Below are positions 1-64,000 of a stretch of 64,000 bases of DNA, piece by piece. The stretch lies in assembly GCA_051313645.2 (NCBI GenBank), contig JBNRSN020000009.1:63054001-63118000 (forward strand), in the 5' to 3' direction. Below the pieces are notes generated by a model. That model saw only the letters and a program-made list of their open reading frames with translations, was not told the origin of the DNA and ran no database searches. A program made the translations under genes and the position numbers. How positions within the stretch are numbered: position 1 is the stretch's first letter; every line of letters starts with the position of its first letter. Origin of the DNA: Centroscyllium fabricii. Taxonomy: Eukaryota.

Positions 1-2
1 AT

Positions 3-259
3 TGATGCGCTATCAATAACCTCAAAAGACTAGAAGTTATGTGAATAAATGATAGGCTTTTATTAGCTAAAGAACCGGAGCATACCTCTGCTGTTTGACT
101 GGTCCCAGACTGAGTGGGGGTTGGGAGACGGCCAGCCTTATACCTGGGTCCGGGGGAGGAGCCACAGGCGGAGTCAGCAGGGGCATGCCCAGGCAGGTTA
201 CATGCAGACAGGTATAGTGAACTATAATACAATATTATACAAAACAGTGGTTTACCACA
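3..259 (-). mobile_element. Gypsy LTR (probably the 5' LTR of an element extending left of the window)
   Basis: On - strand starts TGTGGTAAACCAC and ends GCGCATCA, with TATA-like motif and AATAAAAGCC. Same layout as LTRs at 536-812, 38499-38778 and 47403-47681. Confidence 0.8.
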
Positions 260-439
260 ACATGTATCTCTGGAATCACTTTGTCCTTTTGCTGGTCAGA
301 ATTGGGTAAAAAGTTTTTCAAATTCCCCAACCCAGAAATAAAATCCATGTTTTGTAGAAACAATAAAAAGTGATTTAAAAAAGTGTGTAAGTACTTATCC
401 AAAAATAGCTTCCATCTCCTTCCGCAGGTAAACCTTTAA

Positions 440-890
440 TTATAATAAAAGCAAAGGAAATGGCCGCGCGCATGCGCAAACCATTCAAAACGGCCGCGCA
501 CATGTGCAGACCATTCAAAATGGCCGCGCAGATGCTGACGTATCGTCAATTGTCTTAATAAAAGACTAAACGAGTAGTGACCTTAACTATAGGCTTTTAT
601 TAACTTACTTTGGAGCTGCCCTCCGAACGAACATCAGAACAGAATGAGGGAGCCCCGGTCAGTCCTCACCTATAAAGGGCCTCACCTGGGGGAGGAGTTA
701 GAGGTGTGGCTGACCTGGCTCCACGGCAGTGTTGCAAAGTGGTGTATCATACAAAGCCAATGTTGGCGACAATATTACAGTGGTAATCGTATATACAATA
801 TGGGTTACCACACATGCGCAGACCAGTTGGGGAGAGCCCCAGATTTGTGCCAGACAGCTGAAGTTTCCGGATAAACGGTGCCGGACCTGT
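440..890. mobile_element. Remnant of Tc1/mariner (Tigger-like) MITE interrupted by the solo LTR
   Basis: GGCCGCGCATGCGCA/CCATTCAAAA repeats and terminus CCGGATAAACGGTGCCGGACCTG-TA resemble the element at 12249-12780. Confidence 0.5.
536..812 (-). mobile_element. Solo Gypsy LTR related to the 38499-43376 family
   Basis: TG...CA ends; strong similarity to 43098-43376; flanks GATGC (531-535) / CATGC (813-817) form a 5-bp TSD with one mismatch. Confidence 0.9.
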
Positions 891-1417
891 AACACATTAC
901 AAAGCATTCCCTTGTTTCACTGTCATGGGATTGTGATACATTCGTGGTTTTATTTAAAGAAAGTCTGTTTCTTCCATTCATGTGCCTTAACCTAAATGGT
1001 CACATGGAAACTGCTCAGCTAGTGGGAGCAGAAACTCCAGCTGTGATATAGGTCTCTGGTTGGATGACATGAGAAGAGGCTGTGAACCCAAAGGTGAAGA
1101 CTGAACGACAGAAATGCAAGACTTGGATCCAGTTCTAAAATTCAACTGTTGATTCAATATTAGTAGTTTAAACAATAAATAAGTAAATAAATTCAATAAA
1201 TCAGCAAATGGCTTTGTTGGCCATATAACATTACCACAAAGTGAGATAATAAAACCTCACACACAGAACTAATATATTTTGGGCTCCTCGTAATCAAGGT
1301 ATGGACTTGTCAAGATATGTCCCGTGAAGTTTAAACTGAGAGCTCGGTAATGTCTTGGCTGTCATGCCACATTCAAAATAGTATGATCGCAACTGTAATG
1401 TGAAGATCTCAACATGT

Positions 1418-1895
1418 CCGCTGTGGCTCAGTGGGTAGCACACTTGCCTCTGAGTCAGAAGGTGTGGGTTCAAGGTCCCACTCCAGGGACTTGCGCACAT
1501 AAAGCTAGGCTGACACACCAGTGCAGTGCTGAGGGAGTGCTGCACTGTTGGAGGTGCCATCTTTTGGATGAGACATTAAACCAAGGCTCCGTCTGCCCTC
1601 TCAGGTGGACGTAAAAGATCCCATGCACTATTTCAAAGAAGAGCAGGGGGGTTATCCCCAGTGTCCTGGCCAATATTTCTCCCTCAACCAACATAACAAA
1701 AACAGATTATATGGTCATTTTCACATCGCTGTTTGCGGGAGCTTGCTGTGTGCAAATTGGCTGCAGCGTTCCCCACATTACAACAGTGACTCCACTTCAA
1801 AAGTACTTCATTGGCTGTAAAGCACTTTGAGATGTCCGGTGGTCATGAAAGGCGCTATATAAATGCAAGCCTTTCTTTTTTTTTTCTTTTTTTCA
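1418..1895 (+). mobile_element. tRNA-headed DeuSINE (SacSINE1-like)
   Basis: Pol III A box GTGGCTCAGTGG and B box GGTTCAAGGTCC; Deu-like core CAGTGCAGTGCTGAGGGAGTGCTGCACTG; tail GGCGCTATATAAATGCAAG plus T-rich end; further copies in the window. Confidence 0.75.
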
Positions 1896-2385
1896 AGCTA
1901 TAGCTTTCATGTAGCTCCAGATTGTGTCGCCCTCACTGAGACCCATCCAAAGTGACAGTAGAGCAGTGTTGGCGTTGTCACCAAAGTAACAAAGCCTCGC
2001 AATCCATCGTGCATTTTGAGACATGTCAGTGTTGCCACCTACATTTGGCAACTGACTCCTCGGGTTAACGGATGATACTCCAGTAGGTGAAACTGGTGCA
2101 TAGAGTGGGTACTAAAGGCTCTCCTTAGAGGGAAGGATGGTGGATGCGTGAGATAGGTGTAGAGTGTTCAACACATTAAGACAGACTCAGGATTGTTGTG
2201 TGCTCAGCCATTGCTCGAGGCCTTGTTTAATCTCTCTCACTTCCTGTTAACCCTCTGTTGCCCCCTACTGGGCAGAGGGTAACTATCACTACATCTCCCT
2301 TTCTAAACATACTTTGAAAACTATTCCTTTACTGTTAACATTTTCAAATCATTACTTTTTTACAGTGCTTAAGAAATAATAAACT

Positions 2386-5300
2386 CTAACAAACATCATA
2401 ATAACTCTTAACAAATATAACATCTCTAATGCATCTCTCTTTCCTTTTTTGTTTAAAAAAATGAATAATACAAGCAGAGTAAGCTTGGAGGGAAAAGGCA
2501 ACTGCCTGAACCCTCCACCAAGTACCTCGGGTATTATTCTGACCCAATGAGGTGTCTTGGTTATCAAGATATTCATGTTTCAAAGTCCTGGAGGTATGAA
2601 GGAGGCTTACGGACCCTTTCAGGGTATCGTCTGGAACCCGATGGAGCTGGGGTATCCCCTGTGGGTGGGGGTGTTCCAGGACCCACATCCCATTGTCGTC
2701 ATCGGGAATGGAAGGCTCATCAGCGTCTGGGGGCTGCTGTGTAAGTGCGAGGTGCCTGCGGTTCCTACGAACAATCTGGCCCTGGATATCAACCAGATAC
2801 GATCTTGGGGTGTTGGCCTGTCCTTGCACAATGCCTCTTTTGTGGGAGTCCTGTATCCACACATAGTCACCTGGAAGGAGTGGACACAAGGGCTTAGCTC
2901 TGTGGCGCCAGTTAAAGTTGGCCTGTTGTCTTAGTTTAGATTGTTTATCCTTGTCTGTAAAATTCTGGAGGTCGGGCCAGCCTGGGGTCAGGAGTGATGG
3001 CATAGTTGGCATGGTTGTACGAAGTTTCCTGCCTTGTAGCAACTCAGCAGGGCTGAATCCACTAGAAATAGGTGTGGAGCGGTATGCAAGGAGTGCCCGG
3101 TATGGGTCAGGTGACTTTTTAAAAAGATGTTTGGCTGTCTGGACAGCACGCTCGGCAGCCCCATTGCTTTGAGGATACAGAGGGCTGGATGTGACATGGG
3201 TGAAGTCCCAGCTGTCGGCAAATGAGCGAAAGGTGACCGAGGCAAATTGGGGGCCGTTATCAGTTCGGACCAGCAGTGGGACCTCTAGGCGGGCAAAGCA
3301 GGATTTCATACACTCAACGACTGCATGTGAGGTGGTGGAGGAACATTTGATAACTTCAATGAACTTAGAGAAGTAGTCAAACATTACCAGGTAAGTTGAG
3401 TTATCAAAATGAAATAGATCAGCCCCAACCTTCTGCCATGGGCCCTCAGTGGTGTCATCTGGAATCATTGGCTCTGGTGGTTGTTGTCTCATTTGGGCAC
3501 AGCTTGGGCACTGTTGTACTTTATGTTGTAGTTGACCGCTTAATCCAGGCCACCAGACAGAACACCTGGCTTGTGCTCTGCATTTTGTGATCCCTTGATG
3601 GCCATCATGCAGTTTGTCCAGAATGTCTTTCTGCATTGATGCTGGAATGACCAACCGGCACCCTTGTAGCAGCAATCCTTGTGCAATAGTGAGGTCACCT
3701 GAAACAGCCGTGTAAGGTCTAAGAGCGTTGTCAAGTTTTGCATCATCTGGCCAGCCCTCATGGCAGTATGTGAAGACCTGACGAAGTAGTTCATCTGTTT
3801 CCTGTTCGTGACGAGGTGCAGCCAGGCGTTTCTCGGTCATGGGCAGTGCAGTGAGTATTGAGTGTACATAATTCTCTATGCACTGCACCTCAGAGGAATC
3901 ATCCATCGGCGGCTGGTAGGGAGCTCTGGAGAGGACGTCGGCAGTTGCTAGGCTCTTCCCTGGCACATGTGATATAGTGAAGTGAAAGTGCATGAGTCGC
4001 ATCCAAAAGCGCTGAATGCGGGGGGACAACTCATCCAGGTTTTTAGATCCCAATAGTGTAAGGAGGGGCTTGTGATCTGTTTCGACCTGGAACGTCATGC
4101 CTATTAGGAAGTCTCTATAGCGCTCACACGCCCATGTAATGGCCAAGGCCTCTTTCTCAATCTGCACATAGCGCTGCTCTGTTTTTGAAAGGGCTCGTGA
4201 AGCATAGGCTACAGGGCGCCAGTCAGTGTCAGGTCTCTTTTGTAAAAGGACTGCACCCAAGCCAAACGATGAGGCATCAGCTGACACTTTAGTGAGTGTA
4301 TTGGGGTCATACAGTGCAAGGCCTGGCGGGGTGGTTAGCTCCGTCTTTATCTCAGTGAAAGCTTGGTACTGCTGGGGTCCCCAATACCATGAGGTCTGCC
4401 TGTTGAGGAGATCCCGAAGTGGCTTGGTTTTATCGGCTAGATGGGGTATGTATTTGCTCAAGTGATTGACCAGGCCCATGAAGCGGCGTATTTCAGATAC
4501 ATTCCTTGGCACGGCCATGTGTGTGAGGACCTTGACTTTGTCAGGATCTGCTCTGTGTTTTGGCAAATTCACATTTGGAGTTGAGAGTAAGTCCAGCTTG
4601 CTGTAGTCTACCAAGAATTGCAAACAGTCGCTGATCGTGCTGTTCTTGGGTTGCGCCAAACACCAACACGGTATCCATTTGGCATAAGACACCATCAAGT
4701 CCCTCAAGGAGGCGGGACATGCGGCGCTGGAAATGCTCAGGGGCGGAGGATATTCCAAAGGACAGTCTGTGGAAACAGTAACGTCCAAATGGCGTGATGA
4801 ACGAGGTTAGACGTTTTGTCTCCTCTGTCAAGGGTATTTGCCAGAAACCAGATTGAGCGTCAAGCTTTGTAAAAACCTTTGCATCTTTCAGCTGCCCCAG
4901 AGTGTGCTCTACACAGGGTAAGAGATGCAGCTCTCTACAGACACATTCACTGAGTTTTGTTAGGTCTACACAGATTCTGATTTTTCCGTTGGGTTTTGGG
5001 ACTACAACCATTCCGGAGCACCAGGTTGTGGGTTCCTCAACTCTTGCAATTATCCCCAGTTGCTCCATGTGAGTTAGTTCCTCCTTAACTTTGGTCATAA
5101 GGGGGAGCGAGACACGTCGGGGTGTAGAGAGAGCAAAAGGTTTGGCCTCCAGCTTGAGGCGAATATGATACTCCTCTTGCAGTCACCCAATGCCTTGAAA
5201 CAGTCTGGGGAACCGCTGTCTGACCTCCCGTTCAAGATCCGTAGATACTGTCTCTGCTACTTGTGGGTCCGACCTGGGCACCAGATGCAAGGAAATGATG

Positions 5301-7294
5301 GCGGGGTGACCGAGGAGCGCTGTCCGTAGACCACGTACCACATACACAACCTGCTTTGTAGACCATGGACCACGGGTCAGGGTAGCTGAAAATTTTCCTC
5401 TGACATTCAACGGGACTTGACCGGGCCCCTGAAGAATCTTAGAGGTGCTCTGAAGAGCCTCTAGACCTAGGTCGTTGTAGAGGCACTCCAGGATAACAGT
5501 GACATCAGCCCCTGTATCAATTTTGAATTCAGTCATGTGGCCACACAGGTTTAGGGTGATGGTCCACGGCTGGTCCTGCCCATTTCCAATTGACCCCAGG
5601 AACGCTATCTCATTGTCGTCGTCCGCTGATATTTCAGCAACCACAGGTGTGGATCAGCAAACTGCAGCAAAATGCCCCTTTTTCTGGCAATTCCTGCAAC
5701 TAACATCTTTGGCTGGACAGATTAGTCTATTATGTGTACTCTGGCCACACCATCTGCAACTCCACTTTTGAGCTTGGAAATGTGTTCCAGTTTGAGTTCC
5801 AGTGCGAGGCCTCTGTACATATTCATGTGAGTCAGTCTGTCTTGATTTGGTTGAAAATTTTTTTGGGGGACCTGCTTGTCGGGTGGCACTTATGGTTTCA
5901 ATGGACTCCTCCTCCTCATTACTACCTTTCTGAAGCATTGATTGCTGTTTCTTTATTGTTTCACTTTGGAAAACCTGTGTTTTTGCTTTGTCAACTGTGA
6001 GGTCTGGATCCATCTGTAATTTTCCAGAGAGTTTAAGATCCCTTAGTCCAACAACCAATCTGTCACAAATTCGTTCATCCCGCATATCTCCATATTTACA
6101 GTGTTCGATGAGCTCATATAGCGCCTTGATGAAGCTATCACATGATTCCCCTCTCCCCTGCACGCGCCTATAGAATCTTGCGCGTTCGAATATCAAATTC
6201 CTCCGCGGGATAAAATGATTAGACAAGTCCGATTTAACTGTGTCATAGCTTTTCAGTTGATCAGCCGTAATGATCAACAATGACGAGTCAGCCTACAGGG
6301 ATGAGATCCAGCGCCTTGTGGGTTGGTGTGCCGACAACAACCTGGCACTGAACACCAAGAAAACCAAGGAGATAATAGTGGACTTCCGGAGGACTGGAAG
6401 CAGAAGACACACCCCCATCTTCATCCAAGGGTCTGAGGTGGAAAGGGTGTCCAGCTTCAAGTTCCTCGGGGTCCACATCTCGGAAGATCTCTCCTGGTCA
6501 CTAAACACCTCCTCTCTGGTTAAGAAGGCCCAACAGCGCCTGTACTTCCTTAGGAAGCTGAAGAAAGCCAGGCTGTCATCCGGCATCCTCTCCAACTTCT
6601 ACCGCTGCACAATAGAAAGCATACTGACAAGCTGCATCACTGTCTGGTATGGTAATTGCACTATCTCGGACCGGAAAACCCTGCAGCGGGTAGTCAAAAC
6701 TGCCCAACGAATTACCGGTACACAGCTACCGTCAATGGAAAGCATCTACCTCAAACGCTGCTTACGGAGGTCTATGAACATTATTAAAGACCCCACACAC
6801 CCCAGCCACAGTCTGTTCGCCCCTCTGCCCTCCGGGAGACGCTACAGAGCAATTTGCACCCGCACGACTAGATTTCAGAACAGCTTCTTCCCCAGGGCTG
6901 TCAGCCTCCTGAACTCTAAAAAGAAACTCCGGTACCTGCACGCCTGATAATGAACTTTACTGTATGCAATTTTCATGTAATTTATTTATTTTGTTTGCAC
7001 TACTCTCGGGAGAGTCGAGTCTTCGTCTCGTTGTATTGTACTAGTACTCTGCAATGACAATAAAAATTTGAATTGAATTGAATTGATATTCCTGCACCGG
7101 ACGATCGCTTCAGCCTCCGCTCCCATAGAATATAATAGGGTATTAGCCTGTTTTTCCTGTGCCTGTTTATCGAGGCCCGAAGCCTGTCTGAAATGTTCAA
7201 ATCTGCTGATCCACAATGGCCACTCTTCCGGCCGCGTAAAATCAAACTCGGAGGGGGGAGAAATCTGAAAGAATGCAGGACTTTGAGTGGCCAT
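2386..7294 (-). pseudogene. gag-pol of the Mag-like element (Gag, two Zn knuckles, PR, RT, RNase H, IN); frameshifts, stops and a LINE insertion
   Basis: CRWCGQSTH..C and CRNCQKKGH..C knuckles; PR FKIDTGADVT; RT KLDAQSGFWQ..QMDT; RH DASSFGLGAVL; IN HDGHQG..CPSC, RTDNGPQF, PQSNGAAER. Confidence 0.9.
6274..7086 (+). mobile_element. 5'-truncated Rex1/Babar LINE (RT C-terminus, 3' UTR, (TTGAA)n tail) inserted in gag
   Basis: ORF 6270-6947 with FKFLGVHI..KKAQQRLYFLRKL..YRCTIESILT..RFQNSFFPRA; tail AATGACAATAAA(TTGAA)n; short TGAT duplication. Confidence 0.85.
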
Positions 7295-7467
7295 GATCGT
7301 AAGCTAAGCACCATGGGGTAAATACACTTTTTCTTTCTCTCTCTCAGTCTCTTTCGGTTTTCTCAGTTGTGGCTTAAACAGCTATTGTAAACTTTCACTC
7401 ATCGGGAGCTGACTGGTTTTACTGCGGAATTCAGTTCTATTGTGGGTTCAGATCGCAATTCTGACAC

Positions 7468-10400
7468 TGTAGAGGCATGCAGGCCTGAAGAACCACACTG
7501 AACACAGAAGATTCGGAAAATTATCATTTAATACTAACACAGCTATGGCCAGGTAGCGAAAGAGAGTGAGCCACCTGGAACCAGGTTATTTAAAGGTCCC
7601 GCGGTTGGTGACGTCACTGCCGGGTGTCCACCTGGCGACGTCATCACGCCGGAAGTCGCGGTGACGTCATCACGCCGCCCGGCGGGCGGGGCCGTCTCGC
7701 AGCACTCCCGAGGTGGATTCGATGGTTCTGGTGGGCGTGTCGCCACACAGCTCCCCCCCAGAATCCGTGAGGGAGAGCAAAGCTTGACCTAGAGTAGAAG
7801 GGAGCATAAAGAAAAATTTAAAAATGGAGCATAAAAGTTGAGTCTCAGGCGAGGTGCCGAGGCGGCCTGATGATGCGGCCCGCACGTGTCGTCTCAGGCG
7901 AGGCATTGAGGTGGCTTGATGATGCGGCCAGCACGTGTCGTGCGCTGCTCCTTGCTCTGCGTGGGAGTGTGGGCGGGGTTTGGTGCGGTAGGGCGTCCGC
8001 GCTTTGGTGGCTGTGCGGGGACTGTTGTCTCACCCGCCATTACGTGTGCCGGTTTGAGCCAGTCGATTGAGACAGTCTCGGCTCTGTTGCCCATTTTGAT
8101 CTGGAACGTTTTAGGTCCCGCCCGAAGCACTCTGTACGGTCCGTCGTATGGTGGTTGTAGTGGTGTTCGATGTGCATCGTGGCGGACAAACACATACTTG
8201 GCATTCTGGATGCCATCTGGAACACGTGCTGCCGGCTCTCCGTGCCGAGCCACCGGAAGTGGTTTGAACGCCGCCGCCTGGTTGTTGAAGTCTTTGAGGC
8301 AGCGGTCGGTTGGCCAGGGGGCGTTTGTTTCTGCGACGAACTCGCCTGGTACGGTTAGGGGTTGGCCATAGACCAGTTCCGCCGCTGAGGCGTGCAGGTC
8401 TTCCTTGAACGCTGAACGCAGGCCGAGCATTACCCAGGGCAGGCGGTCGGTCCAGGTCGCGTCTTTGAGGCTGGCCCGCAAGGAAGCTTTGAAGGAGCGG
8501 TGGAACCGTTCGCAGAGGCCATTGGCCTGTGGGTGGTAGGCGGTGGTTCAGTGCAGGGTTGCCCCGAGGTCGTGGGCGATGGTTGCCCATAGGGTTGAGG
8601 TAAATTGGGGGCCCCTGTCTGATGTGATGTCGGTGGGGACGCCAAACGTGCGACCCAGGTGGCAATGAAGGCCCTGGCCAGGTCCGCGGTGGTGGTAGCG
8701 GTGAGGGGGACCGCTTCTGGCCAGCGGGTGCTGCGGTCGACCATAGTCATGATATGTGTATGTCCCCGTGATGGTGGTAGTGGTCCGACCAGGTCGATGT
8801 GGACGTGGCTGAAGCGTCTAGCTGGGATGCCGATCGTTTCTACTGGTGCCTTGATGTGCTTGTGCACCTTGGCGCGCTGGCAGGCATTGCAGGCGTTGGT
8901 CCAGGTGCGGACATCCTTGCGCAGGCCGCGCCAAACGAATCGCGCAGAGATGAGCTTTGTGGACGCGCGGACACCGGGGTGGGACAGGTCATGGAGGGTC
9001 TGGAAGATGTGTCGCCTCCATGCGTGGGGGACGACGGGTCTGGGCTGCGGGAGGGAGACGTCGCAGCGGACCTCCGTGGCTGTGGGCCCGTGTGCTACGC
9101 TGGCCAAGAGCAGGCCGGGGAGGTTGGTAGCTGGGTCGAGCAGATCGAGGTCGGTCAGTTGGTCGGCCGCCAGTTTGGTGCAGTCGACGGCCGTTTGAAT
9201 GGAGTTGATGGTGGGGCGTGAGAGGCAGTCAGCAACCATGTTGTCGCGGCCGGCGATGTGCTGAATGTCGGTAGTGAATTCCGACACAGCCGCGAGCTGG
9301 CGCTGCTGCCTGGCCGACCAGGGTTCAGAGATCTTAGCCATTGCAGACACAAGTGGCTTGTGATCCACGAAGGCTGTAAAGTGGCGGCTCTCTAGGAGGA
9401 AGCGGAAGTGGCGCACCGCGAGGTAGAGAGCGAGTAGCTCCCTATCGAAGGCGCTGTACTTGACCTCCGGGGGCCGGAGTTGTCGGCTGAAAAAGGCCAG
9501 GGGTTGCCAGGAGTCGCCTGTCCACTGCTCAAAGACTGCTCCGACGGCGCGGTCGGAGGCGTCGGTGGTGAGGGCTACTCTGGCGTTGGGCTTAGGGTGG
9601 CTGAGGAGCGTGGCATTGGCCAGGGCGGTTTTGGTTGCGGTGAAGGCGGTGGAAGCTTCGGCCGTCCACATCGACCGCAGCCTTGTTGGACTGGCCGCGG
9701 GTGGCGTGGTAGAGGGGGGCCATGAGAGCGGCTGCTCCTGGGATGAAGCGGTTATAGAAGTTAACCATCCCAAGGAATTCCTGCAGCCCCTTGCTGGAGT
9801 GCGGGCGGGGAAATTCCTGGACCGCCTGCACCTTGGAGGGCAGGGGTATGGCCCCGGTCTGGGAGATGTGGTGGCCGAGGAAGTCGATCGTCTCGAGGCC
9901 GAATCGACATTTGGAGGGGCTTAATATAAGGCCGTGTTCGGCCAGGCGGTTGAAAGGGGCCCTGAGATGGAGGAGGTGTTCCTGGGGGGAGGTGCTGGCC
10001 ACGAGGATGTCGTCTAGGTAGACGAACGTGAACTGCAAGTCCCGGAGGACTGAGTCCATGAGGCGCTGGAAGGCCTGGGCCGCGTTTTTGAGTCCGAAGG
10101 GCATTCGGAGGAATTCAAATAAGCCAAATGGGGTAATGACGGCTGTCTTAGGGACGTCCACCGGGTGCACTGGTACCTGGTGGTAGCCCCGTACCAGGTC
10201 GATCTTGGAAAAGACCGTGCAGCCAGCTAGCCTTGCTGAGAAATCTTGGATGTGGGGGATGGGGTACCTGTCTGGGGTGGTGGCGTTGTTCAGGCGGCGG
10301 TAGTCTCCGCAGGGGCGCCAGCCACCACCGGGTTTGGGGGCAATGTGGAGGGGGGAGGCCCAGGGGCTGCTGGAGCGGCGGATTATGCCGAGTTGTTCCA

Positions 10401-12068
10401 TGATGTGGAACTCGGCGCGCGCGATCTCCAGCTTGGCCGGGTCCAGCCTGCGTGCGTGGGCATGGACTGGGGGGCCTGTGGTGGTGATGTGATGCTCCAC
10501 CCCGTGCTTGGCCGTGCGGGCTGTGAAGGTGGGGTTGGTGAGGGCTGGGAACTCCGCGAGCAGCGTGGCGTACGTGTCGGAGTTCCGTGCTCGGCAGTGG
10601 GACGCCGCGTGGGTCTGGTGTGCCGGGCCTGTGGAGCATGGGATGGTCGACATGTTGTGGATGTCGACCAGGCGGCGCCGGGTAACGTTGACCAGTAGGC
10701 CGTGGGCGCAGAGAAAGTCGGCCCCGAGTAGGGGTATTTTGACTTGGACTGTGATAAAGTCCCACTTGTACATGTGGCCTGCTAGCTTGATGGTAAGCTG
10801 GCGGGTGCCGAACGTAACTATCTCGGAGCCGTTTGCGGCTTCAAGTGGTGGGCCTTGGTTGCCTTGCTTGGTTTCTGTGGGGGAGGCTGGCACGATGCTG
10901 TGCTGCGCGCCTGTGTCGCAGAGGAAGCGGAGGCCTGAGCCACTGTCCGTGACGAAGAGCAGTGCTCCAGAGCGGCCTACTGACATGGTGGGGCTTGGGC
11001 TGGTTTGGGGTTTGAAGGTGCAGGGCTGGACGCAGCGCTGCGCTTTAGCTTCAAACCTGGTGTGATAGTAGCACCAGCCGGGGCCTGTGGTGCGTGGCTT
11101 TTTGTGGGTCCGCACCGGTCTGGGTTGGGACCTGGGGCCGGGCCTGGGGTGCGCGTAGTACTGCTCCGGTGGAGCGGCAGTGGGTTGGCACGTGGCGGCT
11201 CGGGTGCGCTCGGCCCTCATCAGCTTGTCGGCCTCATGAGCCAGTTGCTCCTTGGTGTAGTGCTCAAGGACCGTCAGAGCCGGTCTGACGGAGGGGGGCA
11301 GTTTAAGGAGGAACAAGGCGCGCTTGATGGTGGCCGGGTCGCAATTAAGCGCTTCAAATTGGGCCCAAAGGTCCGATGGATCTGCGTCCCCGAGGTCGGG
11401 GAGGTTAATGAGCTGGCAGTTGCGCTCAAATTGGGTGGGGGTAAATTTTTCTAGCAGCGCGACCTTAAGCGTTTCGTACCTGCCAGCAGTTGGTTCTTGC
11501 TGGATTGATGCCCACATTCGGTCGAGCGTGGGCTGCGAAAGGGTCGCGAAGAGCAGGCTGTAGCGATCGTCCCCCTGCACGCCATAGATGCGGTCGGTGT
11601 TCTCCGTGTTGAGGAACCAGGCCGCTGGACGGAGTTCCCAGAACTCAGGTAAGTTTGGGATTTGGCCGTAGTTCTGGCCCCGTCTGTGGTGGCGTGCTGT
11701 TTCGATCCCTGCTGGCATGGTGGTTGCGATTCAACTGAAGCAGCTTGGCCCTCAGTCCTGCAGCGACTGCTTCATTGTTCCCTTGGAATTCGTTCCAAGT
11801 ATCGAGGTCACCACTGTAGAGGCATGCAGGCCTGAAGAACCACACTGGACACAGAAGATTCGGAAAGTTATCATTTAATACTAACACAGCTATGGCCAGG
11901 TAGCGAAAGAGAGTGAGCCACCTGGAACCAGGGTATTTAAAGGTCCCGCGGTTGGTGACATCACTGCCGGGTGTCCACCTGGCGACGTCATCATGCCGCC
12001 CGGCGGGCGGGGCCGTCTCGCAGCACTCCCGAGGCGGATTCGATGGTTCTGGTGGGCGTGTCGCCACA
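7468..12068 (-). mobile_element. CsRn1-clade Gypsy LTR retrotransposon nested in the PBS of the 2158-12210 element
   Basis: LTRs 7468-7747 and 11815-12068 (~6 substitutions plus a 26-bp indel); 4-bp TSD ACAC; PBS TGGTGACCTCGA (tRNA-Trp-like); G-rich PPT; CHCC-type Gag motif. Confidence 0.92.
7894..11718 (-). pseudogene. gag-pol of the CsRn1-like element, broken by frameshifts and a stop
   Basis: [18 protein letters not shown]; [11 protein letters not shown]; [17 protein letters not shown]; RH TDASDRAVGA; IN HPGVRAS..CNAC, HIDLVGP, GPY module. Confidence 0.9.
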
Positions 12069-12248
12069 ACACCATGTAGAGTGTTCAACACATTAAGACA
12101 GACTCAGGATTGTTGTGTGCTCAGCCTTTGCTCGAGGCCTTGTTTAATCTCTCTCACTTCCTATTAACCCTCTGTTGCCCCCTACTGGGCAGAGGGTAAC
12201 TATCACTACAATGGGGATCCATTTTAGGGGAAGCCAGTGTGCCCAGTA

Positions 12249-12780
12249 CAGGTTGTGCACAGAACATCCGTGACCCGAAACGCCAGCAGCTTCAGTCTGC
12301 CGGAACAAATTGCCCCGACTGCACTGCGCATGCGCAAGATGGCAGACGCCATCGCGGCTTCGGTGAATGATCTGCGCATGCGCCGCCGAACGGCGAGCGC
12401 ATGCACAGATCATTCAAAACGGCTGCCGGGTGTTTTGAATGATTTGCGCATGCGTCGCCGGACGGCTAGCGCATGCGCAGATCATTCAAAACGGCCGCCA
12501 GGCCTTCCGTGGCATCAGGGCGTGGCGGCTCGTGCCACGTTTTGAATGTGCGAGTCCCGAGCGCCTGCCAAGGTGAAGCGCGCGTTTCCCGGAGCAGCCT
12601 GCTGGCCGTCAGCTGAGACTCCACAAAGACGTTCGCCGGCCATTTCCAATGTTGTGCGCATGCGCGCGGCCATTTTGCATGGTGCGCGCATGCGCACTGA
12701 CCGACTTCATTCTGCCGGTTTTTTCACTTTCCCGGCACGGGCCAGGTCCCGCCCGTGCCGGATTTCCGGTGCGCAACCTG
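12249..12780. mobile_element. Non-autonomous Tc1/mariner (Tigger/pogo-like) MITE
   Basis: Imperfect TIRs CAGGTTGTGCACAGAACATCCG / CGGATTTCCGGTGCGCAACCTG, each flanked by TA; internal GCGCATGCGC palindromes. Confidence 0.75.
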
Positions 12781-13161
12781 TATAACTTGGCTGGTGCAAC
12801 TGAAGTGTGTTAAATAATGCCATTTTGAGGGTAAAAATGTTGGGAGTTCTGCCAAATGCATGTTGAATGATTTTAAAATTTTGTGAAAATATTTAATGTT
12901 ACCACGATGGACTCAGGTTCAATTCCTGGCCAGTGATGAATTAGTCAATCTCAATGGGCTGGTAGCAGAGATGCTACAATCTGTGTTATTGCTTATGGTT
13001 ATTGCTTATTGCTAGTCTGCAAGTGTGTGTGTGTGACAGAAATGTTGACTTCAGAGGCCCAGACTTCAAACGAAAACTCCATTCGGCACACTACCACAAT
13101 CCGTGAGACTCTCTGTTGGCTATACAAAAGTGAGCCCCTCCCAACCTATCTAGACACTTAA

Positions 13162-13883
13162 GGGCTAAATTGCTCAGCCCATGATTTGTGGCGCTGATCC
13201 GGGCGATGACGCTAATGGGGCCGAAATTGGCCAGCATCGCCCATTATGGGTGGGCGGGCGCTAAATCAGGCGGGCCGCCTCGCTCTTGGTGCGAGGCGGC
13301 CGAATATCGGGGTGTGAGTGCAGCGCTGCGTGAAGGAGGTGTAGTGGCGGCCCGCGGTATGGCAGGCCTTCCTCCCCGATTAAAGGGGAGGGGCCTAGCG
13401 CGGCTGCGGCCGGAGCCCCGCGGGGCCGCGGTGGGACCAGGAGCGGGAGAAGGAGCCCGGCACTGAAGGGAAGTGCCGGGCTCAGTTGCCGGAGACCTCA
13501 CCCCGCCGGGGGAGCAGCGGGGGAGGCTGGGGGAATCCGAGGGGGAAGGTGCTGGCAGTCGGCCAGCAACAAAAATGGCCAACCGCTGCACTCCCCTTTA
13601 AGCAGCGTTCCAGTGCTGCTACAGCTGCAGAAAGCTGGCACAGGCAGCGCCCAGCGATAAAACGGTGGGCACTGCCCAATTTCAGCCGTGGGCGCCTCCC
13701 AGGTGCTGCGCGGCCGGATGACATCATTCACGACGTCCAGCTGGGCACTAAATTTGTTGGCGCGCTACCAGTTAGCCCCCAACTTAGCGCCCAGCTGAAT
13801 TAAGCACTGGGCACAATCCCTAGCGCTAATTGTGTAGTGTTTGGGTGCTAACAGGCCGTCGCTAGAGCACCAACTTTGCGCCC
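13162..13883. mobile_element. GC-rich Harbinger-type MITE
   Basis: Ends GGGCTAAATTG / CAACTTTGCGCCC with TAA/TTA flanks. Confidence 0.5.
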
Positions 13884-13886
13884 TTA

Positions 13887-14160
13887 AACCGTTGTTTCAG
13901 GAGCCCAGTTGGTGGGCCCATGGCTCTGGTTTAACCTCAGTTGTGCAGGAGGGCAGGAGTTACTTAGTGGGGTCATCAGCCATGTATGGAGGGGGAGCCC
14001 CAGCAGCCATCCTCTGGATTTCCTTGACGGGTAGAATAGTGGGGGAATGAGTGACTGGTGTAGGATGAAAGCATTGCTGCCTGGAAACCTGGCACACACC
14101 TGTATGATTCTGTGGTGATGATCACTGACCACCTGCACATTCATGGAATGAAATGCCTCT
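13887..14160 (-). pseudogene. Harbinger (DDE_Tnp_4-type) transposase fragment
   Basis: NVQVVSDHHHRIIQVCARFPGS..AFILHQS..GWLLG matches the transposase at 56589-57376. Confidence 0.7.
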
Positions 14161-14538
14161 TTGTTAGCAAACGCTGCTGACTGGCTTTCTGGTGCCTTGT
14201 GCAGTTTATGCTTCTGGCAACTGCTTCAGACACCATTAAAAACAAACTGCATGTTTAATATGATAGCGGCGGGAATCAAGCAGAAACGGGACAATAAGTC
14301 TGCCTGTGGAATTTTAACTCCGCTACCACCCATTCTCGCCAGGTGGAGTGGAAGTTAGCATTCCTTCTTCAGTGTTAGATAATAGCCACTTGGATGAGGC
14401 AGTGTAGGGTATCCACTGCCCATGGAGCCATACCCAGCAAAAAGGAACATTTTCAGGAGAGGGCAGTAGAAAAAAGTACGGGAGAGGAAAAGAATTAAAC
14501 AAAAACAAAATCAAGTATACTGTCTTGTTTTTCTACTT

Positions 14539-15180
14539 AATTCAATTCAATTCAATTCAATTCAATTTATTGTCATTGTAAAGTGAACAACACAATACAA
14601 TGAAATGCAAACATGCAATCTCCCAAAGAAACAATAGATATTAAAATGTCCTCTCCTGTAAGTCCCAGTCTGGTCCATAACGCCCCCCGCACCGGCCACG
14701 ACGGTCCCGATGCTTAGGCCCCGACAGCCCCGATGCTCCTGGCCCCGATGCTCAGGCCACGCAGGCCCGATGCTCCTGGCCCCAACACGCAGGCCCCGAT
14801 GCTCCTGGCCCCAACGCTCAGGCCCCGATGCTCCTGGCCCCGACACGCAGGCCCCGATGCTCCTGGCCCCGACGCTCAGGCCACGCAGGCCCGATGCTCC
14901 TAGCCCCGACACGCAGGCCCCGATGCTCCTGGCCCCGACGCTCAGGCCACGCAGGCCCCGATGCTCCTGGCCCCGACGCTCAGGCTACGCAGGCCCGATG
15001 CTCCTAGCCCCGACACGCAGGCCCCGATGCTCCTGGCCCCGACGCTCAGGCCACGCAGGCCCCGGTGCTCCTGGCCCCGACGCTCAGGCCACGCAGGCCC
15101 CGATGCTCCTGGCCCCGACGCTCAGGCCACGCAGGCCCCGATGCTCCTGGCCCCGATGCTCCTGGCCCCGACGCTCAGAA
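14539..15180 (-). repeat. GC-rich minisatellite (GCCCCGATGCTCCTGGCCCCGACGCTCAGGCCACGCA-type units, ~14700-15178) joined to a Rex1-type 3' tail
   Basis: (TTCAA)n at 14539-14566 then TTTATTGTCATTG, the reverse complement of the Rex1 tail at 7052-7086. Confidence 0.75.
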
Positions 15181-16504
15181 GTATGTTGATGAAAGCCCCA
15201 TAAAAAGTGTTGAACTGCGACAGTATATTTAATTGTATTCAGACTTTTTATATCGCTAAAAAGAAGCAGCAGCATAAACAGATATGGGACCGTGAGAATT
15301 TATGAAGCATATCAATATTGATCAGGCACAAACATGTTTAAATTTGTAAAGTATATGTCTATTGTACAATATAAATAATTTTGGAGTTTGTTTAGACTTA
15401 ATGAAAGCCTTTAACATTTAATTTACTGCAATAGTGTTTTAAAAGTATCGCAATAATCTTAGCCCAGAGGCATATGCTGTGAACCAATTATAATGTATGA
15501 TTAAAAGCTTCAAGTGCTGACACAGTAATGTAATAAATATGTATGTTGGAAGTGTCAGTGCCAAGGGGGTTTTTAAAGGAATTTACAATTCGTTTTGTAA
15601 ATGAGAGCTGTTGGCGAAGGAGCAGGCTAGGTTAAAGTTCAGTAGCAGGTAATGCTACCCCAAAACTGCTCTATTGTCTGTTTAGCAGAAAGAAAAATTG
15701 GGTAAGACTGGAGGCATCTAAATAATAAACATAAAATAAGAATCATCCAATAAAAGTCCACAAAGAACAAAAACATTAACAGTAGCACATATCTAGGCGT
15801 CACCAAATTGAAAATTAGGTGAGATAAAAGTACATCACCTGCGGACTATTGTATATGATTCCAACTTACCTTTATCTCTTTATTGGATACCTCCTGTTGT
15901 CTGATCATAATTGTTGCACATCTGTTTCTGAGCCTTGCTCAACAACACCAAGCTCCTCTTGCTGATCAGAGACCTGCTCTTACATCTTTGAGACCACGAA
16001 AGCTTGCTCCTGGTTCTAATTCTGAGCAACAAAGTGTAGCTGATCTGTGGAGATATAAAAATGAGGCTTTGCTTAATTTGCGATGAATTATATGTGGACT
16101 GAAACACTAGAAGTTAACACTCTCCTCTCTGAGTTGGGATGTTGTGGGATCACAGGAATTCAGCACAAAATCTAGGCCAAGTTTGTCCAACCTCTGGGTC
16201 TAAGCCTGCATGCAACCCTCAAGCCGTAGCAATCCAACCCTTGAAGCCTAATCAATTCAGTGCAATTTGTATTTATCTCTTAAATGCTGGTTTGAACAAG
16301 AGGTTTGAAAAGGGTTGTTTTTAGTGATGTTGCCTTATTGGTCGATAAGTGCGAAATCAGTATACCAAGAGTGGTTAGTAGCAGTTAATTGACATATATT
16401 CAAACTAATGGGAAGATTTACTTAAAGTTTCTGTGCAGCCCACAAGCTCCATGGTATGTAACGATGTGGCCCATGAACAAAAAAAGCTTGGATAGTTCTA
16501 ATCC

Positions 16505-16805
16505 AGGCTGACACTTCAATGCAGTACTGAGGGAGTGCTGCACTGTTGGAGGTGACATCCTTTGGATGAGATGTTCAACCACTGGTTCGGGTGGTTGTGC
16601 AAGATCCCATGGAAGGAACTATTCAAAGGAGAGAAGGAAGTTCTTTTGATATTGTGGCCAGTATTCCTTCCTTAACCAAAAAAATAACGATTAGTTGCTC
16701 ATTTATCTCAATTGCTGTGTGTGAATTTTGCTGTGCATAAATTTACTGCTGCATTTCCACACACAACCACAGTGACTACACTTCAAAATTAATTCATTTG
16801 ATTGG
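16505..16805 (+). mobile_element. Truncated, diverged DeuSINE copy
   Basis: Similarity to 1505-1815. Confidence 0.65.
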
Positions 16806-17018
16806 AAGAACTTGTTATAATTGAATCTGCTTCCACTATCCTTTCAGGCAATACACTCCAGATCACAACAACTCGCTGTGTAAAAAAATGTTTCCTCGTG
16901 TTGCCTCTGGTTCTTTTGCCAATCACTTTAAATCTGTTTCTCTTGGTTATCGACCCATCTGCCACTAGAAACAGTTGTCCCTATTTATTCTATCAAAACC
17001 ATTCATGATTTTGAACAC

Positions 17019-20000
17019 TGTCGTAAAACACGACTTCTGAAATAACCTAGGAAGGGTTACTGGTTGGACTTCCGAAACAACCTAGGAAGAGTTACTGGTC
17101 GGCCAGCTGAGGGCGCTGACCAGGGAGTATAAATATGGGGGCCTGGGCCCACCTTGGACAGAGACAATCTGGAACCAGGAGGCTAGTGACTGTAAACTAG
17201 CTCTCTCTCTTTATCTTGTGTTATAAGTTGAATAAAGCCTTGCTTTATGTTCACCAAGAGCTTGGTAAGTCTTTATTACATCAATTTATTCAACTTATTA
17301 TCGTCTCCACACTTGGGTGATTCGGAACTACCAGTTGCAACTCAATCTTAGAAAGGAACTTGGCAAGGAATTGAATCCATCGTGGAAAAACTCCTGAGAC
17401 CTGCTCGCCTGGACCTGGAACCAAATGTACCTGCAGCAGCAAAGGTATCGAAGCATTGGTTTCATACTTTTAGCAGCTTTCTTGAAGAATATGAAGCGGA
17501 TGCTTCTATTAAATTATGAATGCTTATCAACTATGTATCCCCTCACGTATATGATTATATTGAGGACTGTACAGACTATGATGCTGCTATCCAGACTTTA
17601 CAACAGCTGTACGTCAAATCTCCGAATGAAGTCTTTGCACAACACCTACTGGCCACAACTCGGCAGCAGCTGGGGGAATCACTTGATAAATTCCTCCAGA
17701 AACTTTGTAGGCTTAGTAAAGACTGTAACTTTAAGGCTAGTACAGCTGAGCAATATCAAGAGGAACTCATCTGCGATTCCTTTATCAATGGAATTGTGGC
17801 TCCTTTTATATGTCAGCGACTACTGGAAAATAAAACCCTCGATTTACGGGTTGCCTACGACCAGGTGTGCACTTTGGACCTAGCAAACAAAATGCAGACA
17901 CTTATCTCCAACCGTGTGCATGGGTGGTGGCTATCACTAGAAAAGAATCCTTTGATAGGTCTCAGATGGAAGATCTCGCTGATGATGACTCTACCCTAAC
18001 AGATGATGACCCTACCCCCGAGGCCTTCACTGATGCCGACCCTACCCTAGCAGCATCCTGGCAATCAAACAAAAAGTGTTTCTTTTGTGGAAGTACATTT
18101 CATTACCGAAAATTTTGCCCAGCTCGGAATGTGACCTGCAACTATTGCAGCAAAAAAGGACATTTCTCCAAGGTATGCCAGTCGAAAGCCTCTGCTAACA
18201 AGAGAGGCCGCTCCCCTAGAGTATACCAGTCGAGAGCTCCTGTCAGCTTCACAGCTGCCCGCTATGGAACTGCTCCTCCCCCGAGAACCACTACTACAGC
18301 TACAGCTGGCGAGGATGACACTGCCCCTCCCCCATCACAGCTGTTTTTCCACAGAGTCTGTCCTATGCAGCCACAAAGGTTTCGATCGATGGACACACTC
18401 TGAGCGCATTAATTGACTCTTGTAGCTCTGACAGCTTCATCAGTAAGCGGGCTGTCAGCAGGTTAAAAGTGCATATTTACCCCTCAGTAGAGAGATTGCG
18501 ATAGCTTTGACGACTCTGACTACCAATTATTCTGGATTCTGTCTTGTCACCCTCATCCTCAATGGCCGCACCTATTCCTCCACCCGGCTTGGAATACTCG
18601 AGAATTTATGCAGTGATGTGCTTCTGGGGCAAGATTTCCAGAAGCAGCACAAGAGACTCACTTTTGAGTTTCGAGGGTCGAGGCCGGAGCTTACCATTTC
18701 AAAGGCGCCGTTTTGTGCGCTCTCGGTGGCCTTGCTCAGCGAACCCTCCTTATTTCCCAATCTCTCCCCCCGCTGTAAACCCATAGCCACCAGATTACGG
18801 CGCTTCAGCCAGGATGATCGAGCATTTATCGGGACAGAAATTTCTCGCCTCTTAGCTGAGGGAATCATTGAGCCATGTTCGTTGCCCTGGCGGGCTCAAG
18901 TCATCATTGTGAAGAACTCTTTAAAACCACATAAGAAACGTCTATGTATTGACTACTCACAGACTATCAACCAATATACCGATCTAGATGCCTACCCACT
19001 CCCACGCATAGATGATATGGTCAACAACCTTGCCAAATACAAGGTATTCTCAACCTTCGATTTAAAAAGCGCATATCATCAGGTGCCACTGAATGACTCA
19101 GACAAGAAGTATATGGCCTTTGAGGCCAATGGTCAGCTTTATCAGTTTCACTGCCTTCCATTTGGGGTCACCAATGGGGTGGTTGTCTTTCAATGAGCCA
19201 TGGATGGGTGGGTCAGTCAAGAGAACTTGATGGATACTTTTTCGTATTTGGACAATATCACTATTGCCAGCCATGATCATAAGGAACACGACGCCAACCT
19301 TTGGCACTTTTTTGACGTCCTCCGTCGTCGCCACTTAATGTTGAAAGAATCTAAATCAGTGAAATCGGTGCCGTCAGTTAATACTCTTGGCTACTGGGTG
19401 GGCAACGGTGTCATTAAAACAGACCCAGAGTGACTTCATCCACTTCAGGAGCTCCCTCCCCCTGCAAATCTTGGCGCTCTTCGTCGGGCACTTGACATGT
19501 TTGCTTATTGCACAAAGTGGAAACCTCACTTCTCTGATAAAATACAGCTCCTGCTTCATGCAAAGTCTTTTCCATTAGATGCAACGGCTATTTCAGCCTT
19601 TGACCTCCTCAAACAGCAGCTGGAGAAAGCCACGCTTCACTCCATCGACGAGAACCTTCCCTTTGTGGTCGAGTGTGACGCATCGGAGGTAGCGATCTCG
19701 GCTACCCTGAATCAAGGTGGGCGACCTGTGGCATTCCTATCCAGAACTTTGCAGGGTAGCGAGCTCCATTATCCCCCCATCGAGAAGGAGGCCACAGCCA
19801 TCATCGAAGCTGTGCGCCAATGGAGTCATTTTCTTGCTCGGCGTCATTTTACACTCATAACCGATCAGTGTTCCATTGCCTTCATGTTGGATAACCGGAA
19901 ACGCACCAAAATCTAAAATAATAAAATTCAACCTTGGCGAATGGAGTTGGCTGCCTTTGGATATACTATCCGTTACCGACCCGGCAAACAGAATGTGGCC

Positions 20001-20419
20001 CCCGATACCTTCACACAGGCATTCTGCTCTTCAGTGTCATCATCAACTCTGGCGGATCTCCATATGGACTTCTGCCATCCGGGCGTAACTCGCATGCTGC
20101 ATTTTGTGCGATCCAAAATCTACCAATCTCCACGGAAGATGTCAGAAGAGTTTGCTCCTCCTGCAGGACTTGTGCAGAATTGAAACCACAATTCTTCCGC
20201 CCATCAGACAGCGTACCGATACACGCTATGCAGCCCATGCAGTGACTTAGCATAGACTTTAAAGGGCCATTGCTCTCTTCTACATGGAATACCTACCTCT
20301 TTACGTTGGTAGATGAGTATTCACGCTTTCCCTTTACCTTCCCCTGCCCTAATATGCTTACCTCTACGGTTATCAAATGCCTCGATCACGTCTTTTCTCT
20401 TTGTGGTACGACCAATTTC
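17019..20419 (+). mobile_element. Degenerate YLDN-lineage Gypsy element: 5' LTR 17019-17283 plus gag-PR-RT-RH-IN truncated in IN
   Basis: LTR TGTCG...ACATCA with TATAAA and AATAAA; CFFCGSTFH..C / CNYCSKKGH..C; IDYSQTINQYTDLDAYPLPRI; YLDN at 19245-19256; many stops and frameshifts. Confidence 0.85.
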
Positions 20420-22239
20420 GGGACTGGGAGACTCTACCCCCACACGCCTTATGAATCGAATGCTGGCCCTCCTCAGCGACCACGAAAACTGTCCCTTATT
20501 TAGGGCGCTGTTCATCAGTATGCTACCACAGTCGCTGCAAACAGCCTTAGCCAACTCAGAAGGCCTCACCTCTGCGTCCACTGGCCTGACCCTGATGGTC
20601 CTTCATTTCCAGGCAGCCGGCACGACACTCTTATGCGACACTTCCGTGTCCCATCCCAGGCCGTTAGTGCCCACCTCGTGGCGCAGGCGCATCTTCGACC
20701 TAATCCACGGCCTTTCTCACCTGGGCATGCGAGCTTCCCAGAAGCTGCTGTCCTCTAAATTTGTGTGGCCCGGCCTGCACAAAGACATGTGAGACTGGAC
20801 CAACACCTGTCCCAATTGCCAGCGTGCCAAGGTGCACCAACACACCAAGGCTCCCCTGCAACACTTCCCGGTCCCCGAACGCAGGTTTGACCACGTCCAC
20901 GTGGATTTGGTCAGCCCCTTACCCCCCTCGCAGGGATTCACGCACCTCCTCACCATCGTCGACCGCACCACCAGGTGGCCGGAGGTCGTACCCTTGTCCT
21001 CCACTACCACGCCGTTGTGGCACGTGCCTTCATCTTTGCCTGGGTAGCCCGGTTCGGGGTCCCGTCAGACATAACCTCCGACAGGGGCCCACAGTTCTCC
21101 TCCCAACTGCAGGGCACCATCGTCGCAGGCCTGGGGACCAAGTTACACCACACAATGGCCTACCACCCCCAGGCCAACGGTATATGCGAACGTTTCCACC
21201 GCACCCTTAAGGCCTCGCTCCGTGCCAGCTTGGCTAACGCCACCTGGCTCGACAGACTCCCTTGGGTCCTGCTCAGATTGTGATTGGCGCCCAAAGACGA
21301 CTTCGGCGTTTCTTCGGCCGAACTCGTCCTGGGCCAACCCCTGCGCATCCCCGGGGAGTTCCCCCCTCCGTCAATGAGGGTTGGTCGGTGGGCGAACCGC
21401 TAGCTCGACACAACGACGCAGCCCATAGTTTTCTTCCCGTGCCCACTTCGTCACACGGGCGCCGGTCGTCCCACGTGCCCATCGAGCTCCGCCAGGTCCA
21501 GTTCGTGTTCGTTCACCGCGACACACACAAGACACCTTTACACCTTCCGTGTCCTGGACGCGGGCGATAAAGTGTTTCTCCTCGCGGTCGGTGGTAGACG
21601 GGACCTCGTGTCCATCGACAGGCTCAAAGCGGCCCACTTGGATCCCACTTGGCGTGAGCAATGTCCTTCGGGCCCCCACGTGGAATTTTCTCCCTCCACA
21701 AGTGAGGCTGCGCTGGGCCCGGGCCCAGCCCCTGTCGAGCCCACCAATAGGGTCCCGTCTCCCGCACCGCCCCCGGTCCCCACACCGGTTTTGCCCAAAA
21801 CTGCTACGCCCCTGCAGGCCCTCAGCCCCGTCCATGAAACGCCCGTCCTCGCGTCACCCGCACCCGTGGGCTATCACACACGCTCCGGCCGCCTGGTCAA
21901 GCCTCCTCGGAGGTTGACCTACCACGTTAATGAGGATTCTGGGGGGTCATACGTGGTGTATCTACCCGGGGAAGCCCCTGGGTCTTCCCTTTAAGCCACA
22001 ATCCCCATTTCACAGTCGGTCCCGCCTACACTTTCCTATTGGGCAGCCAGCGTCCCTGTCCTGGTTCCTGACTGGCCTAAGGCACCGTCCATCACTTTTC
22101 CCACAATGCTTCGTGCTTTTGCGCTCTTTTCCAACAGTCATTGTATGGAGTTTATGAATAAAAACCTGTTTTACCTGTGCTCCTGTGCACTGCGTTTCTT
22201 TGGTAAAAACTTCAAGTAGGAGGTTGGATAACCCCTACA
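20420..22239 (+). mobile_element. Internally deleted CsRn1-like element: gag piece joined to IN, PPT, 3' LTR (~21952-22239)
   Basis: GLGDSTPTRLMNRML gag piece; HVDLVSPLPPSQG, SDRGPQF, YHPQANG; PPT TCTGGGGGG; LTR with AATAAA ending CCCTACA. Confidence 0.8.
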
Positions 22240-22331
22240 CTATCCTCCTCATTGTTTACTACATCTCCAAGTTTCATATCACCTGTAGACTTTGAAATTA
22301 TGCCCTGTATACCCAAGTCCAGGTCATTAAT

Positions 22332-23256
22332 GGGCCCTGTTTTCCTGTGCTCCAGAGGAGCTGCACACTCACGAAGGGGGTTCAGAAATGCCCCGTGGGT
22401 GTGCAGCACGGGGGATGCCCACGAACGTCAATTTCCTGTGCTGATGGGCAAGGACCTTCAGCTTCCAACGCAGGAAGACCTTGCACTGACGATTTCCTGT
22501 ATTAACTGGTCAAAATGCGTGTGTAATTACGTGTGCAAGTCCCTCTCCAGCTGCCCATGTAGGAATCAGTCGTTGCTGGTGCTGTAGTGCGTTCAGAACG
22601 GGAGAAACACTCTGAAAAGCTTTAAAAGGTAAGTTTTTTGTTGATTCCTTTGGTGATGTGTGTGTGTGGTGTTTCAACTTTTAAATTGAAGTGATTTTTT
22701 TTTTAATTGAAAAAAAACCGGGTTTTGAGCTGTTTTGCTGCCTTTTCTTTTTTAAAGACCGTTTTTGTAAAAATTAAACTATCTGCTGTCTTCTCACTGT
22801 GTGTGTTGTTTGAACTGGTAAATTTGAGTGATTCTAAAAAAAAATGGGTTTTTAACTGTTTTGCAGCCTTTGCTTTTTTAAACACTGGTTTTTGATTCCT
22901 AATCTAAAAATTAACTAGCTGTTAACAGTTAATTTTTTTTTCACAGAAAACGATCAAAAGTAAGCAATCATACTTACAGATCTTTTCAGCTGCTAGCGAG
23001 CCTTTCCTTTCTGCAAGATTCTGTGCGTTCTGTGGGGGCGTGGTCAGAAAAATCGGACCTCAGTGGGCGTGGCTTGGTCATCGCCCACGCAGAAAGCACA
23101 ACGCAGCAGCAGAAGCCAGAACCCTACGCAGCCCATGAAGATGGCAAATCTTACAGGAAATCGACGGGGAAAAAATAATAATAATAACGTGCGCGTGCGC
23201 CGCGGGTGTGCAGGAGCGCGCACCCGCAGCAAACGGAGCACAGGAAAACAGGGCCC
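22332..23256. mobile_element. PIF/Harbinger-type MITE inside CR1
   Basis: Perfect 22-bp TIR GGGCCCTGTTTTCCTGTGCTCC; 3-bp TSD AAT; CR1 sequence rejoins across it. Confidence 0.88.
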
Positions 23257-25539
23257 AATATATGTCAAAAAGAGCATGGTCCTAATATTGACACCTGGGG
23301 AGCACTATTGTATACTTCCCTCCCGTCTGAAAAACAACCGTTCACCACTACTCTCCGCTTTCTGTCCCTTAGCCAATTTTGAATCCATACTGCCACTGTC
23401 CCGTTAATCCCATGGGCTTTAATTTTGCTAACAAGTCTATTATGTGGTTCTTTGTCAGATGCCTTTTGAAAGTCCATATACACATCATCAACAGCACTAC
23501 CCTCATCAACCCTTTCCGTTGCTTCATCAAAGAATTCGATCAAATTAGTCAAACACAATTTGCCTTTAACAAATCCACGCTGACTTTCATTTATTAACCC
23601 ATACTTTTCCAAATGCCAATTAGTTTGGTCCCGAATTATTTTCTCAAAATTTCCCCACTACCGACGATAGGCTGACTGGCCTGTAGTTGCCCGGTTTATC
23701 CCTCTCCACTTTTTTAAACAGGGGTGTAACATTTGCCATCCTCCAGTTCTCTGGCACTAACACATATCCAATAAGGTTTGACAAATTGTGGCTAAAGCCG
23801 CTGCAATTTCCATCCTTCCCTAAGTAACCTAGGATGCATCCCATCCGGATCGGGTGACTTTTCTATTTTGAGGACTGCCAATCTTTCAAGTACACCCTCT
23901 CTATTTTTATCCTATCCAATATCGCTACTGCCTCCTCCTTTACTACTACATTGGCAGCATCCTCTTCTCTAGTGAAGGAAGATGCAAAGTACTTATTCAG
24001 TACCTCAGCCATGCCCTCTGCCTCCACAAGAAGATCTCCTTTTTGGCCCCTAATTAGCTCCACCCTTCCTTTGACTAACCTTTTGCTATTTATGTGTTTA
24101 TAAAAGACTTTTGGGTTCCCTTTTCTGTTAACTGCTAATGTATTCTCATACACTCTCTTTGCCCCTCTTATTCTCTCTTTAGATCTCCTCTGCAATGTCT
24201 TTATTCAGCTTGGTTCTCTACTATATTATGAACTTTATAATTGTCAGAAACCTTTTTCTGTCTAATTTTAACCTCTGTATCATTAGTCATCCAGGGAGCT
24301 CTAGCTTTGGATGCCCTTCCTTTCCCCCTCATAGGAATATGCCTACACTGTACTTGAACCATCTCCTCTTTGAAGGCCTCCCATTATTCAATTACTGCTT
24401 TGCCTATCAGTTTTTGATTCCAATCCACCTGGGCCAGATCCCTTTTTAACTCACTGAAGTTAACCCTCCTCCAGGTAAGTATTTTTATGCTTGATTGTAC
24501 CTTGTCCTTTTTCAGAACTATTCTAAACCTGATGATACTATGATCAATGTTCCCCAAATGCTCTCGCACTGAAACATGATCCACTTGCCCCATTTCATTT
24601 CCCAGAACTGGACCCAGTACTGCTTCCTTCCGCATTGGGTTGGAAACACACTGATCAAGAAAATTCTCTTGTACGCATTTCAGAAATTATTTCCCCTCTT
24701 TGCCCTTTACACTGTTACTGTCCCAGTTTATATTAGGATAATTGAAATGCTCCATTATCACTACTGTGTAGTTCTTGCATCTTTCTGTAATATGTCTGCA
24801 AATTTGATCCTCTATCTCCCTCCCAATATTTGGTGACCTGTAATATACACCCAGCAGAATAATAGCTCCTCTTTTGTTCCTTAATTCTAACCAAATAGAC
24901 TCTGCCTTTGGCCCCTCAACTACACCATTCCTCTCCAGTGCTAGAATAGTTTATTTGATCAATACTGCCACACGCTCTCTTTTTTCCCCTTCCCTATCTG
25001 TCCTGAATAACTTGTAGCCAGGAATATTAAGTTCCCAATCCGCCCCTTCTTTCAGCCAGGTCTCTGTTATTGCCACTATATCATAGTGCAGCTCGCCAAC
25101 CTTATTTACCATGCTCCGTGCATTTACATACATGCACTACAAACCCATCTTAGATGGCTTCACATTTGCCCCTGTCTGATCCCTCCTATTTCTGAACTAT
25201 TCTTTACTCTAGTGCCATTTGCCTCCCCCAGGGTTGTTGTAAAATCTGGTTCACCCAGGTGTCTTTCAGGGAAGGGAGCCTGCTGCTCTGACCTACTGTG
25301 CCCTACATGTGACCCATACTACGTGGTTGACCCTTAATACCCTCTGAAATGGCCTGGCAAGCTACCCAATTGAAGTAAAGAATAATAAGAAAATCAGACT
25401 GACCTATAGGCAACATCCTACACAACATATCAGGATGAGACCAAAGCAATCTCAGCCCAGGCAACCCTGAAAAGTCCTCCTCTCAAATGTCTGATTGATG
25501 GTGCTCAAGATGGTGACCAGAAGCTCTAATGGACCAGCC

Positions 25540-25925
25540 ATATCAACATTGTAGCTATGAGACCATGACAGAAGCTGGGTATTTTGTGATGATTGGTTCA
25601 CCTTAAAGCTTCTCTACAAGCCTCAAGTCAGGAAAGTGATGGAAGACTCACCATTCGCCTAGATGAGTGCAGTCACAACAATGCTGAAGGAGCTTGACCC
25701 CATCCAGGAAAGAATAGTTCACTTGATCAGTGCCCCTGCCATTGGATTCAATGTCTACCCTATCCATCACTGGTACATTGTGACTGCAGTATGTACAATC
25801 TACAGGATGCACTACAGCAACTCCTTCACCTGTGGCCTCTACCACTGAGAAGGACAAGAGCAGCAAAGGGAACACCATCACCTCTCGTTGCCCCTCCAAG
25901 TTTCACACTGTCCTGACTTGACACT
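25540..25925 (+). mobile_element. Old CR1/L2-group LINE 3' fragment
   Basis: Degenerate QVRKVME.SP.A.MSAVTTMLKELDPIQERIVHLI RT C-terminal signature. Confidence 0.55.
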
Positions 25926-26130
25926 CCTGCTCCTCCTGGGCCATAAAGATCCGTAGAAAATGTAAAACTAAAACATTTACCTGGGCCTCTTCTGGCCCGA
26001 CGCTGAGTTTAATCAGCTTTTGCTGGCGGGTTTGGCACCCTGTGGGCCTCACAATCCTGGGAGTTAAAATTGTGTTGTGACGCCGATGATGTCAGCCAGC
26101 TGCGACTTCTGCATCTTAAGTAGGCCCCTG

Positions 26131-26228
26131 CCTGGCTGGGGTGGGCTGGGCTGGGCTGGGCTGGGATGGGGTGGGCTGGGGTGGGCTGGGATGGACTGGG
26201 GTGGGCTGGGATGGACTGGGGTGGGCTG
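26131..26228. repeat. (GGGCT/GGGGT/GGGAT)n pentanucleotide microsatellite
   Basis: Directly visible tandem 5-mers. Confidence 0.9.
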
Positions 26229-28194
26229 CCCTCCCGACTTGTTGTTTTGGGTGGAGTTAAAGTGGCATACAGCGGTAAATATTGGGAATGTGGCGTGAAC
26301 CCTGCTCCACCCGCGCCCACCCCCCACCCCTCTGCTCTGTGAACAACCCGCCCGCCCTGTTCACCCTGGCCTGGCCGGGTTACAATCCAGGCTCAACAGT
26401 CTGCAGATGACGATGTAAATCTTTTATCTCATTAAACTTTAGAGAGATTATTTCAAATGACATTCAGTAAGACTGGCTCCATTGTGGTTTTGTTTTTATT
26501 TTGTCTATTATATCCCCTTAAGGCAACTTTAAGCTTGAAGTATTCAAAGCTGCTCTTTTTAAATCACTATCACTATCAGACAAATTGTTCCACTATTTTG
26601 GGTCTGCCAAAGACTGTTTCAAACAATAGGAAATAAATGTTGTCTTTTGTTCTGTGCATCAGCAAGAATGGCCATATTAATAGTGATATTTGCAGCTAAA
26701 TATATGTTATTTAGCAGCATAATGCAGAATTATATTACTGCTTTAGAGCAATAGAAAGGAATGACCACACAGGATGCTGAGAGTTAGAGGTAATTCCATC
26801 CAGCTGTGAGATCTTCAAAAAGTATCTATCTACCAATTAGAGACAATGATCTTCAGAGCGTTCTTTTTAATGCTTCTCCTTTGTAAACATTGCACCTTCA
26901 AGAAGAAACTGAAGCCCATACCTTGCTGTAAGACATTAAAGGAGATTTCTGTGTCCCTGCCCACTTTCTTGTTGCAAAGAACAGGAATTCTGGCATGCTG
27001 AAAGACGGGGAAATAAACAGAAGATGAAAATGAATTGCAAGACTTTGGGGAAAGGCCAGCATATCAACTTTAGTTCTTTATTATTGGTCCTTGGCCAGAC
27101 TTGCCCACACTGATTGGCTTCCCAATAGTTCAGCTGGTTTATCCAATAACTAGCTAAGTTATACAGACACAAAGGCCGGAATTTTGCCAGCGCTCAGAGT
27201 GCGGGTTTGGAGGCGGGACCACTGTCAAAATGGCAAAGATTGACAGTGGGTAGGAAACCTGCTGTCAACCCACCTCCAATCAATCTTCCCAAGTGTCAGG
27301 TCCCCGATTTGCGCATGGACCTGAATCCTAGTGGCGGGAAGAGGATTCTAGCCACTCACCTGCCTGTTAATAGGTAGTGGATAGTAGTTGACAGGCTCTT
27401 TTTTCAATTTTGCTGCTTCTGCCTTGGGTTTCCCGACATCTGGACACCACGCCAGGTAAGTTTGGTGTGTTATGAGTCTGCTGTAATGTTTCTGCTTTGA
27501 TGGCAGCTGCAGAAATGGTGTGAGGGATCCAATGGTGCACTGATGAGTTTCAGAGGTAAGAAAATGTTGGGAAAATCATTTTTAATCCATTTACACTTTT
27601 CTGTAGGTAACAAGTTTTGAATTGGCTGTCTAGACCCACCTCATTGGGAAAACCTCTCTCACCAGTGACAGATTGCTTCTGTCACCTCATCTGCAGCTGC
27701 CATCTGTTCCAGCCTATGGAGGGAGTCATTAGAGAGCCTGGGTGCAAGAGCTCACCTTTGTACAGTGATTGTCAATGTTTGCAGTACTTCAATGCTGTCA
27801 AACACTGAGAAATGATATGTCAAAGTAAAATTGTACGTGGTCCCTTTAAGAAAACTGGCAGATGATGCGTCTGTGATAAACCACTGTTTCTCACTGTTCT
27901 TGTTGTATATACTTACTCTGCCTGTATCGATGTAATCGGACCTAATACCATGTTGTACATAAACCTGTTATGCGATTACCGGGACACACCCAGGTCGGCT
28001 CTGCCCACGATTCCTCCCTCCCTGGAGAGGGTACATAAGTGGCCGTCTCCCATCCCCCGGCCTTACCTGGGGACAGTCGACTAGCTGGTGTATGTCCCAC
28101 CGTTTAGTTAATAAAAACCGCATTGTTTCTCCTTCTAACTACTCGTCCATGAGGTTGTTATTTCGGTCACAATTTTATTAACTAAATTTTGAAG

Positions 28195-30311
28195 ATGGAT
28201 ACCATGCTCAAGCCAGCGACGTTTGAACTGGACCCCCGAACACCAGGTGCATCAAACACTTTTACACACTGGTACAGTGTTTTCGATGCGTACCTGAGAG
28301 CGAACGCAGCGGTCGTCGTGACCGAAGAGGACAAACGACGGCTCCTCAACGCCCGGGTGGGCCCTCAGGTGTACTCCATGATAGTGGAAGCATCATCATA
28401 CTTGGATGCTATCAGGATCCTCAAAGCGGAGTACAACCGGGCACCCAATATCGTCCACGCCAGACATCTCCTAGCCACCAGGAAGCAGCAACCCGGTGAG
28501 TCCAGTGTGGAATTTTTAAGAGCGCTGAGAGTGCTTTCACGGGCCTGTGACTGCAGAGCGCTAACGGCCCCGATCCATGCGGACAGTCTCATTAGAGACG
28601 CATATGTGACAGGCCTCAGGTCGGACCTCCAGGCAAATACGGATCTGGGACACGCGCTGGACGTGGCCTCGCTAAATCTCTCATCTTACTCCGGCAACTA
28701 TATGGGCCCAGCCCCGCCATCTTGGACAACGGCGGCGCAACGGCCGGTGGAAGAGATGATCGCAGCCGCTCACGTGAAGACGGCTAAATGCTACTTCTGC
28801 GGGCAGGCTCAGCATCCGAGACGTAACTGCCCGGCAAGAGAAGCGGCCTGCACGAAATGTGGAACAAAAGGACATTACGCCAAAGTCTGTAAGGCGACCA
28901 CATCAGCCCCTAAACCGAAACTGGGCAGCGCCGCGTGTGGAACATGGGAGCAGCCATATTGGACTCAACCATCCCCCACTCAGTTCCCCGCATGGCAGCA
29001 GTCACCATATTGGACCCAGCCACCCCCTCCGCAGTACACCGCATGGTGGCAGCCATCTTGGGGACCGGCCCCGGAGGACTACTCTGCGGATCAAGAGGAA
29101 TCAGCTGACCCAATCTTAGCATCAGTAACTCTTGACCAGAACAAGACCCATTCACTGGGGAAATCGACGATGCCTGTGGAAGTGAACGGACAAGAAGTGG
29201 TGTGTCTCTTCGACAGTGGGAGCACGGTGAGTTTTATTCATCCCGAAACAGTAGAGCGCCTCTCCCTTAAGGTTATACCTGCGAGCCAAAGAATTTCGAT
29301 GGCTTCTAAATCGGAATCTGCGGACGTCTCCGGGCGTTGCGCAGTGGCCCTAACTGTACAGGGCGCGCAATTTGATAATTTTAGTTTTTTCGTGCTGTCG
29401 CAGCTCTGCGCTCCATTACTATTGGGTCTGGACTTCCAGTGCCATCTCCAAAGCGTTACCATGGCGTACGGTGGGCCCCTTCCCTCGCTCACGGTCAGCA
29501 ACTGGCGCTCAGCGCAGCACCACCGGCGCGCTACCTGTGGCCTCTCGACCCTTAAGGTCGCCACTCCCTCGCTCTTCGCCAACCTCACCTCAGACTGCAA
29601 GCCCTTCGCCACCAAGAGTAGGTGCTACAGTGCTGGGGACATGGACTTTATTAAGTCCGAGGTGCAGCGCCTACTGAATGAGGGGGTGATCGAGGCCAGT
29701 AATAGCCCCTGGAGGGCGCAGGTAGTGGTGGTCAAAACCGGAGCAAAGAACCGGATGGTCGTTGACTACAGTCAGACCATAAACCGGTTCACCCAGTTAG
29801 ATGCCTACCCCCTTCCCCGGATAGCGTGCATGGTGAACCAGATCGCACAGTTCAGGGTGTTCTCTACCATCGATCTCAAGTCCGCTTATCACCAGCTTCC
29901 CATCCGCCCAGAGGACTGTCTCTATACAGCCTTCGAGGCTGACGGTCGCCTCTACCACTTCCTTAAGGTCCCGTTTGGCATCACGAATGGGGTCTCGGTC
30001 TTCAAAAGGGAGATGGACCGAATGGTCGATCGGTACGGACTGCAAGCCACTTTCCCGTACCTCGATAACGTGACCATCTGCGGCCATGATCAGCAGGACC
30101 ATGACGCCAACCACCAGAAATTTCTCCACACCGCCAAAACACTTAATTTGACCTATAACACCGAAAAGTGCGTGTTCAGTACCACCCGCCTGGCCATCCT
30201 CAGCAGTGTTGTGGAGAATGGGGTCATCAGTCCCGACCCGGACCGCATGCGCCCCCTCATGGAGCTCCCCCTCCCCCACTCCCCCAAGGCCCTTAAACGG
30301 TGCTTGGGTTT
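28195..30311 (+). CDS. Single-frame gag-PR-RT (5' part of polyprotein); in-frame ~13-aa gag deletion relative to its relative
   Basis: CYFCGQAQH..C, CTKCGTKGH..C; LFDSGST; IDLKSAYHQ; YLDN; frame continues (CLG|FFAYY) after the nested insertion. Confidence 0.9.
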
Positions 30312-33300
30312 TGTGACCTTCAATAACGTCCACGGAGTCGTGTAGTTGATAAGAAACAATCAGGCTTTTATTGACTACAATAGGAATGCACAACAGCAAG
30401 CTGACTGTCCCCTAGAATGGCATGGGGGATGGGGACAGTCACTTAAGTACTCCCTCCAGCGGGGGAGGAGTCGTGGGCGGAGCCAGGTATGTTCCAGGTA
30501 ACAGGTATACAGTGATATAAGTGATATACAGTTTATCACATTCACCCCTTCTTTAAGAACTAAAATACAGCGGGGTGAAAAACTAACAATTACAAGTTTG
30601 ATCAAAAAAAAATATATATACAACCGCAGTTCTTATAATTACAAATTTAATCTATCAGGCGGTTTCATTATCCGCGTTGATCTTCGCACCGCTGGTGGTG
30701 CCTGTGGTGTTCGTGGTCGTGGAGCGGCTGGTTGTGTCAGTTGCTCCATTGATGCCGGTCGACTGGTGGTGGTTGTTGAATTATTTCTGTGTGGCGGTGG
30801 TGCCCTTATTCTGACAGCAGGGGGCGCCTTCTCTCCTTCGTCCTCTGACTCTAGGGGGCGCGCGCTGTGGATCCAAGCTTGGGGCGAGGTCGTGCTGCTC
30901 GCAGGTGCCTTGTGAACATACTGGGGTACTGGGGCCACGTGTCGGGGCGGGTACTTCGGCTTCGGCAGCATGGGGTGCATCACAGGACATTTTGGGTGCG
31001 CGACCTGCTGGGCGGGGCTTCTTGGGAGCTCGGGCTGCCTGGCGGGGCTGGGTTTTGGGACTCCTGCTGGGGCTAGGTCCTTTATAGACACGGTGTCCTC
31101 CCTCCCATCGGGGAACGCTATATAAGCGTACTGGGGGTTGGCGTGCAGGAGGTGGACCCGTTCGACTAGGGGATCTGCCTTGTGTCCCCTCACATGCTTC
31201 CGGAGCAGGACCGGTCCCGGAGATAGTAGCCACGATGGTAGCGAGGTCCCGGAAGCTGACTTCCTGGGGAAGGCAAGAAGTATTTCGTGAGGGGTGGCAT
31301 TGGTGGCAGTACACAGGAGGGACCGGATAGAGTGGAGTGCTTCAGGGAGAACGTCCTGCCATCGGGTGACTGGGAGGTTTTTAGACCGTAGGGCTAACTG
31401 GATGGCTTTCCAGACCGTGGCGTTCTCTCTCTCTACCTGTCCGTTCCCCCGGGGGTTGTAGCTGGTAGTCCTGCTAGTCGCGATGCCTTTCGCTAGCAGA
31501 AACTGACGCAGCTCGTCGCTCATAAAAGAGGCCCCCCGGTCACTATGGATATAGTTAGGGTACCCGAACAGGGTGAAAATGCTATTGAGAGCCTTGATGA
31601 CGGTGGTGGAGGTCATGTCCTGGCAGGGAATAGCGAAGGGGAAGCGGGAGTACTCATCTATTACGTTAAGGAAGTACACATTCCTGTTAGATGAGGGAAG
31701 GGGCCCTTTAAAGTCGACACTGAGTCGTTCAAAGGGGCGAGTGGCCTTGATCAAGTGCGCCCGGTCTGGCCGGTAGAAGTGCGGCTTGCACTCTGCGCAG
31801 ACCTGGCAGTTGCTGGTCATGGTCTTGACCTCCTCGATGGAGTAGGGGAGGTTGCGGGACTTCACAAAGTGAACCAACCTGGTGACCCCCGGGTGGCAGA
31901 GGTCATTGTGGAGAGTTTGGAGACGGTCAGCCTGTGCGCTGGCACAGGTACCGCGGGATAGGGCATCTGGGGGTTCGTTAAATATCCCGGGCCGGTACAA
32001 GATATCATAATTGAACGCAGATAGTTCAATTCTCCACCTTAATATCTTGTCGTTCTTTATTTTACCCCGTTCTTTGTTATTAAACATGAATGCGACTGAT
32101 CGTTGGTCAGTCAACAGGGTAAAACGCTTGCCGGCCAGGTAGTGCTTCCAGTGCCGCACTGCTTCAACAATGGCCTGGGCCTCCTTTTCGACTGAGGAAT
32201 GGCGGGTTTCGGGGCCTTGGAGGGTACGTGAAAAGAAGGCCACGGGTCTGCCCGCCTGGTTGAGGGTGGCGGCCAGGGCAAAGTCCGATGCATCACTCTC
32301 CACTTGGAATGGGACGGACTCATCCACAGCGTGCATCGTGGCTTTGGCAATATCGTTTTTAATTCTGCAGAACGCCGAGTTGGCTTCTGCAGAAAGGGGA
32401 AAAGAGGTCGATTTAAGTAGTGGGCGAGCTTTGTCCGCATAATTGGGGACCCACTGGGCATAATAGGCAAAGAATCCCAAACTCCGTTTAAGAGATTTGG
32501 GGGAGTGGGGGAGGGGAAGCTCCATGAGGGGACGCATGCGGTCCGGGTCTGGACCGATGACTCCATTCTCCACCACGCTGCCGAGGATGGCTAGGCGGGT
32601 GGTGTTAAACACACATTTCTCCTTGTTATATGTTAGGTTCAGAGTTTTGGCCGTAAGGAGAAATTTTTGGAGGTTATCGTTATGGTCCTGCTGATCATGG
32701 CCGCAGATGGTCACATTATCAAGATACGGGAATGTCGCTCGCAGCCCGTACCGATCAACCATTCGGTCCATCTCCCTCTGGAAGACCGAGACCCCGTTTG
32801 TGACGCCAAACGGAACCCTAAGGAAGTGGTAGAGGCGACCGTCAGCCTCAAAAGCTGTATAAGGACGGTCCTCTGGGCGGATGGGAAGCTGGTGATAAGC
32901 AGATTTTAAATCGATTGTGGAGTACACTTTAAATTGTGCGATTTGGTTCACCATGTCCGCTATCCGGGGGAGAGGGTAGGCATCTAGTTGGGTGAACCGG
33001 TTTATGGTCTGGCTGTAATCCACCACCATCCTATTCTTCTCTCCGGTTTTTACTACCACTACCTGTGCTCTCCAGGGGCTATTACTGGCCTCTATGACCC
33101 CCTCTTTTAGGAGGCGCTGCACCTCAGATTTTATAAATATCATGTCCTCAGCACTGTAGCGCCTACTTTTGGTGGTGACGGGCTTACAGTCTGGGGTGAG
33201 GTTCGCAAATAGAGATGGAGGGGCAACCTTAAGGGTTGAGAGGCCACAGGTAGTGTACTGGGGGTACCGCCTTGAGCCGCGGTTCCTGACCGTGAGTGAG

Positions 33301-34875
33301 GGAAGGGGTCCGCCGAATGCCATAGTAACGCTCCAAAGATGGCACTGAAAATCCAGTCCCAGGAGTAGGGGGCGCAGAGCTGCGGCAGCACGTAAAAACT
33401 AAGATCCTTAAAGATAGCGCCCTGTACATTAAGCATTACAGTACAGCGCCCTGTAACGTCAGCGGATTCTGACTTTGATGCCATAGATATTCTCTGGCGC
33501 GCAGGGATTACTTTAAGGGAGAGGCGCTTTACAGTATTTGGGTGAACAAAACTTACTGTGCTCCCACTGTCGAACAGGCACACCACCTCTTCATCATTGA
33601 CTTCCACCGGCATCATTGATTTCTCCAGTGGTTGAATCTTCCTCTGGTCTAGGCTCATCGATGCTAGCACAGGGTCCTCGGAGTTATCTTGATCCGGAGA
33701 GTAGTCCTCCAAGTCTGCTCCCCAAGATGGCTGCTGCCATGTGTTGGGCTGTGGAGGTTGATGCTGAGTACAAAATGGCCGCTGTAGCTGCTGCCATGAG
33801 GGCTGCTGAGTGGGGGATGGGTGAGCCCAATGTGGCTGCTCCCCTGTTCCACACGCAGCGCTGCCCAGTTTAGATTTAAAGTTAGAGTTTTTACAGACCT
33901 TTGCATAATGTCCCTTTTTGTCGCATTTTGAACAGGTCGCTTCTCTGGCAGGGCAGCTGCGTCTTGAATGTTGAGGTTGCCCACAGAAGTAGCATCTAGC
34001 TTTAGCGTGGGCAGCTGTGAGTAGTTCTTCTGCCGGTCGTTGCACCGGCGTTGTCCAAGATTGCGGGGCTGGGCCCGTATAATTACTTGAGTATGAGGAT
34101 AAGTCCATTGACGCGCTATCCAGCACGTGTCCCAAGTCTGTGGTTGCCTGTAAATCCTGGCCGTTCTGCTCCAGCAGTCTCTGTCTGGCATAGTCCGATT
34201 TTAGACCAGTTACGTAGGCGTCTCTGATGAGGCTCTCCATATGAACTTGAGCCGTTTGCGCTTTGCAATCACAGTCCCGAGCCAGAGTTCTGAGGGCTCT
34301 TAGGAACTGCACACTTGATTCGTTGTTCTGTTGCTTTCTAGTAGCAAGTATGTGTCTCGCATGGACTATGTTCGGTGCCCGCTTATATTCCGCCTCGAGG
34401 AGTCTGATGGCCTCTTGGAACGAAGGGGCGTCCACTGTCATTGAGTACACTTGAGGGCCCACTCGGGCGTTGAAGAGTCGCCGTTTTTGCTCCTCGGTCA
34501 CTATGACCGCCGCGTTGGCTCTGATGTACCCTTCGAGTACGTTTCTCCAGTGTGAGAAGGCGTTTGCTGCTCCTGAAGATCGGGGGTCAACTTCAAACAC
34601 TGATGGTTTAAGCATTGCAGTATCCATTTCCAGTAGTCAATAAAATTGTGACCTTCAATAACGTCCACGGAGTCGTGTAGTTGATAAGAAACAATCAGGC
34701 TTTTATTGACTACAATAGGAATGCACAACAGCAAGCTGACTGTCCCCTAGAATGGCATGGGAGATGGGGACAGTGACTTAAGTACTCCCTCCAGCGGGGG
34801 AGGAGTCGTGGGCGGAGCCAGGTATGTTCCAGGTAACAGGTATACAGTGATATAAGTGATATACAGTTTATCACA
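30312..34875 (-). mobile_element. Young full-length YLDN-lineage Gypsy element nested antisense in the host RT
   Basis: 229-bp LTRs 30312-30540 and 34647-34875 (2 differences); perfect TSD GGTTT; PPT AAGAAGGGGTGAA. Confidence 0.95.
30639..34627 (-). CDS. gag-pol of the nested element; one apparent 1-nt frameshift near 33368-33372
   Basis: ORFs 33140-34627 and 30639-33323 join if one C is added to a C-run (LCAP-LLLG in relatives). Confidence 0.88.
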
Positions 34876-34880
34876 GGTTT

Positions 34881-36711
34881 CTTTGCATATTACGCCCAGT
34901 GGGTCCCCAATTACGCGGACAAAGCTCGCCCACTGCTTAAATCTACCTCTTTTCCCCTGTCTGCAGAAGCCAGCTCGGTGGTCTGCGGCATTAAGAATGA
35001 CATCGCAAAAGCCACGATGCACGCTGTGGACGAGTCCGTCCCATTTCAAGTAGAGAGCGATGCATCGGACTTTGCCCTGGCCGCCACCCTTAACCAGGCG
35101 GGCAGACCCGTGGCCTTCTTCTCACGTACCCTCCAGGGCCCCGAGACCCGCCACTCCTCAGTCGAGAAGGAGGCCCAGGCCATCGTTGAAGCAGTGCGTC
35201 ACTGGAAGCACTACCTGGCCGGCAAGCGTTTTACTCTGTTGACTGACCAACGATCAGTCGCTTTTATGTTCAACAACAAAGAGCGGGGTAAAATCAAGAA
35301 CGACAAGATATTGAGGTGGAGAATTGAACTCTCCGCGTTTAATTATGATATCTTGTACCAGCCCGGGAAATTTAACGAACCCCCAGACGCCCTATCCCGC
35401 GGTACCTGTGCCAGCGCACAGACAGACCGCCTCCAAACCCTTCACAATGACCTCTGCCACCCGGGGGTCACCAGGTTGGTTCACTTCGTGAAGTCCCGCA
35501 ACCTCCCCTACTCTATCGAAGAGGTCAAGACCCTGACCAGCAACTGCCAGGTCTGCGCGGAGTGCAAGCCGCACTTCTACCGGCCAGACCGGGCGCATTT
35601 GATTAAGGCCACTCGCCCCTTTGAACGACTCAGCGTCGATTTCAAAGGGCCCCTTCCCTCCTCCAACAGGAATGTGTACTTCCTTAATGTGATCGATGAG
35701 TACTCCCGCTTCCCCTTTGCCATCCCCTGCCCGGACATGACCTGCGCCACGGTCATCAAAGCCCTTCACAGTATCTTCTCCCTGTTCGGCTACCCCAACT
35801 ATATTCATAGTGACCGGGGGGCCTCTTTTATGAGTGACGAACTGCGTCAGTTTCTGCTAGCCAAAGGCATCGCGACTAGCAGAACTACCAGCTACAACCC
35901 CCGGGGGAACGGGCAGGTTGAGAGGGAGAACGCCACTGTCTGGAAGGCCATCCTGTTAGCCCTAAGGTCTAAAAACCTCCCAGTCTCCCGATGGCAGGAC
36001 GTCCTCCCTGAAGCGCTCCACTCTATCCGGTCCCTCCTGTGTACTGCCACTAATGCCACCCCTCACGAACGACTTTTTGCCTTCCCCAGGAAGTCGGCTT
36101 CCGGGACCTCGCTACCATCGTGGCTGCTATCCCCGGGACCGGTCTTACTACGGAAGCACGTGAGGGGCCACAAGGCAGATCCCCTGGTCGAACGGGTCCA
36201 CCTCCTGCACGCCAATCCCCAGTACGCCTACGTGGCGTACCCCGACGGGAGGGAGGACACAGTGTCCATCAAGAACCTGGCACCAGCGGGAGTCCCCAAA
36301 CCCAGCCCCGCCCAGCAGCCCGCGCACCCAAGAAGCCCCGCCCAGCAGCCAGCGCACCCAAGACGCCCAGTCACGCCACCCCAGCCACCGGTGCCAAGGT
36401 ACGCTCCCCGGCACGTGGACCCAGTACTCCAGTATGCCCACCCGGCACCTGCGAGCAGCACGGCATGGCCTCCAGCATGGCTCCACAGCGCACGCCCCCT
36501 AGAGTCAGACGACGAGGGAGAGAGCGCGCCTCCTACTGTCAGTATAAGGGCACCACCACCACCCAGAAACCAACCGACGACCACCGCTCGCCAACCAGCA
36601 TCAGCACCATCGCTACAACCAACTCGGCCGGCCACTCCGCGTCCGCGGACACCACCAGCGGTGCGATGCTCGACAAGGGTCACCAGACCGCCGGAGCGAC
36701 TTAATTTATAA
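34881..36711 (+). CDS. RT end, RNase H and integrase (3' part of the same polyprotein)
   Basis: ESDASDFAL; HNDLCHPG..CQVC; VDFKGP, HSDRGASF, NGQVERE; Pro-rich tail; no stops. Confidence 0.9.
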
Positions 36712-38798
36712 ATAAAAGAACTGTTCCTTTCACACCACCGGACTTTTGTTTTAAAGAAGGGGTGAATGTGATAAACCACTGTTTCTCACTGTTCTTGTTG
36801 TATATACTTACTCTGCCTGTATCGATGTAATCGGACCTAATGCCATGTTGTACATAAACCTGTTATGCGATTACCGGGACACACCCAGGTCGGCTCCGCC
36901 CATGACTCCTCCCTCCCTGGAGAGGGTACATAAGTGGCCGTCTCCCATCCCCCGGCCTTACCTGGGGACAGTCGACTAGCTGGTGTATGTCCCACCGTTT
37001 AGTTAATAAAAACCGCATTGTTTCCCCTTCTAACTACTCGTCCACGAGGTCGTTATTTCGGTCACAGCGTCATCAAATGACGTCATCTGACCGGCTTCCT
37101 CTTAATTGGCCGGCAAGCCCACAGGGCAGTCCTAACATGGCCAATCAAGGGAAAATCACGTCCATGGGCTGGATGCAGTTGGGGGTGGGATTGGAACCTG
37201 GAAACCACCTGACCCGTTCCCTAGCCGCATCCGATGACAAAATCGCGGCAACAGGGCTCTATTTTAATAGCCCTGAGGAGGTGGGTCTGGAGGCGGGTTA
37301 GCTGCGAAAATCAGAAAAAATGGCTTCAGACACCCAACCCACCTCCATCCCGCCCCCATGCGATTTTCATGAGTGTCGGGTCAGCCACTCCCAAACTGAC
37401 CCGACTCCAACTGGTGGGACAAGTAGTTAAGGCAGTTAAGAGTCTGTTAACTGCCTTGCTAATCCTATTTTGATAGACGTTTTCCATTTTCGGGCCTCTG
37501 TCTTCTGTTTCCTGTCTTGTCAGAACAGTCCAGCTGCAAGGAGATGAGTTTCTCGAGGGCATGATCTGTAGTCATTATTGGTGCAGAACTTTAAAAGCGC
37601 TCCTGTAACATGGCTGGCATTCAAATGCATCAACGTTGTTGTTGTTGGTTTGGGATAAGATTTTGCAAATCTACTGACCTTGTGACTGGTGAAGCTGACA
37701 CACATCTGCTGTTTGAACTAATTGGAATAATTTCAGGCCACATTGAGTGTGCACTGGCAAGCTTCTTGCCTCAACTGAAATCTATAACAACGGGATGGGA
37801 ACCATTTCCATCCTCTCATCCTGGTCGTCAGATTCGGAGGAAGAGCAGCGGGGCTTAGTGCTGCCGGATGAACAAGTGGCTCAGCCCACAGCCTCCTTGG
37901 AGGAAGATGAAGAGGATGAGGAGGATAAGGAGGAGGATGGGGAGTGATGCCTTGTGGGGCTGGGTGTGGCCAATTCAGCAGCAGGCGGCCACATTGATGG
38001 CCGTCATCCATGCCAGATTCACGTAAGCTAACGCTTCAACCACAGGTGGTTGGCACATGGAGATGAATATACGTCCGACAGTCTCAAAGCCCAGGCATCA
38101 TCTGTCCAATAAACGGTGGTTTGCGCTCAGTGTCACCACCATCATTCAACATGGAAATCACCCTGAGCCCTCACTCTTGAACTTCCATGTCCCAGAACAC
38201 AGAGGCCACACTTTAGGTGATCGCAGCAGATCATTAAACCTTTTTTGACACTAAACCCATGTGCATCTGCACACAGACCTCGAGCTCACCTCCTCAGCAA
38301 TTTGCAGCCAAGCTGCTTTGGTTTGCTGAGGAGGCTGCCTCCCTCCTTTTCCAGGGAAAAGGAGATCCTGAAGTCCTCTAACTCCCTCTACAAGAGCATG
38401 GAGGGAGCCCTCATTGAACCTGGGTGCAACCTTAGTTTTTGGGAGCTGCCATTCCTGCATCTCCCAGCACTTTTAAGAGAAAAAAGCATTAATATTACTG
38501 AAGTATCGTCAATATCTTCAGATTAAAAGACTCAACGAGTAGTTACCGTAACTATAGGCTTTTAATCACTTACTTAGGAGCTACCCTCCGAACGAACATC
38601 TAAGCAGGAATGAGGGAGCCTCAGTCAGTCTCCACCTATAAAGGCCTCACCTGGGGGAGGAGTTAGAGGTGTGGCTGACCTGGCTCCCGACAGCATTACA
38701 AGGCTGTGTATCACATATACACAGCCAATTATTGGCAACAAGAATGCAGTGGTATACATAACATTATGGGTTACCACATTCACCCCTTCTTGAAAATT

Positions 38799-41700
38799 TT
38801 AAGTCCGGGGGGGGAGTGAATGGACCGAGCAGTTCAATATCAGCCTATCCAGTGGTCGTGCCAGCCTGGAGGACCGCCGGAGTTCCGGTGATGATCGCTC
38901 ATGATCCGTGCTGTTCGAGTCCGCTGGTGGCGACAGTTGCCCTGGTGCCATGGTTTCGGGTGGTGATGGTCTCCGCTGGTCCGAGCTATCGGAGTGGTGG
39001 TCCTGGGTTGGCCACTGCTGGGGCTCTGGGAAACTCGGAGGCCATTGTAGGTGTAGGGGGTGTTCTGGGTACTGTAGCTGAGTGGCCTGCTGACCGACCC
39101 GGGGCTCTGTGGTGCTTCCTGCGGGCGCCAGGTCCCTGATGGATACGGTGTCCTCACGCCCGTCCGGGAACTGCACGAATGCGTATTGCGGGTTCGCATG
39201 CAGGAGCTGCACCTTGTCCACCAGGGGGTCAGTCTTGTGGCCTCAGACGTGTCTTCTAAGGAAGACCGGCCCCGGTGTCGTCAGCCATGGCGGAAGAGCT
39301 GTCCCCGAAGTTGACTTCCTGGGAAAAGCAAAAATCAAATCATGAGGAGTTGCGTTAGTGGCCGTACATAGGAGAGAGCGTATAGAGTGCAGCGCGTCTG
39401 GGAGGACTGCCTGCCAATGGGCCACTGGAAGGCCTCTGGACTTCAGAGCCAGGGTGACCGCCTTCCAGATGATCCCATTCTCCCTTTCTACCTGGCCGTT
39501 CCCCCGGGGGTTATAACTGGTTGTTCTGCTCGTGGCAACCCCTTTCTGGAGCAGAAACTGACGCAGTTCATCGCTCATGAACGATGACCCCCGGTCGCTA
39601 TGGATGTAGCTGGAGAGACCGAAAATGGCGAACAGCGTGGTGAAGTGTTTTATCACCGTTGCGCTCGTCATATCTGCGCAGGGGAAGGCGAAGGGGAAGC
39701 GGGAGAACTCATCTACGACCGTGAGGAAGTATGAGTTGCGGTCGGTGGTGGGGAGGGGGCCTTTGAAGTCCATGCTGAGACGTTCAAAGGGGCGGGTGGC
39801 CTTGATGAGGTGCACCATGTCTGGCCGGAAAAATTGGGGTTTGCACTCGGCGCAAACAAGGCACTCTCGGGTCATAGCCTTGATCTCCGTGATGGAGTAG
39901 GGGAGGCTACGGGATCTGACGAAGTGGGCGAGTCTGGTGACACCCGGGTGGCAAAGGCGGTCGTGGAGGTCCTTCAGCCGGTCGAGCTGGGCACTGGCGC
40001 ACGTTCCCCTGGACAGTGCGTCCGGGGGTTCATTGAGTTTGCCTGGTCGGTAAAGAATGTCATACTCGTAAGTCGAGAGCTCGATCCGCCACCGCAGGAT
40101 CTTATCATTCTTGATCTTACCCTTCTGTTTATTATTAAACATAAACGCCACCGACCGTTGGTCGGTGAGAAGGGTAAAACGCTTACCGGCCAGGTAATGA
40201 CGCCAGTAGCGCACGGCCTCCACGATGGCCTGGGCCTCCTTTTCCACTGCTGAGTGGCGAGTTTCGGGTCCCTGTAGGGTGCGGGAGAAAAACGCTACGG
40301 GCCTGCCTGCCTGATTCAGGGTGGCAGCAAGGGCGAAGTCCGAAGCGTCGCTCTCCACCTGGAAGGGAATGGATTCATCAACAGCGAGCATGGTCGCCTT
40401 GATGATGTCTTCCTTTATCCGGGCGAATGCCATTTGGGCTTCTACCGAAAGGGGGAAAACGGCAGCCTTGAGCAGTGGTCTAGCCTTGTCTGCGAACTGT
40501 GGGACCCATTGTGCGTAGTAGGAGAAAAATCCTAGGCATCTCCTCAAGGCTTTAGGGTTGTGAGGTAGGGGCAGTTCTTGAAGGGGTCGCATACGCTGTG
40601 GGTCGGGGCCGAGGACCCCGTTCTCCACCACGTATCCGAGGATGGCGAGCCGGTCTGTATTAAAGACACATTTGTCTTTGTTATACGTGAGGTCCAGCTT
40701 ATCCGCCGTGTCGAGAAATTTGGCCAGATTGGCATCGTGGTCCTGCTGGTCGTGGCCGCAGATGATCACGTTGTCCAGGTAGGGGAAGGTGGCCTGCAAC
40801 TCGTTCTGGTCAACCATGTGGTCCATCTCCCGCTGGAACACTGACACTCCGTTGGTCACGCCGAAGGGGACCCGGAGGAAGTGGTAGAGCCGACCGTTCG
40901 CCTCGAAGACGGTGTAACGGCGGTCGGCTTTCCGGATCGGGAGTTGGTGATACGCTGACTTAAGGTCGATCGTGGAGAACACCTTGTACTGGGCGATCTG
41001 ATTGACCATTTCCGAGATGCGGGGAAGTGGGTAGGTGTCGAGCCCGGTGTAGCGGTTGATGGTCTGGCTGTAATCGATCACCAGCCGTTGTTTCTTGCCA
41101 GACTTTACCACTACAACCTGGGCGCGCCAGGGGCTGGTGCTGGCTTCAATTATCCCCTCCTTCAGCATACGCCCGACCTCCGACCTGATAAACGTGCGAT
41201 CCCCCACACTGTACCGCCGACTCTTGGTAGCAATAGGTTTGCACTTGGGGTCGAGGTTGGCGAACAGTGAGGGGGAGTCGATTTTCAGGGTGGAGAGGCC
41301 GCAGGCCGGGCTCCGCTTTGGGAAGGGACTGTCCCGGCTACTGACGGTGAGGGGGGGCAAGGTCCCGCCGAACTCCATTGTCACGCTCTTGAGGTGGCAC
41401 TGGAAATCCAGACCTAGTAAGGCTGGGGCGCACAACTGCTGGAGGGTGTACAATTTAAAATTACGGTACACGCACCCCTTGACTGTGAACGTGACGGAGC
41501 AGTAGCCGGTGACGTCCGCGGTGTGAGACTTTGAAGCAAGGGAGACTTGGTAGTTTGTGGGCAGGATCTGCAGTCCGCAGCGCTGCACTGTATCGGGGTG
41601 CACAAAGCTCTCCGTGCTTCCAGTGTCAAATAGGCAATTAGTAGTATAGCCGTTTATTTTGATGGGCATTATTGAGTTAGACAGGGTGTGTGGCCTGTCC

Positions 41701-43073
41701 TGGTCCACTCTGGGTATGGCTGAAGCAGACGTGTGCTTCTGTGTGTGTGGGCCCCCTGCTGGTTGGGGCTGTATATAAAATGGCGGCGCCCCTGGCTCGC
41801 ACATGGTGGGGCCCTGTAGACAAAATGGCGGCGCCCCTGGCTCGCACATGGTGGGGCCCTGGGGACAAAATGGCGGCGCCGAGGGGTCGCACATGGTGGG
41901 CCGCTGGGGGCGAGATGGCGGCGCCCGTGGTTCGCACGCGGCTGACCGCTGTGAGCGCGCTGGCGGCGCCTGTGGTTCGCACGCAGCGGGCCGCGGTGAC
42001 TGGGTTTGCGGCGCCCGTGGTTCGCACGCAGCGGGCCGCGGTGGTCGGGTTGGCGGTGCCCGTGGTTCGCACGCAGCAAGCCGCGGTGGTCGGGTTGGCG
42101 GTGCCCGTGATTCGCACGCAGCCGGCCGCATTGGGTCTGCTGCTGGCGTTGGGGGGTCGCGCTTGGCCGGCCTTTGCCGCCTCGGGGTGGGAGATGGAGG
42201 CGCTTTCCTCCTACCCCCGGACCGTCGCTGGATCGCGCTGCTATTGCAGCTTACCTGAGGTCTGTCGCTTTCACAGGCTGCGCTGTTGTACCTGGAGTTG
42301 GGCGCTGCTGGTGCTGATCTGCAAGCCTTTGCATAATGTCCCTTCTTGGCGCACCTCTCACAGGTCGCAGTCCTTGCTGGGCATCTCGCTCTCGGGTGCA
42401 GTCCCTGGCTGCAGAAGTAGCAGCGTTTGTCTTTTGTGGCTGTCGCAGCAATCGTGGGGGTCTCGACCCGTTGTGGTGCTGCCCAGGCCTGGGCCCGTTG
42501 TGGCGCGGCCCACATGTCGTAGGCCTGCGGGTTTGTGCCGCTGTAAGCTTGCAGTTTGTTGCACGCTCCTTCCACGGAGTTAGATATAGCAATCGCGTCT
42601 TCGAGGGACAAAGTGTCTTTTTCGAGCAGCCGCTGGCGGGCCTCCACGCACCTTAGTCCAGTTACATACGCGTCTCGGACGAGGAGGTTCACCTCCTCTT
42701 CTGCTGTCCTGGCTTAGCAGCCACAGACCCGTACCAGGGCCTGGAGCGCTTGCTCAAATTGTTCATTAGTCTCACCCGGTAGTTGTGGTCTGGTCGCGAG
42801 CACATGTCTGGCGTAGACCGAATGGACCGGGCGCTCGTAGCATTTCCTCAGCTTTTCCACTGCCCCTGGGTAGGTTTTGGCGTCTCGGATGAGGGAGAAT
42901 ACTCGGCTGGAGATCCTGGACTGGAGAACCTTTAGCTTGTTCCCATCGGTTGTAGCCTTGGCGGCGTCCATATAGGCCTCCAGGAGACCGAACCAGTGTT
43001 CGAACGTGGTGGCGGCGGCAGGGTCCTGTGGACTGATATCCAGCTTTTCTGGCTTTACTGCACCGCTCTCCAT
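38799..43073 (-). pseudogene. Single-frame gag-pol with two in-frame nonsense changes (~42714 TAA, ~39243 TGA)
   Basis: ORFs 42714-43073, 39243-42692 and 38799-39221 share one frame; all domains present; YLDN at 40770-40781. Confidence 0.9.
41770..42135 (-). repeat. 45-bp coding tandem repeat (RPAACEPRAPPTRPP / TMCEPGAPPFC) between Gag NC and PR
   Basis: About 8 visible units; homologous array at 55125-55390. Confidence 0.85.
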
Positions 43074-43498
43074 TTAAAAACTTTAAGTGATTAAAATTGA
43101 CGTATCGTCAATATCTTCAGATTAAAAGACTCAACGAGTAGTTACCGTAACTATAGGCTTTTAATCACTTACTTAGGAGCTACCCTCCGAACGAACATCT
43201 AAGCAGGAATGAGGGAGCCTCAGTCAGTCTCCACCTATAAAGGCCTCACCTGGGGGAGGAGTTAGAGGTGTGGCTGACCTGGCTCCCGACAGCATTACAG
43301 GGCTGTGTATCACATATACACAGCCAATATTGGCAACAAGAATGCAGTGGTATACATAACATTATGGGTTACCACAATTACTAAGCAAATGATTGGAACA
43401 AATCTAGCATCTTTTTCATTTCATAGTCAGATAATAAAATCATATATCAAAAAATCATGAATCTCTTTCTGGAATAATATGACCAGCAATATCATTTA

Positions 43499-44325
43499 TA
43501 AGAACATAAGAACTAGGAGCAGAAATAGGCCACTTGGCCCCTCGAGCCTGCTCCGCCATTCAATAAGATCATGGCTGATCTCGGGCTCAAAGCAACTTCC
43601 CCACCCGCTCCCCATAACCCTTCACTCCCTTATCTTGCAAAAATCTGTCTATCTCCACCTCAAATGTATTTAATGACCCAGCCTCCACAATTCTCTGAGG
43701 CAGAGAATTACACAGATTTACGACCCTCTGAGAGAAGAAATTCCTCCTCATCAGTTCTAAAAAGGTGACCCTTTATTCTAAAACTGTGTCCCCGCATTCT
43801 AGATTTCCCCACGAGGTGAAACATCCTCTCTGCATCTATCCTGTCGAGCACCCTCAGTATCTTACATGTTTCAATAAGATCGGCTCTCATTCTTCTAAAT
43901 TCCAATGAGTGTAGGCCCAGCCTGCTCAACCTTTCCTCATAAGTCAACCCCCTCATCTCTGGAATTAGCCCAGTGAATCGTCTCTCAACTGTCTTCAATG
44001 CAAGTATATCCTTCCTTAAATAAGGAGACCAAAACTGTACGCAGTACTCAAGGTGTGGTCTCACCAATACCCTGTACAGTTGTAGCAGGCCTTCCCTGTT
44101 TTTATACTCCAACCCCTTTGAAATAAAGGCCAACATTCAATTTGCCTTTTTGATTACTTGCTGTACCTGCATGCTAACTTTTTGTATTTCATGCACAAGG
44201 ATCCCCAGATCCCTCTGAACTGTAGCATTTTGTAATCACTCACCATTTAAATAATAATTTGCTTTATTATTTTTCCTAGCAAAATGTATAACCTTGCACT
44301 TTCCCACATTATACTCCATTCATTA
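43499..44325 (-). mobile_element. CR1 LINE 3' fragment
   Basis: LYRVLVRPHLEYCVQFWSP..LEFRRMRADLIET; tail ATAAGAACATAAGAA. Confidence 0.85.
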
Positions 44326-44639
44326 AATTTTTCTCAGAACAGACGCTGTCAACTCCCCTTTCTAGAAAATAAAGCACCAAGCCATCCCAATGACATTTGT
44401 ATGCAAAGGGGACATGGCCTCTTTAAATTTGCAAACAAACAACGCGTCATCAGACGCAAGAAACTGACATCCTCCAAGCAATTGCCTGGAGGGACCCGCA
44501 AGTCGGCTGTAACGAGGCCAATGAAGTCAAAATCGGAAGTGTTGGGAGGCAGCAGCCGGATGCGGGTCTGAAAGCTGCCAAGCAGCAGGCCCGCCATTAA
44601 CCCGCCTCTGTTATTAAAATTGAGCCCAAAGTTTTAGGC

Positions 44640-44890
44640 TTGATGCTTGGTCTGTTAGCTGATCCCTGCACTACAGTTCACTGCAGCTGCCCTGAGTTAG
44701 GGATGGGAAAATCAACTAAGTTTCCTCCTCTTGATCGCTATCAAGTGCGGCCTGCTGGAAGTGCACATATATAGATGTCTGCTGAGGACAACTGTGTTAC
44801 CGCATACTGTCGAAATACCTGCTGAAAAACATTGGCAAGGTTCACATATGATAATAGTCACTTAGATGAAGTGAAGGGTAACTGGCACCT
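44640..44890 (+). mobile_element. Ancient LF-SINE-like fragment (similar relic ~12910-13060)
   Basis: Recalled resemblance of GTTAGCTGATC..GATCGCTATC..CCTGCTGGAAGTGC..TGAGGACA to LF-SINE; not verified. Confidence 0.4.
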
Positions 44891-44947
44891 GTACAATTGC
44901 ATCCCATTAAAAGGAGGGGAGAGGAGAATATTGCTGAGAATCATAAT

Positions 44948-45712
44948 GGCCCAGAAATTCCGATCGCCCTGGGTGAGTACGCGCTGGGTACTCACCCGTA
45001 GGCCCATCCGAAGTGCCGGTTTCGTGCATGCACAGCGCATGCGCGCGAAACCGGCACTTCTGATACCCTGACAGAAGGGGTCAGGGGTCGGAACGCGAGC
45101 ACGGCAGAGCATGCACAATGCACTTGCGATTTATTTATTTTTTTACAGGTTTTTATCCGGGTAAGTATTGGAAAAAGTTACGCCTCCTATTTTCAAGTGC
45201 AAAGACCCCTTTTCAGCAGGCAAGTGGTGAACTAATTCAATTAAAAAAAAATTAGCACAGGTTTTTCATTTTTAAATACTTTAAAGAAAGGTAAGTTGAT
45301 TTTTAGCCCCGTTACATACTTTAATTATTTTTTTCAAAATTTTTAATTTTTGTTTAAAATAGCTAATTTATATAATTGATAGTTATTTTTAAAAATGTGA
45401 TGTTTTTTTAAAATTTATTTTAAGATTTACTGAGGTTTTGGGGCTGTAGTATTCATAAGTTTGACAGGTCTTCCTGTCAAACTTATGAATGGAGCATTCT
45501 GTGCTCCAATTGGCTCTCCGTGGCCCATGTGATCCCGCGCGATCCCTCGCACTATCTTCGCCGCTCGGATCCGGGAGCACAGCGCACCGGCACTTCAGGA
45601 AGGCCCTGCATCGGGATTACATGCAGGGGCACTGCTCAACGGCCGGCGCACTAGGTAAGTGTAGGTTGGAGGCTTGCACTCGCGGGAAGCCTCCAACCCA
45701 AATTTCTGGGCC
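44948..45712. mobile_element. Harbinger-type MITE
   Basis: TIR GGCCCAGAAATT / AATTTCTGGGCC; flanks AAT/ATT; GC-rich ends with AT-rich centre, as in 22332-23256. Confidence 0.7.
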
Positions 45713-46539
45713 ATTAAGTGTCTTTCTGTTTACTCTAACGGTCAAATGTGAAATGCGTTTGAGGCATCTTCAGCACGGGTGCTTCTGTGCGTGGATTGAA
45801 AAGTACAATAGTAGGGGGATGATCTCCTCTATTAATAAAATTGTAACCCCTTTTTTGTTACACATAGTGCACAGAGGAACTCTTCTCCCAAAATGACATA
45901 AAATTTAATAAAACAGGTCAAACAAGGAGTCAATGTCAGGAATAGACATGTTGCACTGGTACAATGAGGTTGTTTTTCTGAGATTATGATGATAGTGCAT
46001 GTTGAAGTCGAACTTTTGACAGATTTACTCTGCATCTGGTTGGCATTATTCCTGGCATTGAAATTCCAGATGGTAGCACTGAGTGCAAAAGTGTAAAATG
46101 TTCCTTTCGTCAGCACTAAGGTTCCTCACCTTAAAGAAACCAAACATTTATAAATGTTCAAAAAAATAATATAAATGCAAAGAAAAACAGATATCATGAA
46201 TCGTCTATCAGTGTTTGAGTTGAGACATTTCATCATATCATTCATAATAGGTAAGTAAGCATGTAAGAAACTGACACTGACAGTCGGCCCAGTGTGTTAC
46301 GTGTCAGGGGATTTGGGGGTTTGCAGGTAAGTGTCACGTGGCCCTGACTTGCCTGAGACAGTGCTCCTTCACTGTAATCCCATTTAAGTGTATCTCTGTC
46401 TAACTCTAGAGTTGCATTGGCACGAGATGTCATTTATGGGATAATGTCGCCTTCACCTGGGGATGGAATCTACCCATGGCATATATGCACGACTTGTTTC
46501 TTTATGGCAGTTGAAGCTGTTTAGATTTTATGATTTAGA

Positions 46540-47278
46540 TTTAGATTTGAACGAATGACTTGCATTTATATAGCCCCTTTCACGACTTCAGGACATCTCC
46601 CAGAGCTTTACAGCCAATGAAGTACTTTTTGAAATGTAGTCACTGTTGTAATGTGGGAAACGCAGCAGCCAATTTGCACACAGCAAGATCCCACAAACAG
46701 CAATGTGATCATGAACAGAGAATCTGTTTTACTGATGTTGGTCGAGGAATAAATATTGGCCAGGACACCGGGGATACGGTGGGCGGCACGGTGGCACAGT
46801 GGTTAGCACTGTTGCCTCACAGCTCTGGAGACTCGGGTTCAAATCCAGCCTCGGGTACTATCTGTGTGGAGTTTGCACATTCTCCCCATGTCTGCGTGGG
46901 TTTCCTCCGGGCGCTCCGGTTTCCTCCCACAGTCCAAAGATGTGCGGGTTAGGTTGATTGGCCATGATAAATTGACCCTTAGTGTTAGGGGGATTGAATA
47001 TGTGGGGTTACGGGGATAGGGTGGGATGTGTGTCGGTGCAGGCTCGATAGGGATCGAGGGATATGGGAAGAGGGCAGGGGTGGGGTAATGGGTTTGGATG
47101 ATCAGCCATGATCTCATTGAATGGCGGAGCAGGCTCGAAGGGCCGAATGGCCTACTCCTGCTCCTATCTTCTATGTTTCTATGTTTCTATAACTCTCCTT
47201 CGAATAGTGACATGGAATCTTTTACATCCATCTGAGAGGGTAGAAGGGGCCTTGGTTTAACGTCTCATCCAAAAGGCT
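46540..47278 (-). mobile_element. DeuSINE copy interrupted by a V-SINE
   Basis: 46555-46776 and 47192-47275 are reverse-complementary to 1560-1870. Confidence 0.75.
46777..47188 (+). mobile_element. HE1-like V-SINE with CR1-type tail
   Basis: A/B boxes GTGGCACAGTGG / GGTTCAAATCC; V-domain TGTGTGGAGTTTGCACATTCTCCCC..GGTTTCCTCCCAC; (TTCTATGT)n tail; ATA duplication. Confidence 0.85.
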
Positions 47279-47402
47279 GACTGTTAGCAAATTAAATTGA
47301 CCCAACCGAGTGTGACAGATAATACAGATCATAAGCATGGGCTGTAATGAATAGGTTATTAGCTCACCAATCAAATGAATTCATAATCTTGGTGTTGTGG
47401 AT

Positions 47403-47681
47403 TGTTACCGAATTAACGACCTCAGAGACGAGTTATTAAGAGGTGAAAACTATAGGCTTTTATTAGCTAAAGGTGGACATGCACCAGCTAGTCGACCGTC
47501 CCCAGGAATGGCTGGGGGAAGGGAGACGGCCGCTTATATACCTGGTCCTGGGAGGGAGGAGTCGCAGGCAGGGCCAGCATGGGCATGTCCAGGTGATCGC
47601 ATACAGAGAACTATAATACAACATAGTGAAAAGGCGATTACAACAATATATACATATATATACAAAGAGTGGTTTACCACA
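47403..47681 (-). mobile_element. Solo Gypsy LTR related to 3-259
   Basis: Shares TAGGCTTTTATTAGCTAAAG and GTGGTTTACCACA; TSD not clean. Confidence 0.75.
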
Positions 47682-48145
47682 TAGAGTATATAATCGGTGC
47701 AGGGGTTGATTGCACAGAAATGCTTTCTGAAGCTATCTTTCACTTGTTTTCTTTTTATTATTTGTGAAAAGTAAGGTGTAGTTAATAATGAATATTTTGG
47801 AGGATTTTTGATGGAGGTTATTTTCCTTACATTATTTTCAGTGTAAATTTTGATTTAAATGTTTTTTTCAAAGAATTTTGTAGCCTACAAATTAGCAGAC
47901 TGTGTTTCTTTCAAATTTCTTTATCCTCTGTTTTACTACAGGCATTTAAAATAAGCAAGGGGTGAGGGGAATTAATGCCTTTGTTAAAATAGTGAACAGA
48001 AGAAGGTCAGACAAATGCATTAAACATATGTCAGCAAATATCGGCAGCAGTAATTTCCAGGCCTATATATTTAAGTCCAATGTTATACCACATTGTTCAG
48101 GTGGTTTATTTTGATTAATATACTGCACTGGCTGTTGATTGTATC

Positions 48146-49048
48146 GGGGTGATTTTAACTATCGGGGTCCTGGCCAGCAAACCACGTAGGCTGGCCACCT
48201 GATCCATGGTGTGGAAGGCCCAGCCATTTTGAGGGCCAGGCTTTATTAATATGCTGCTGGCGATGGGGGTCCTGTTGCAGCTCTCTGGATCTGGGTCGAT
48301 GCAATATCAGGCGGCCTAGAGGCCAACCCAGTTGACAGAATGTCAGGTCCGGGGGAGTGACGACTGTGGGGGGGGCGGGGGGGGAAGGGAGCCCGAATCA
48401 GCATGAGCCTACATTATCACTGCTGCTCTTCCTCCTTCTCTTCTGTGCCCAGTGGCATGTGCGGAAACACATTTCTTCCACTGCTTTTACACCCAGCAGA
48501 TCATGGGCTGCGTTGTTTCCATAACAAATACTCCATTATTATGTAGCCAGGTCATTAGCTTGACCAGGGGTGACCGGCTAATTGCGATGATGGGTCGCTA
48601 CTCTGCTCCCATCGGAAACTGCTACTCCTGGTTGGAAGTCTTGTCTCTGCTCGCCGGGACTGTTTGGAGTGGGATTCAACCCATAACTTTCTGACTCCAT
48701 GGCGGAAATGCTAACACTGAGCCAAGGCTCACTCACCGGCTCCTCCTGGCCACACAAAACTCATTTTAGACTTATCATTTTGGGACTTCTTTCTCTTGAC
48801 CGCCAGGTTTTCCTGAGCGGAACGTCCATGGCACACACGCTTTAAATTGCATTTTGGCCCCATGTACATTATAGGACCCTGATTTGCATTAATTAACGAG
48901 CCTCCCAGCTGATTCAGTCAGGTGTCTGGGTGGATAGCCCAAGTTAAAATGGAGGTTGAACAGGAATAGGCTGTTAAGTTGACCACCTTGATTTTTTAAC
49001 TCCTCTACGACCCTATTTCCGCCAGGTGTAAGGGTTTAAAATTACTCC
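48146..49048. mobile_element. Old Harbinger-type MITE containing a SINE-head fragment (~48655-48728, -)
   Basis: Ends GGGGTGATTTTAA / TTAAAATTACTCC. Confidence 0.5.
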
Positions 49049-49104
49049 TTATGCTTTTATTCCGCAGTCATCAATATCACTTTCATAGCTCCCAGCAATG
49101 TTAT

Positions 49105-49712
49105 TTCATAGAATCATAGAATGGCTACAGCACAGTAGGAGGCCATTCGACCCGTCAAGCCTGTGCCAGCTCTATGCAAGAGCACTTCAGCTAGTCCGAC
49201 TCCACTGTCCTTTCACCGTAGCCCTGCAACATATTTTCCTTCAGGTACTTATCTAATCCCCTTTTGAAAGCCATGATTGAATCTGCTTCCACCACCCTTT
49301 CAGGCATTGAATTCCAGATCCTAACCACTCGCTGTGTAAAAAGATTTTCCTCATGTTGCCTTTGGTTCTTTTGTCAATCACCTTAAATTTGTGTCCAATA
49401 ATTCTCGACCCTTCTGCCAATGGGAACAGATTCTCTCTACTCTGTCTAGCCCCCTCATGATTTTGAATACCTCTATCAAATCTCATCTCAACCTTCTCTG
49501 CTCTAAGGAGACCAACCCCAGCTTCTCCAGTCTATCCAAATATCTGAAATCCCTCATCCCTGGAATCATTCTCGTAAATCTTTTCTGCACCCTTTCTATG
49601 GCATTCACATCCTTCCTAAAATGCGGTGCCCAGAATTGAACACAATACTCCAGTTTAGGGCAAACCAGTGTTTTATAAAGGTTCATCATAACTTCCTTGT
49701 TTTTGTACTCTG
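49105..49712 (-). mobile_element. CR1 LINE 3' fragment
   Basis: LYKTLVCPKLEYCVQFWAPHFRKD; tail ATAGAATCATAGAAT. Confidence 0.85.
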
Positions 49713-49713
49713 C

Positions 49714-51533
49714 GGGCTTGATTTTACCAGACCTGAGGAGGCGGGTTTGGAGGCGGGACTGCTGGGAAAATCAAAAAGAATGAAAGCGCATCCCAAACCC
49801 ACTCCCAACCCGCCTCCAACCAATCATCCCGGGAGTCAGGTCCCCAATTTGCGCAGGGACCCGACTCCTAGCAGCGGGAAGAGGATTACAAGAGGAGGCG
49901 CTACAGATGTATTCGAGCCCGGACGACCAGGCTCAGGAACAGCTTCTTCCCTAGGGCTGTTATCCAGCTGAACTCTATCACTCAACACCAAATCTGTCTA
50001 CCATCGGCACCTCCACCCGCACTTCCTGCATTAACAGCCCTTTTGCCCCCCCCAGCACTTGCTCATCTACTCTTTGAAATGCTATTTGCACTCTTTATTC
50101 ATTTGTCTATTTATTTATTATTTATCCATAACTCTGTATAATTTATAACTTAATGTCTGCTATGTCATATCCTGGGAGCTTGCGAGCTCACCTTTTGTTG
50201 CACTGTGATTATAGACTGCAATGACAATAACATTGAATTGAATTGAATTGAATTGAATTATAGCCACTTAACTGCCTGTTAACAGGTGGTCAACAGGCAG
50301 TTAACAGGCTTTTTCTCATTTTGAGACTTCTGTCGTGGGTTTCCCGACATCAGGGAACCCCGCCAGGGTAAGTGAGGCGTGCTGTGGGTATGTTGTAATG
50401 TTTATGTATAGATGACAGCGGCAGAAGTGGTGTGAAGGATGCAATGGGACACTGGTGAGTATCAGAGATAAGGCAATGTTGGGAAAGTCATTTTTAATGT
50501 GTTTAGATTTTTCTGTAGGTGACAAACTTTGAAGTGTTTGTGTGGCCTCACCTCATTGAGAGAAGTGACAGATCGCTTCTGTACCCTCACCTGCAGCTGC
50601 CATCTGTTTTATCCTAAGGAGTCATTGGAGAGCCTGGGTGCAAGGGCTCACCTTTGTACAGTGATTGTCAGTGTTTGACAGCACCTCAATGCTGTCAAAC
50701 ACTGTCAAAAATAACTGGTCCCTTTAATGAGGTCCAGTCCCGCCCCCAGCTGCATCCAGTCCACCGACGTGATTTTCCCTTGATTGATCTTGTTAAGCCT
50801 GCCCTGCGGGCTTGCCAGCCAATTAACAGGAAGCTGGTCTGATTACATCATTTGATGACGCGTCATCTGCCGGTTTCCTTAAAGAGACCACAAACAATTT
50901 TATATTGACAGTTGATTTCTCAGTGTTTGACAGCATTGAGGTGCTGAAAACAGTGACGATCACTGCACACAGGTGAATTCTTGCACCCAGGCTCTCCAAT
51001 GACTCCCTCCATATGCTGGAATAGATGGCAGCTGCAGATGAGGTAACAGAGGCGATCTGTCACTGGTGAGAGAGGTTCTCCCAATGAGGTGGCACTGGAC
51101 ATGGATTTAAAACTTGTCACCTAAAGAAATGTGTGAATGTATTAAAAATGCTGTACCCAACAATTTCTTTCCTCTGAGACTGCAACATTTGATCCTTCAC
51201 ACCACTTCTGCAGCTGTCATCAATCCAGAAACATTACAGCAGACTCACAACACGCCACACTTACCTGGCATGGTATCCGGACGTCGGGAAACCTCAGCCA
51301 GAAACGTCAAAATCGAAAAATAGGCTGACAACTACCTGTTAATAGGCAGGTAATTGCTTTCAATCCGCTTCCCACTGCTAGGTGTCAGGTCCATGCGCAA
51401 ATCGGGGATCCGACACTTGGGAAAGCTTTTTGGAGGTGGGTTGACAGCGGGTTTCCTACCCGGTCAATCTTTGATATGTTGACAGCGTACTCACCTCCAA
51501 ACCCGCACTCTGAGCGCCGGCATAATCAAGCCC
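49714..51533. mobile_element. Fold-back Harbinger-type MITE with long inverted arms
   Basis: TIR GGGCTTGATT / AATCAAGCCC; 50330-50705 is reverse-complementary to ~50920-51300. Confidence 0.75.
49889..50256 (+). mobile_element. Short Rex1/Babar 3' fragment
   Basis: RRYRCIRARTTRLRNSFFPRA; (TTGAA)n tail; ATTA duplication. Confidence 0.8.
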
Positions 51534-52283
51534 TCTGTGTCAGTTTCATTACCAAAGCTCCCCAAGTACTTTGACTGGATCTCAAAGCAATGTTGGTGGG
51601 AGTCCTGGGGGGGATTATGAAGTTGCAATCTTTGGAATGTTAGCATTGAGCATGCACATCTTAATTCCATATGACACATTAAATGGAGCATTAGGGATGT
51701 TATATTGGTTAAGCAGAACCATTCACAGAGCTATCAACATAAGGAAAATGTCAGGTGTCGCAAGGGTGTCAAGCTTTCGACTTCATGGATAGATTATGGA
51801 GTCTCCAGGGCCACCTATCATATTTCAATCAATGTTCCCATTATTTTGCATATATTTCAAAGTTGTTAATACTAAGAGATCTGAAGGTCTGACTTATCCA
51901 CTAATGAGGCAACATCACTAAAAACAATCCTTTCGCAACTCCTAGGTGGACACACTTCAAACAGAACAAACCAGCACATAAGAAATAATAGTTCTAATAG
52001 GATGGAATTTCCTGGGCTTTGAGGGGCAATTGGATGGGCTTGGGAGTCGCAGGCTGGACACTCCTGAATTAAAGTGACATGACTTTCAAGCTAATTTATA
52101 CACTTTTTGGTTTCGATATACATTAAAATATGTTAAAATAAAATGAATGATTGCCATTACCAATGGACCACACATGATAGTTTTGCAAAAAGAAAATACT
52201 GCAGATGCTGGAAATCTGAAATAAAAACACAAAATGCAGGAGATACTCAGCAGGTCAGGCAGCATCTATGAAGAGAGAAACAG

Positions 52284-52320
52284 AGTTAACGTTTCAGGTC
52301 CATGACCTATCGTCAGAACT
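52284..52320 (-). ncRNA. Minimal type I hammerhead ribozyme motif (second copy)
   Basis: - strand AGTT-CTGACGA-T-AGGTC/ATG/GACCT-GAAAC-GTT-AACT. Confidence 0.65.
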
Positions 52321-52377
52321 GGAAAAAAGCTTCATGGATAGATTATGGAGTCTCCAAGGCCATTTCCTGCTTTTTCC

Positions 52378-52414
52378 AGTTCTGACGAAAGGTCATTGAC
52401 CTGAAACGTTAACT
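52378..52414 (+). ncRNA. Minimal type I hammerhead ribozyme motif
   Basis: AGTT-CTGACGA-A-AGGTCA/T/TGACCT-GAAAC-GTT-AACT. Confidence 0.7.
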
Positions 52415-53695
52415 CTGTTTCTCTCTTCACAAATGCTGCCTGACCTGCTGAGTATCTCCAGCGTTTTCTGATAAGTTCTGCATTTGCGTACAAATAGTAG
52501 AATTTGAGTAGAATCCAGGAGGCGGACACGATGCATCTAGCAGCTTTTTACAGCTGTGGACTTATCTCTGAGGGATAGGTTTTATTGGTGGAGATTGTAG
52601 ATTTCTAATCACCACTAGCACTGCTCCCCCCATCTGCCTCCATTCCCCAGCTTCCTCCTTTATTCAGAAATGCAAGCCTTTATCTTCTGTGTGCTCTTTA
52701 TGATTGGCAGATTGAGTAAGTCTGTGTTTTATACTTTTCCTCTTTGAATTCCCCAGAGGGTATTTCTACTTGTTTTGAACAGGATAAATTTTCAAAAATT
52801 GGGTGCAAGATCCGAGCATAAAACTCCTCTGGCAATAAATTGTGACACTGTAGATGGTGTGCCCAGTGCTACAAGGAATGATGAAGTTAACTTCAGAAAT
52901 GAATGCTATTCATTTGCAGCCAAGTTAGAAGAAACGAAAACTAAGAAGATGAATGGATCAAGTGTTGATGGAATTATACAGCTTCTGCAAATGTGTAATC
53001 ATTTTGTTTAAAACAAATCTCAGCATTATTACACGCCTGATACCATATCAAGCGAAATAGGCTAATGGGTGGTTCTGGGATTCTCAAAAATGGCCAGGGT
53101 TAGGAGCTTATTCTTGCAAACATACATGGCCTTGATTTTCATCGAGTCGTGGAGGCGGGATTGGAGGCGTGCGGAGGGTTAAAAAAAAAAGAAAGAAAAA
53201 AGAAAATCGCAAAACCTGGCATGTGGGACTCCCCACCCCCCGCCCCGGCCTGGTTCCCGACTCCGAGCAATTTTAACTCAGTCGTGTCTGATTGTCCCGA
53301 CTCCGTCCCGCATCCAACAGGCAGGACTGGTCGTTTAGGCCCTTCACGAGCATTAAATGGCCTCTATAATCCTATTTTGAAAAACCCTTGTAAATTTAAC
53401 CCTTTTCCCATGTGAAACACGCCTGGTGGGAAACACGAATGTGAAACCTGGCAGAAGCACTATTGGATTGCTGAATATCAACTGCAGGTCAGCCATTAAA
53501 AAGGAGATTTGATCAGCCATGATTTGCAGGTGGCAGGGCTTAGTGGTCTCAGGTCTGGGGCAATTTTTAGAAGGCCACTTTTAACCACACCTGTGGAAGG
53601 TTGGAGCCTCACACCCATCTCCAGTGTGACCTCCTGGGAAACCCCTCTCACCACCTTCATTCAGTGCTTCCTCAACGGAGGCATACACCAGAAGC

Positions 53696-56600
53696 ATGGG
53701 AGCCATTTATTTCCTTCCCATCTGGCCATTAGAGGAGCTCGAGCACCAGGCGTGGCACCAGCAGAACCAGGAACAACAGCAGCACAAACATCAGCAGCAG
53801 CAGGAGCGCCAGGCTGCTGCTCATCCACCTGAAGCTGCACAGGCCAGAAGGGGCCAGCGCCTGGAAGTCCGTCGGCGCAGGATATACGCCCCAAACAGGG
53901 TCTACAGACGCAGAGTCAGCTACCTCAACATGTCTGAGCAGCAGTGCCAAAGGCGGCTCCGACTTTCGCGACAGGTAGTGACTGACATCTGTGCAATGCT
54001 ACAGCAAGACCTGCAGCCCAGAGGACCAGGTGAACAAGCATTACCAGTGGCCATCAAAGTCAGCACCACACTCAACTTTTTTGCCTCAGGCTCATTCCAG
54101 GCATCAGCAGCAGACATCCTCGGCATCTCCCAGGCGGCCACACTGTGGTAATCGTATTACCATTTGTATATAGTTGTTGTATAGATACTGTGTGTAAGGC
54201 CAGGTCAGCCACACCTCTAACTCCTCCCCTCAGGTGGGAGCTTATAGGTAAGGTCTGCCCTGCCCCCAGTTATTCTGTGCCTGATGTTCGACTGGAGACT
54301 AGCTCCGTCTTTAAGCCGACTTAAGGTCGATTGTTGAAAAGACCTTATACTGGGCGATCTGATTAACCATATCCGAGATGCGGGGAAGGGGGTAGGCGTC
54401 GAGCCCGGTGTAGCGGTTAATCGTCTGGCTGTAGTCAATGACCATGCGCAGTTTCTCGCCGGTCTTAACCACTATGACCTGGGTCCACCAGGGGCTGGTG
54501 CTGGCCTCAATTATCGCCTCTTGCAGCATACGCCCGACTTCCGACCTGATAAATGCCCGGTCCCCCGCACTGTAACGCCGACTCTTGGTAGCAATAGGTT
54601 TGCAGTTGGGGTCGAGGTTGGCGAACAGCAAGGGGGGTCGACTTTCAGGGTGGATAGGCCGCAAGTCGGGCTCCGCTTTAAGAAGCGATTGTCCCGGCTA
54701 CTGACGGTGAGGGGGGCCAGGGTCCCGCCGAACTCCATTGTCACGCTCTTCAGGTGGCACTGGAAATCCAGTCCCAGTAAGACTGGGGCGCACAACCGCT
54801 GGAGAATGTACAGCTTGAAATTGCGGTACACGCAGTCCCTGACCGTGAGCGTGACGGAGCAGTAGCCGGTGACGTCCGCCGTGTGGGACTTTGAGGCAAG
54901 GGAGATTTGGTAGTGCGTGGGCTGGGTCCGCAGTGCGTAGCGCCACACTGTGTCGGGGTCGATGAAGCTCTCTGTGCTTCCGGTGTCGAACAGGCAGTTG
55001 GTAATGTGCCCGTCCACTTTAATCCCCATCATAGAATTTGATAGGGTGTGCGGCCTAGCCTGGTCGACAATGGCTGAGGCTGAAGTGTGTGTGTGTGTGT
55101 AGGGGCCCTCCGCTAGCTGGGGCCGTGCACAAGATGGCGGCGCCCGTGATTCGCATGCGGCTGACCGCGGTGGACAAGATGGCGGCGCCAGGGAGTCGCA
55201 CATGGCTGGCCGCTGAGAACAAGATGGCGGCGCCCGTGATTCGCACGCGGTGGACCGCGGTGGGCGAGGTGGCAGCGCCCGTGATTTGCACACGGCTGAC
55301 CGCGGTGGATGAGATGGCGGTGCCCATGATTCGCATGCAGCAGACCGCGCTGGGCAAGATGGTGGCGCCGGGGGGGTCGCACATGGCCGGCCGCTGTCAC
55401 CTCTGGGGTGGCGGCACCTGTGCCGCGCGCGCGGCCGGCCTCTGCCGTACAGATTTGGGGGACTGAAGCGCCCGCGATTTACCCCCGGACCGCTGCTGGG
55501 TCGCGCTGCAACATTTTACCTTGGGCCATGGGATGGCGTTGGAGCTCTCGCAGGCCGCGCTGTTGGGTCTGGAGCTGGACGCTGGGGCCGACTTGCAGGC
55601 TCTGGCTTAGTGTCCCTTTTTGCTGCATCGCTCACAGGTCGCGCTCCTCGCGGGGCACTGCGCTCGCGGGTGCTGTCCCTGGCCGCAGAAGTAGCATTTT
55701 CGCTCCGCCGGCGTCTTCGCAGCTGCCGCTGCCACTGTGAGGTTCTCAGCCTGTCGTGGTGGTGCCCAGGGATCGAGGGTATCATGTGGGCCTTGGCCGC
55801 CATATGGCTCTAGCTTGCGGCGCGCTCCGTCCACCGCATTTGAAATCGAGATCGTCTCTTCCAGCGACAGAGTGTCTTTTTCCAGCAGCCGCTGGCGGGC
55901 CTGGCTGGACCTGATTTCAGCCACGTATGCGTCCCGTACGAGGAGATTCGTCTCCTCCTGCGCCGTTCGTGGCTGGCAGTCGCAGGCCCGTGCGAGGGCT
56001 TGAAGCGCCAAAAGGAATTGTTCATTCGACTCACCGAGTCGCTGTTGTCTGGTCGCCAGGACGTTTCTAGAATAGACCGAGTGGACCGGGCGCAAGTAGC
56101 AGTCCTTCAATTTTTTCACTGCCTCCGTGTACGTCATGAGGCCGTGGATGAAGGAGTACACCCGGCTGCTGATTCTTGACGAGAGGACCTGCAGTTTGTC
56201 CCCGTCGCTCGTTGCCTTTGCGGCCTTCATATAGGCCTCGACTAGGCCCAACCAATGTTCGAAAACGTTAGCAGCTTCTGGTTCTTGTCGATTTATATCC
56301 AATCTGTCCGGTTTCACTGCGTTACTTTCCATTTAAAATAAAGTTAATAAAATTGACGTATCGTCAATAATACGAAAGACGAGTAGTTACCTTAACTACA
56401 GGCTTTTATTAACTTTAAGATGGAGCTAGTCTCCAGTCGAACACAAGGTGAGAATGAATGGGGGCAGTGCAGACCTTACCTATAAGCTCCCACCTGAGGG
56501 GAGGAGTTAGAGGTGTGGCTGACCTGGCCTTACACACAGTATCTATACAACAACTATATACAAATGGTAATACGATTACCACACATACACACTTGTATCA

Positions 56601-57376
56601 CGCAGGTAACCGATGCCCTCTTTGCCCTCGCGCACAATCATGACCATTTCACCAAGGATCGAGCAAGTGTCACGGTGCGAGCGGTTGGATTAGCTCATCT
56701 GGCAGGCTTTCCAAGGGTGCAGGGAGTCGTTGACTGCACACATGTGGCCCTTAGGGCATCCCATCACAATCCAGGTATTTTTGTCAACTGCAAGGGCTTC
56801 AACTCCCTTAACGTTCAGCTGGTGTGTGACCACAAGAAGGAAATTTTGCATGTTTGCACCATGTACCCTGGCAGTTGCCATGACTCCTTCTTACTGCGCC
56901 AGTCTAGTGTGCCTCCGCTATTCAGTCCACCAGACCAACTTAACGGATAGCTAATTGGAGACAAGAGCTATCCCCTGAGGACGTGGCTAATGACGCCATT
57001 GAGGAGGCCAGCCAACGAAGCTGAGGAGCGCTACAACTCCAGCCACATTGCCACCAAATCCATTATTGAGCAAACCATCGGTTTGCTGAAGATGCGCTTC
57101 AGATGCCTGGATAGATCAGGTGGAGCCCAACAGTAGTCAGCAGCCAGGGTCTCCAGAATCGTCGTGGTTTGCTGTGCAATTCACAACATGGCACAGCGTC
57201 ATGGCTTGCAGATTCCTAAGGACCAAGTGGCTCCTCACATTTCCTCCTCAGATGAGGAGGATGAGGAGTGCAAAAACGAACATCCTGCAGAGGCCCATCA
57301 ACCAGCGGCAGCATTACGCGAGAACATTGCTGCCCGGGATGCAAGGAGCGCACTCATCCTGGCCAGATTTGCTTAG
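53696..57376 (+). pseudogene. Harbinger DDE transposase (HARBI1-like), split by the Gypsy insertion 54144-56583
   Basis: [23 protein letters not shown]|[51 protein letters not shown]; internal stop at 56948-56950. Confidence 0.88.
54144..56583 (-). mobile_element. Rearranged Gypsy element of the same lineage with inverted U3 ends
   Basis: 5' LTR 56354-56583 (-); gag-PR and RT N-terminus to ~54312; partial LTR 54144-~54314 in + orientation; flanks CACAC/CATAC. Confidence 0.9.
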
Positions 57377-57590
57377 CCTAGTCAATCAAACACTTTTGCC
57401 TTGCAGCTTCTTACCAGAGCATTGATAATGGCCAAGAACCAGAGGACTCCTTGCACTCTGACCACCATACTGACAGTTGCAAGTATTCTTAAGGCCTCAA
57501 TGTGGAAGTCCCAATAGCGAAATGACAGATGCCACAACTGCAACATTTGCCATCAGAATTTTTATGTTCAATAACAACGTGATGGTATTT

Positions 57591-59437
57591 TTACACTAAA
57601 CACAAAATTGCACCCAAGTGACTACCCTTGTGACTATTTGTGCAGAATTTTCCTCTTACGCGTGCTCCTACGTGGTGCCTCCCCTGTAGCTTCAGCAGAT
57701 GTCGAGGCCCCTTGCTCACTTTCCTGCTGCTCCTGTCTCGACACCATTGGAGGGTGTCCTCTGGGGTTGCGAGCCTGTGAGGGCTCATCAACATTCTGCT
57801 GCTACTGCGGCTGTAGAGGGGTTGAGACGTCCATCTCACTTGGGTGTGGACTCCGGTGGGGCTCTGACCGAGGGCTCTGCAGTGACATGGAAGAATGAGT
57901 GCTTGGAGAGGAGCCCCCACTTCCTTGAGGTCGGCCACCAACCTCACTCTCATGGGTCAGGTCCCCGTCAGTGCCTGCAAGTGGCTGGACAGCACCTTGC
58001 TGCACATCAGGGGGGCCATTGGGACCCGTATCTGCAATGGCAGTCCTACTCAGAAGGACTTCCATGAAGGTCTGGTTTCTCTGTTCAATAGATGCCCATC
58101 ACTCCTCAAGAGATGTCATTGTATTCTGAACAATGACCATGTTTTCCACACCCTGGTGACTAAGCTTCTCCATGGCCGTAGCCATTCTCTCCTGTACCAT
58201 AGCCATCCTCTCCTCTGTGGTAGCCAGCCTTACCATGGAGGTAGCAATCCTTTCCACAGAGGTAGCCATACTTTCCGTGGTGATGCGTTCATGCGCCAAT
58301 GACTCCACAAAGGCTCTGCTCATGTTTGCTATGGACTCCTCCATTCACTCAACACTCGCAGCGACCCTAGCGACAAAACCTGCTAGGGACTCCTGCATCT
58401 GTGCCTGAAGTTCCATCACCTCTGATCTCATGGATGGACCCAGAGGTAGAGGGTCAACATGTTGCTGAGCCGAGCTGGCAGAGTCCTGCGCCCTACGACT
58501 AGGACTCTCCACTGCTTTCCCTGTCTCCACGATCTGTTGATGCTCACTTGTGAGCTGTGATACACCAGGTGACAACACTACTGTTTGTCCCGAAGGTCCC
58601 ACCGAGGTGTGAGTGTCTACACTGGTGCTGGGTGCGCAGAATTCTGCTGACGCTGTGCCCTCAGATGTTGCAGCTTCCTCTGAGGAGTCTGGCTGCTCAG
58701 TCTCTACTTTCTGGCTAGGGGTGACGGATGCTTGTGATGGTCCTGTGGGGGAGTAAAGGAAATAGTCAGAGATGTGATGCCAAGGCTACATGCACATAGC
58801 GTTTTGCAGATGCTCATAAGTCCATCTGTTAGAGCTTCACAATCATTATCAGCGACTCATGCAATGTCAAAGAAAGAGATGGAAAGCTTTTCTGTCACCA
58901 ACTTGCTGTGTTGCACCCATCTGTCCGTCCTCCACGTGTGCATCATCCTCTATTCTCATAATTTCCAATACCGCCTCCTCCCAGGGGGTCAGGTGGGCTA
59001 TTGAGGCTGTCCCTCCTCCTGTCCTCACTCGCTCTCTTTTATTGTAAGTTCTCTTTTCCTGTAATGAGGGATACAAGTGGAGGTTGAGTAAGAATGAAGG
59101 AGTAAGTGTAGAGATTGCATAGCGTAGATACTTAGAAGGAAACTAAGATGGAGTGAGGTTGCAAGACCAAGGGCCATCCCTGTGTGTTGTCAGTTGTGTT
59201 CAAAGCATCACAGTGATAGGGAGTGTGAGGGCTGCATGGTCGAATCGTTATGTGAATGTAAGCATAGAGAGAGAGGGAATGGGTAAGGGTGCATGGATTT
59301 CAGAGTCAAGTGGGATGTGGAGGAAGAGATTGCTAAAGTGGAGTGCTGTTGAGGAAAGGCAATGGGGATCAGATTGAGGGTGATGGGAAATTCACTCACT
59401 TTTCTAGTGCGCTGAAGGTCATGAAATCTCTTGCTGC
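57591..59437 (-). pseudogene. Spliced Harbinger Myb/SANT-like ORF2 remnant
   Basis: CSKRFHDLQRTRK|GTGAG donor (~59400); TTACAG|EKRTYNKRERVRTGGG acceptor (~59060); CCACAG acceptor (~58743) to an exon with a coiled-coil-like MATSVERIATSMVRL stretch. Confidence 0.7.
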
Positions 59438-59439
59438 AC

Positions 59440-59510
59440 GGACGCGATGGGCCGAAGGGCCTCTTTCTGTGCTGTATTACTCTATGACACTATGACTCTA
59501 TGACTCTAAG
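59440..59510 (+). mobile_element. Very short CR1/SINE 3' tail
   Basis: GATGGGCCGAAGGGCCT..GTGCTGTA (CTATGACT)n. Confidence 0.65.
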
Positions 59511-62500
59511 ATTTTGCCTTCAATTTAGTGACAGAAGATGTTATTACTGAAAAATTGAAACCATGAAAATATACTAAAAGGGCTCACTAAGAATTCTTTT
59601 TAAGGTGGCGGTGCAGAATAAAGGGGAGTGCAGTTTGTGCAGGGCTGATCACTTCTCATTATGCAGAGCAAAATTGTTAATACATTGAAAAAGAGCATGT
59701 TTATGGTGTTGCCACATATGATGACAAAAGCTATTTTTTCTCTGCAGTTGCTTATCTATTTGTATGATAAACTGGTTACCAAAACAGAAAAATATATTAC
59801 AAATTGTCTAACATGACCAGTGATAGTTTAATCTAAACAGTGAATTTATCGAATATGTTTCTACCTTAATAAGGAAACAATAATACACCCACTGTTAGTG
59901 GTGATAGATAAGCCAGATGTTATAGTCTCAGAAAAAGAAGATGTTTGCTCGACTTTATAAACGGTTGTCAGTTCCCCTTTAATTGCCCTGTCATTATGAA
60001 TGGGACCGGGTTGAATCTGGACAGCCTATTCAAAACAAAGCTCAGACTTTTAAAATGGGGTTTGCATCTCCGTAGTCTGGTTACAGAATGAAAAATAATC
60101 TCTAGTTGGTAAATGCTCAGCCACAAAGAAACCACAAATTCAAAGGAATAATTAGAATGAAAATGAGCAGTGGTTTCATGTTCACAGTTTCTATTTTCCA
60201 AAGAATATTCAAATAAAAATTGTTATGACATGACATGACAGAGATTGAAAGAATCATTTTAAGTGAACACTGAGTTACAGTTCTCCCACTTCTTTGATAA
60301 ATTCAATTTTATCAAGGTCTTAATGTTTGACTTAAAGGGGAATATTATTAAAGTAGTAAGAAACTGGAGGTTAAGGAATGGAAGAAAAGGTGGAGCCACT
60401 TTGCTAGTGACTTTAGTTATGAATCACATCATATTATTCTATAATTACTTATTCATGCACAATCAATCCCCAAATAATCTTAGCGTCAAATTGATTGCCC
60501 TTCCCCATCCATTTTGTTAAATGGATGCTAAATCAGCAAAAAATATCAATACAAAAACTGAATGTAACTCAGAGTAGAAAATCCATAATAGTTTGCTTAG
60601 CTTGTGTAAAATAACGAGTTTTCAAAAAAAGTAGAATGGTTGAAGGACAGTATTGTTTTTGACATTTTGAAATCCTCATCACCCTTGCCTTGATATTACT
60701 GGCCTTTTCCCTGCCCTTAAACGTATTTTCAGTATAACATATTTGTTTTTTTTAAGTCAAAGCAGGTTGCTTGCAAGAACTTCCCTAATCCAATTGTATG
60801 CAAAAATATTCTTTAGTTCTGGTTTTACTGTTTGCCCAATTTTAACTTATGGACAGTTTTATAGTGCAGTGTATTGGAGCTCTATGAATGGAGCAATGGC
60901 AGTCAGGCCAAGGTTCAGTCCCCGCACTGCTAAAGAATCAGCAGGAATGTTATCCCTCGGCACTCTCATGCATGTCCTAGTAGTCAGTTCAGAGTGACAT
61001 TGGTAGAAGCCTGATAAAAATTTCACTCCACCGTTTTGGCTAGAAGGTGAGTAACTAACAGCAAGCATGAAAGAAGAAACAAAAGAATGAATAAATAATT
61101 TAAAACAAGAATCAGAGGAACAAAAATCCACAGAGGGACAAAAGAGTTTGTAACAGAATTCACTATGTGAAAGCTGACTTTATTGTTCAAGTGGACCACA
61201 TGAAGTATACTGAAGAAGCAAAAGTATTCAAGGAAATTAGGTTAAACAATCGATTACTGCTCATAAGGTACCAAAACTTGAAGGAACGGGGTGTATTAGA
61301 ATAATGACTCTTTTCCTCCTAAACCTGCTGAGAATGAAGTGATGTTGGTCCCCTTTCTCCAACTGCTCTTAACACTCCCAAGTGTTAAACTCAGCGTAGT
61401 CTCTTAACTTATTTCCCATAAACTGATAGGACAAAACTGTCTTTGTACTTAGCACTAATCTAGCTACCTTACTCAGAAAGGCACCAAATGAAGAATGATC
61501 TGGGAAATGGAAATGTCACACTAATGCAGGGGGTACATTTATTGATATTAAGCTCCACTGTTGTAGTGAAGGGGTACACATCCCTTATATCTATCCATTC
61601 CATACCTGATTTAAGAGTGCTATCTGTTGACGCTAACATTTATAAATGCAAAGTACTACGATTTACATCATTATCATTCCTTATACTGAAAAACATATAG
61701 GTAAATTACAATCTACTCTAACGATATATACTATTTGATTTGTTGAGTAAAAATGCATGCGAACATTACTGCAGAAGTTTGAGATGCATTGTGCTAAAGG
61801 GGAGAGCTGTGAAGACTTGTTGGGTGTAGTTTTGAAAACACCACATAAAGTACAAATCAAACAAAAGGGACACTGTCTCTTTCAAATTGCAGAGGCCTGA
61901 AAAAGGGAATCCTATCAAGCACATTTCAGAGAAAGTAAAAGCTTTGGTCTTGTTTCATCGTTTGGAGCTCAACTTTAAAATGAAAATCTCATCACATCTT
62001 TGGTGCTGTCTCTCGTTCGCCTGTAAATTCTATTCAAGTTTTAACAAGAAGACTTCAAAATGAGAAGTAGCTTCAGGACATATTATTTATAAACTGAAAA
62101 TAATAGGCGGTATTATTTTTTATAATTACTTTTAATTTTTTTTTGACTGAGTTCAAAATTAATTAACTCTTTAAGACCTGACAATCCAGAGGATTTGACT
62201 TTTGCTAGATATTTCAGGAATTTAATTTATCCTAATATGCAATAAGAGTTTAAAACTTCAAGTTTTTTTTAAGAAGTCTGTCTATACATGTAACTTAGCA
62301 TAATGAGTTATGACGTATTATTACAGTTTTAGGATGTATTTTATTGAAGAAGTATATCCAACAGGAACTATGAACCTTTCCCTTTAAGCAGCTGCTTACC
62401 TCGACTTTACTATAGCTGTGTGGCAGCGCTCTGATTGATGGCAACTGGTTTGTAATTTTCCCCTCATTCTGTCTGATTACAGCACAATGCAAAATTGTTA

Positions 62501-64000
62501 ACTATGTCTTCATGAAATTAATGTCTTCACTACACAATTTCCTGGGACAAAAGAAGGAGCCGAAAACATCTGTGTTCATTACACTAATTAAACCTTACAT
62601 CAAGATTGAGATGCCTTTATCAGTACATGTATACATTACTTGCTGTTTCTTTTGTTTCATTATTTTAGGTGGGGAGTGGGGGTGGTTGTGTGCCTTTAAG
62701 CCATTTAGAATTATGCTGTCAATTTTATATTTTTAAAATTAAACACATAATTGTTCATTAGTTGTGAAAAGCTGAAGATTTGGTGGTTATATTAGGGAAA
62801 ATATGCATTAGTTGATGACATAAGTATTTTAGTCCCCTTTAACTACAAATATGCTTTGTAAAAATTACAACGATGCAATGTGCTCCAGTTTGCTGTGGCT
62901 TTGTTACAATAATGATAGTAGTTAGTTATAAATAGCAAGTCCCGGCACTGTAGATAAATGCTGCATAAATTAATGTCAACAGGATTATTTAACCTGCTGA
63001 CCAGGTAACTCAACAAGTATGTTATTAACAGTTCAGATCTGAGCAAGTTGCTGAAGTATGTATAGTCAACAAAATGGTAACTTGAAATAAAATTAAGGAT
63101 CTCAGTTCATGTGTAAACTCTGTGCTTGTTTTAAGAATGATTTGTTGACATTTTCTTGCATTATTTAGTTAGGTGCATACCAGTGATTGAATTATTCATC
63201 TTCTGAAAGTCACCTTCTTGTACATAAAAAATGGCCCCAAACTAATTTATTTTTATCAGGAAGGTCACAACAGAGTAATAAACAGGATTAATAGCTAGAA
63301 CAAACCGTTTGCTTTCTTCCAGACCAGTGATCTGCTTTGCAGTTACAAGTGGACTATTTGCTGATAAAGTGAAAACAAATCATATTGTCCAATTTGTCTG
63401 TTGTTGTACTTCATTCATTGCAAAAATCAATTTGTCTATCATAAAACACATTTGGCTGTGTAAAAGAAAAATTTAAAATAATATAAATATTGTTCTTGTA
63501 TAATGTATGCTTGGCTTGATAAATTCAACCAACAGGCTGAGTTGAGTAAACTACAAGTGGTTAAAAATTAAAAGTAAAAACATGTGAAACATTGGAACAG
63601 CATAATAAAGATTGGTGGTAGAAGGAGTGAAACAAACAATAAAGCTTTTGTTCGATGTACGATCAGGAGCCCCGATATTTAATCACCAAGTACCCAATTA
63701 GGGATGTGGTAAAACTGGACTACCTAACAATGCAAAGACTGAAATTTTATCCAACTTTGATCATTTTGGATTGATGTGTACTTTAGGTAGTCAATACTTA
63801 TAATCTTGACGGGTGCTCTTTACAGCTTGTGGCTAAAGAGGAAAAAGATGCACAAGAAGTCATGCCTGATGTCAACATGCAGATGGTGATTTTCACCTTC
63901 ACCGTCTGGGCGGTAATCTGGGGGAGTGGATTGTCCCGCCATCAGTGGGTTCTATAACAGGTGGGCAATCTGCTCCTCCAGATTATCAACCAGATGGTGA

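Follow-up and report, generated by a model that had tools for sequence, protein, structure and literature searches.

YLDN copies in Centroscyllium fabricii probably represent an animal Ty3/Gypsy lineage that switches between Asp and Asn in its reverse transcriptase

Elements with a YLDN reverse transcriptase

The window analysed here is a 64-kb stretch (64,000 nucleotides) of Centroscyllium fabricii DNA. It holds several copies of one lineage of LTR elements, and an unrelated element that served as a control. The elements and their motifs in the reverse transcriptase (RT) are as follows.

7468-12068, minus strand: control element A, an unrelated Gypsy element with YLDD, a 4-bp TSD and a TGG-type primer site
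17024-20420, plus strand: decayed copy F, same lineage; 5' LTR ends at 17283, its start being approximate
19245-19256, plus strand: RT motif C YLDN of copy F (TAT TTG GAC AAT)
27872-37066, plus strand: element B, interrupted by element C; LTRs 27872-28171 and 36767-37066, 97.7%; TSD GCGTC
30058-30069, plus strand: RT motif C YLDN of element B (TAC CTC GAT AAC)
30312-34875, minus strand: element C, nested in B; LTRs 34647-34875 and 30312-30540, 99.1%; TSD GGTTT
32715-32726, minus strand: RT motif C YLDN of element C (TAT CTT GAT AAT; Asn codon 32717-32715)
32910-32912, minus strand: RT motif A Asp of element C (D138 of P0001)
38499-43376, minus strand: element D; LTRs 43098-43376 and 38499-38778, 99%; TSD ATTAC
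40770-40781, minus strand: RT motif C YLDN of element D (TAC CTG GAC AAC)
54144-56583, minus strand: copy E, same lineage; 5' LTR 56583-56354; stops short of motif C

Instead of the canonical YxDD, with two Asp in motif C, YLDN was found in 4/4 window copies that carry the motif. A sequence-only reading of this DNA had already placed YLDN at these four sites, with varying synonymous codons and a fixed Asn, and our reading of the codons agrees on both points. It did not state the strand, which is minus for the sites at 32715-32726 and 40770-40781. The same reading was also correct that a CsRn1-like neighbour keeps YLDD (element A, called CsRn1-like from that earlier label and from its TGTGGYG LTR start) and that three copies have near-identical LTRs and perfect TSDs. 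These are B, C and D, all with perfect 5-bp TSDs, and their LTR pairs differ by 7 mismatches in 300, 2 mismatches in 229, and 2 mismatches plus one gap in 280, respectively.

None of the four YLDN copies in the window is an intact complete element. Element C has a gag-protease frame (34636-33143) and an RT-RNase H-integrase frame that runs without stops to 30639, with a single frameshift in the protease region. In element D an open frame of 1156 codons (42713-39246) is bounded by two breaks, one on each side. The gag-pol region of copy F contains several stops and frameshifts, and a 3' LTR was looked for in this copy and not found. Copy E runs from gag through protease to the start of RT and is followed by the first 172 bases of the LTR, repeated in inverted orientation.

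The order of domains between the LTRs is protease, RT, RNase H and integrase (Pfam, P0003), as in Ty3/Gypsy elements, and the integrase has a D-D(35)-E triad (D537, D595 and E631 of P0001). The LTRs of the lineage are of the TG...CA type, and a PPT and TSDs are present. The RT is closest to Ty3/Gypsy RTs: Ty3 was the best PDB match by sequence (E 2e-58), and a confident structure model (pLDDT 91), which confirmed the fold only, gave Ty3 RT 4OL8 as the best fold match. The YLDN of the window aligns without gaps to the YLDD of Ty3 RT, so that the Asn of element C (residue 203 of P0001) falls on Ty3 D214. YxDD itself is a general RT hallmark and not what defines Ty3/Gypsy. Bel/Pao elements are recognized by a DD45-53E integrase and a triple Cys-His box (PMC554778), whereas we found DD35E spacing and two Cys-His motifs in P0002. 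Pfam detected no chromodomain in P0001, and the lineage was therefore not placed in the Tf1/sushi chromoviruses. In the text supplements searched to relate the lineage to named Gypsy clades (Mag A/B/C, MolGy, Saci-2, Tag), its signature words were absent.

Asp and Asn at the site among relatives

Among the best 120 homologs, 99 had YxDN and 21 had YxDD. The YLDN of the window is thus not a chance event, because most of its closest relatives have Asn at the same position; the shark- or ray-named proteins among these matches had YLDN in 10/10 cases. For representatives of 50% clusters with at least 40% identity (n=82), the site was Asn in 35, Asp in 46 and Tyr in 1. More distant Gypsy RT domains had Asn in 0/104, and the outgroup matches were Gypsy-type. 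A search of genome contigs placed 3 loci of the lineage in bacterial MAG records, which are probably animal contamination. Viral contigs yielded 12 pattern matches, and zero were confirmed.

In a 201-row tree the lineage was monophyletic (FastTree support 0.83), and the site was Asn in 133 rows, Asp in 67 and Tyr in one, in a sample biased toward the Asn-rich part near the query. The expectation that YLDN would define one clade failed in this phylogeny. The site changed about 24 times on the tree, compared with a mean of 56 and a minimum of 46 in 200 shuffles, and a single Asn clade was rejected by the AU test (p=1.9e-5, in a hand-picked 40-row subset). By Fitch counting there were 25 changes at this site versus 1 at each of the two other catalytic Asp. 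Asp was cheaper by 2 as the root state, and the basal branches carry Asp. In this Asn-biased sample, parsimony gave 19-20 changes from Asn to Asp versus 4-5 from Asp to Asn, an excess suggesting that Asn could be mildly worse. Neighbours that differ at the site were 87% identical in one pair and 86% in another.

The motif A Asp is kept in 130/131 Asn-type and 66/66 Asp-type sequences, and at least 96% of the Asn sequences keep the motif A Asp, the first motif-C Asp, the motif-D Lys and the RNase H acidic residues. Integrase D595 is kept in 92/92 and E631 in 90/90. Among elements B, C and D, dN/dS was 0.04-0.08, with dS from 0.4 to saturation. This purifying selection among the copies, together with the frequency of YxDN in the best homologs, indicates that YLDN is not a product of decay. 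Outside the window, three separate Asn insertions (L006, which is the same as L007; L008; L017) carry frames of 1217-1253 codons that are free of stops, with LTRs 99.0-99.6% alike and 5-bp TSDs; the protease motif was not detected by motif search in L006, L007 and L017. The assembly that contains these insertions has Asn at 14/14 loci. The earlier proposal of a naturally mobile lineage with an altered catalytic triad is supported by the homolog counts, the purifying selection and the young stop-free insertions, from which we infer mobility.

Modelling of compensating residues had been proposed as well, and a covariation screen of 77 candidate residue states found none that follows the Asp/Asn switch in independent pairs. 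At RNase H position 355, Asn occurs in 102/116 Asn-type versus 11 of about 53 Asp-type sequences; in independent pairs, however, the scores were 2.9 for the same direction, 0.5 for the opposite and 7.6 for no difference, which is not significant. Three 'permissive' residues were confounded with the tree.

The self-complementary primer site and the meaning of Asn

In the window, a segment of the LTR pairs with the primer site in the following copies.

17223-17298, plus strand: copy F, LTR 17223-17236 with primer site 17285-17298, 14/14
28103-28186, plus strand: element B, LTR 28103-28116 with primer site 28173-28186, 14/14
34633-34713, minus strand: element C, LTR 34713-34701 with primer site 34645-34633, 13/13
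43084-43171, minus strand: element D, LTR 43171-43159 with primer site 43096-43084, 13/13

The same 14-bp self-pairing occurs in the 5' LTR of copy E, and the longest LTR self-match in control element A is only 7 nt. Over the lineage the pairing extends for 13-14 bp with strong covariation. The AAA of the poly(A)-signal region closes the pairing LTR segment, and RCC comes next; TGG is not found at the start of the primer site. No tRNA gene was found in the 64-kb window. Judging from the position of the TATA box, the pairing segment is probably internal to the transcript by some tens of bases. The YLDD members L022, L035 and L039 have the same helix, and so does L053, which reads YHDD after a frameshift. 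The suggestion that Asn co-evolved tightly with the unusual priming is not supported by this result: because YLDD members share the self-complementary primer site, this site is not tied to Asn, and because the basal branches are Asp, the pairing appears to be older than Asn.

These observations also make it doubtful that Asn arose as an adaptation linked to self-priming, in which a slower or retuned polymerase site would be coordinated with the primer cut by RNase H. Such a coupling would explain why, among the Gypsy sequences examined, Asn is confined to the self-complementary lineage, and it would agree with the RNase H location of the Ty1 D211N suppressors and with the raw contrast at position 355. 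However, that contrast is not significant in independent pairs, and the helix persists in members with Asp. It is more improbable still that the Asn copies are defective and owe their movement to YLDD relatives acting in trans. Asp members do exist in the lineage and all four window copies are broken, but mobilization in trans is unlikely, for RTs carried in this way would not persist at the low dN/dS seen here, and Asn is uniform in the named shark and ray matches and in the other assembly. In addition, the first base of the Asn codon is unchanged among the 40 of 82 contig rows listed, which is not proof, 2 of the 5 T>C sites of run X1 lying outside these rows; in contigs aligned on the motif, variation occurs at each of the four third codon positions.

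Recurrent damage after insertion, or an assembly artefact, has hardly any probability. A single G-to-A transition turns Asp into Asn, and through its CpG, GAC-GAY could decay to GAC-AAY. However, GAT precedes AAY in 28/46 Asn loci and in 2/4 window copies, so one CpG event cannot explain the Asn, and this codon context largely refutes the idea. Asn is also fixed across whole subclades, young stop-free copies included.

We therefore favor, with a probability of about 0.75, a Ty3/Gypsy lineage, widespread in animals, whose second motif-C position is Asp or Asn and has switched often, the Asn enzymes likely being active RTs that copy their own elements. The motif A Asp and the first motif-C Asp would bind the catalytic metals, and the third residue would only assist with metal A, pyrophosphate release and processivity, as the mutant data of Ty1 and Ty3 imply. 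Earlier lineage-wide changes likely made an amide good enough at the third position, and Asn would then be free to arise and revert, much like a conservative exchange of Ile and Val. The permissive changes may be a Thr two residues past the motif C signature, in motif B Val-Thr-Asn-Gly-Val, the PWRAQ stretch of the fingers, and a remodelled RNase H domain. Minus-strand synthesis is likely primed by the element's own RNA: the AAA-ended LTR segment would pair with the primer site one base past the 5' LTR, and RNase H would cut the primer segment as in Tf1. This self-priming mode would belong to the whole lineage, whether Asp or Asn.

Only tentatively, and against our expectation, the RT may have been rebuilt for full strength on two carboxylates, like the GDN of Mononegavirales, whose Asn is equivalent to the second motif-C Asp. 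The rebuild would have come with self-priming, and the coupling of polymerase and RNase H would be the naturally occurring equivalent of the suppressors known from Ty1 D211N. If this is true, the enzymes may stand apart in metal preference, in fidelity or in how they resist pyrophosphorolysis.

In the favored reading of frequent Asp/Asn switching, the RT background of this Gypsy lineage would tolerate a site of two aspartates plus asparagine, with activity judged from evolution, and the enzyme family likely copies itself well despite a change that immobilizes Ty1 and Ty3. What role the third carboxylate plays in RTs is a long-standing question: retroviruses cannot do without it, and in Ty1 and Ty3 it is dispensable in vitro and essential in vivo. 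Dozens of naturally occurring enzymes of the Ty3 superfamily, with Asp or with Asn, are available in the lineage, and close sisters that differ at the site make this role and the tolerance of Asn directly testable. Annotation filters that demand YxDD may discard abundant, conserved animal elements as dead.

Comparison with known systems

The window lineage shares its fold and the aligned position with Ty3 RT (4OL8) and with the mutants Ty3 D214N and Ty1 D211N. The sequence-only reading described Ty1 D211N correctly. This mutant polymerizes in vitro, with a kpol 223-fold slower, and transposition is abolished, although RNase H suppressors bring back 5-10% of it. Ty3 D214N is likewise reported to polymerize in vitro while transposition is blocked. 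These mutants were made in the laboratory and do not transpose, whereas in the lineage Asn occurs naturally, is conserved and is found in young insertions.

A natural YxDN in LTR elements has a precedent. In nematode Bel/Pao elements (C. elegans Cer7-Cer12; Ancylostoma Atlas), YxDD has become YxDN, in the form YVDN, and Atlas is described with identical LTRs and an unbroken frame (PMC9094657). The Bel/Pao papers treat the change as a group hallmark (PMC554778; PMC9094657), and whether activity is retained 'remains to be determined' (PMC554778). These elements belong to another superfamily. The window lineage has DD35E, no env and toggling between Asp and Asn. We found no literature report of natural YxDN in Gypsy elements, and only nematode Bel/Pao was relevant for YVDN, YIDN, YMDN and YADN, in a search that covered few subscription journals and lay outside Repbase.

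Like the window lineage, Tf1, Tf2 and Tj1 are described as having a primer site complementary to their own 5' LTR, with no tRNA (PMC4600332). Unlike the Tf1/sushi group, the window lineage shows no chromodomain and its RT forms a lineage of its own; in the Tf1/sushi group, RNase H frees the 5' end of the mRNA to serve as the primer. Finally, the L polymerases of Mononegavirales are reported to have GDN in motif C (PMC7935272), and they resemble the window lineage in that the catalytic loop of motif C holds Asn, L being a working right-hand polymerase. They are RNA-dependent RNA polymerases of unrelated elements, in which the Asn is fixed.

Lineage copies in the window

YLDN was read at 19245-19256, 30058-30069, 32715-32726 and 40770-40781 with the codons that the sequence-only reading had reported, in two copies on the plus strand and two on the minus strand, and reading of the motif in the neighbouring element A, an unrelated Gypsy element used as control, gave YLDD as it had said. 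The YLDN aligns to the YLDD of Ty3 RT. The window holds five copies of the lineage:

27872-37066, plus strand: element B, a YLDN copy split by C
30312-34875, minus strand: element C, a YLDN copy nested in B
38499-43376, minus strand: element D, a YLDN copy
about 17020-20420, plus strand: copy F, a decayed YLDN copy
54144-56583, minus strand: copy E, a fifth lineage copy that ends before the motif

Near-identical LTRs and perfect TSDs had been claimed for three copies, and this held for B, C and D, whose LTR pairs mismatch at 7/300, 2/229 and 2/280 (plus a gap) positions and whose 5-bp TSDs are perfect. No YLDN copy remains intact: the protease region of C carries a frameshift, the insertion of C interrupts B, and the sequence of D is broken in two places and that of F in several. 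The domain order by Pfam (protease, RT, RNase H, integrase) is of the Gypsy type, the integrase is D-D(35)-E, and an AlphaFold model (pLDDT 91) best matched Ty3 RT.

One end of copy E is a normal 5' LTR and the other carries the first 172 LTR bases in inverted orientation (94% alike), so that the same U3 end is presented at both termini. Its flanks, CACAC and CATAC, resemble a 5-bp TSD with one change, and the copy is possibly an integrated aberrant cDNA. Between Gag and protease, D (41671-42150) and E (55070-55440) contain 45-nt tandem repeats that encode an insert rich in Pro, Arg and Cys. Stretches resembling solo LTRs, at 535-812 and 47401-47648, are related to the LTRs of D and B, and the truncated end of F is followed at 20634-21361 by a piece of integrase that is 67% like the one in element A. 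At 2158-12210, a Mag-like Gypsy element with 136-nt direct repeats (98.5%) surrounds both a fragment of LINE-like RT (about 6261-6944) and element A, which adjoins its LTR; motif C of its own RT reads QMDT within a disrupted frame, which probably reflects decay.

The best named homologs were shark and ray proteins (76-85% identical), which points to a probable elasmobranch host, and all 10 named shark and ray matches had Asn at the second motif-C position. Among the best 120 of 1631 homologs, 99 had YxDN and 21 YxDD. Sharks, rays and cnidarians are among the named carriers, and one Trichuris protein has YLDD. The best 150 representatives of 50% clusters gave 82 RT domains with at least 200 residues aligned and at least 40% identity (35 Asn, 46 Asp, 1 Tyr); named barnacle and acoel proteins belong to clusters whose representative is of the Asp type. 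Asn was found in 0/104 more distant Gypsy RT domains, which came mostly from fused multi-RT gene models. Lineage members in records labelled bacterial MAGs (loci L081, L082 and L083, proteins P0017 and P0062) are probably host contamination. A name for the lineage was not found in the accessible parts of PMC6934838, PMC3601003, PMC12471100, PMC2871265, PMC6238403, PMC8556966 and PMC13524379, four supplement files aside.

Exchange of Asp and Asn at motif C

The YxDN finding is real and goes beyond a local oddity. In a FastTree RT tree built without the motif column, the 201 lineage rows were monophyletic relative to 51 outgroup rows (FastTree 0.83). The lineage rows comprised 133 Asn, 67 Asp and 1 Tyr, a distribution that needs 24 changes, compared with a mean of 56 and a minimum of 46 after shuffling. 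Basal lineage branches are Asp, and an Asp root implies 4-5 gains of Asn and 19-20 reversions in this sample, which is biased towards the query. YLDN does not define one clade, as the proposed phylogeny might have revealed, given these 24 changes and the rejection of a single Asn clade (AU p=1.9e-5) in a 40-row subset hand-picked for close Asp/Asn neighbours, in which the starred branches force at least 9 Asp/Asn changes. Per-site counts were 25 changes at this position, on a par with two-state sites of the Ile/Val type, and 1 at each of the other two Asp. Over RT-RNase H, the closest Asp/Asn pairs shared 87% and 86% identity.

We infer that the Asn enzymes are catalytically active. For B, C and D compared with one another, dN/dS was 0.04-0.08 over RT, where one pair was saturated, and 0.05-0.08 over RNase H-integrase, and at least 96% of the Asn sequences retain each of the remaining catalytic residues of RT and RNase H. 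The 83 loci fetched for lineage members included three separate Asn insertions (L006, L008 and L017; L007 shares flanks with L006 and was counted once) in which a frame of 1217-1253 codons is free of stops, the LTRs are 99.0-99.6% alike and the TSDs are 5 bp long; a motif search found no protease motif in L006, L007 and L017. All 14 loci from their assembly were Asn. In contigs of four runs aligned over the motif, the four third codon positions were often variable and the first base of Asn did not vary among the 40 of 82 rows listed. CpG decay does not account for Asn: GAT precedes AAY in 28/46 Asn loci.

Compensating residues had been suggested, and no state among 77 candidates followed the switch in independent pairs. 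Val174, Gly177 and Thr205, numbered in the element C protein P0001 (motif-C Asn at 203), are lineage residues near the site, present in 0, 1 and 0 of 56 outgroup rows. They occur jointly in 115/133 Asn and 30/67 Asp rows, and only 1/17 rows without all three has Asn. This fits a permissive background that preceded Asn, the three-residue pattern being confounded with phylogeny. Lineage-wide changes are also numerous in the fingers (R85, Q87, S104) and RNase H.

Pairing of the primer site with the LTR

Each of the five lineage 5' LTRs in the window contains a segment ending AAA whose perfect complement, 13-14 nt long, begins one position beyond the LTR; the best LTR self-complement of element A is only 7 nt. 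In 18 sequences picked for showing the helix, a selection that inflates the figures, 96.8% of cells paired versus 72.6% when shuffled and 25-50% at slid offsets, and double changes numbered 52. Among 44 loci scanned without such selection, all with sufficient upstream DNA, the helix was found in 16/29 Asn loci (2 more matches were off-position), 3/10 Asp loci and 2/5 unclear loci (one of them YHDD after a frameshift), and control regions gave 1/70; many of the negatives were decayed or lacked a 5' LTR. The suggested co-evolution of Asn with unusual priming was not supported: since Asp members also have the helix, it is a trait of the lineage and not a partner of Asn.

In some cases the pairing segment departs from a canonical poly(A) signal, and it nearly always ends in AAA before RCC, so a primer end would fit better than masking of a poly(A) signal alone. 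We infer self-priming in the lineage, with a geometry matching that of Tf1/Tj1 in the accessible text of PMC4600332. The AATAAA/ATTAAA region also has a second, partial complement within the U5 of C, D, E and F (e.g. 43098-43160, minus strand); an alternative hairpin could arise from it in both LTRs and work as a polyadenylation/priming switch.

Comparison with known polymerases

In the accessible parts of the papers cited here, Ty1 D211N polymerises with a kpol 223-fold lower and a preference for Mn2+ and does not transpose, in agreement with the sequence-only reading, and RNase H suppressors rescue it partly, to 5-10% (PMC2148107). Ty3 D214N, the equivalent of residue 203, remains active, though poorly processive, and abolishes transposition (PMC5371799). 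Motif C of Mononegavirus polymerases is GDN (PMC7935272). C. elegans Cer7-12 have YVDN, with an activity that the paper calls undetermined (PMC554778), and the hookworm Atlas element has YVDN with identical LTRs and an unbroken frame (PMC9094657). No published YxDN in Gypsy elements was found in the literature covered, which leaves out most subscription journals. The repeated toggling between Asp and Asn supplies natural paired enzymes. A published parallel for natural YxDN exists in Bel/Pao; what appears to be new is YxDN in the Ty3 superfamily, over several animal phyla and toggling repeatedly.

Follow-up and report, generated by a model that had tools for sequence, protein, structure and literature searches.

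A poly(A)-type LTR word and its complement at the primer-binding position suggest self-priming in a chromodomain-less clade of Ty3/Gypsy retrotransposons

How does a long terminal repeat (LTR) that carries ATTAAA where related LTRs carry AATAAA come to stand beside a primer-binding position with exactly the matching letters? The question is raised by a short segment of the 64,000-nucleotide stretch of Centroscyllium fabricii DNA that we analyzed (the window), for which a reading made from the sequence alone had proposed a single compensatory change within the poly(A) hexamer, held by a dual constraint to remain a functional signal and to remain paired, and had offered as an alternative that the primer-binding site is copied anew from the primer in each cycle. 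Our analysis suggests that in the element concerned, E1, and in its relatives, this LTR segment (the box) is likely to act as a self-primer in place of a tRNA site, and that the matched changes are likely to have arisen through recopying.

The segment in question is the 5′ LTR and leader of E1, a minus-strand Ty3/Gypsy LTR retrotransposon (Table 1). E1 has TG...CA LTRs, a polypurine tract, a 5-bp target duplication (ATTAC), and the PR-RT-RNase H-integrase order of pol that is typical of Ty3/Gypsy, and the best match of its reverse transcriptase (RT) among solved relatives is the Ty3 RT (E 1.5e-49). The two LTRs align with 277 identities, 2 mismatches, and 1 gap over 280 columns. Although they differ at merely 3 of these 280 columns, the copy is broken by two stops, which interrupt gag at codon 120 and the tail of the integrase; its gag terminates in a 45-nt tandem repeat region. 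Among the matches listed by the protein search, the nearest proteins come from catshark and rays (about 80% over RT-RNase H), and relatives at about 60% occur in sea anemone, mussel, nematode, and insects. A scan of viral contigs found no relatives, no tRNA genes were found in the 64-kb window, and positions 42900-43500 had no Rfam match. Three genomes filed as bacterial (G001, G002, and G003) gave 170, 165, and 8 Gypsy polyprotein matches, many of them intact with LTRs, which are likely to be animal DNA in those assemblies.

Table 1. Positions of E1, its putative priming signals, and related elements in the window
Feature	Position	Strand	Details	Basis
E1 5′ LTR	43376-43098	minus	TG...CA, 279 bp	pairwise identity to 3′ LTR, target duplication
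E1 3′ LTR	38778-38499	minus	same ATTAAA box (38572-38560)	LTR comparison
E1 polypurine tract	38779-38791	minus	ahead of 3′ LTR	
E1 gag-pol	38811-43073	minus	PR, RT, RNase H, integrase; no chromodomain	
E1 putative self-primer box	43171-43159	minus	TAAGTGATTAAAA; 11-nt core 43169-43159; ATTAAA 43165-43160	
E1 primer-binding position	43096-43084	minus	TTTTAATCACTTA; 1 nt past LTR-terminal CA; no TGG	
E1 predicted start motifs	43208-43241	minus	TATA-like motif 43241-43234 and Initiator-like TCATTC 43212-43207, 29 nt apart	motif match, predicted
Small hairpin inside loop	43153-43139	minus	6-bp stem, 3-nt loop	predicted fold only
U5-end hairpin	43097-43111	minus	stacked beside primer site in E1 and E2	predicted fold
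Related element E2	56339-56417	minus	AATAAA-type box 56417-56404, 14 bp with site 56352-56339	
Related element A	28103-28186	plus	AATAAA-type box 28103-28116, 14 bp with site 28173-28186	
Related element B, nested in A	34633-34713	minus	box 34713-34701, 13 bp with site 34645-34633	
Solo LTR, sister subfamily	536-812	minus	AATAAA-type box 605-595; no leader	flanks match 4/5

The ATTAAA that the sequence-only reading had noticed is present in both E1 LTRs, each of which contains the box TAAGTGATTAAAA, and the altered sequence that it reported at the primer position is there as well: the terminal CA is followed by one spacer A (43097), and next in the leader stands TTTTAATCACTTA, a perfect 13-bp complement of TAAGTGATTAAAA. 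The solo LTR with which E1 had been compared does have AATAAA (its box is AGTTAATAAAA) but is the wrong partner, because it belongs to a different subfamily, 83% identical to the E1 LTR, and is leaderless; the proper comparison is E2, which has both an AATAAA box and a site. In E2 (56583-54312), the box AAGTTAATAAAA stands opposite the site TTTTATTAACTT, and relative to E1 two box positions differ and both partner positions in the site differ in step. The matched change is therefore real, but E1 and E2 are separated by two such changes instead of one. Elements A and B, like E2, combine an AATAAA box with its own matching site (Table 1), and a solo-like LTR at 47403-47648, 78% related to element A, has the box variant AGCTAATAAAA. 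The small hairpin that had been described within the loop exists in E1 and recurs in E2 at 56399-56383, but not with the proposed 7-bp arms, which would leave a 1-nt loop; one of its pairs is broken in the solo LTR, and the hairpin as such is not a feature of the whole clade. In contigs from four sequencing runs, variants over 42960-43400 include AATAAA-type letters at 43164 and 43166 in all four; among the variants listed, the partner positions 43091 and 43089 have none, and the site variants at 43085 and 43088 are without listed partners.

Several elements of the window have a complex history. E2 (54144-56583 in full) breaks off after about 2 kb, and its end is formed by an inverted U3 copy of its own (54144-54315, 94% alike), which stops at the 5′ edge of the box; the outer flanks match at four of five positions, resembling a target duplication, and the whole is possibly an aberrant cDNA that was inserted as one piece. 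B lies inside A (27872-37066) with a 5-bp duplication, and in a second nested pair (2158-12210), a tRNA-primed element (7465-12068) sits inside the primer site of another tRNA-primed element.

In the E1 clade, the box pairs with a site at a fixed position one nucleotide past the CA, this arrangement is spread across the clade, TGG is absent, and the letters of box and site change in step. The survey query was an alignment of 47 polyproteins, which led to 87 loci, 7 of them from genomes and 80 from metagenomes, the latter being the best of 504. We kept the 58 of these 87 loci that had a gag start and at least 60 nt upstream, excluded the remaining 29, and added the four window elements, for a set of 62 elements in which pairing had to start 1 nt past a CA. 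From this position, 46 of the 62 form 11 or more perfect pairs, mostly 13-14 bp and at most 19; among 2,480 dinucleotide shuffles, none got as far as 11 bp, and the longest pairing was 9. In the 29 elements whose LTR end was fixed independently by the repeat boundary, the site at this position pairs over at least 11 bp in 21. Many loci are copies from one assembly, and the counts that follow are therefore based on 28 distinct 11-nt boxes or on 33 families defined by box plus loop.

The families share a stereotyped architecture. The site starts with TTT in 31 of the 33 and with TGG in none, the spacer base is A in 31, and the bases following the box are GCC or ACC in 30, which gives it a sharp 3′ edge. 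Because the duplex extends to at least 13 bp in 30 of 33 families, a strict 11-nt primer was dropped as a description. A box from one family pairs perfectly with the site of another in just 10 of 1,056 combinations, a figure to be read in the knowledge that a box matching its own site was partly the criterion for picking the families; such combinations frequently match at 7-9 of 11 positions, the boxes being A/T-rich and having a consensus in common. In 21 of 33 families a stem begins directly after the box, against 19% of shuffles, whereas a U5-end stem of at least 4 bp (19 of 33 versus 51%) is not enriched. The leader is very short in all families, with the gag ATG about 16-33 nt past the LTR end and sometimes right after the primer site, so that the duplex abuts the start codon. 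A further family, outside the 62 elements counted, is represented by the 3′ end of locus L031, with the box AGTGGAATAAA and a matching site.

Gypsy elements from other clades behave differently. As controls we used 24 RT hits, 22 from two genomes and 2 from the window. The 19 with an LTR pair show pairing of 2-6 bp, and in 18 of them a TGG lies within 3 nt of the LTR end, the remaining one resembling a damaged TGG site. The E1 clade, unlike the tRNA-primed animal Gypsy clades (Gmr1-type, CsRn1-type, and Mag-type), has no TGG-starting site that matches a tRNA 3′ end. In a quick RT tree comprising 41 self-pairing and 21 control sequences, the self-pairing ones sit on one long stem with 100% SH-aLRT, a grouping that is partly by construction since they had been retrieved by likeness.

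Pairing is shorter than 11 bp in 16 of the 62 elements, and those read are mostly damaged copies with deletions or with single changes in the site or LTR end. Two of the exceptions, L005 and L019, have an unmatched site although they are young (LTRs more than 99% alike). In L069 and L078 the site has one base in common that would be expected to make a G-U pair with the box as read in L069, and no clear box was seen in L018, L028, L073, and L078. A copy with ATTAAA opposite TTTATT, or the reverse, which the sequence-only reading had named, if frequent in young copies, as evidence against itself, was sought among the metagenome and window elements with box and site read, and there was none.

These features suggest a route by which the two sequences could be kept matched. 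By analogy with Tf1, the RNA would fold the LTR box onto the primer site, the element's RNase H would cut just after the final AAA of the box, ahead of the conserved G/A-C-C, and the freed 3′ end would prime minus-strand DNA. Plus-strand synthesis would later copy the primer, and a mutation in the box would thereby pass to the site. In the standard LTR cycle, a single template supplies the box of both new LTRs and the primer is the source of the site, which means that a change in the box reaches the site one round later without a second mutation; a matched change then needs one mutation rather than two selected ones. Two single cases are instructive in this respect. L023 differs from near-identical siblings by one box base, changed in both LTRs, and by the matching site base, and in L012 both LTRs have a changed box while the site is unaltered, which would fit the intermediate that recopying predicts. 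In one family (L007, L008, L035, and L044), the duplex has 13 bp in three members and 19 bp in one, the difference lying at base 14 of the site, and this suggests that recopying usually does not reach that far. In Tf1, the first 11 RNA bases anneal to the site, with the RNase H cut falling between bases 11 and 12 (PMC7175516), and the primer is copied into the cDNA end, about half of the cDNA ends carrying the copied site (PMC11042837). Of the two explanations put forward in the sequence-only reading, recopying from the primer is thus the one that fits best, given pairing exactly at the primer position, a clade without a tRNA site, and a Tf1 primer that is copied into cDNA. It also means that "compensatory" changes in the primer site are no evidence of selection on an RNA helix, because copying alone yields them.

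The other explanation, a dual constraint on the hexamer, fared less uniformly. In its favor, 18 of the 28 boxes contain a canonical hexamer (AATAAA in 9 and ATTAAA in 9), while 7 are one change off and 3 are two off, compared with a mean of 2.0 and a maximum of 9 in 5,000 draws under a null that redraws five box positions from the composition of each LTR and ignores shared ancestry. Furthermore, A/T swaps at the tolerant position recur in sister families (E1 versus A and B, L081 versus L011 and L004, L041 versus L027), each with a matched site. Both observations, the first of them statistical, support a second constraint that would act on the box. Against it, the canonical hexamer is absent from 10 of 28 boxes, all of them still perfectly paired; of the 12 families without one in the box, 3 have one further downstream. 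Predicted folds place the hexamer in a fully paired state in the 5′ context of E1, A, and B (3/3). For the 3′ context, they leave it clearly exposed in A, partly so in E1, and unexposed in B. No poly(A)-tailed contigs near a box were found among the 87 loci. If the 3′ LTR copy of the box also works as a poly(A) signal, the RNA would be expected to end 15-25 nt past the cut point, and an end just beyond that point would leave a minimal short repeat for strand transfer, while the copy of the hexamer in the 5′ LTR would be hidden by its pairing with the site. According to a study of retroviruses, polyadenylation cleavage occurs about 15-23 nt past the hexamer, and those with the signal in R must occlude its 5′ copy (PMC12789967).

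For E1, motif matches predict that transcription likely starts near 43210, some 40 nt ahead of the box. In all four window families, 70-74 nt separate the box from a TATA-like motif upstream of it, so that in these elements the box may not coincide with the RNA 5′ end, unlike in Tf1. A search of the 33 families for a TATA box placed 30 nt before the box gave one case. However, most boxes start with AG(T/C) after T-rich bases and are thus Initiator-like, and on this reading the RNA would begin at the box, as it does in Tf1. Two transcript starts are possible; the Initiator motif is given as TCAKTY in PMC3601003, and alternative starts are in use in Tf2 (PMC5341516). In several invertebrate-type LTRs (L053, L060, L066, L068, and L082), a splice-acceptor-like pyrimidine tract ending in AG was noted, which precedes the box by a few to about 30 nt.

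Other explanations have to be weighed against cis self-priming with recopying. The primer might instead act in trans, coming from another copy of the box, either at the 3′ end of genomic RNA or in a 5′ LTR transcript that ended early, and being trimmed to the paired AAA. The hexamers found in 18 of 28 boxes would provide natural RNA 3′ ends nearby, and the TATA-like motif speaks against the box being the 5′ end in the window elements. However, since cleavage is described at about 15-23 nt past the hexamer (PMC12789967) and pairing stops at the hexamer's end, extra trimming would be required, and trimming of the 3′ repeat would presumably take away the homology for strand transfer; moreover, the conserved stem just after the box resembles a cis cut-site signal. 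We therefore consider a trans primer unlikely. Alternatively, the duplex might serve, as in HIV-1, to hide the 5′ poly(A) signal, with both sides under selection and some other primer in use. The enrichment of the hexamer in the boxes and its fully paired state in the predicted 5′ folds of E1, A, and B would suit such a role, for which retroviruses with the signal in R have a need (PMC12789967), but occlusion gives no account of the start one nucleotide past CA or the absence of a TGG site, the 10 boxes without a canonical hexamer are paired equally well, and the one-step matched change in L023 is more easily obtained by recopying, which together make it quite improbable.

A perfect Watson-Crick repeat would suit DNA as well as RNA, and the inverted repeat might therefore work at the DNA level, through fold-back of nascent cDNA or as an end structure for integrase, and not as an RNA primer. 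This would leave minus-strand initiation without any primer, and the position of the repeat is the same as that of the primer site in all controls; we regard a DNA-level role as very unlikely. Finally, a chance match of A/T-rich sequences, or inheritance of one ancestral repeat, might be suspected from the common consensus of the boxes and from cross-family matches that often reach 7-9 of 11, but it is refuted by the shuffles (0/2,480), by the cross-family comparison, with 28 different boxes that each have their own matching site, and by control elements that do not exceed 6 bp, and its probability is negligible. Cis self-priming with recopying is thus the reading that we prefer.

To our knowledge, self-priming has been demonstrated experimentally only in Tf1-type yeast elements and is treated as a hallmark of Tf1/sushi. 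A wider scenario, which we put forward tentatively and with considerable doubt, is that an animal-wide Gypsy lineage evolved self-priming independently of Tf1/sushi, with one word of 11-14 nt doing three jobs, those of a primer, of a 3′ poly(A) signal defining the strand-transfer repeat directly behind the cut, and of a 5′ switch hidden by the primer site, and that in sharks and rays the primer is cut from inside the transcript with a 40-nt capped tail. We know of no described self-primed element with an internally cut primer and such a tail. If the scenario is true, a large chromodomain-less lineage with relatives in cartilaginous fishes, a sea anemone, a mussel, a nematode, and insects would mean that priming without a tRNA was invented more than once in animals. 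Self-primed elements would also be expected to evade silencing by tRNA fragments directed at the primer site. In practice, LTR finders that require a tRNA match miss or mis-score elements of this clade.

The comparison with known systems places these elements close to Tf1 in sequence signature and apart from it in other respects. No description of priming in the E1 clade was found in full-text searches of the literature, subscription papers, Repbase Reports, and GyDB being beyond reach, and a mollusc survey, as far as its accessible text and supplements extend, offers no primer-site data, matching motif, or clade name. HIV-1 and MLV, with AAUAAA in R, resemble the E1 clade in having the hexamer at both ends with the 5′ one predicted to be hidden (PMC12789967), but they are tRNA-primed, whereas the hiding partner in the E1 clade would be the primer site, which is present only beside the 5′ LTR. 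Skipper from Dictyostelium has a pyrimidine-rich sequence in place of the TGG site, as in the E1 clade, but it has a chromodomain and no LTR complement, while the complement is perfect in the E1 clade (PMC5006619). For the plant TAR elements (Ty1/copia) and for Tcn1, self-priming was predicted on like sequence evidence, namely pairing of at least 10 bp starting 0-5 bp after the LTR; unlike the E1 clade, TAR belongs to another superfamily and to plants, Tcn1 is a chromovirus, and no overlap with a poly(A) signal is reported in the accessible text (PMC6317226).

The closest parallel is with Tf1 and Tf2 of Schizosaccharomyces pombe, Tj1, and the other Tf1/sushi chromoviruses, which, like the E1 clade, are Ty3/Gypsy elements without a tRNA site; their primer position is the complement of some 11 nt of the LTR, and an extra stem flanks the duplex (PMC7175516, PMC4600332, bioRxiv 2022.12.06.519325). 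The group is, however, defined there as chromoviruses with a three-duplex structure (bioRxiv 2022.12.06.519325), and the E1 clade differs on several counts. A chromodomain is absent from all 20 proteins (no Chromo or SH3_Tf2-1 match at E 0.01 in 19 relatives and the E1 integrase tail) and was not found among the precomputed domains of 120 protein matches. The clade's RT lies at a distance from Ty3 (172 bits, where a tRNA-primed control reaches 327), its duplex is mostly 13-14 bp and up to 19 instead of a fixed 11, its box overlaps a poly(A)-type hexamer, and in the window elements the box may, by prediction, lie about 40 nt inside the transcript. Of two stems compared with the three-duplex "pretzel" of Tf1, the stem after the box is enriched, and the U5-end stem is not conserved. 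The best reading is therefore that the E1 clade has the sequence signature of Tf1-like self-priming, and that it should nonetheless not be filed under Tf1/sushi because the chromodomain is absent, the RT is distant, and only one of the side stems is enriched.
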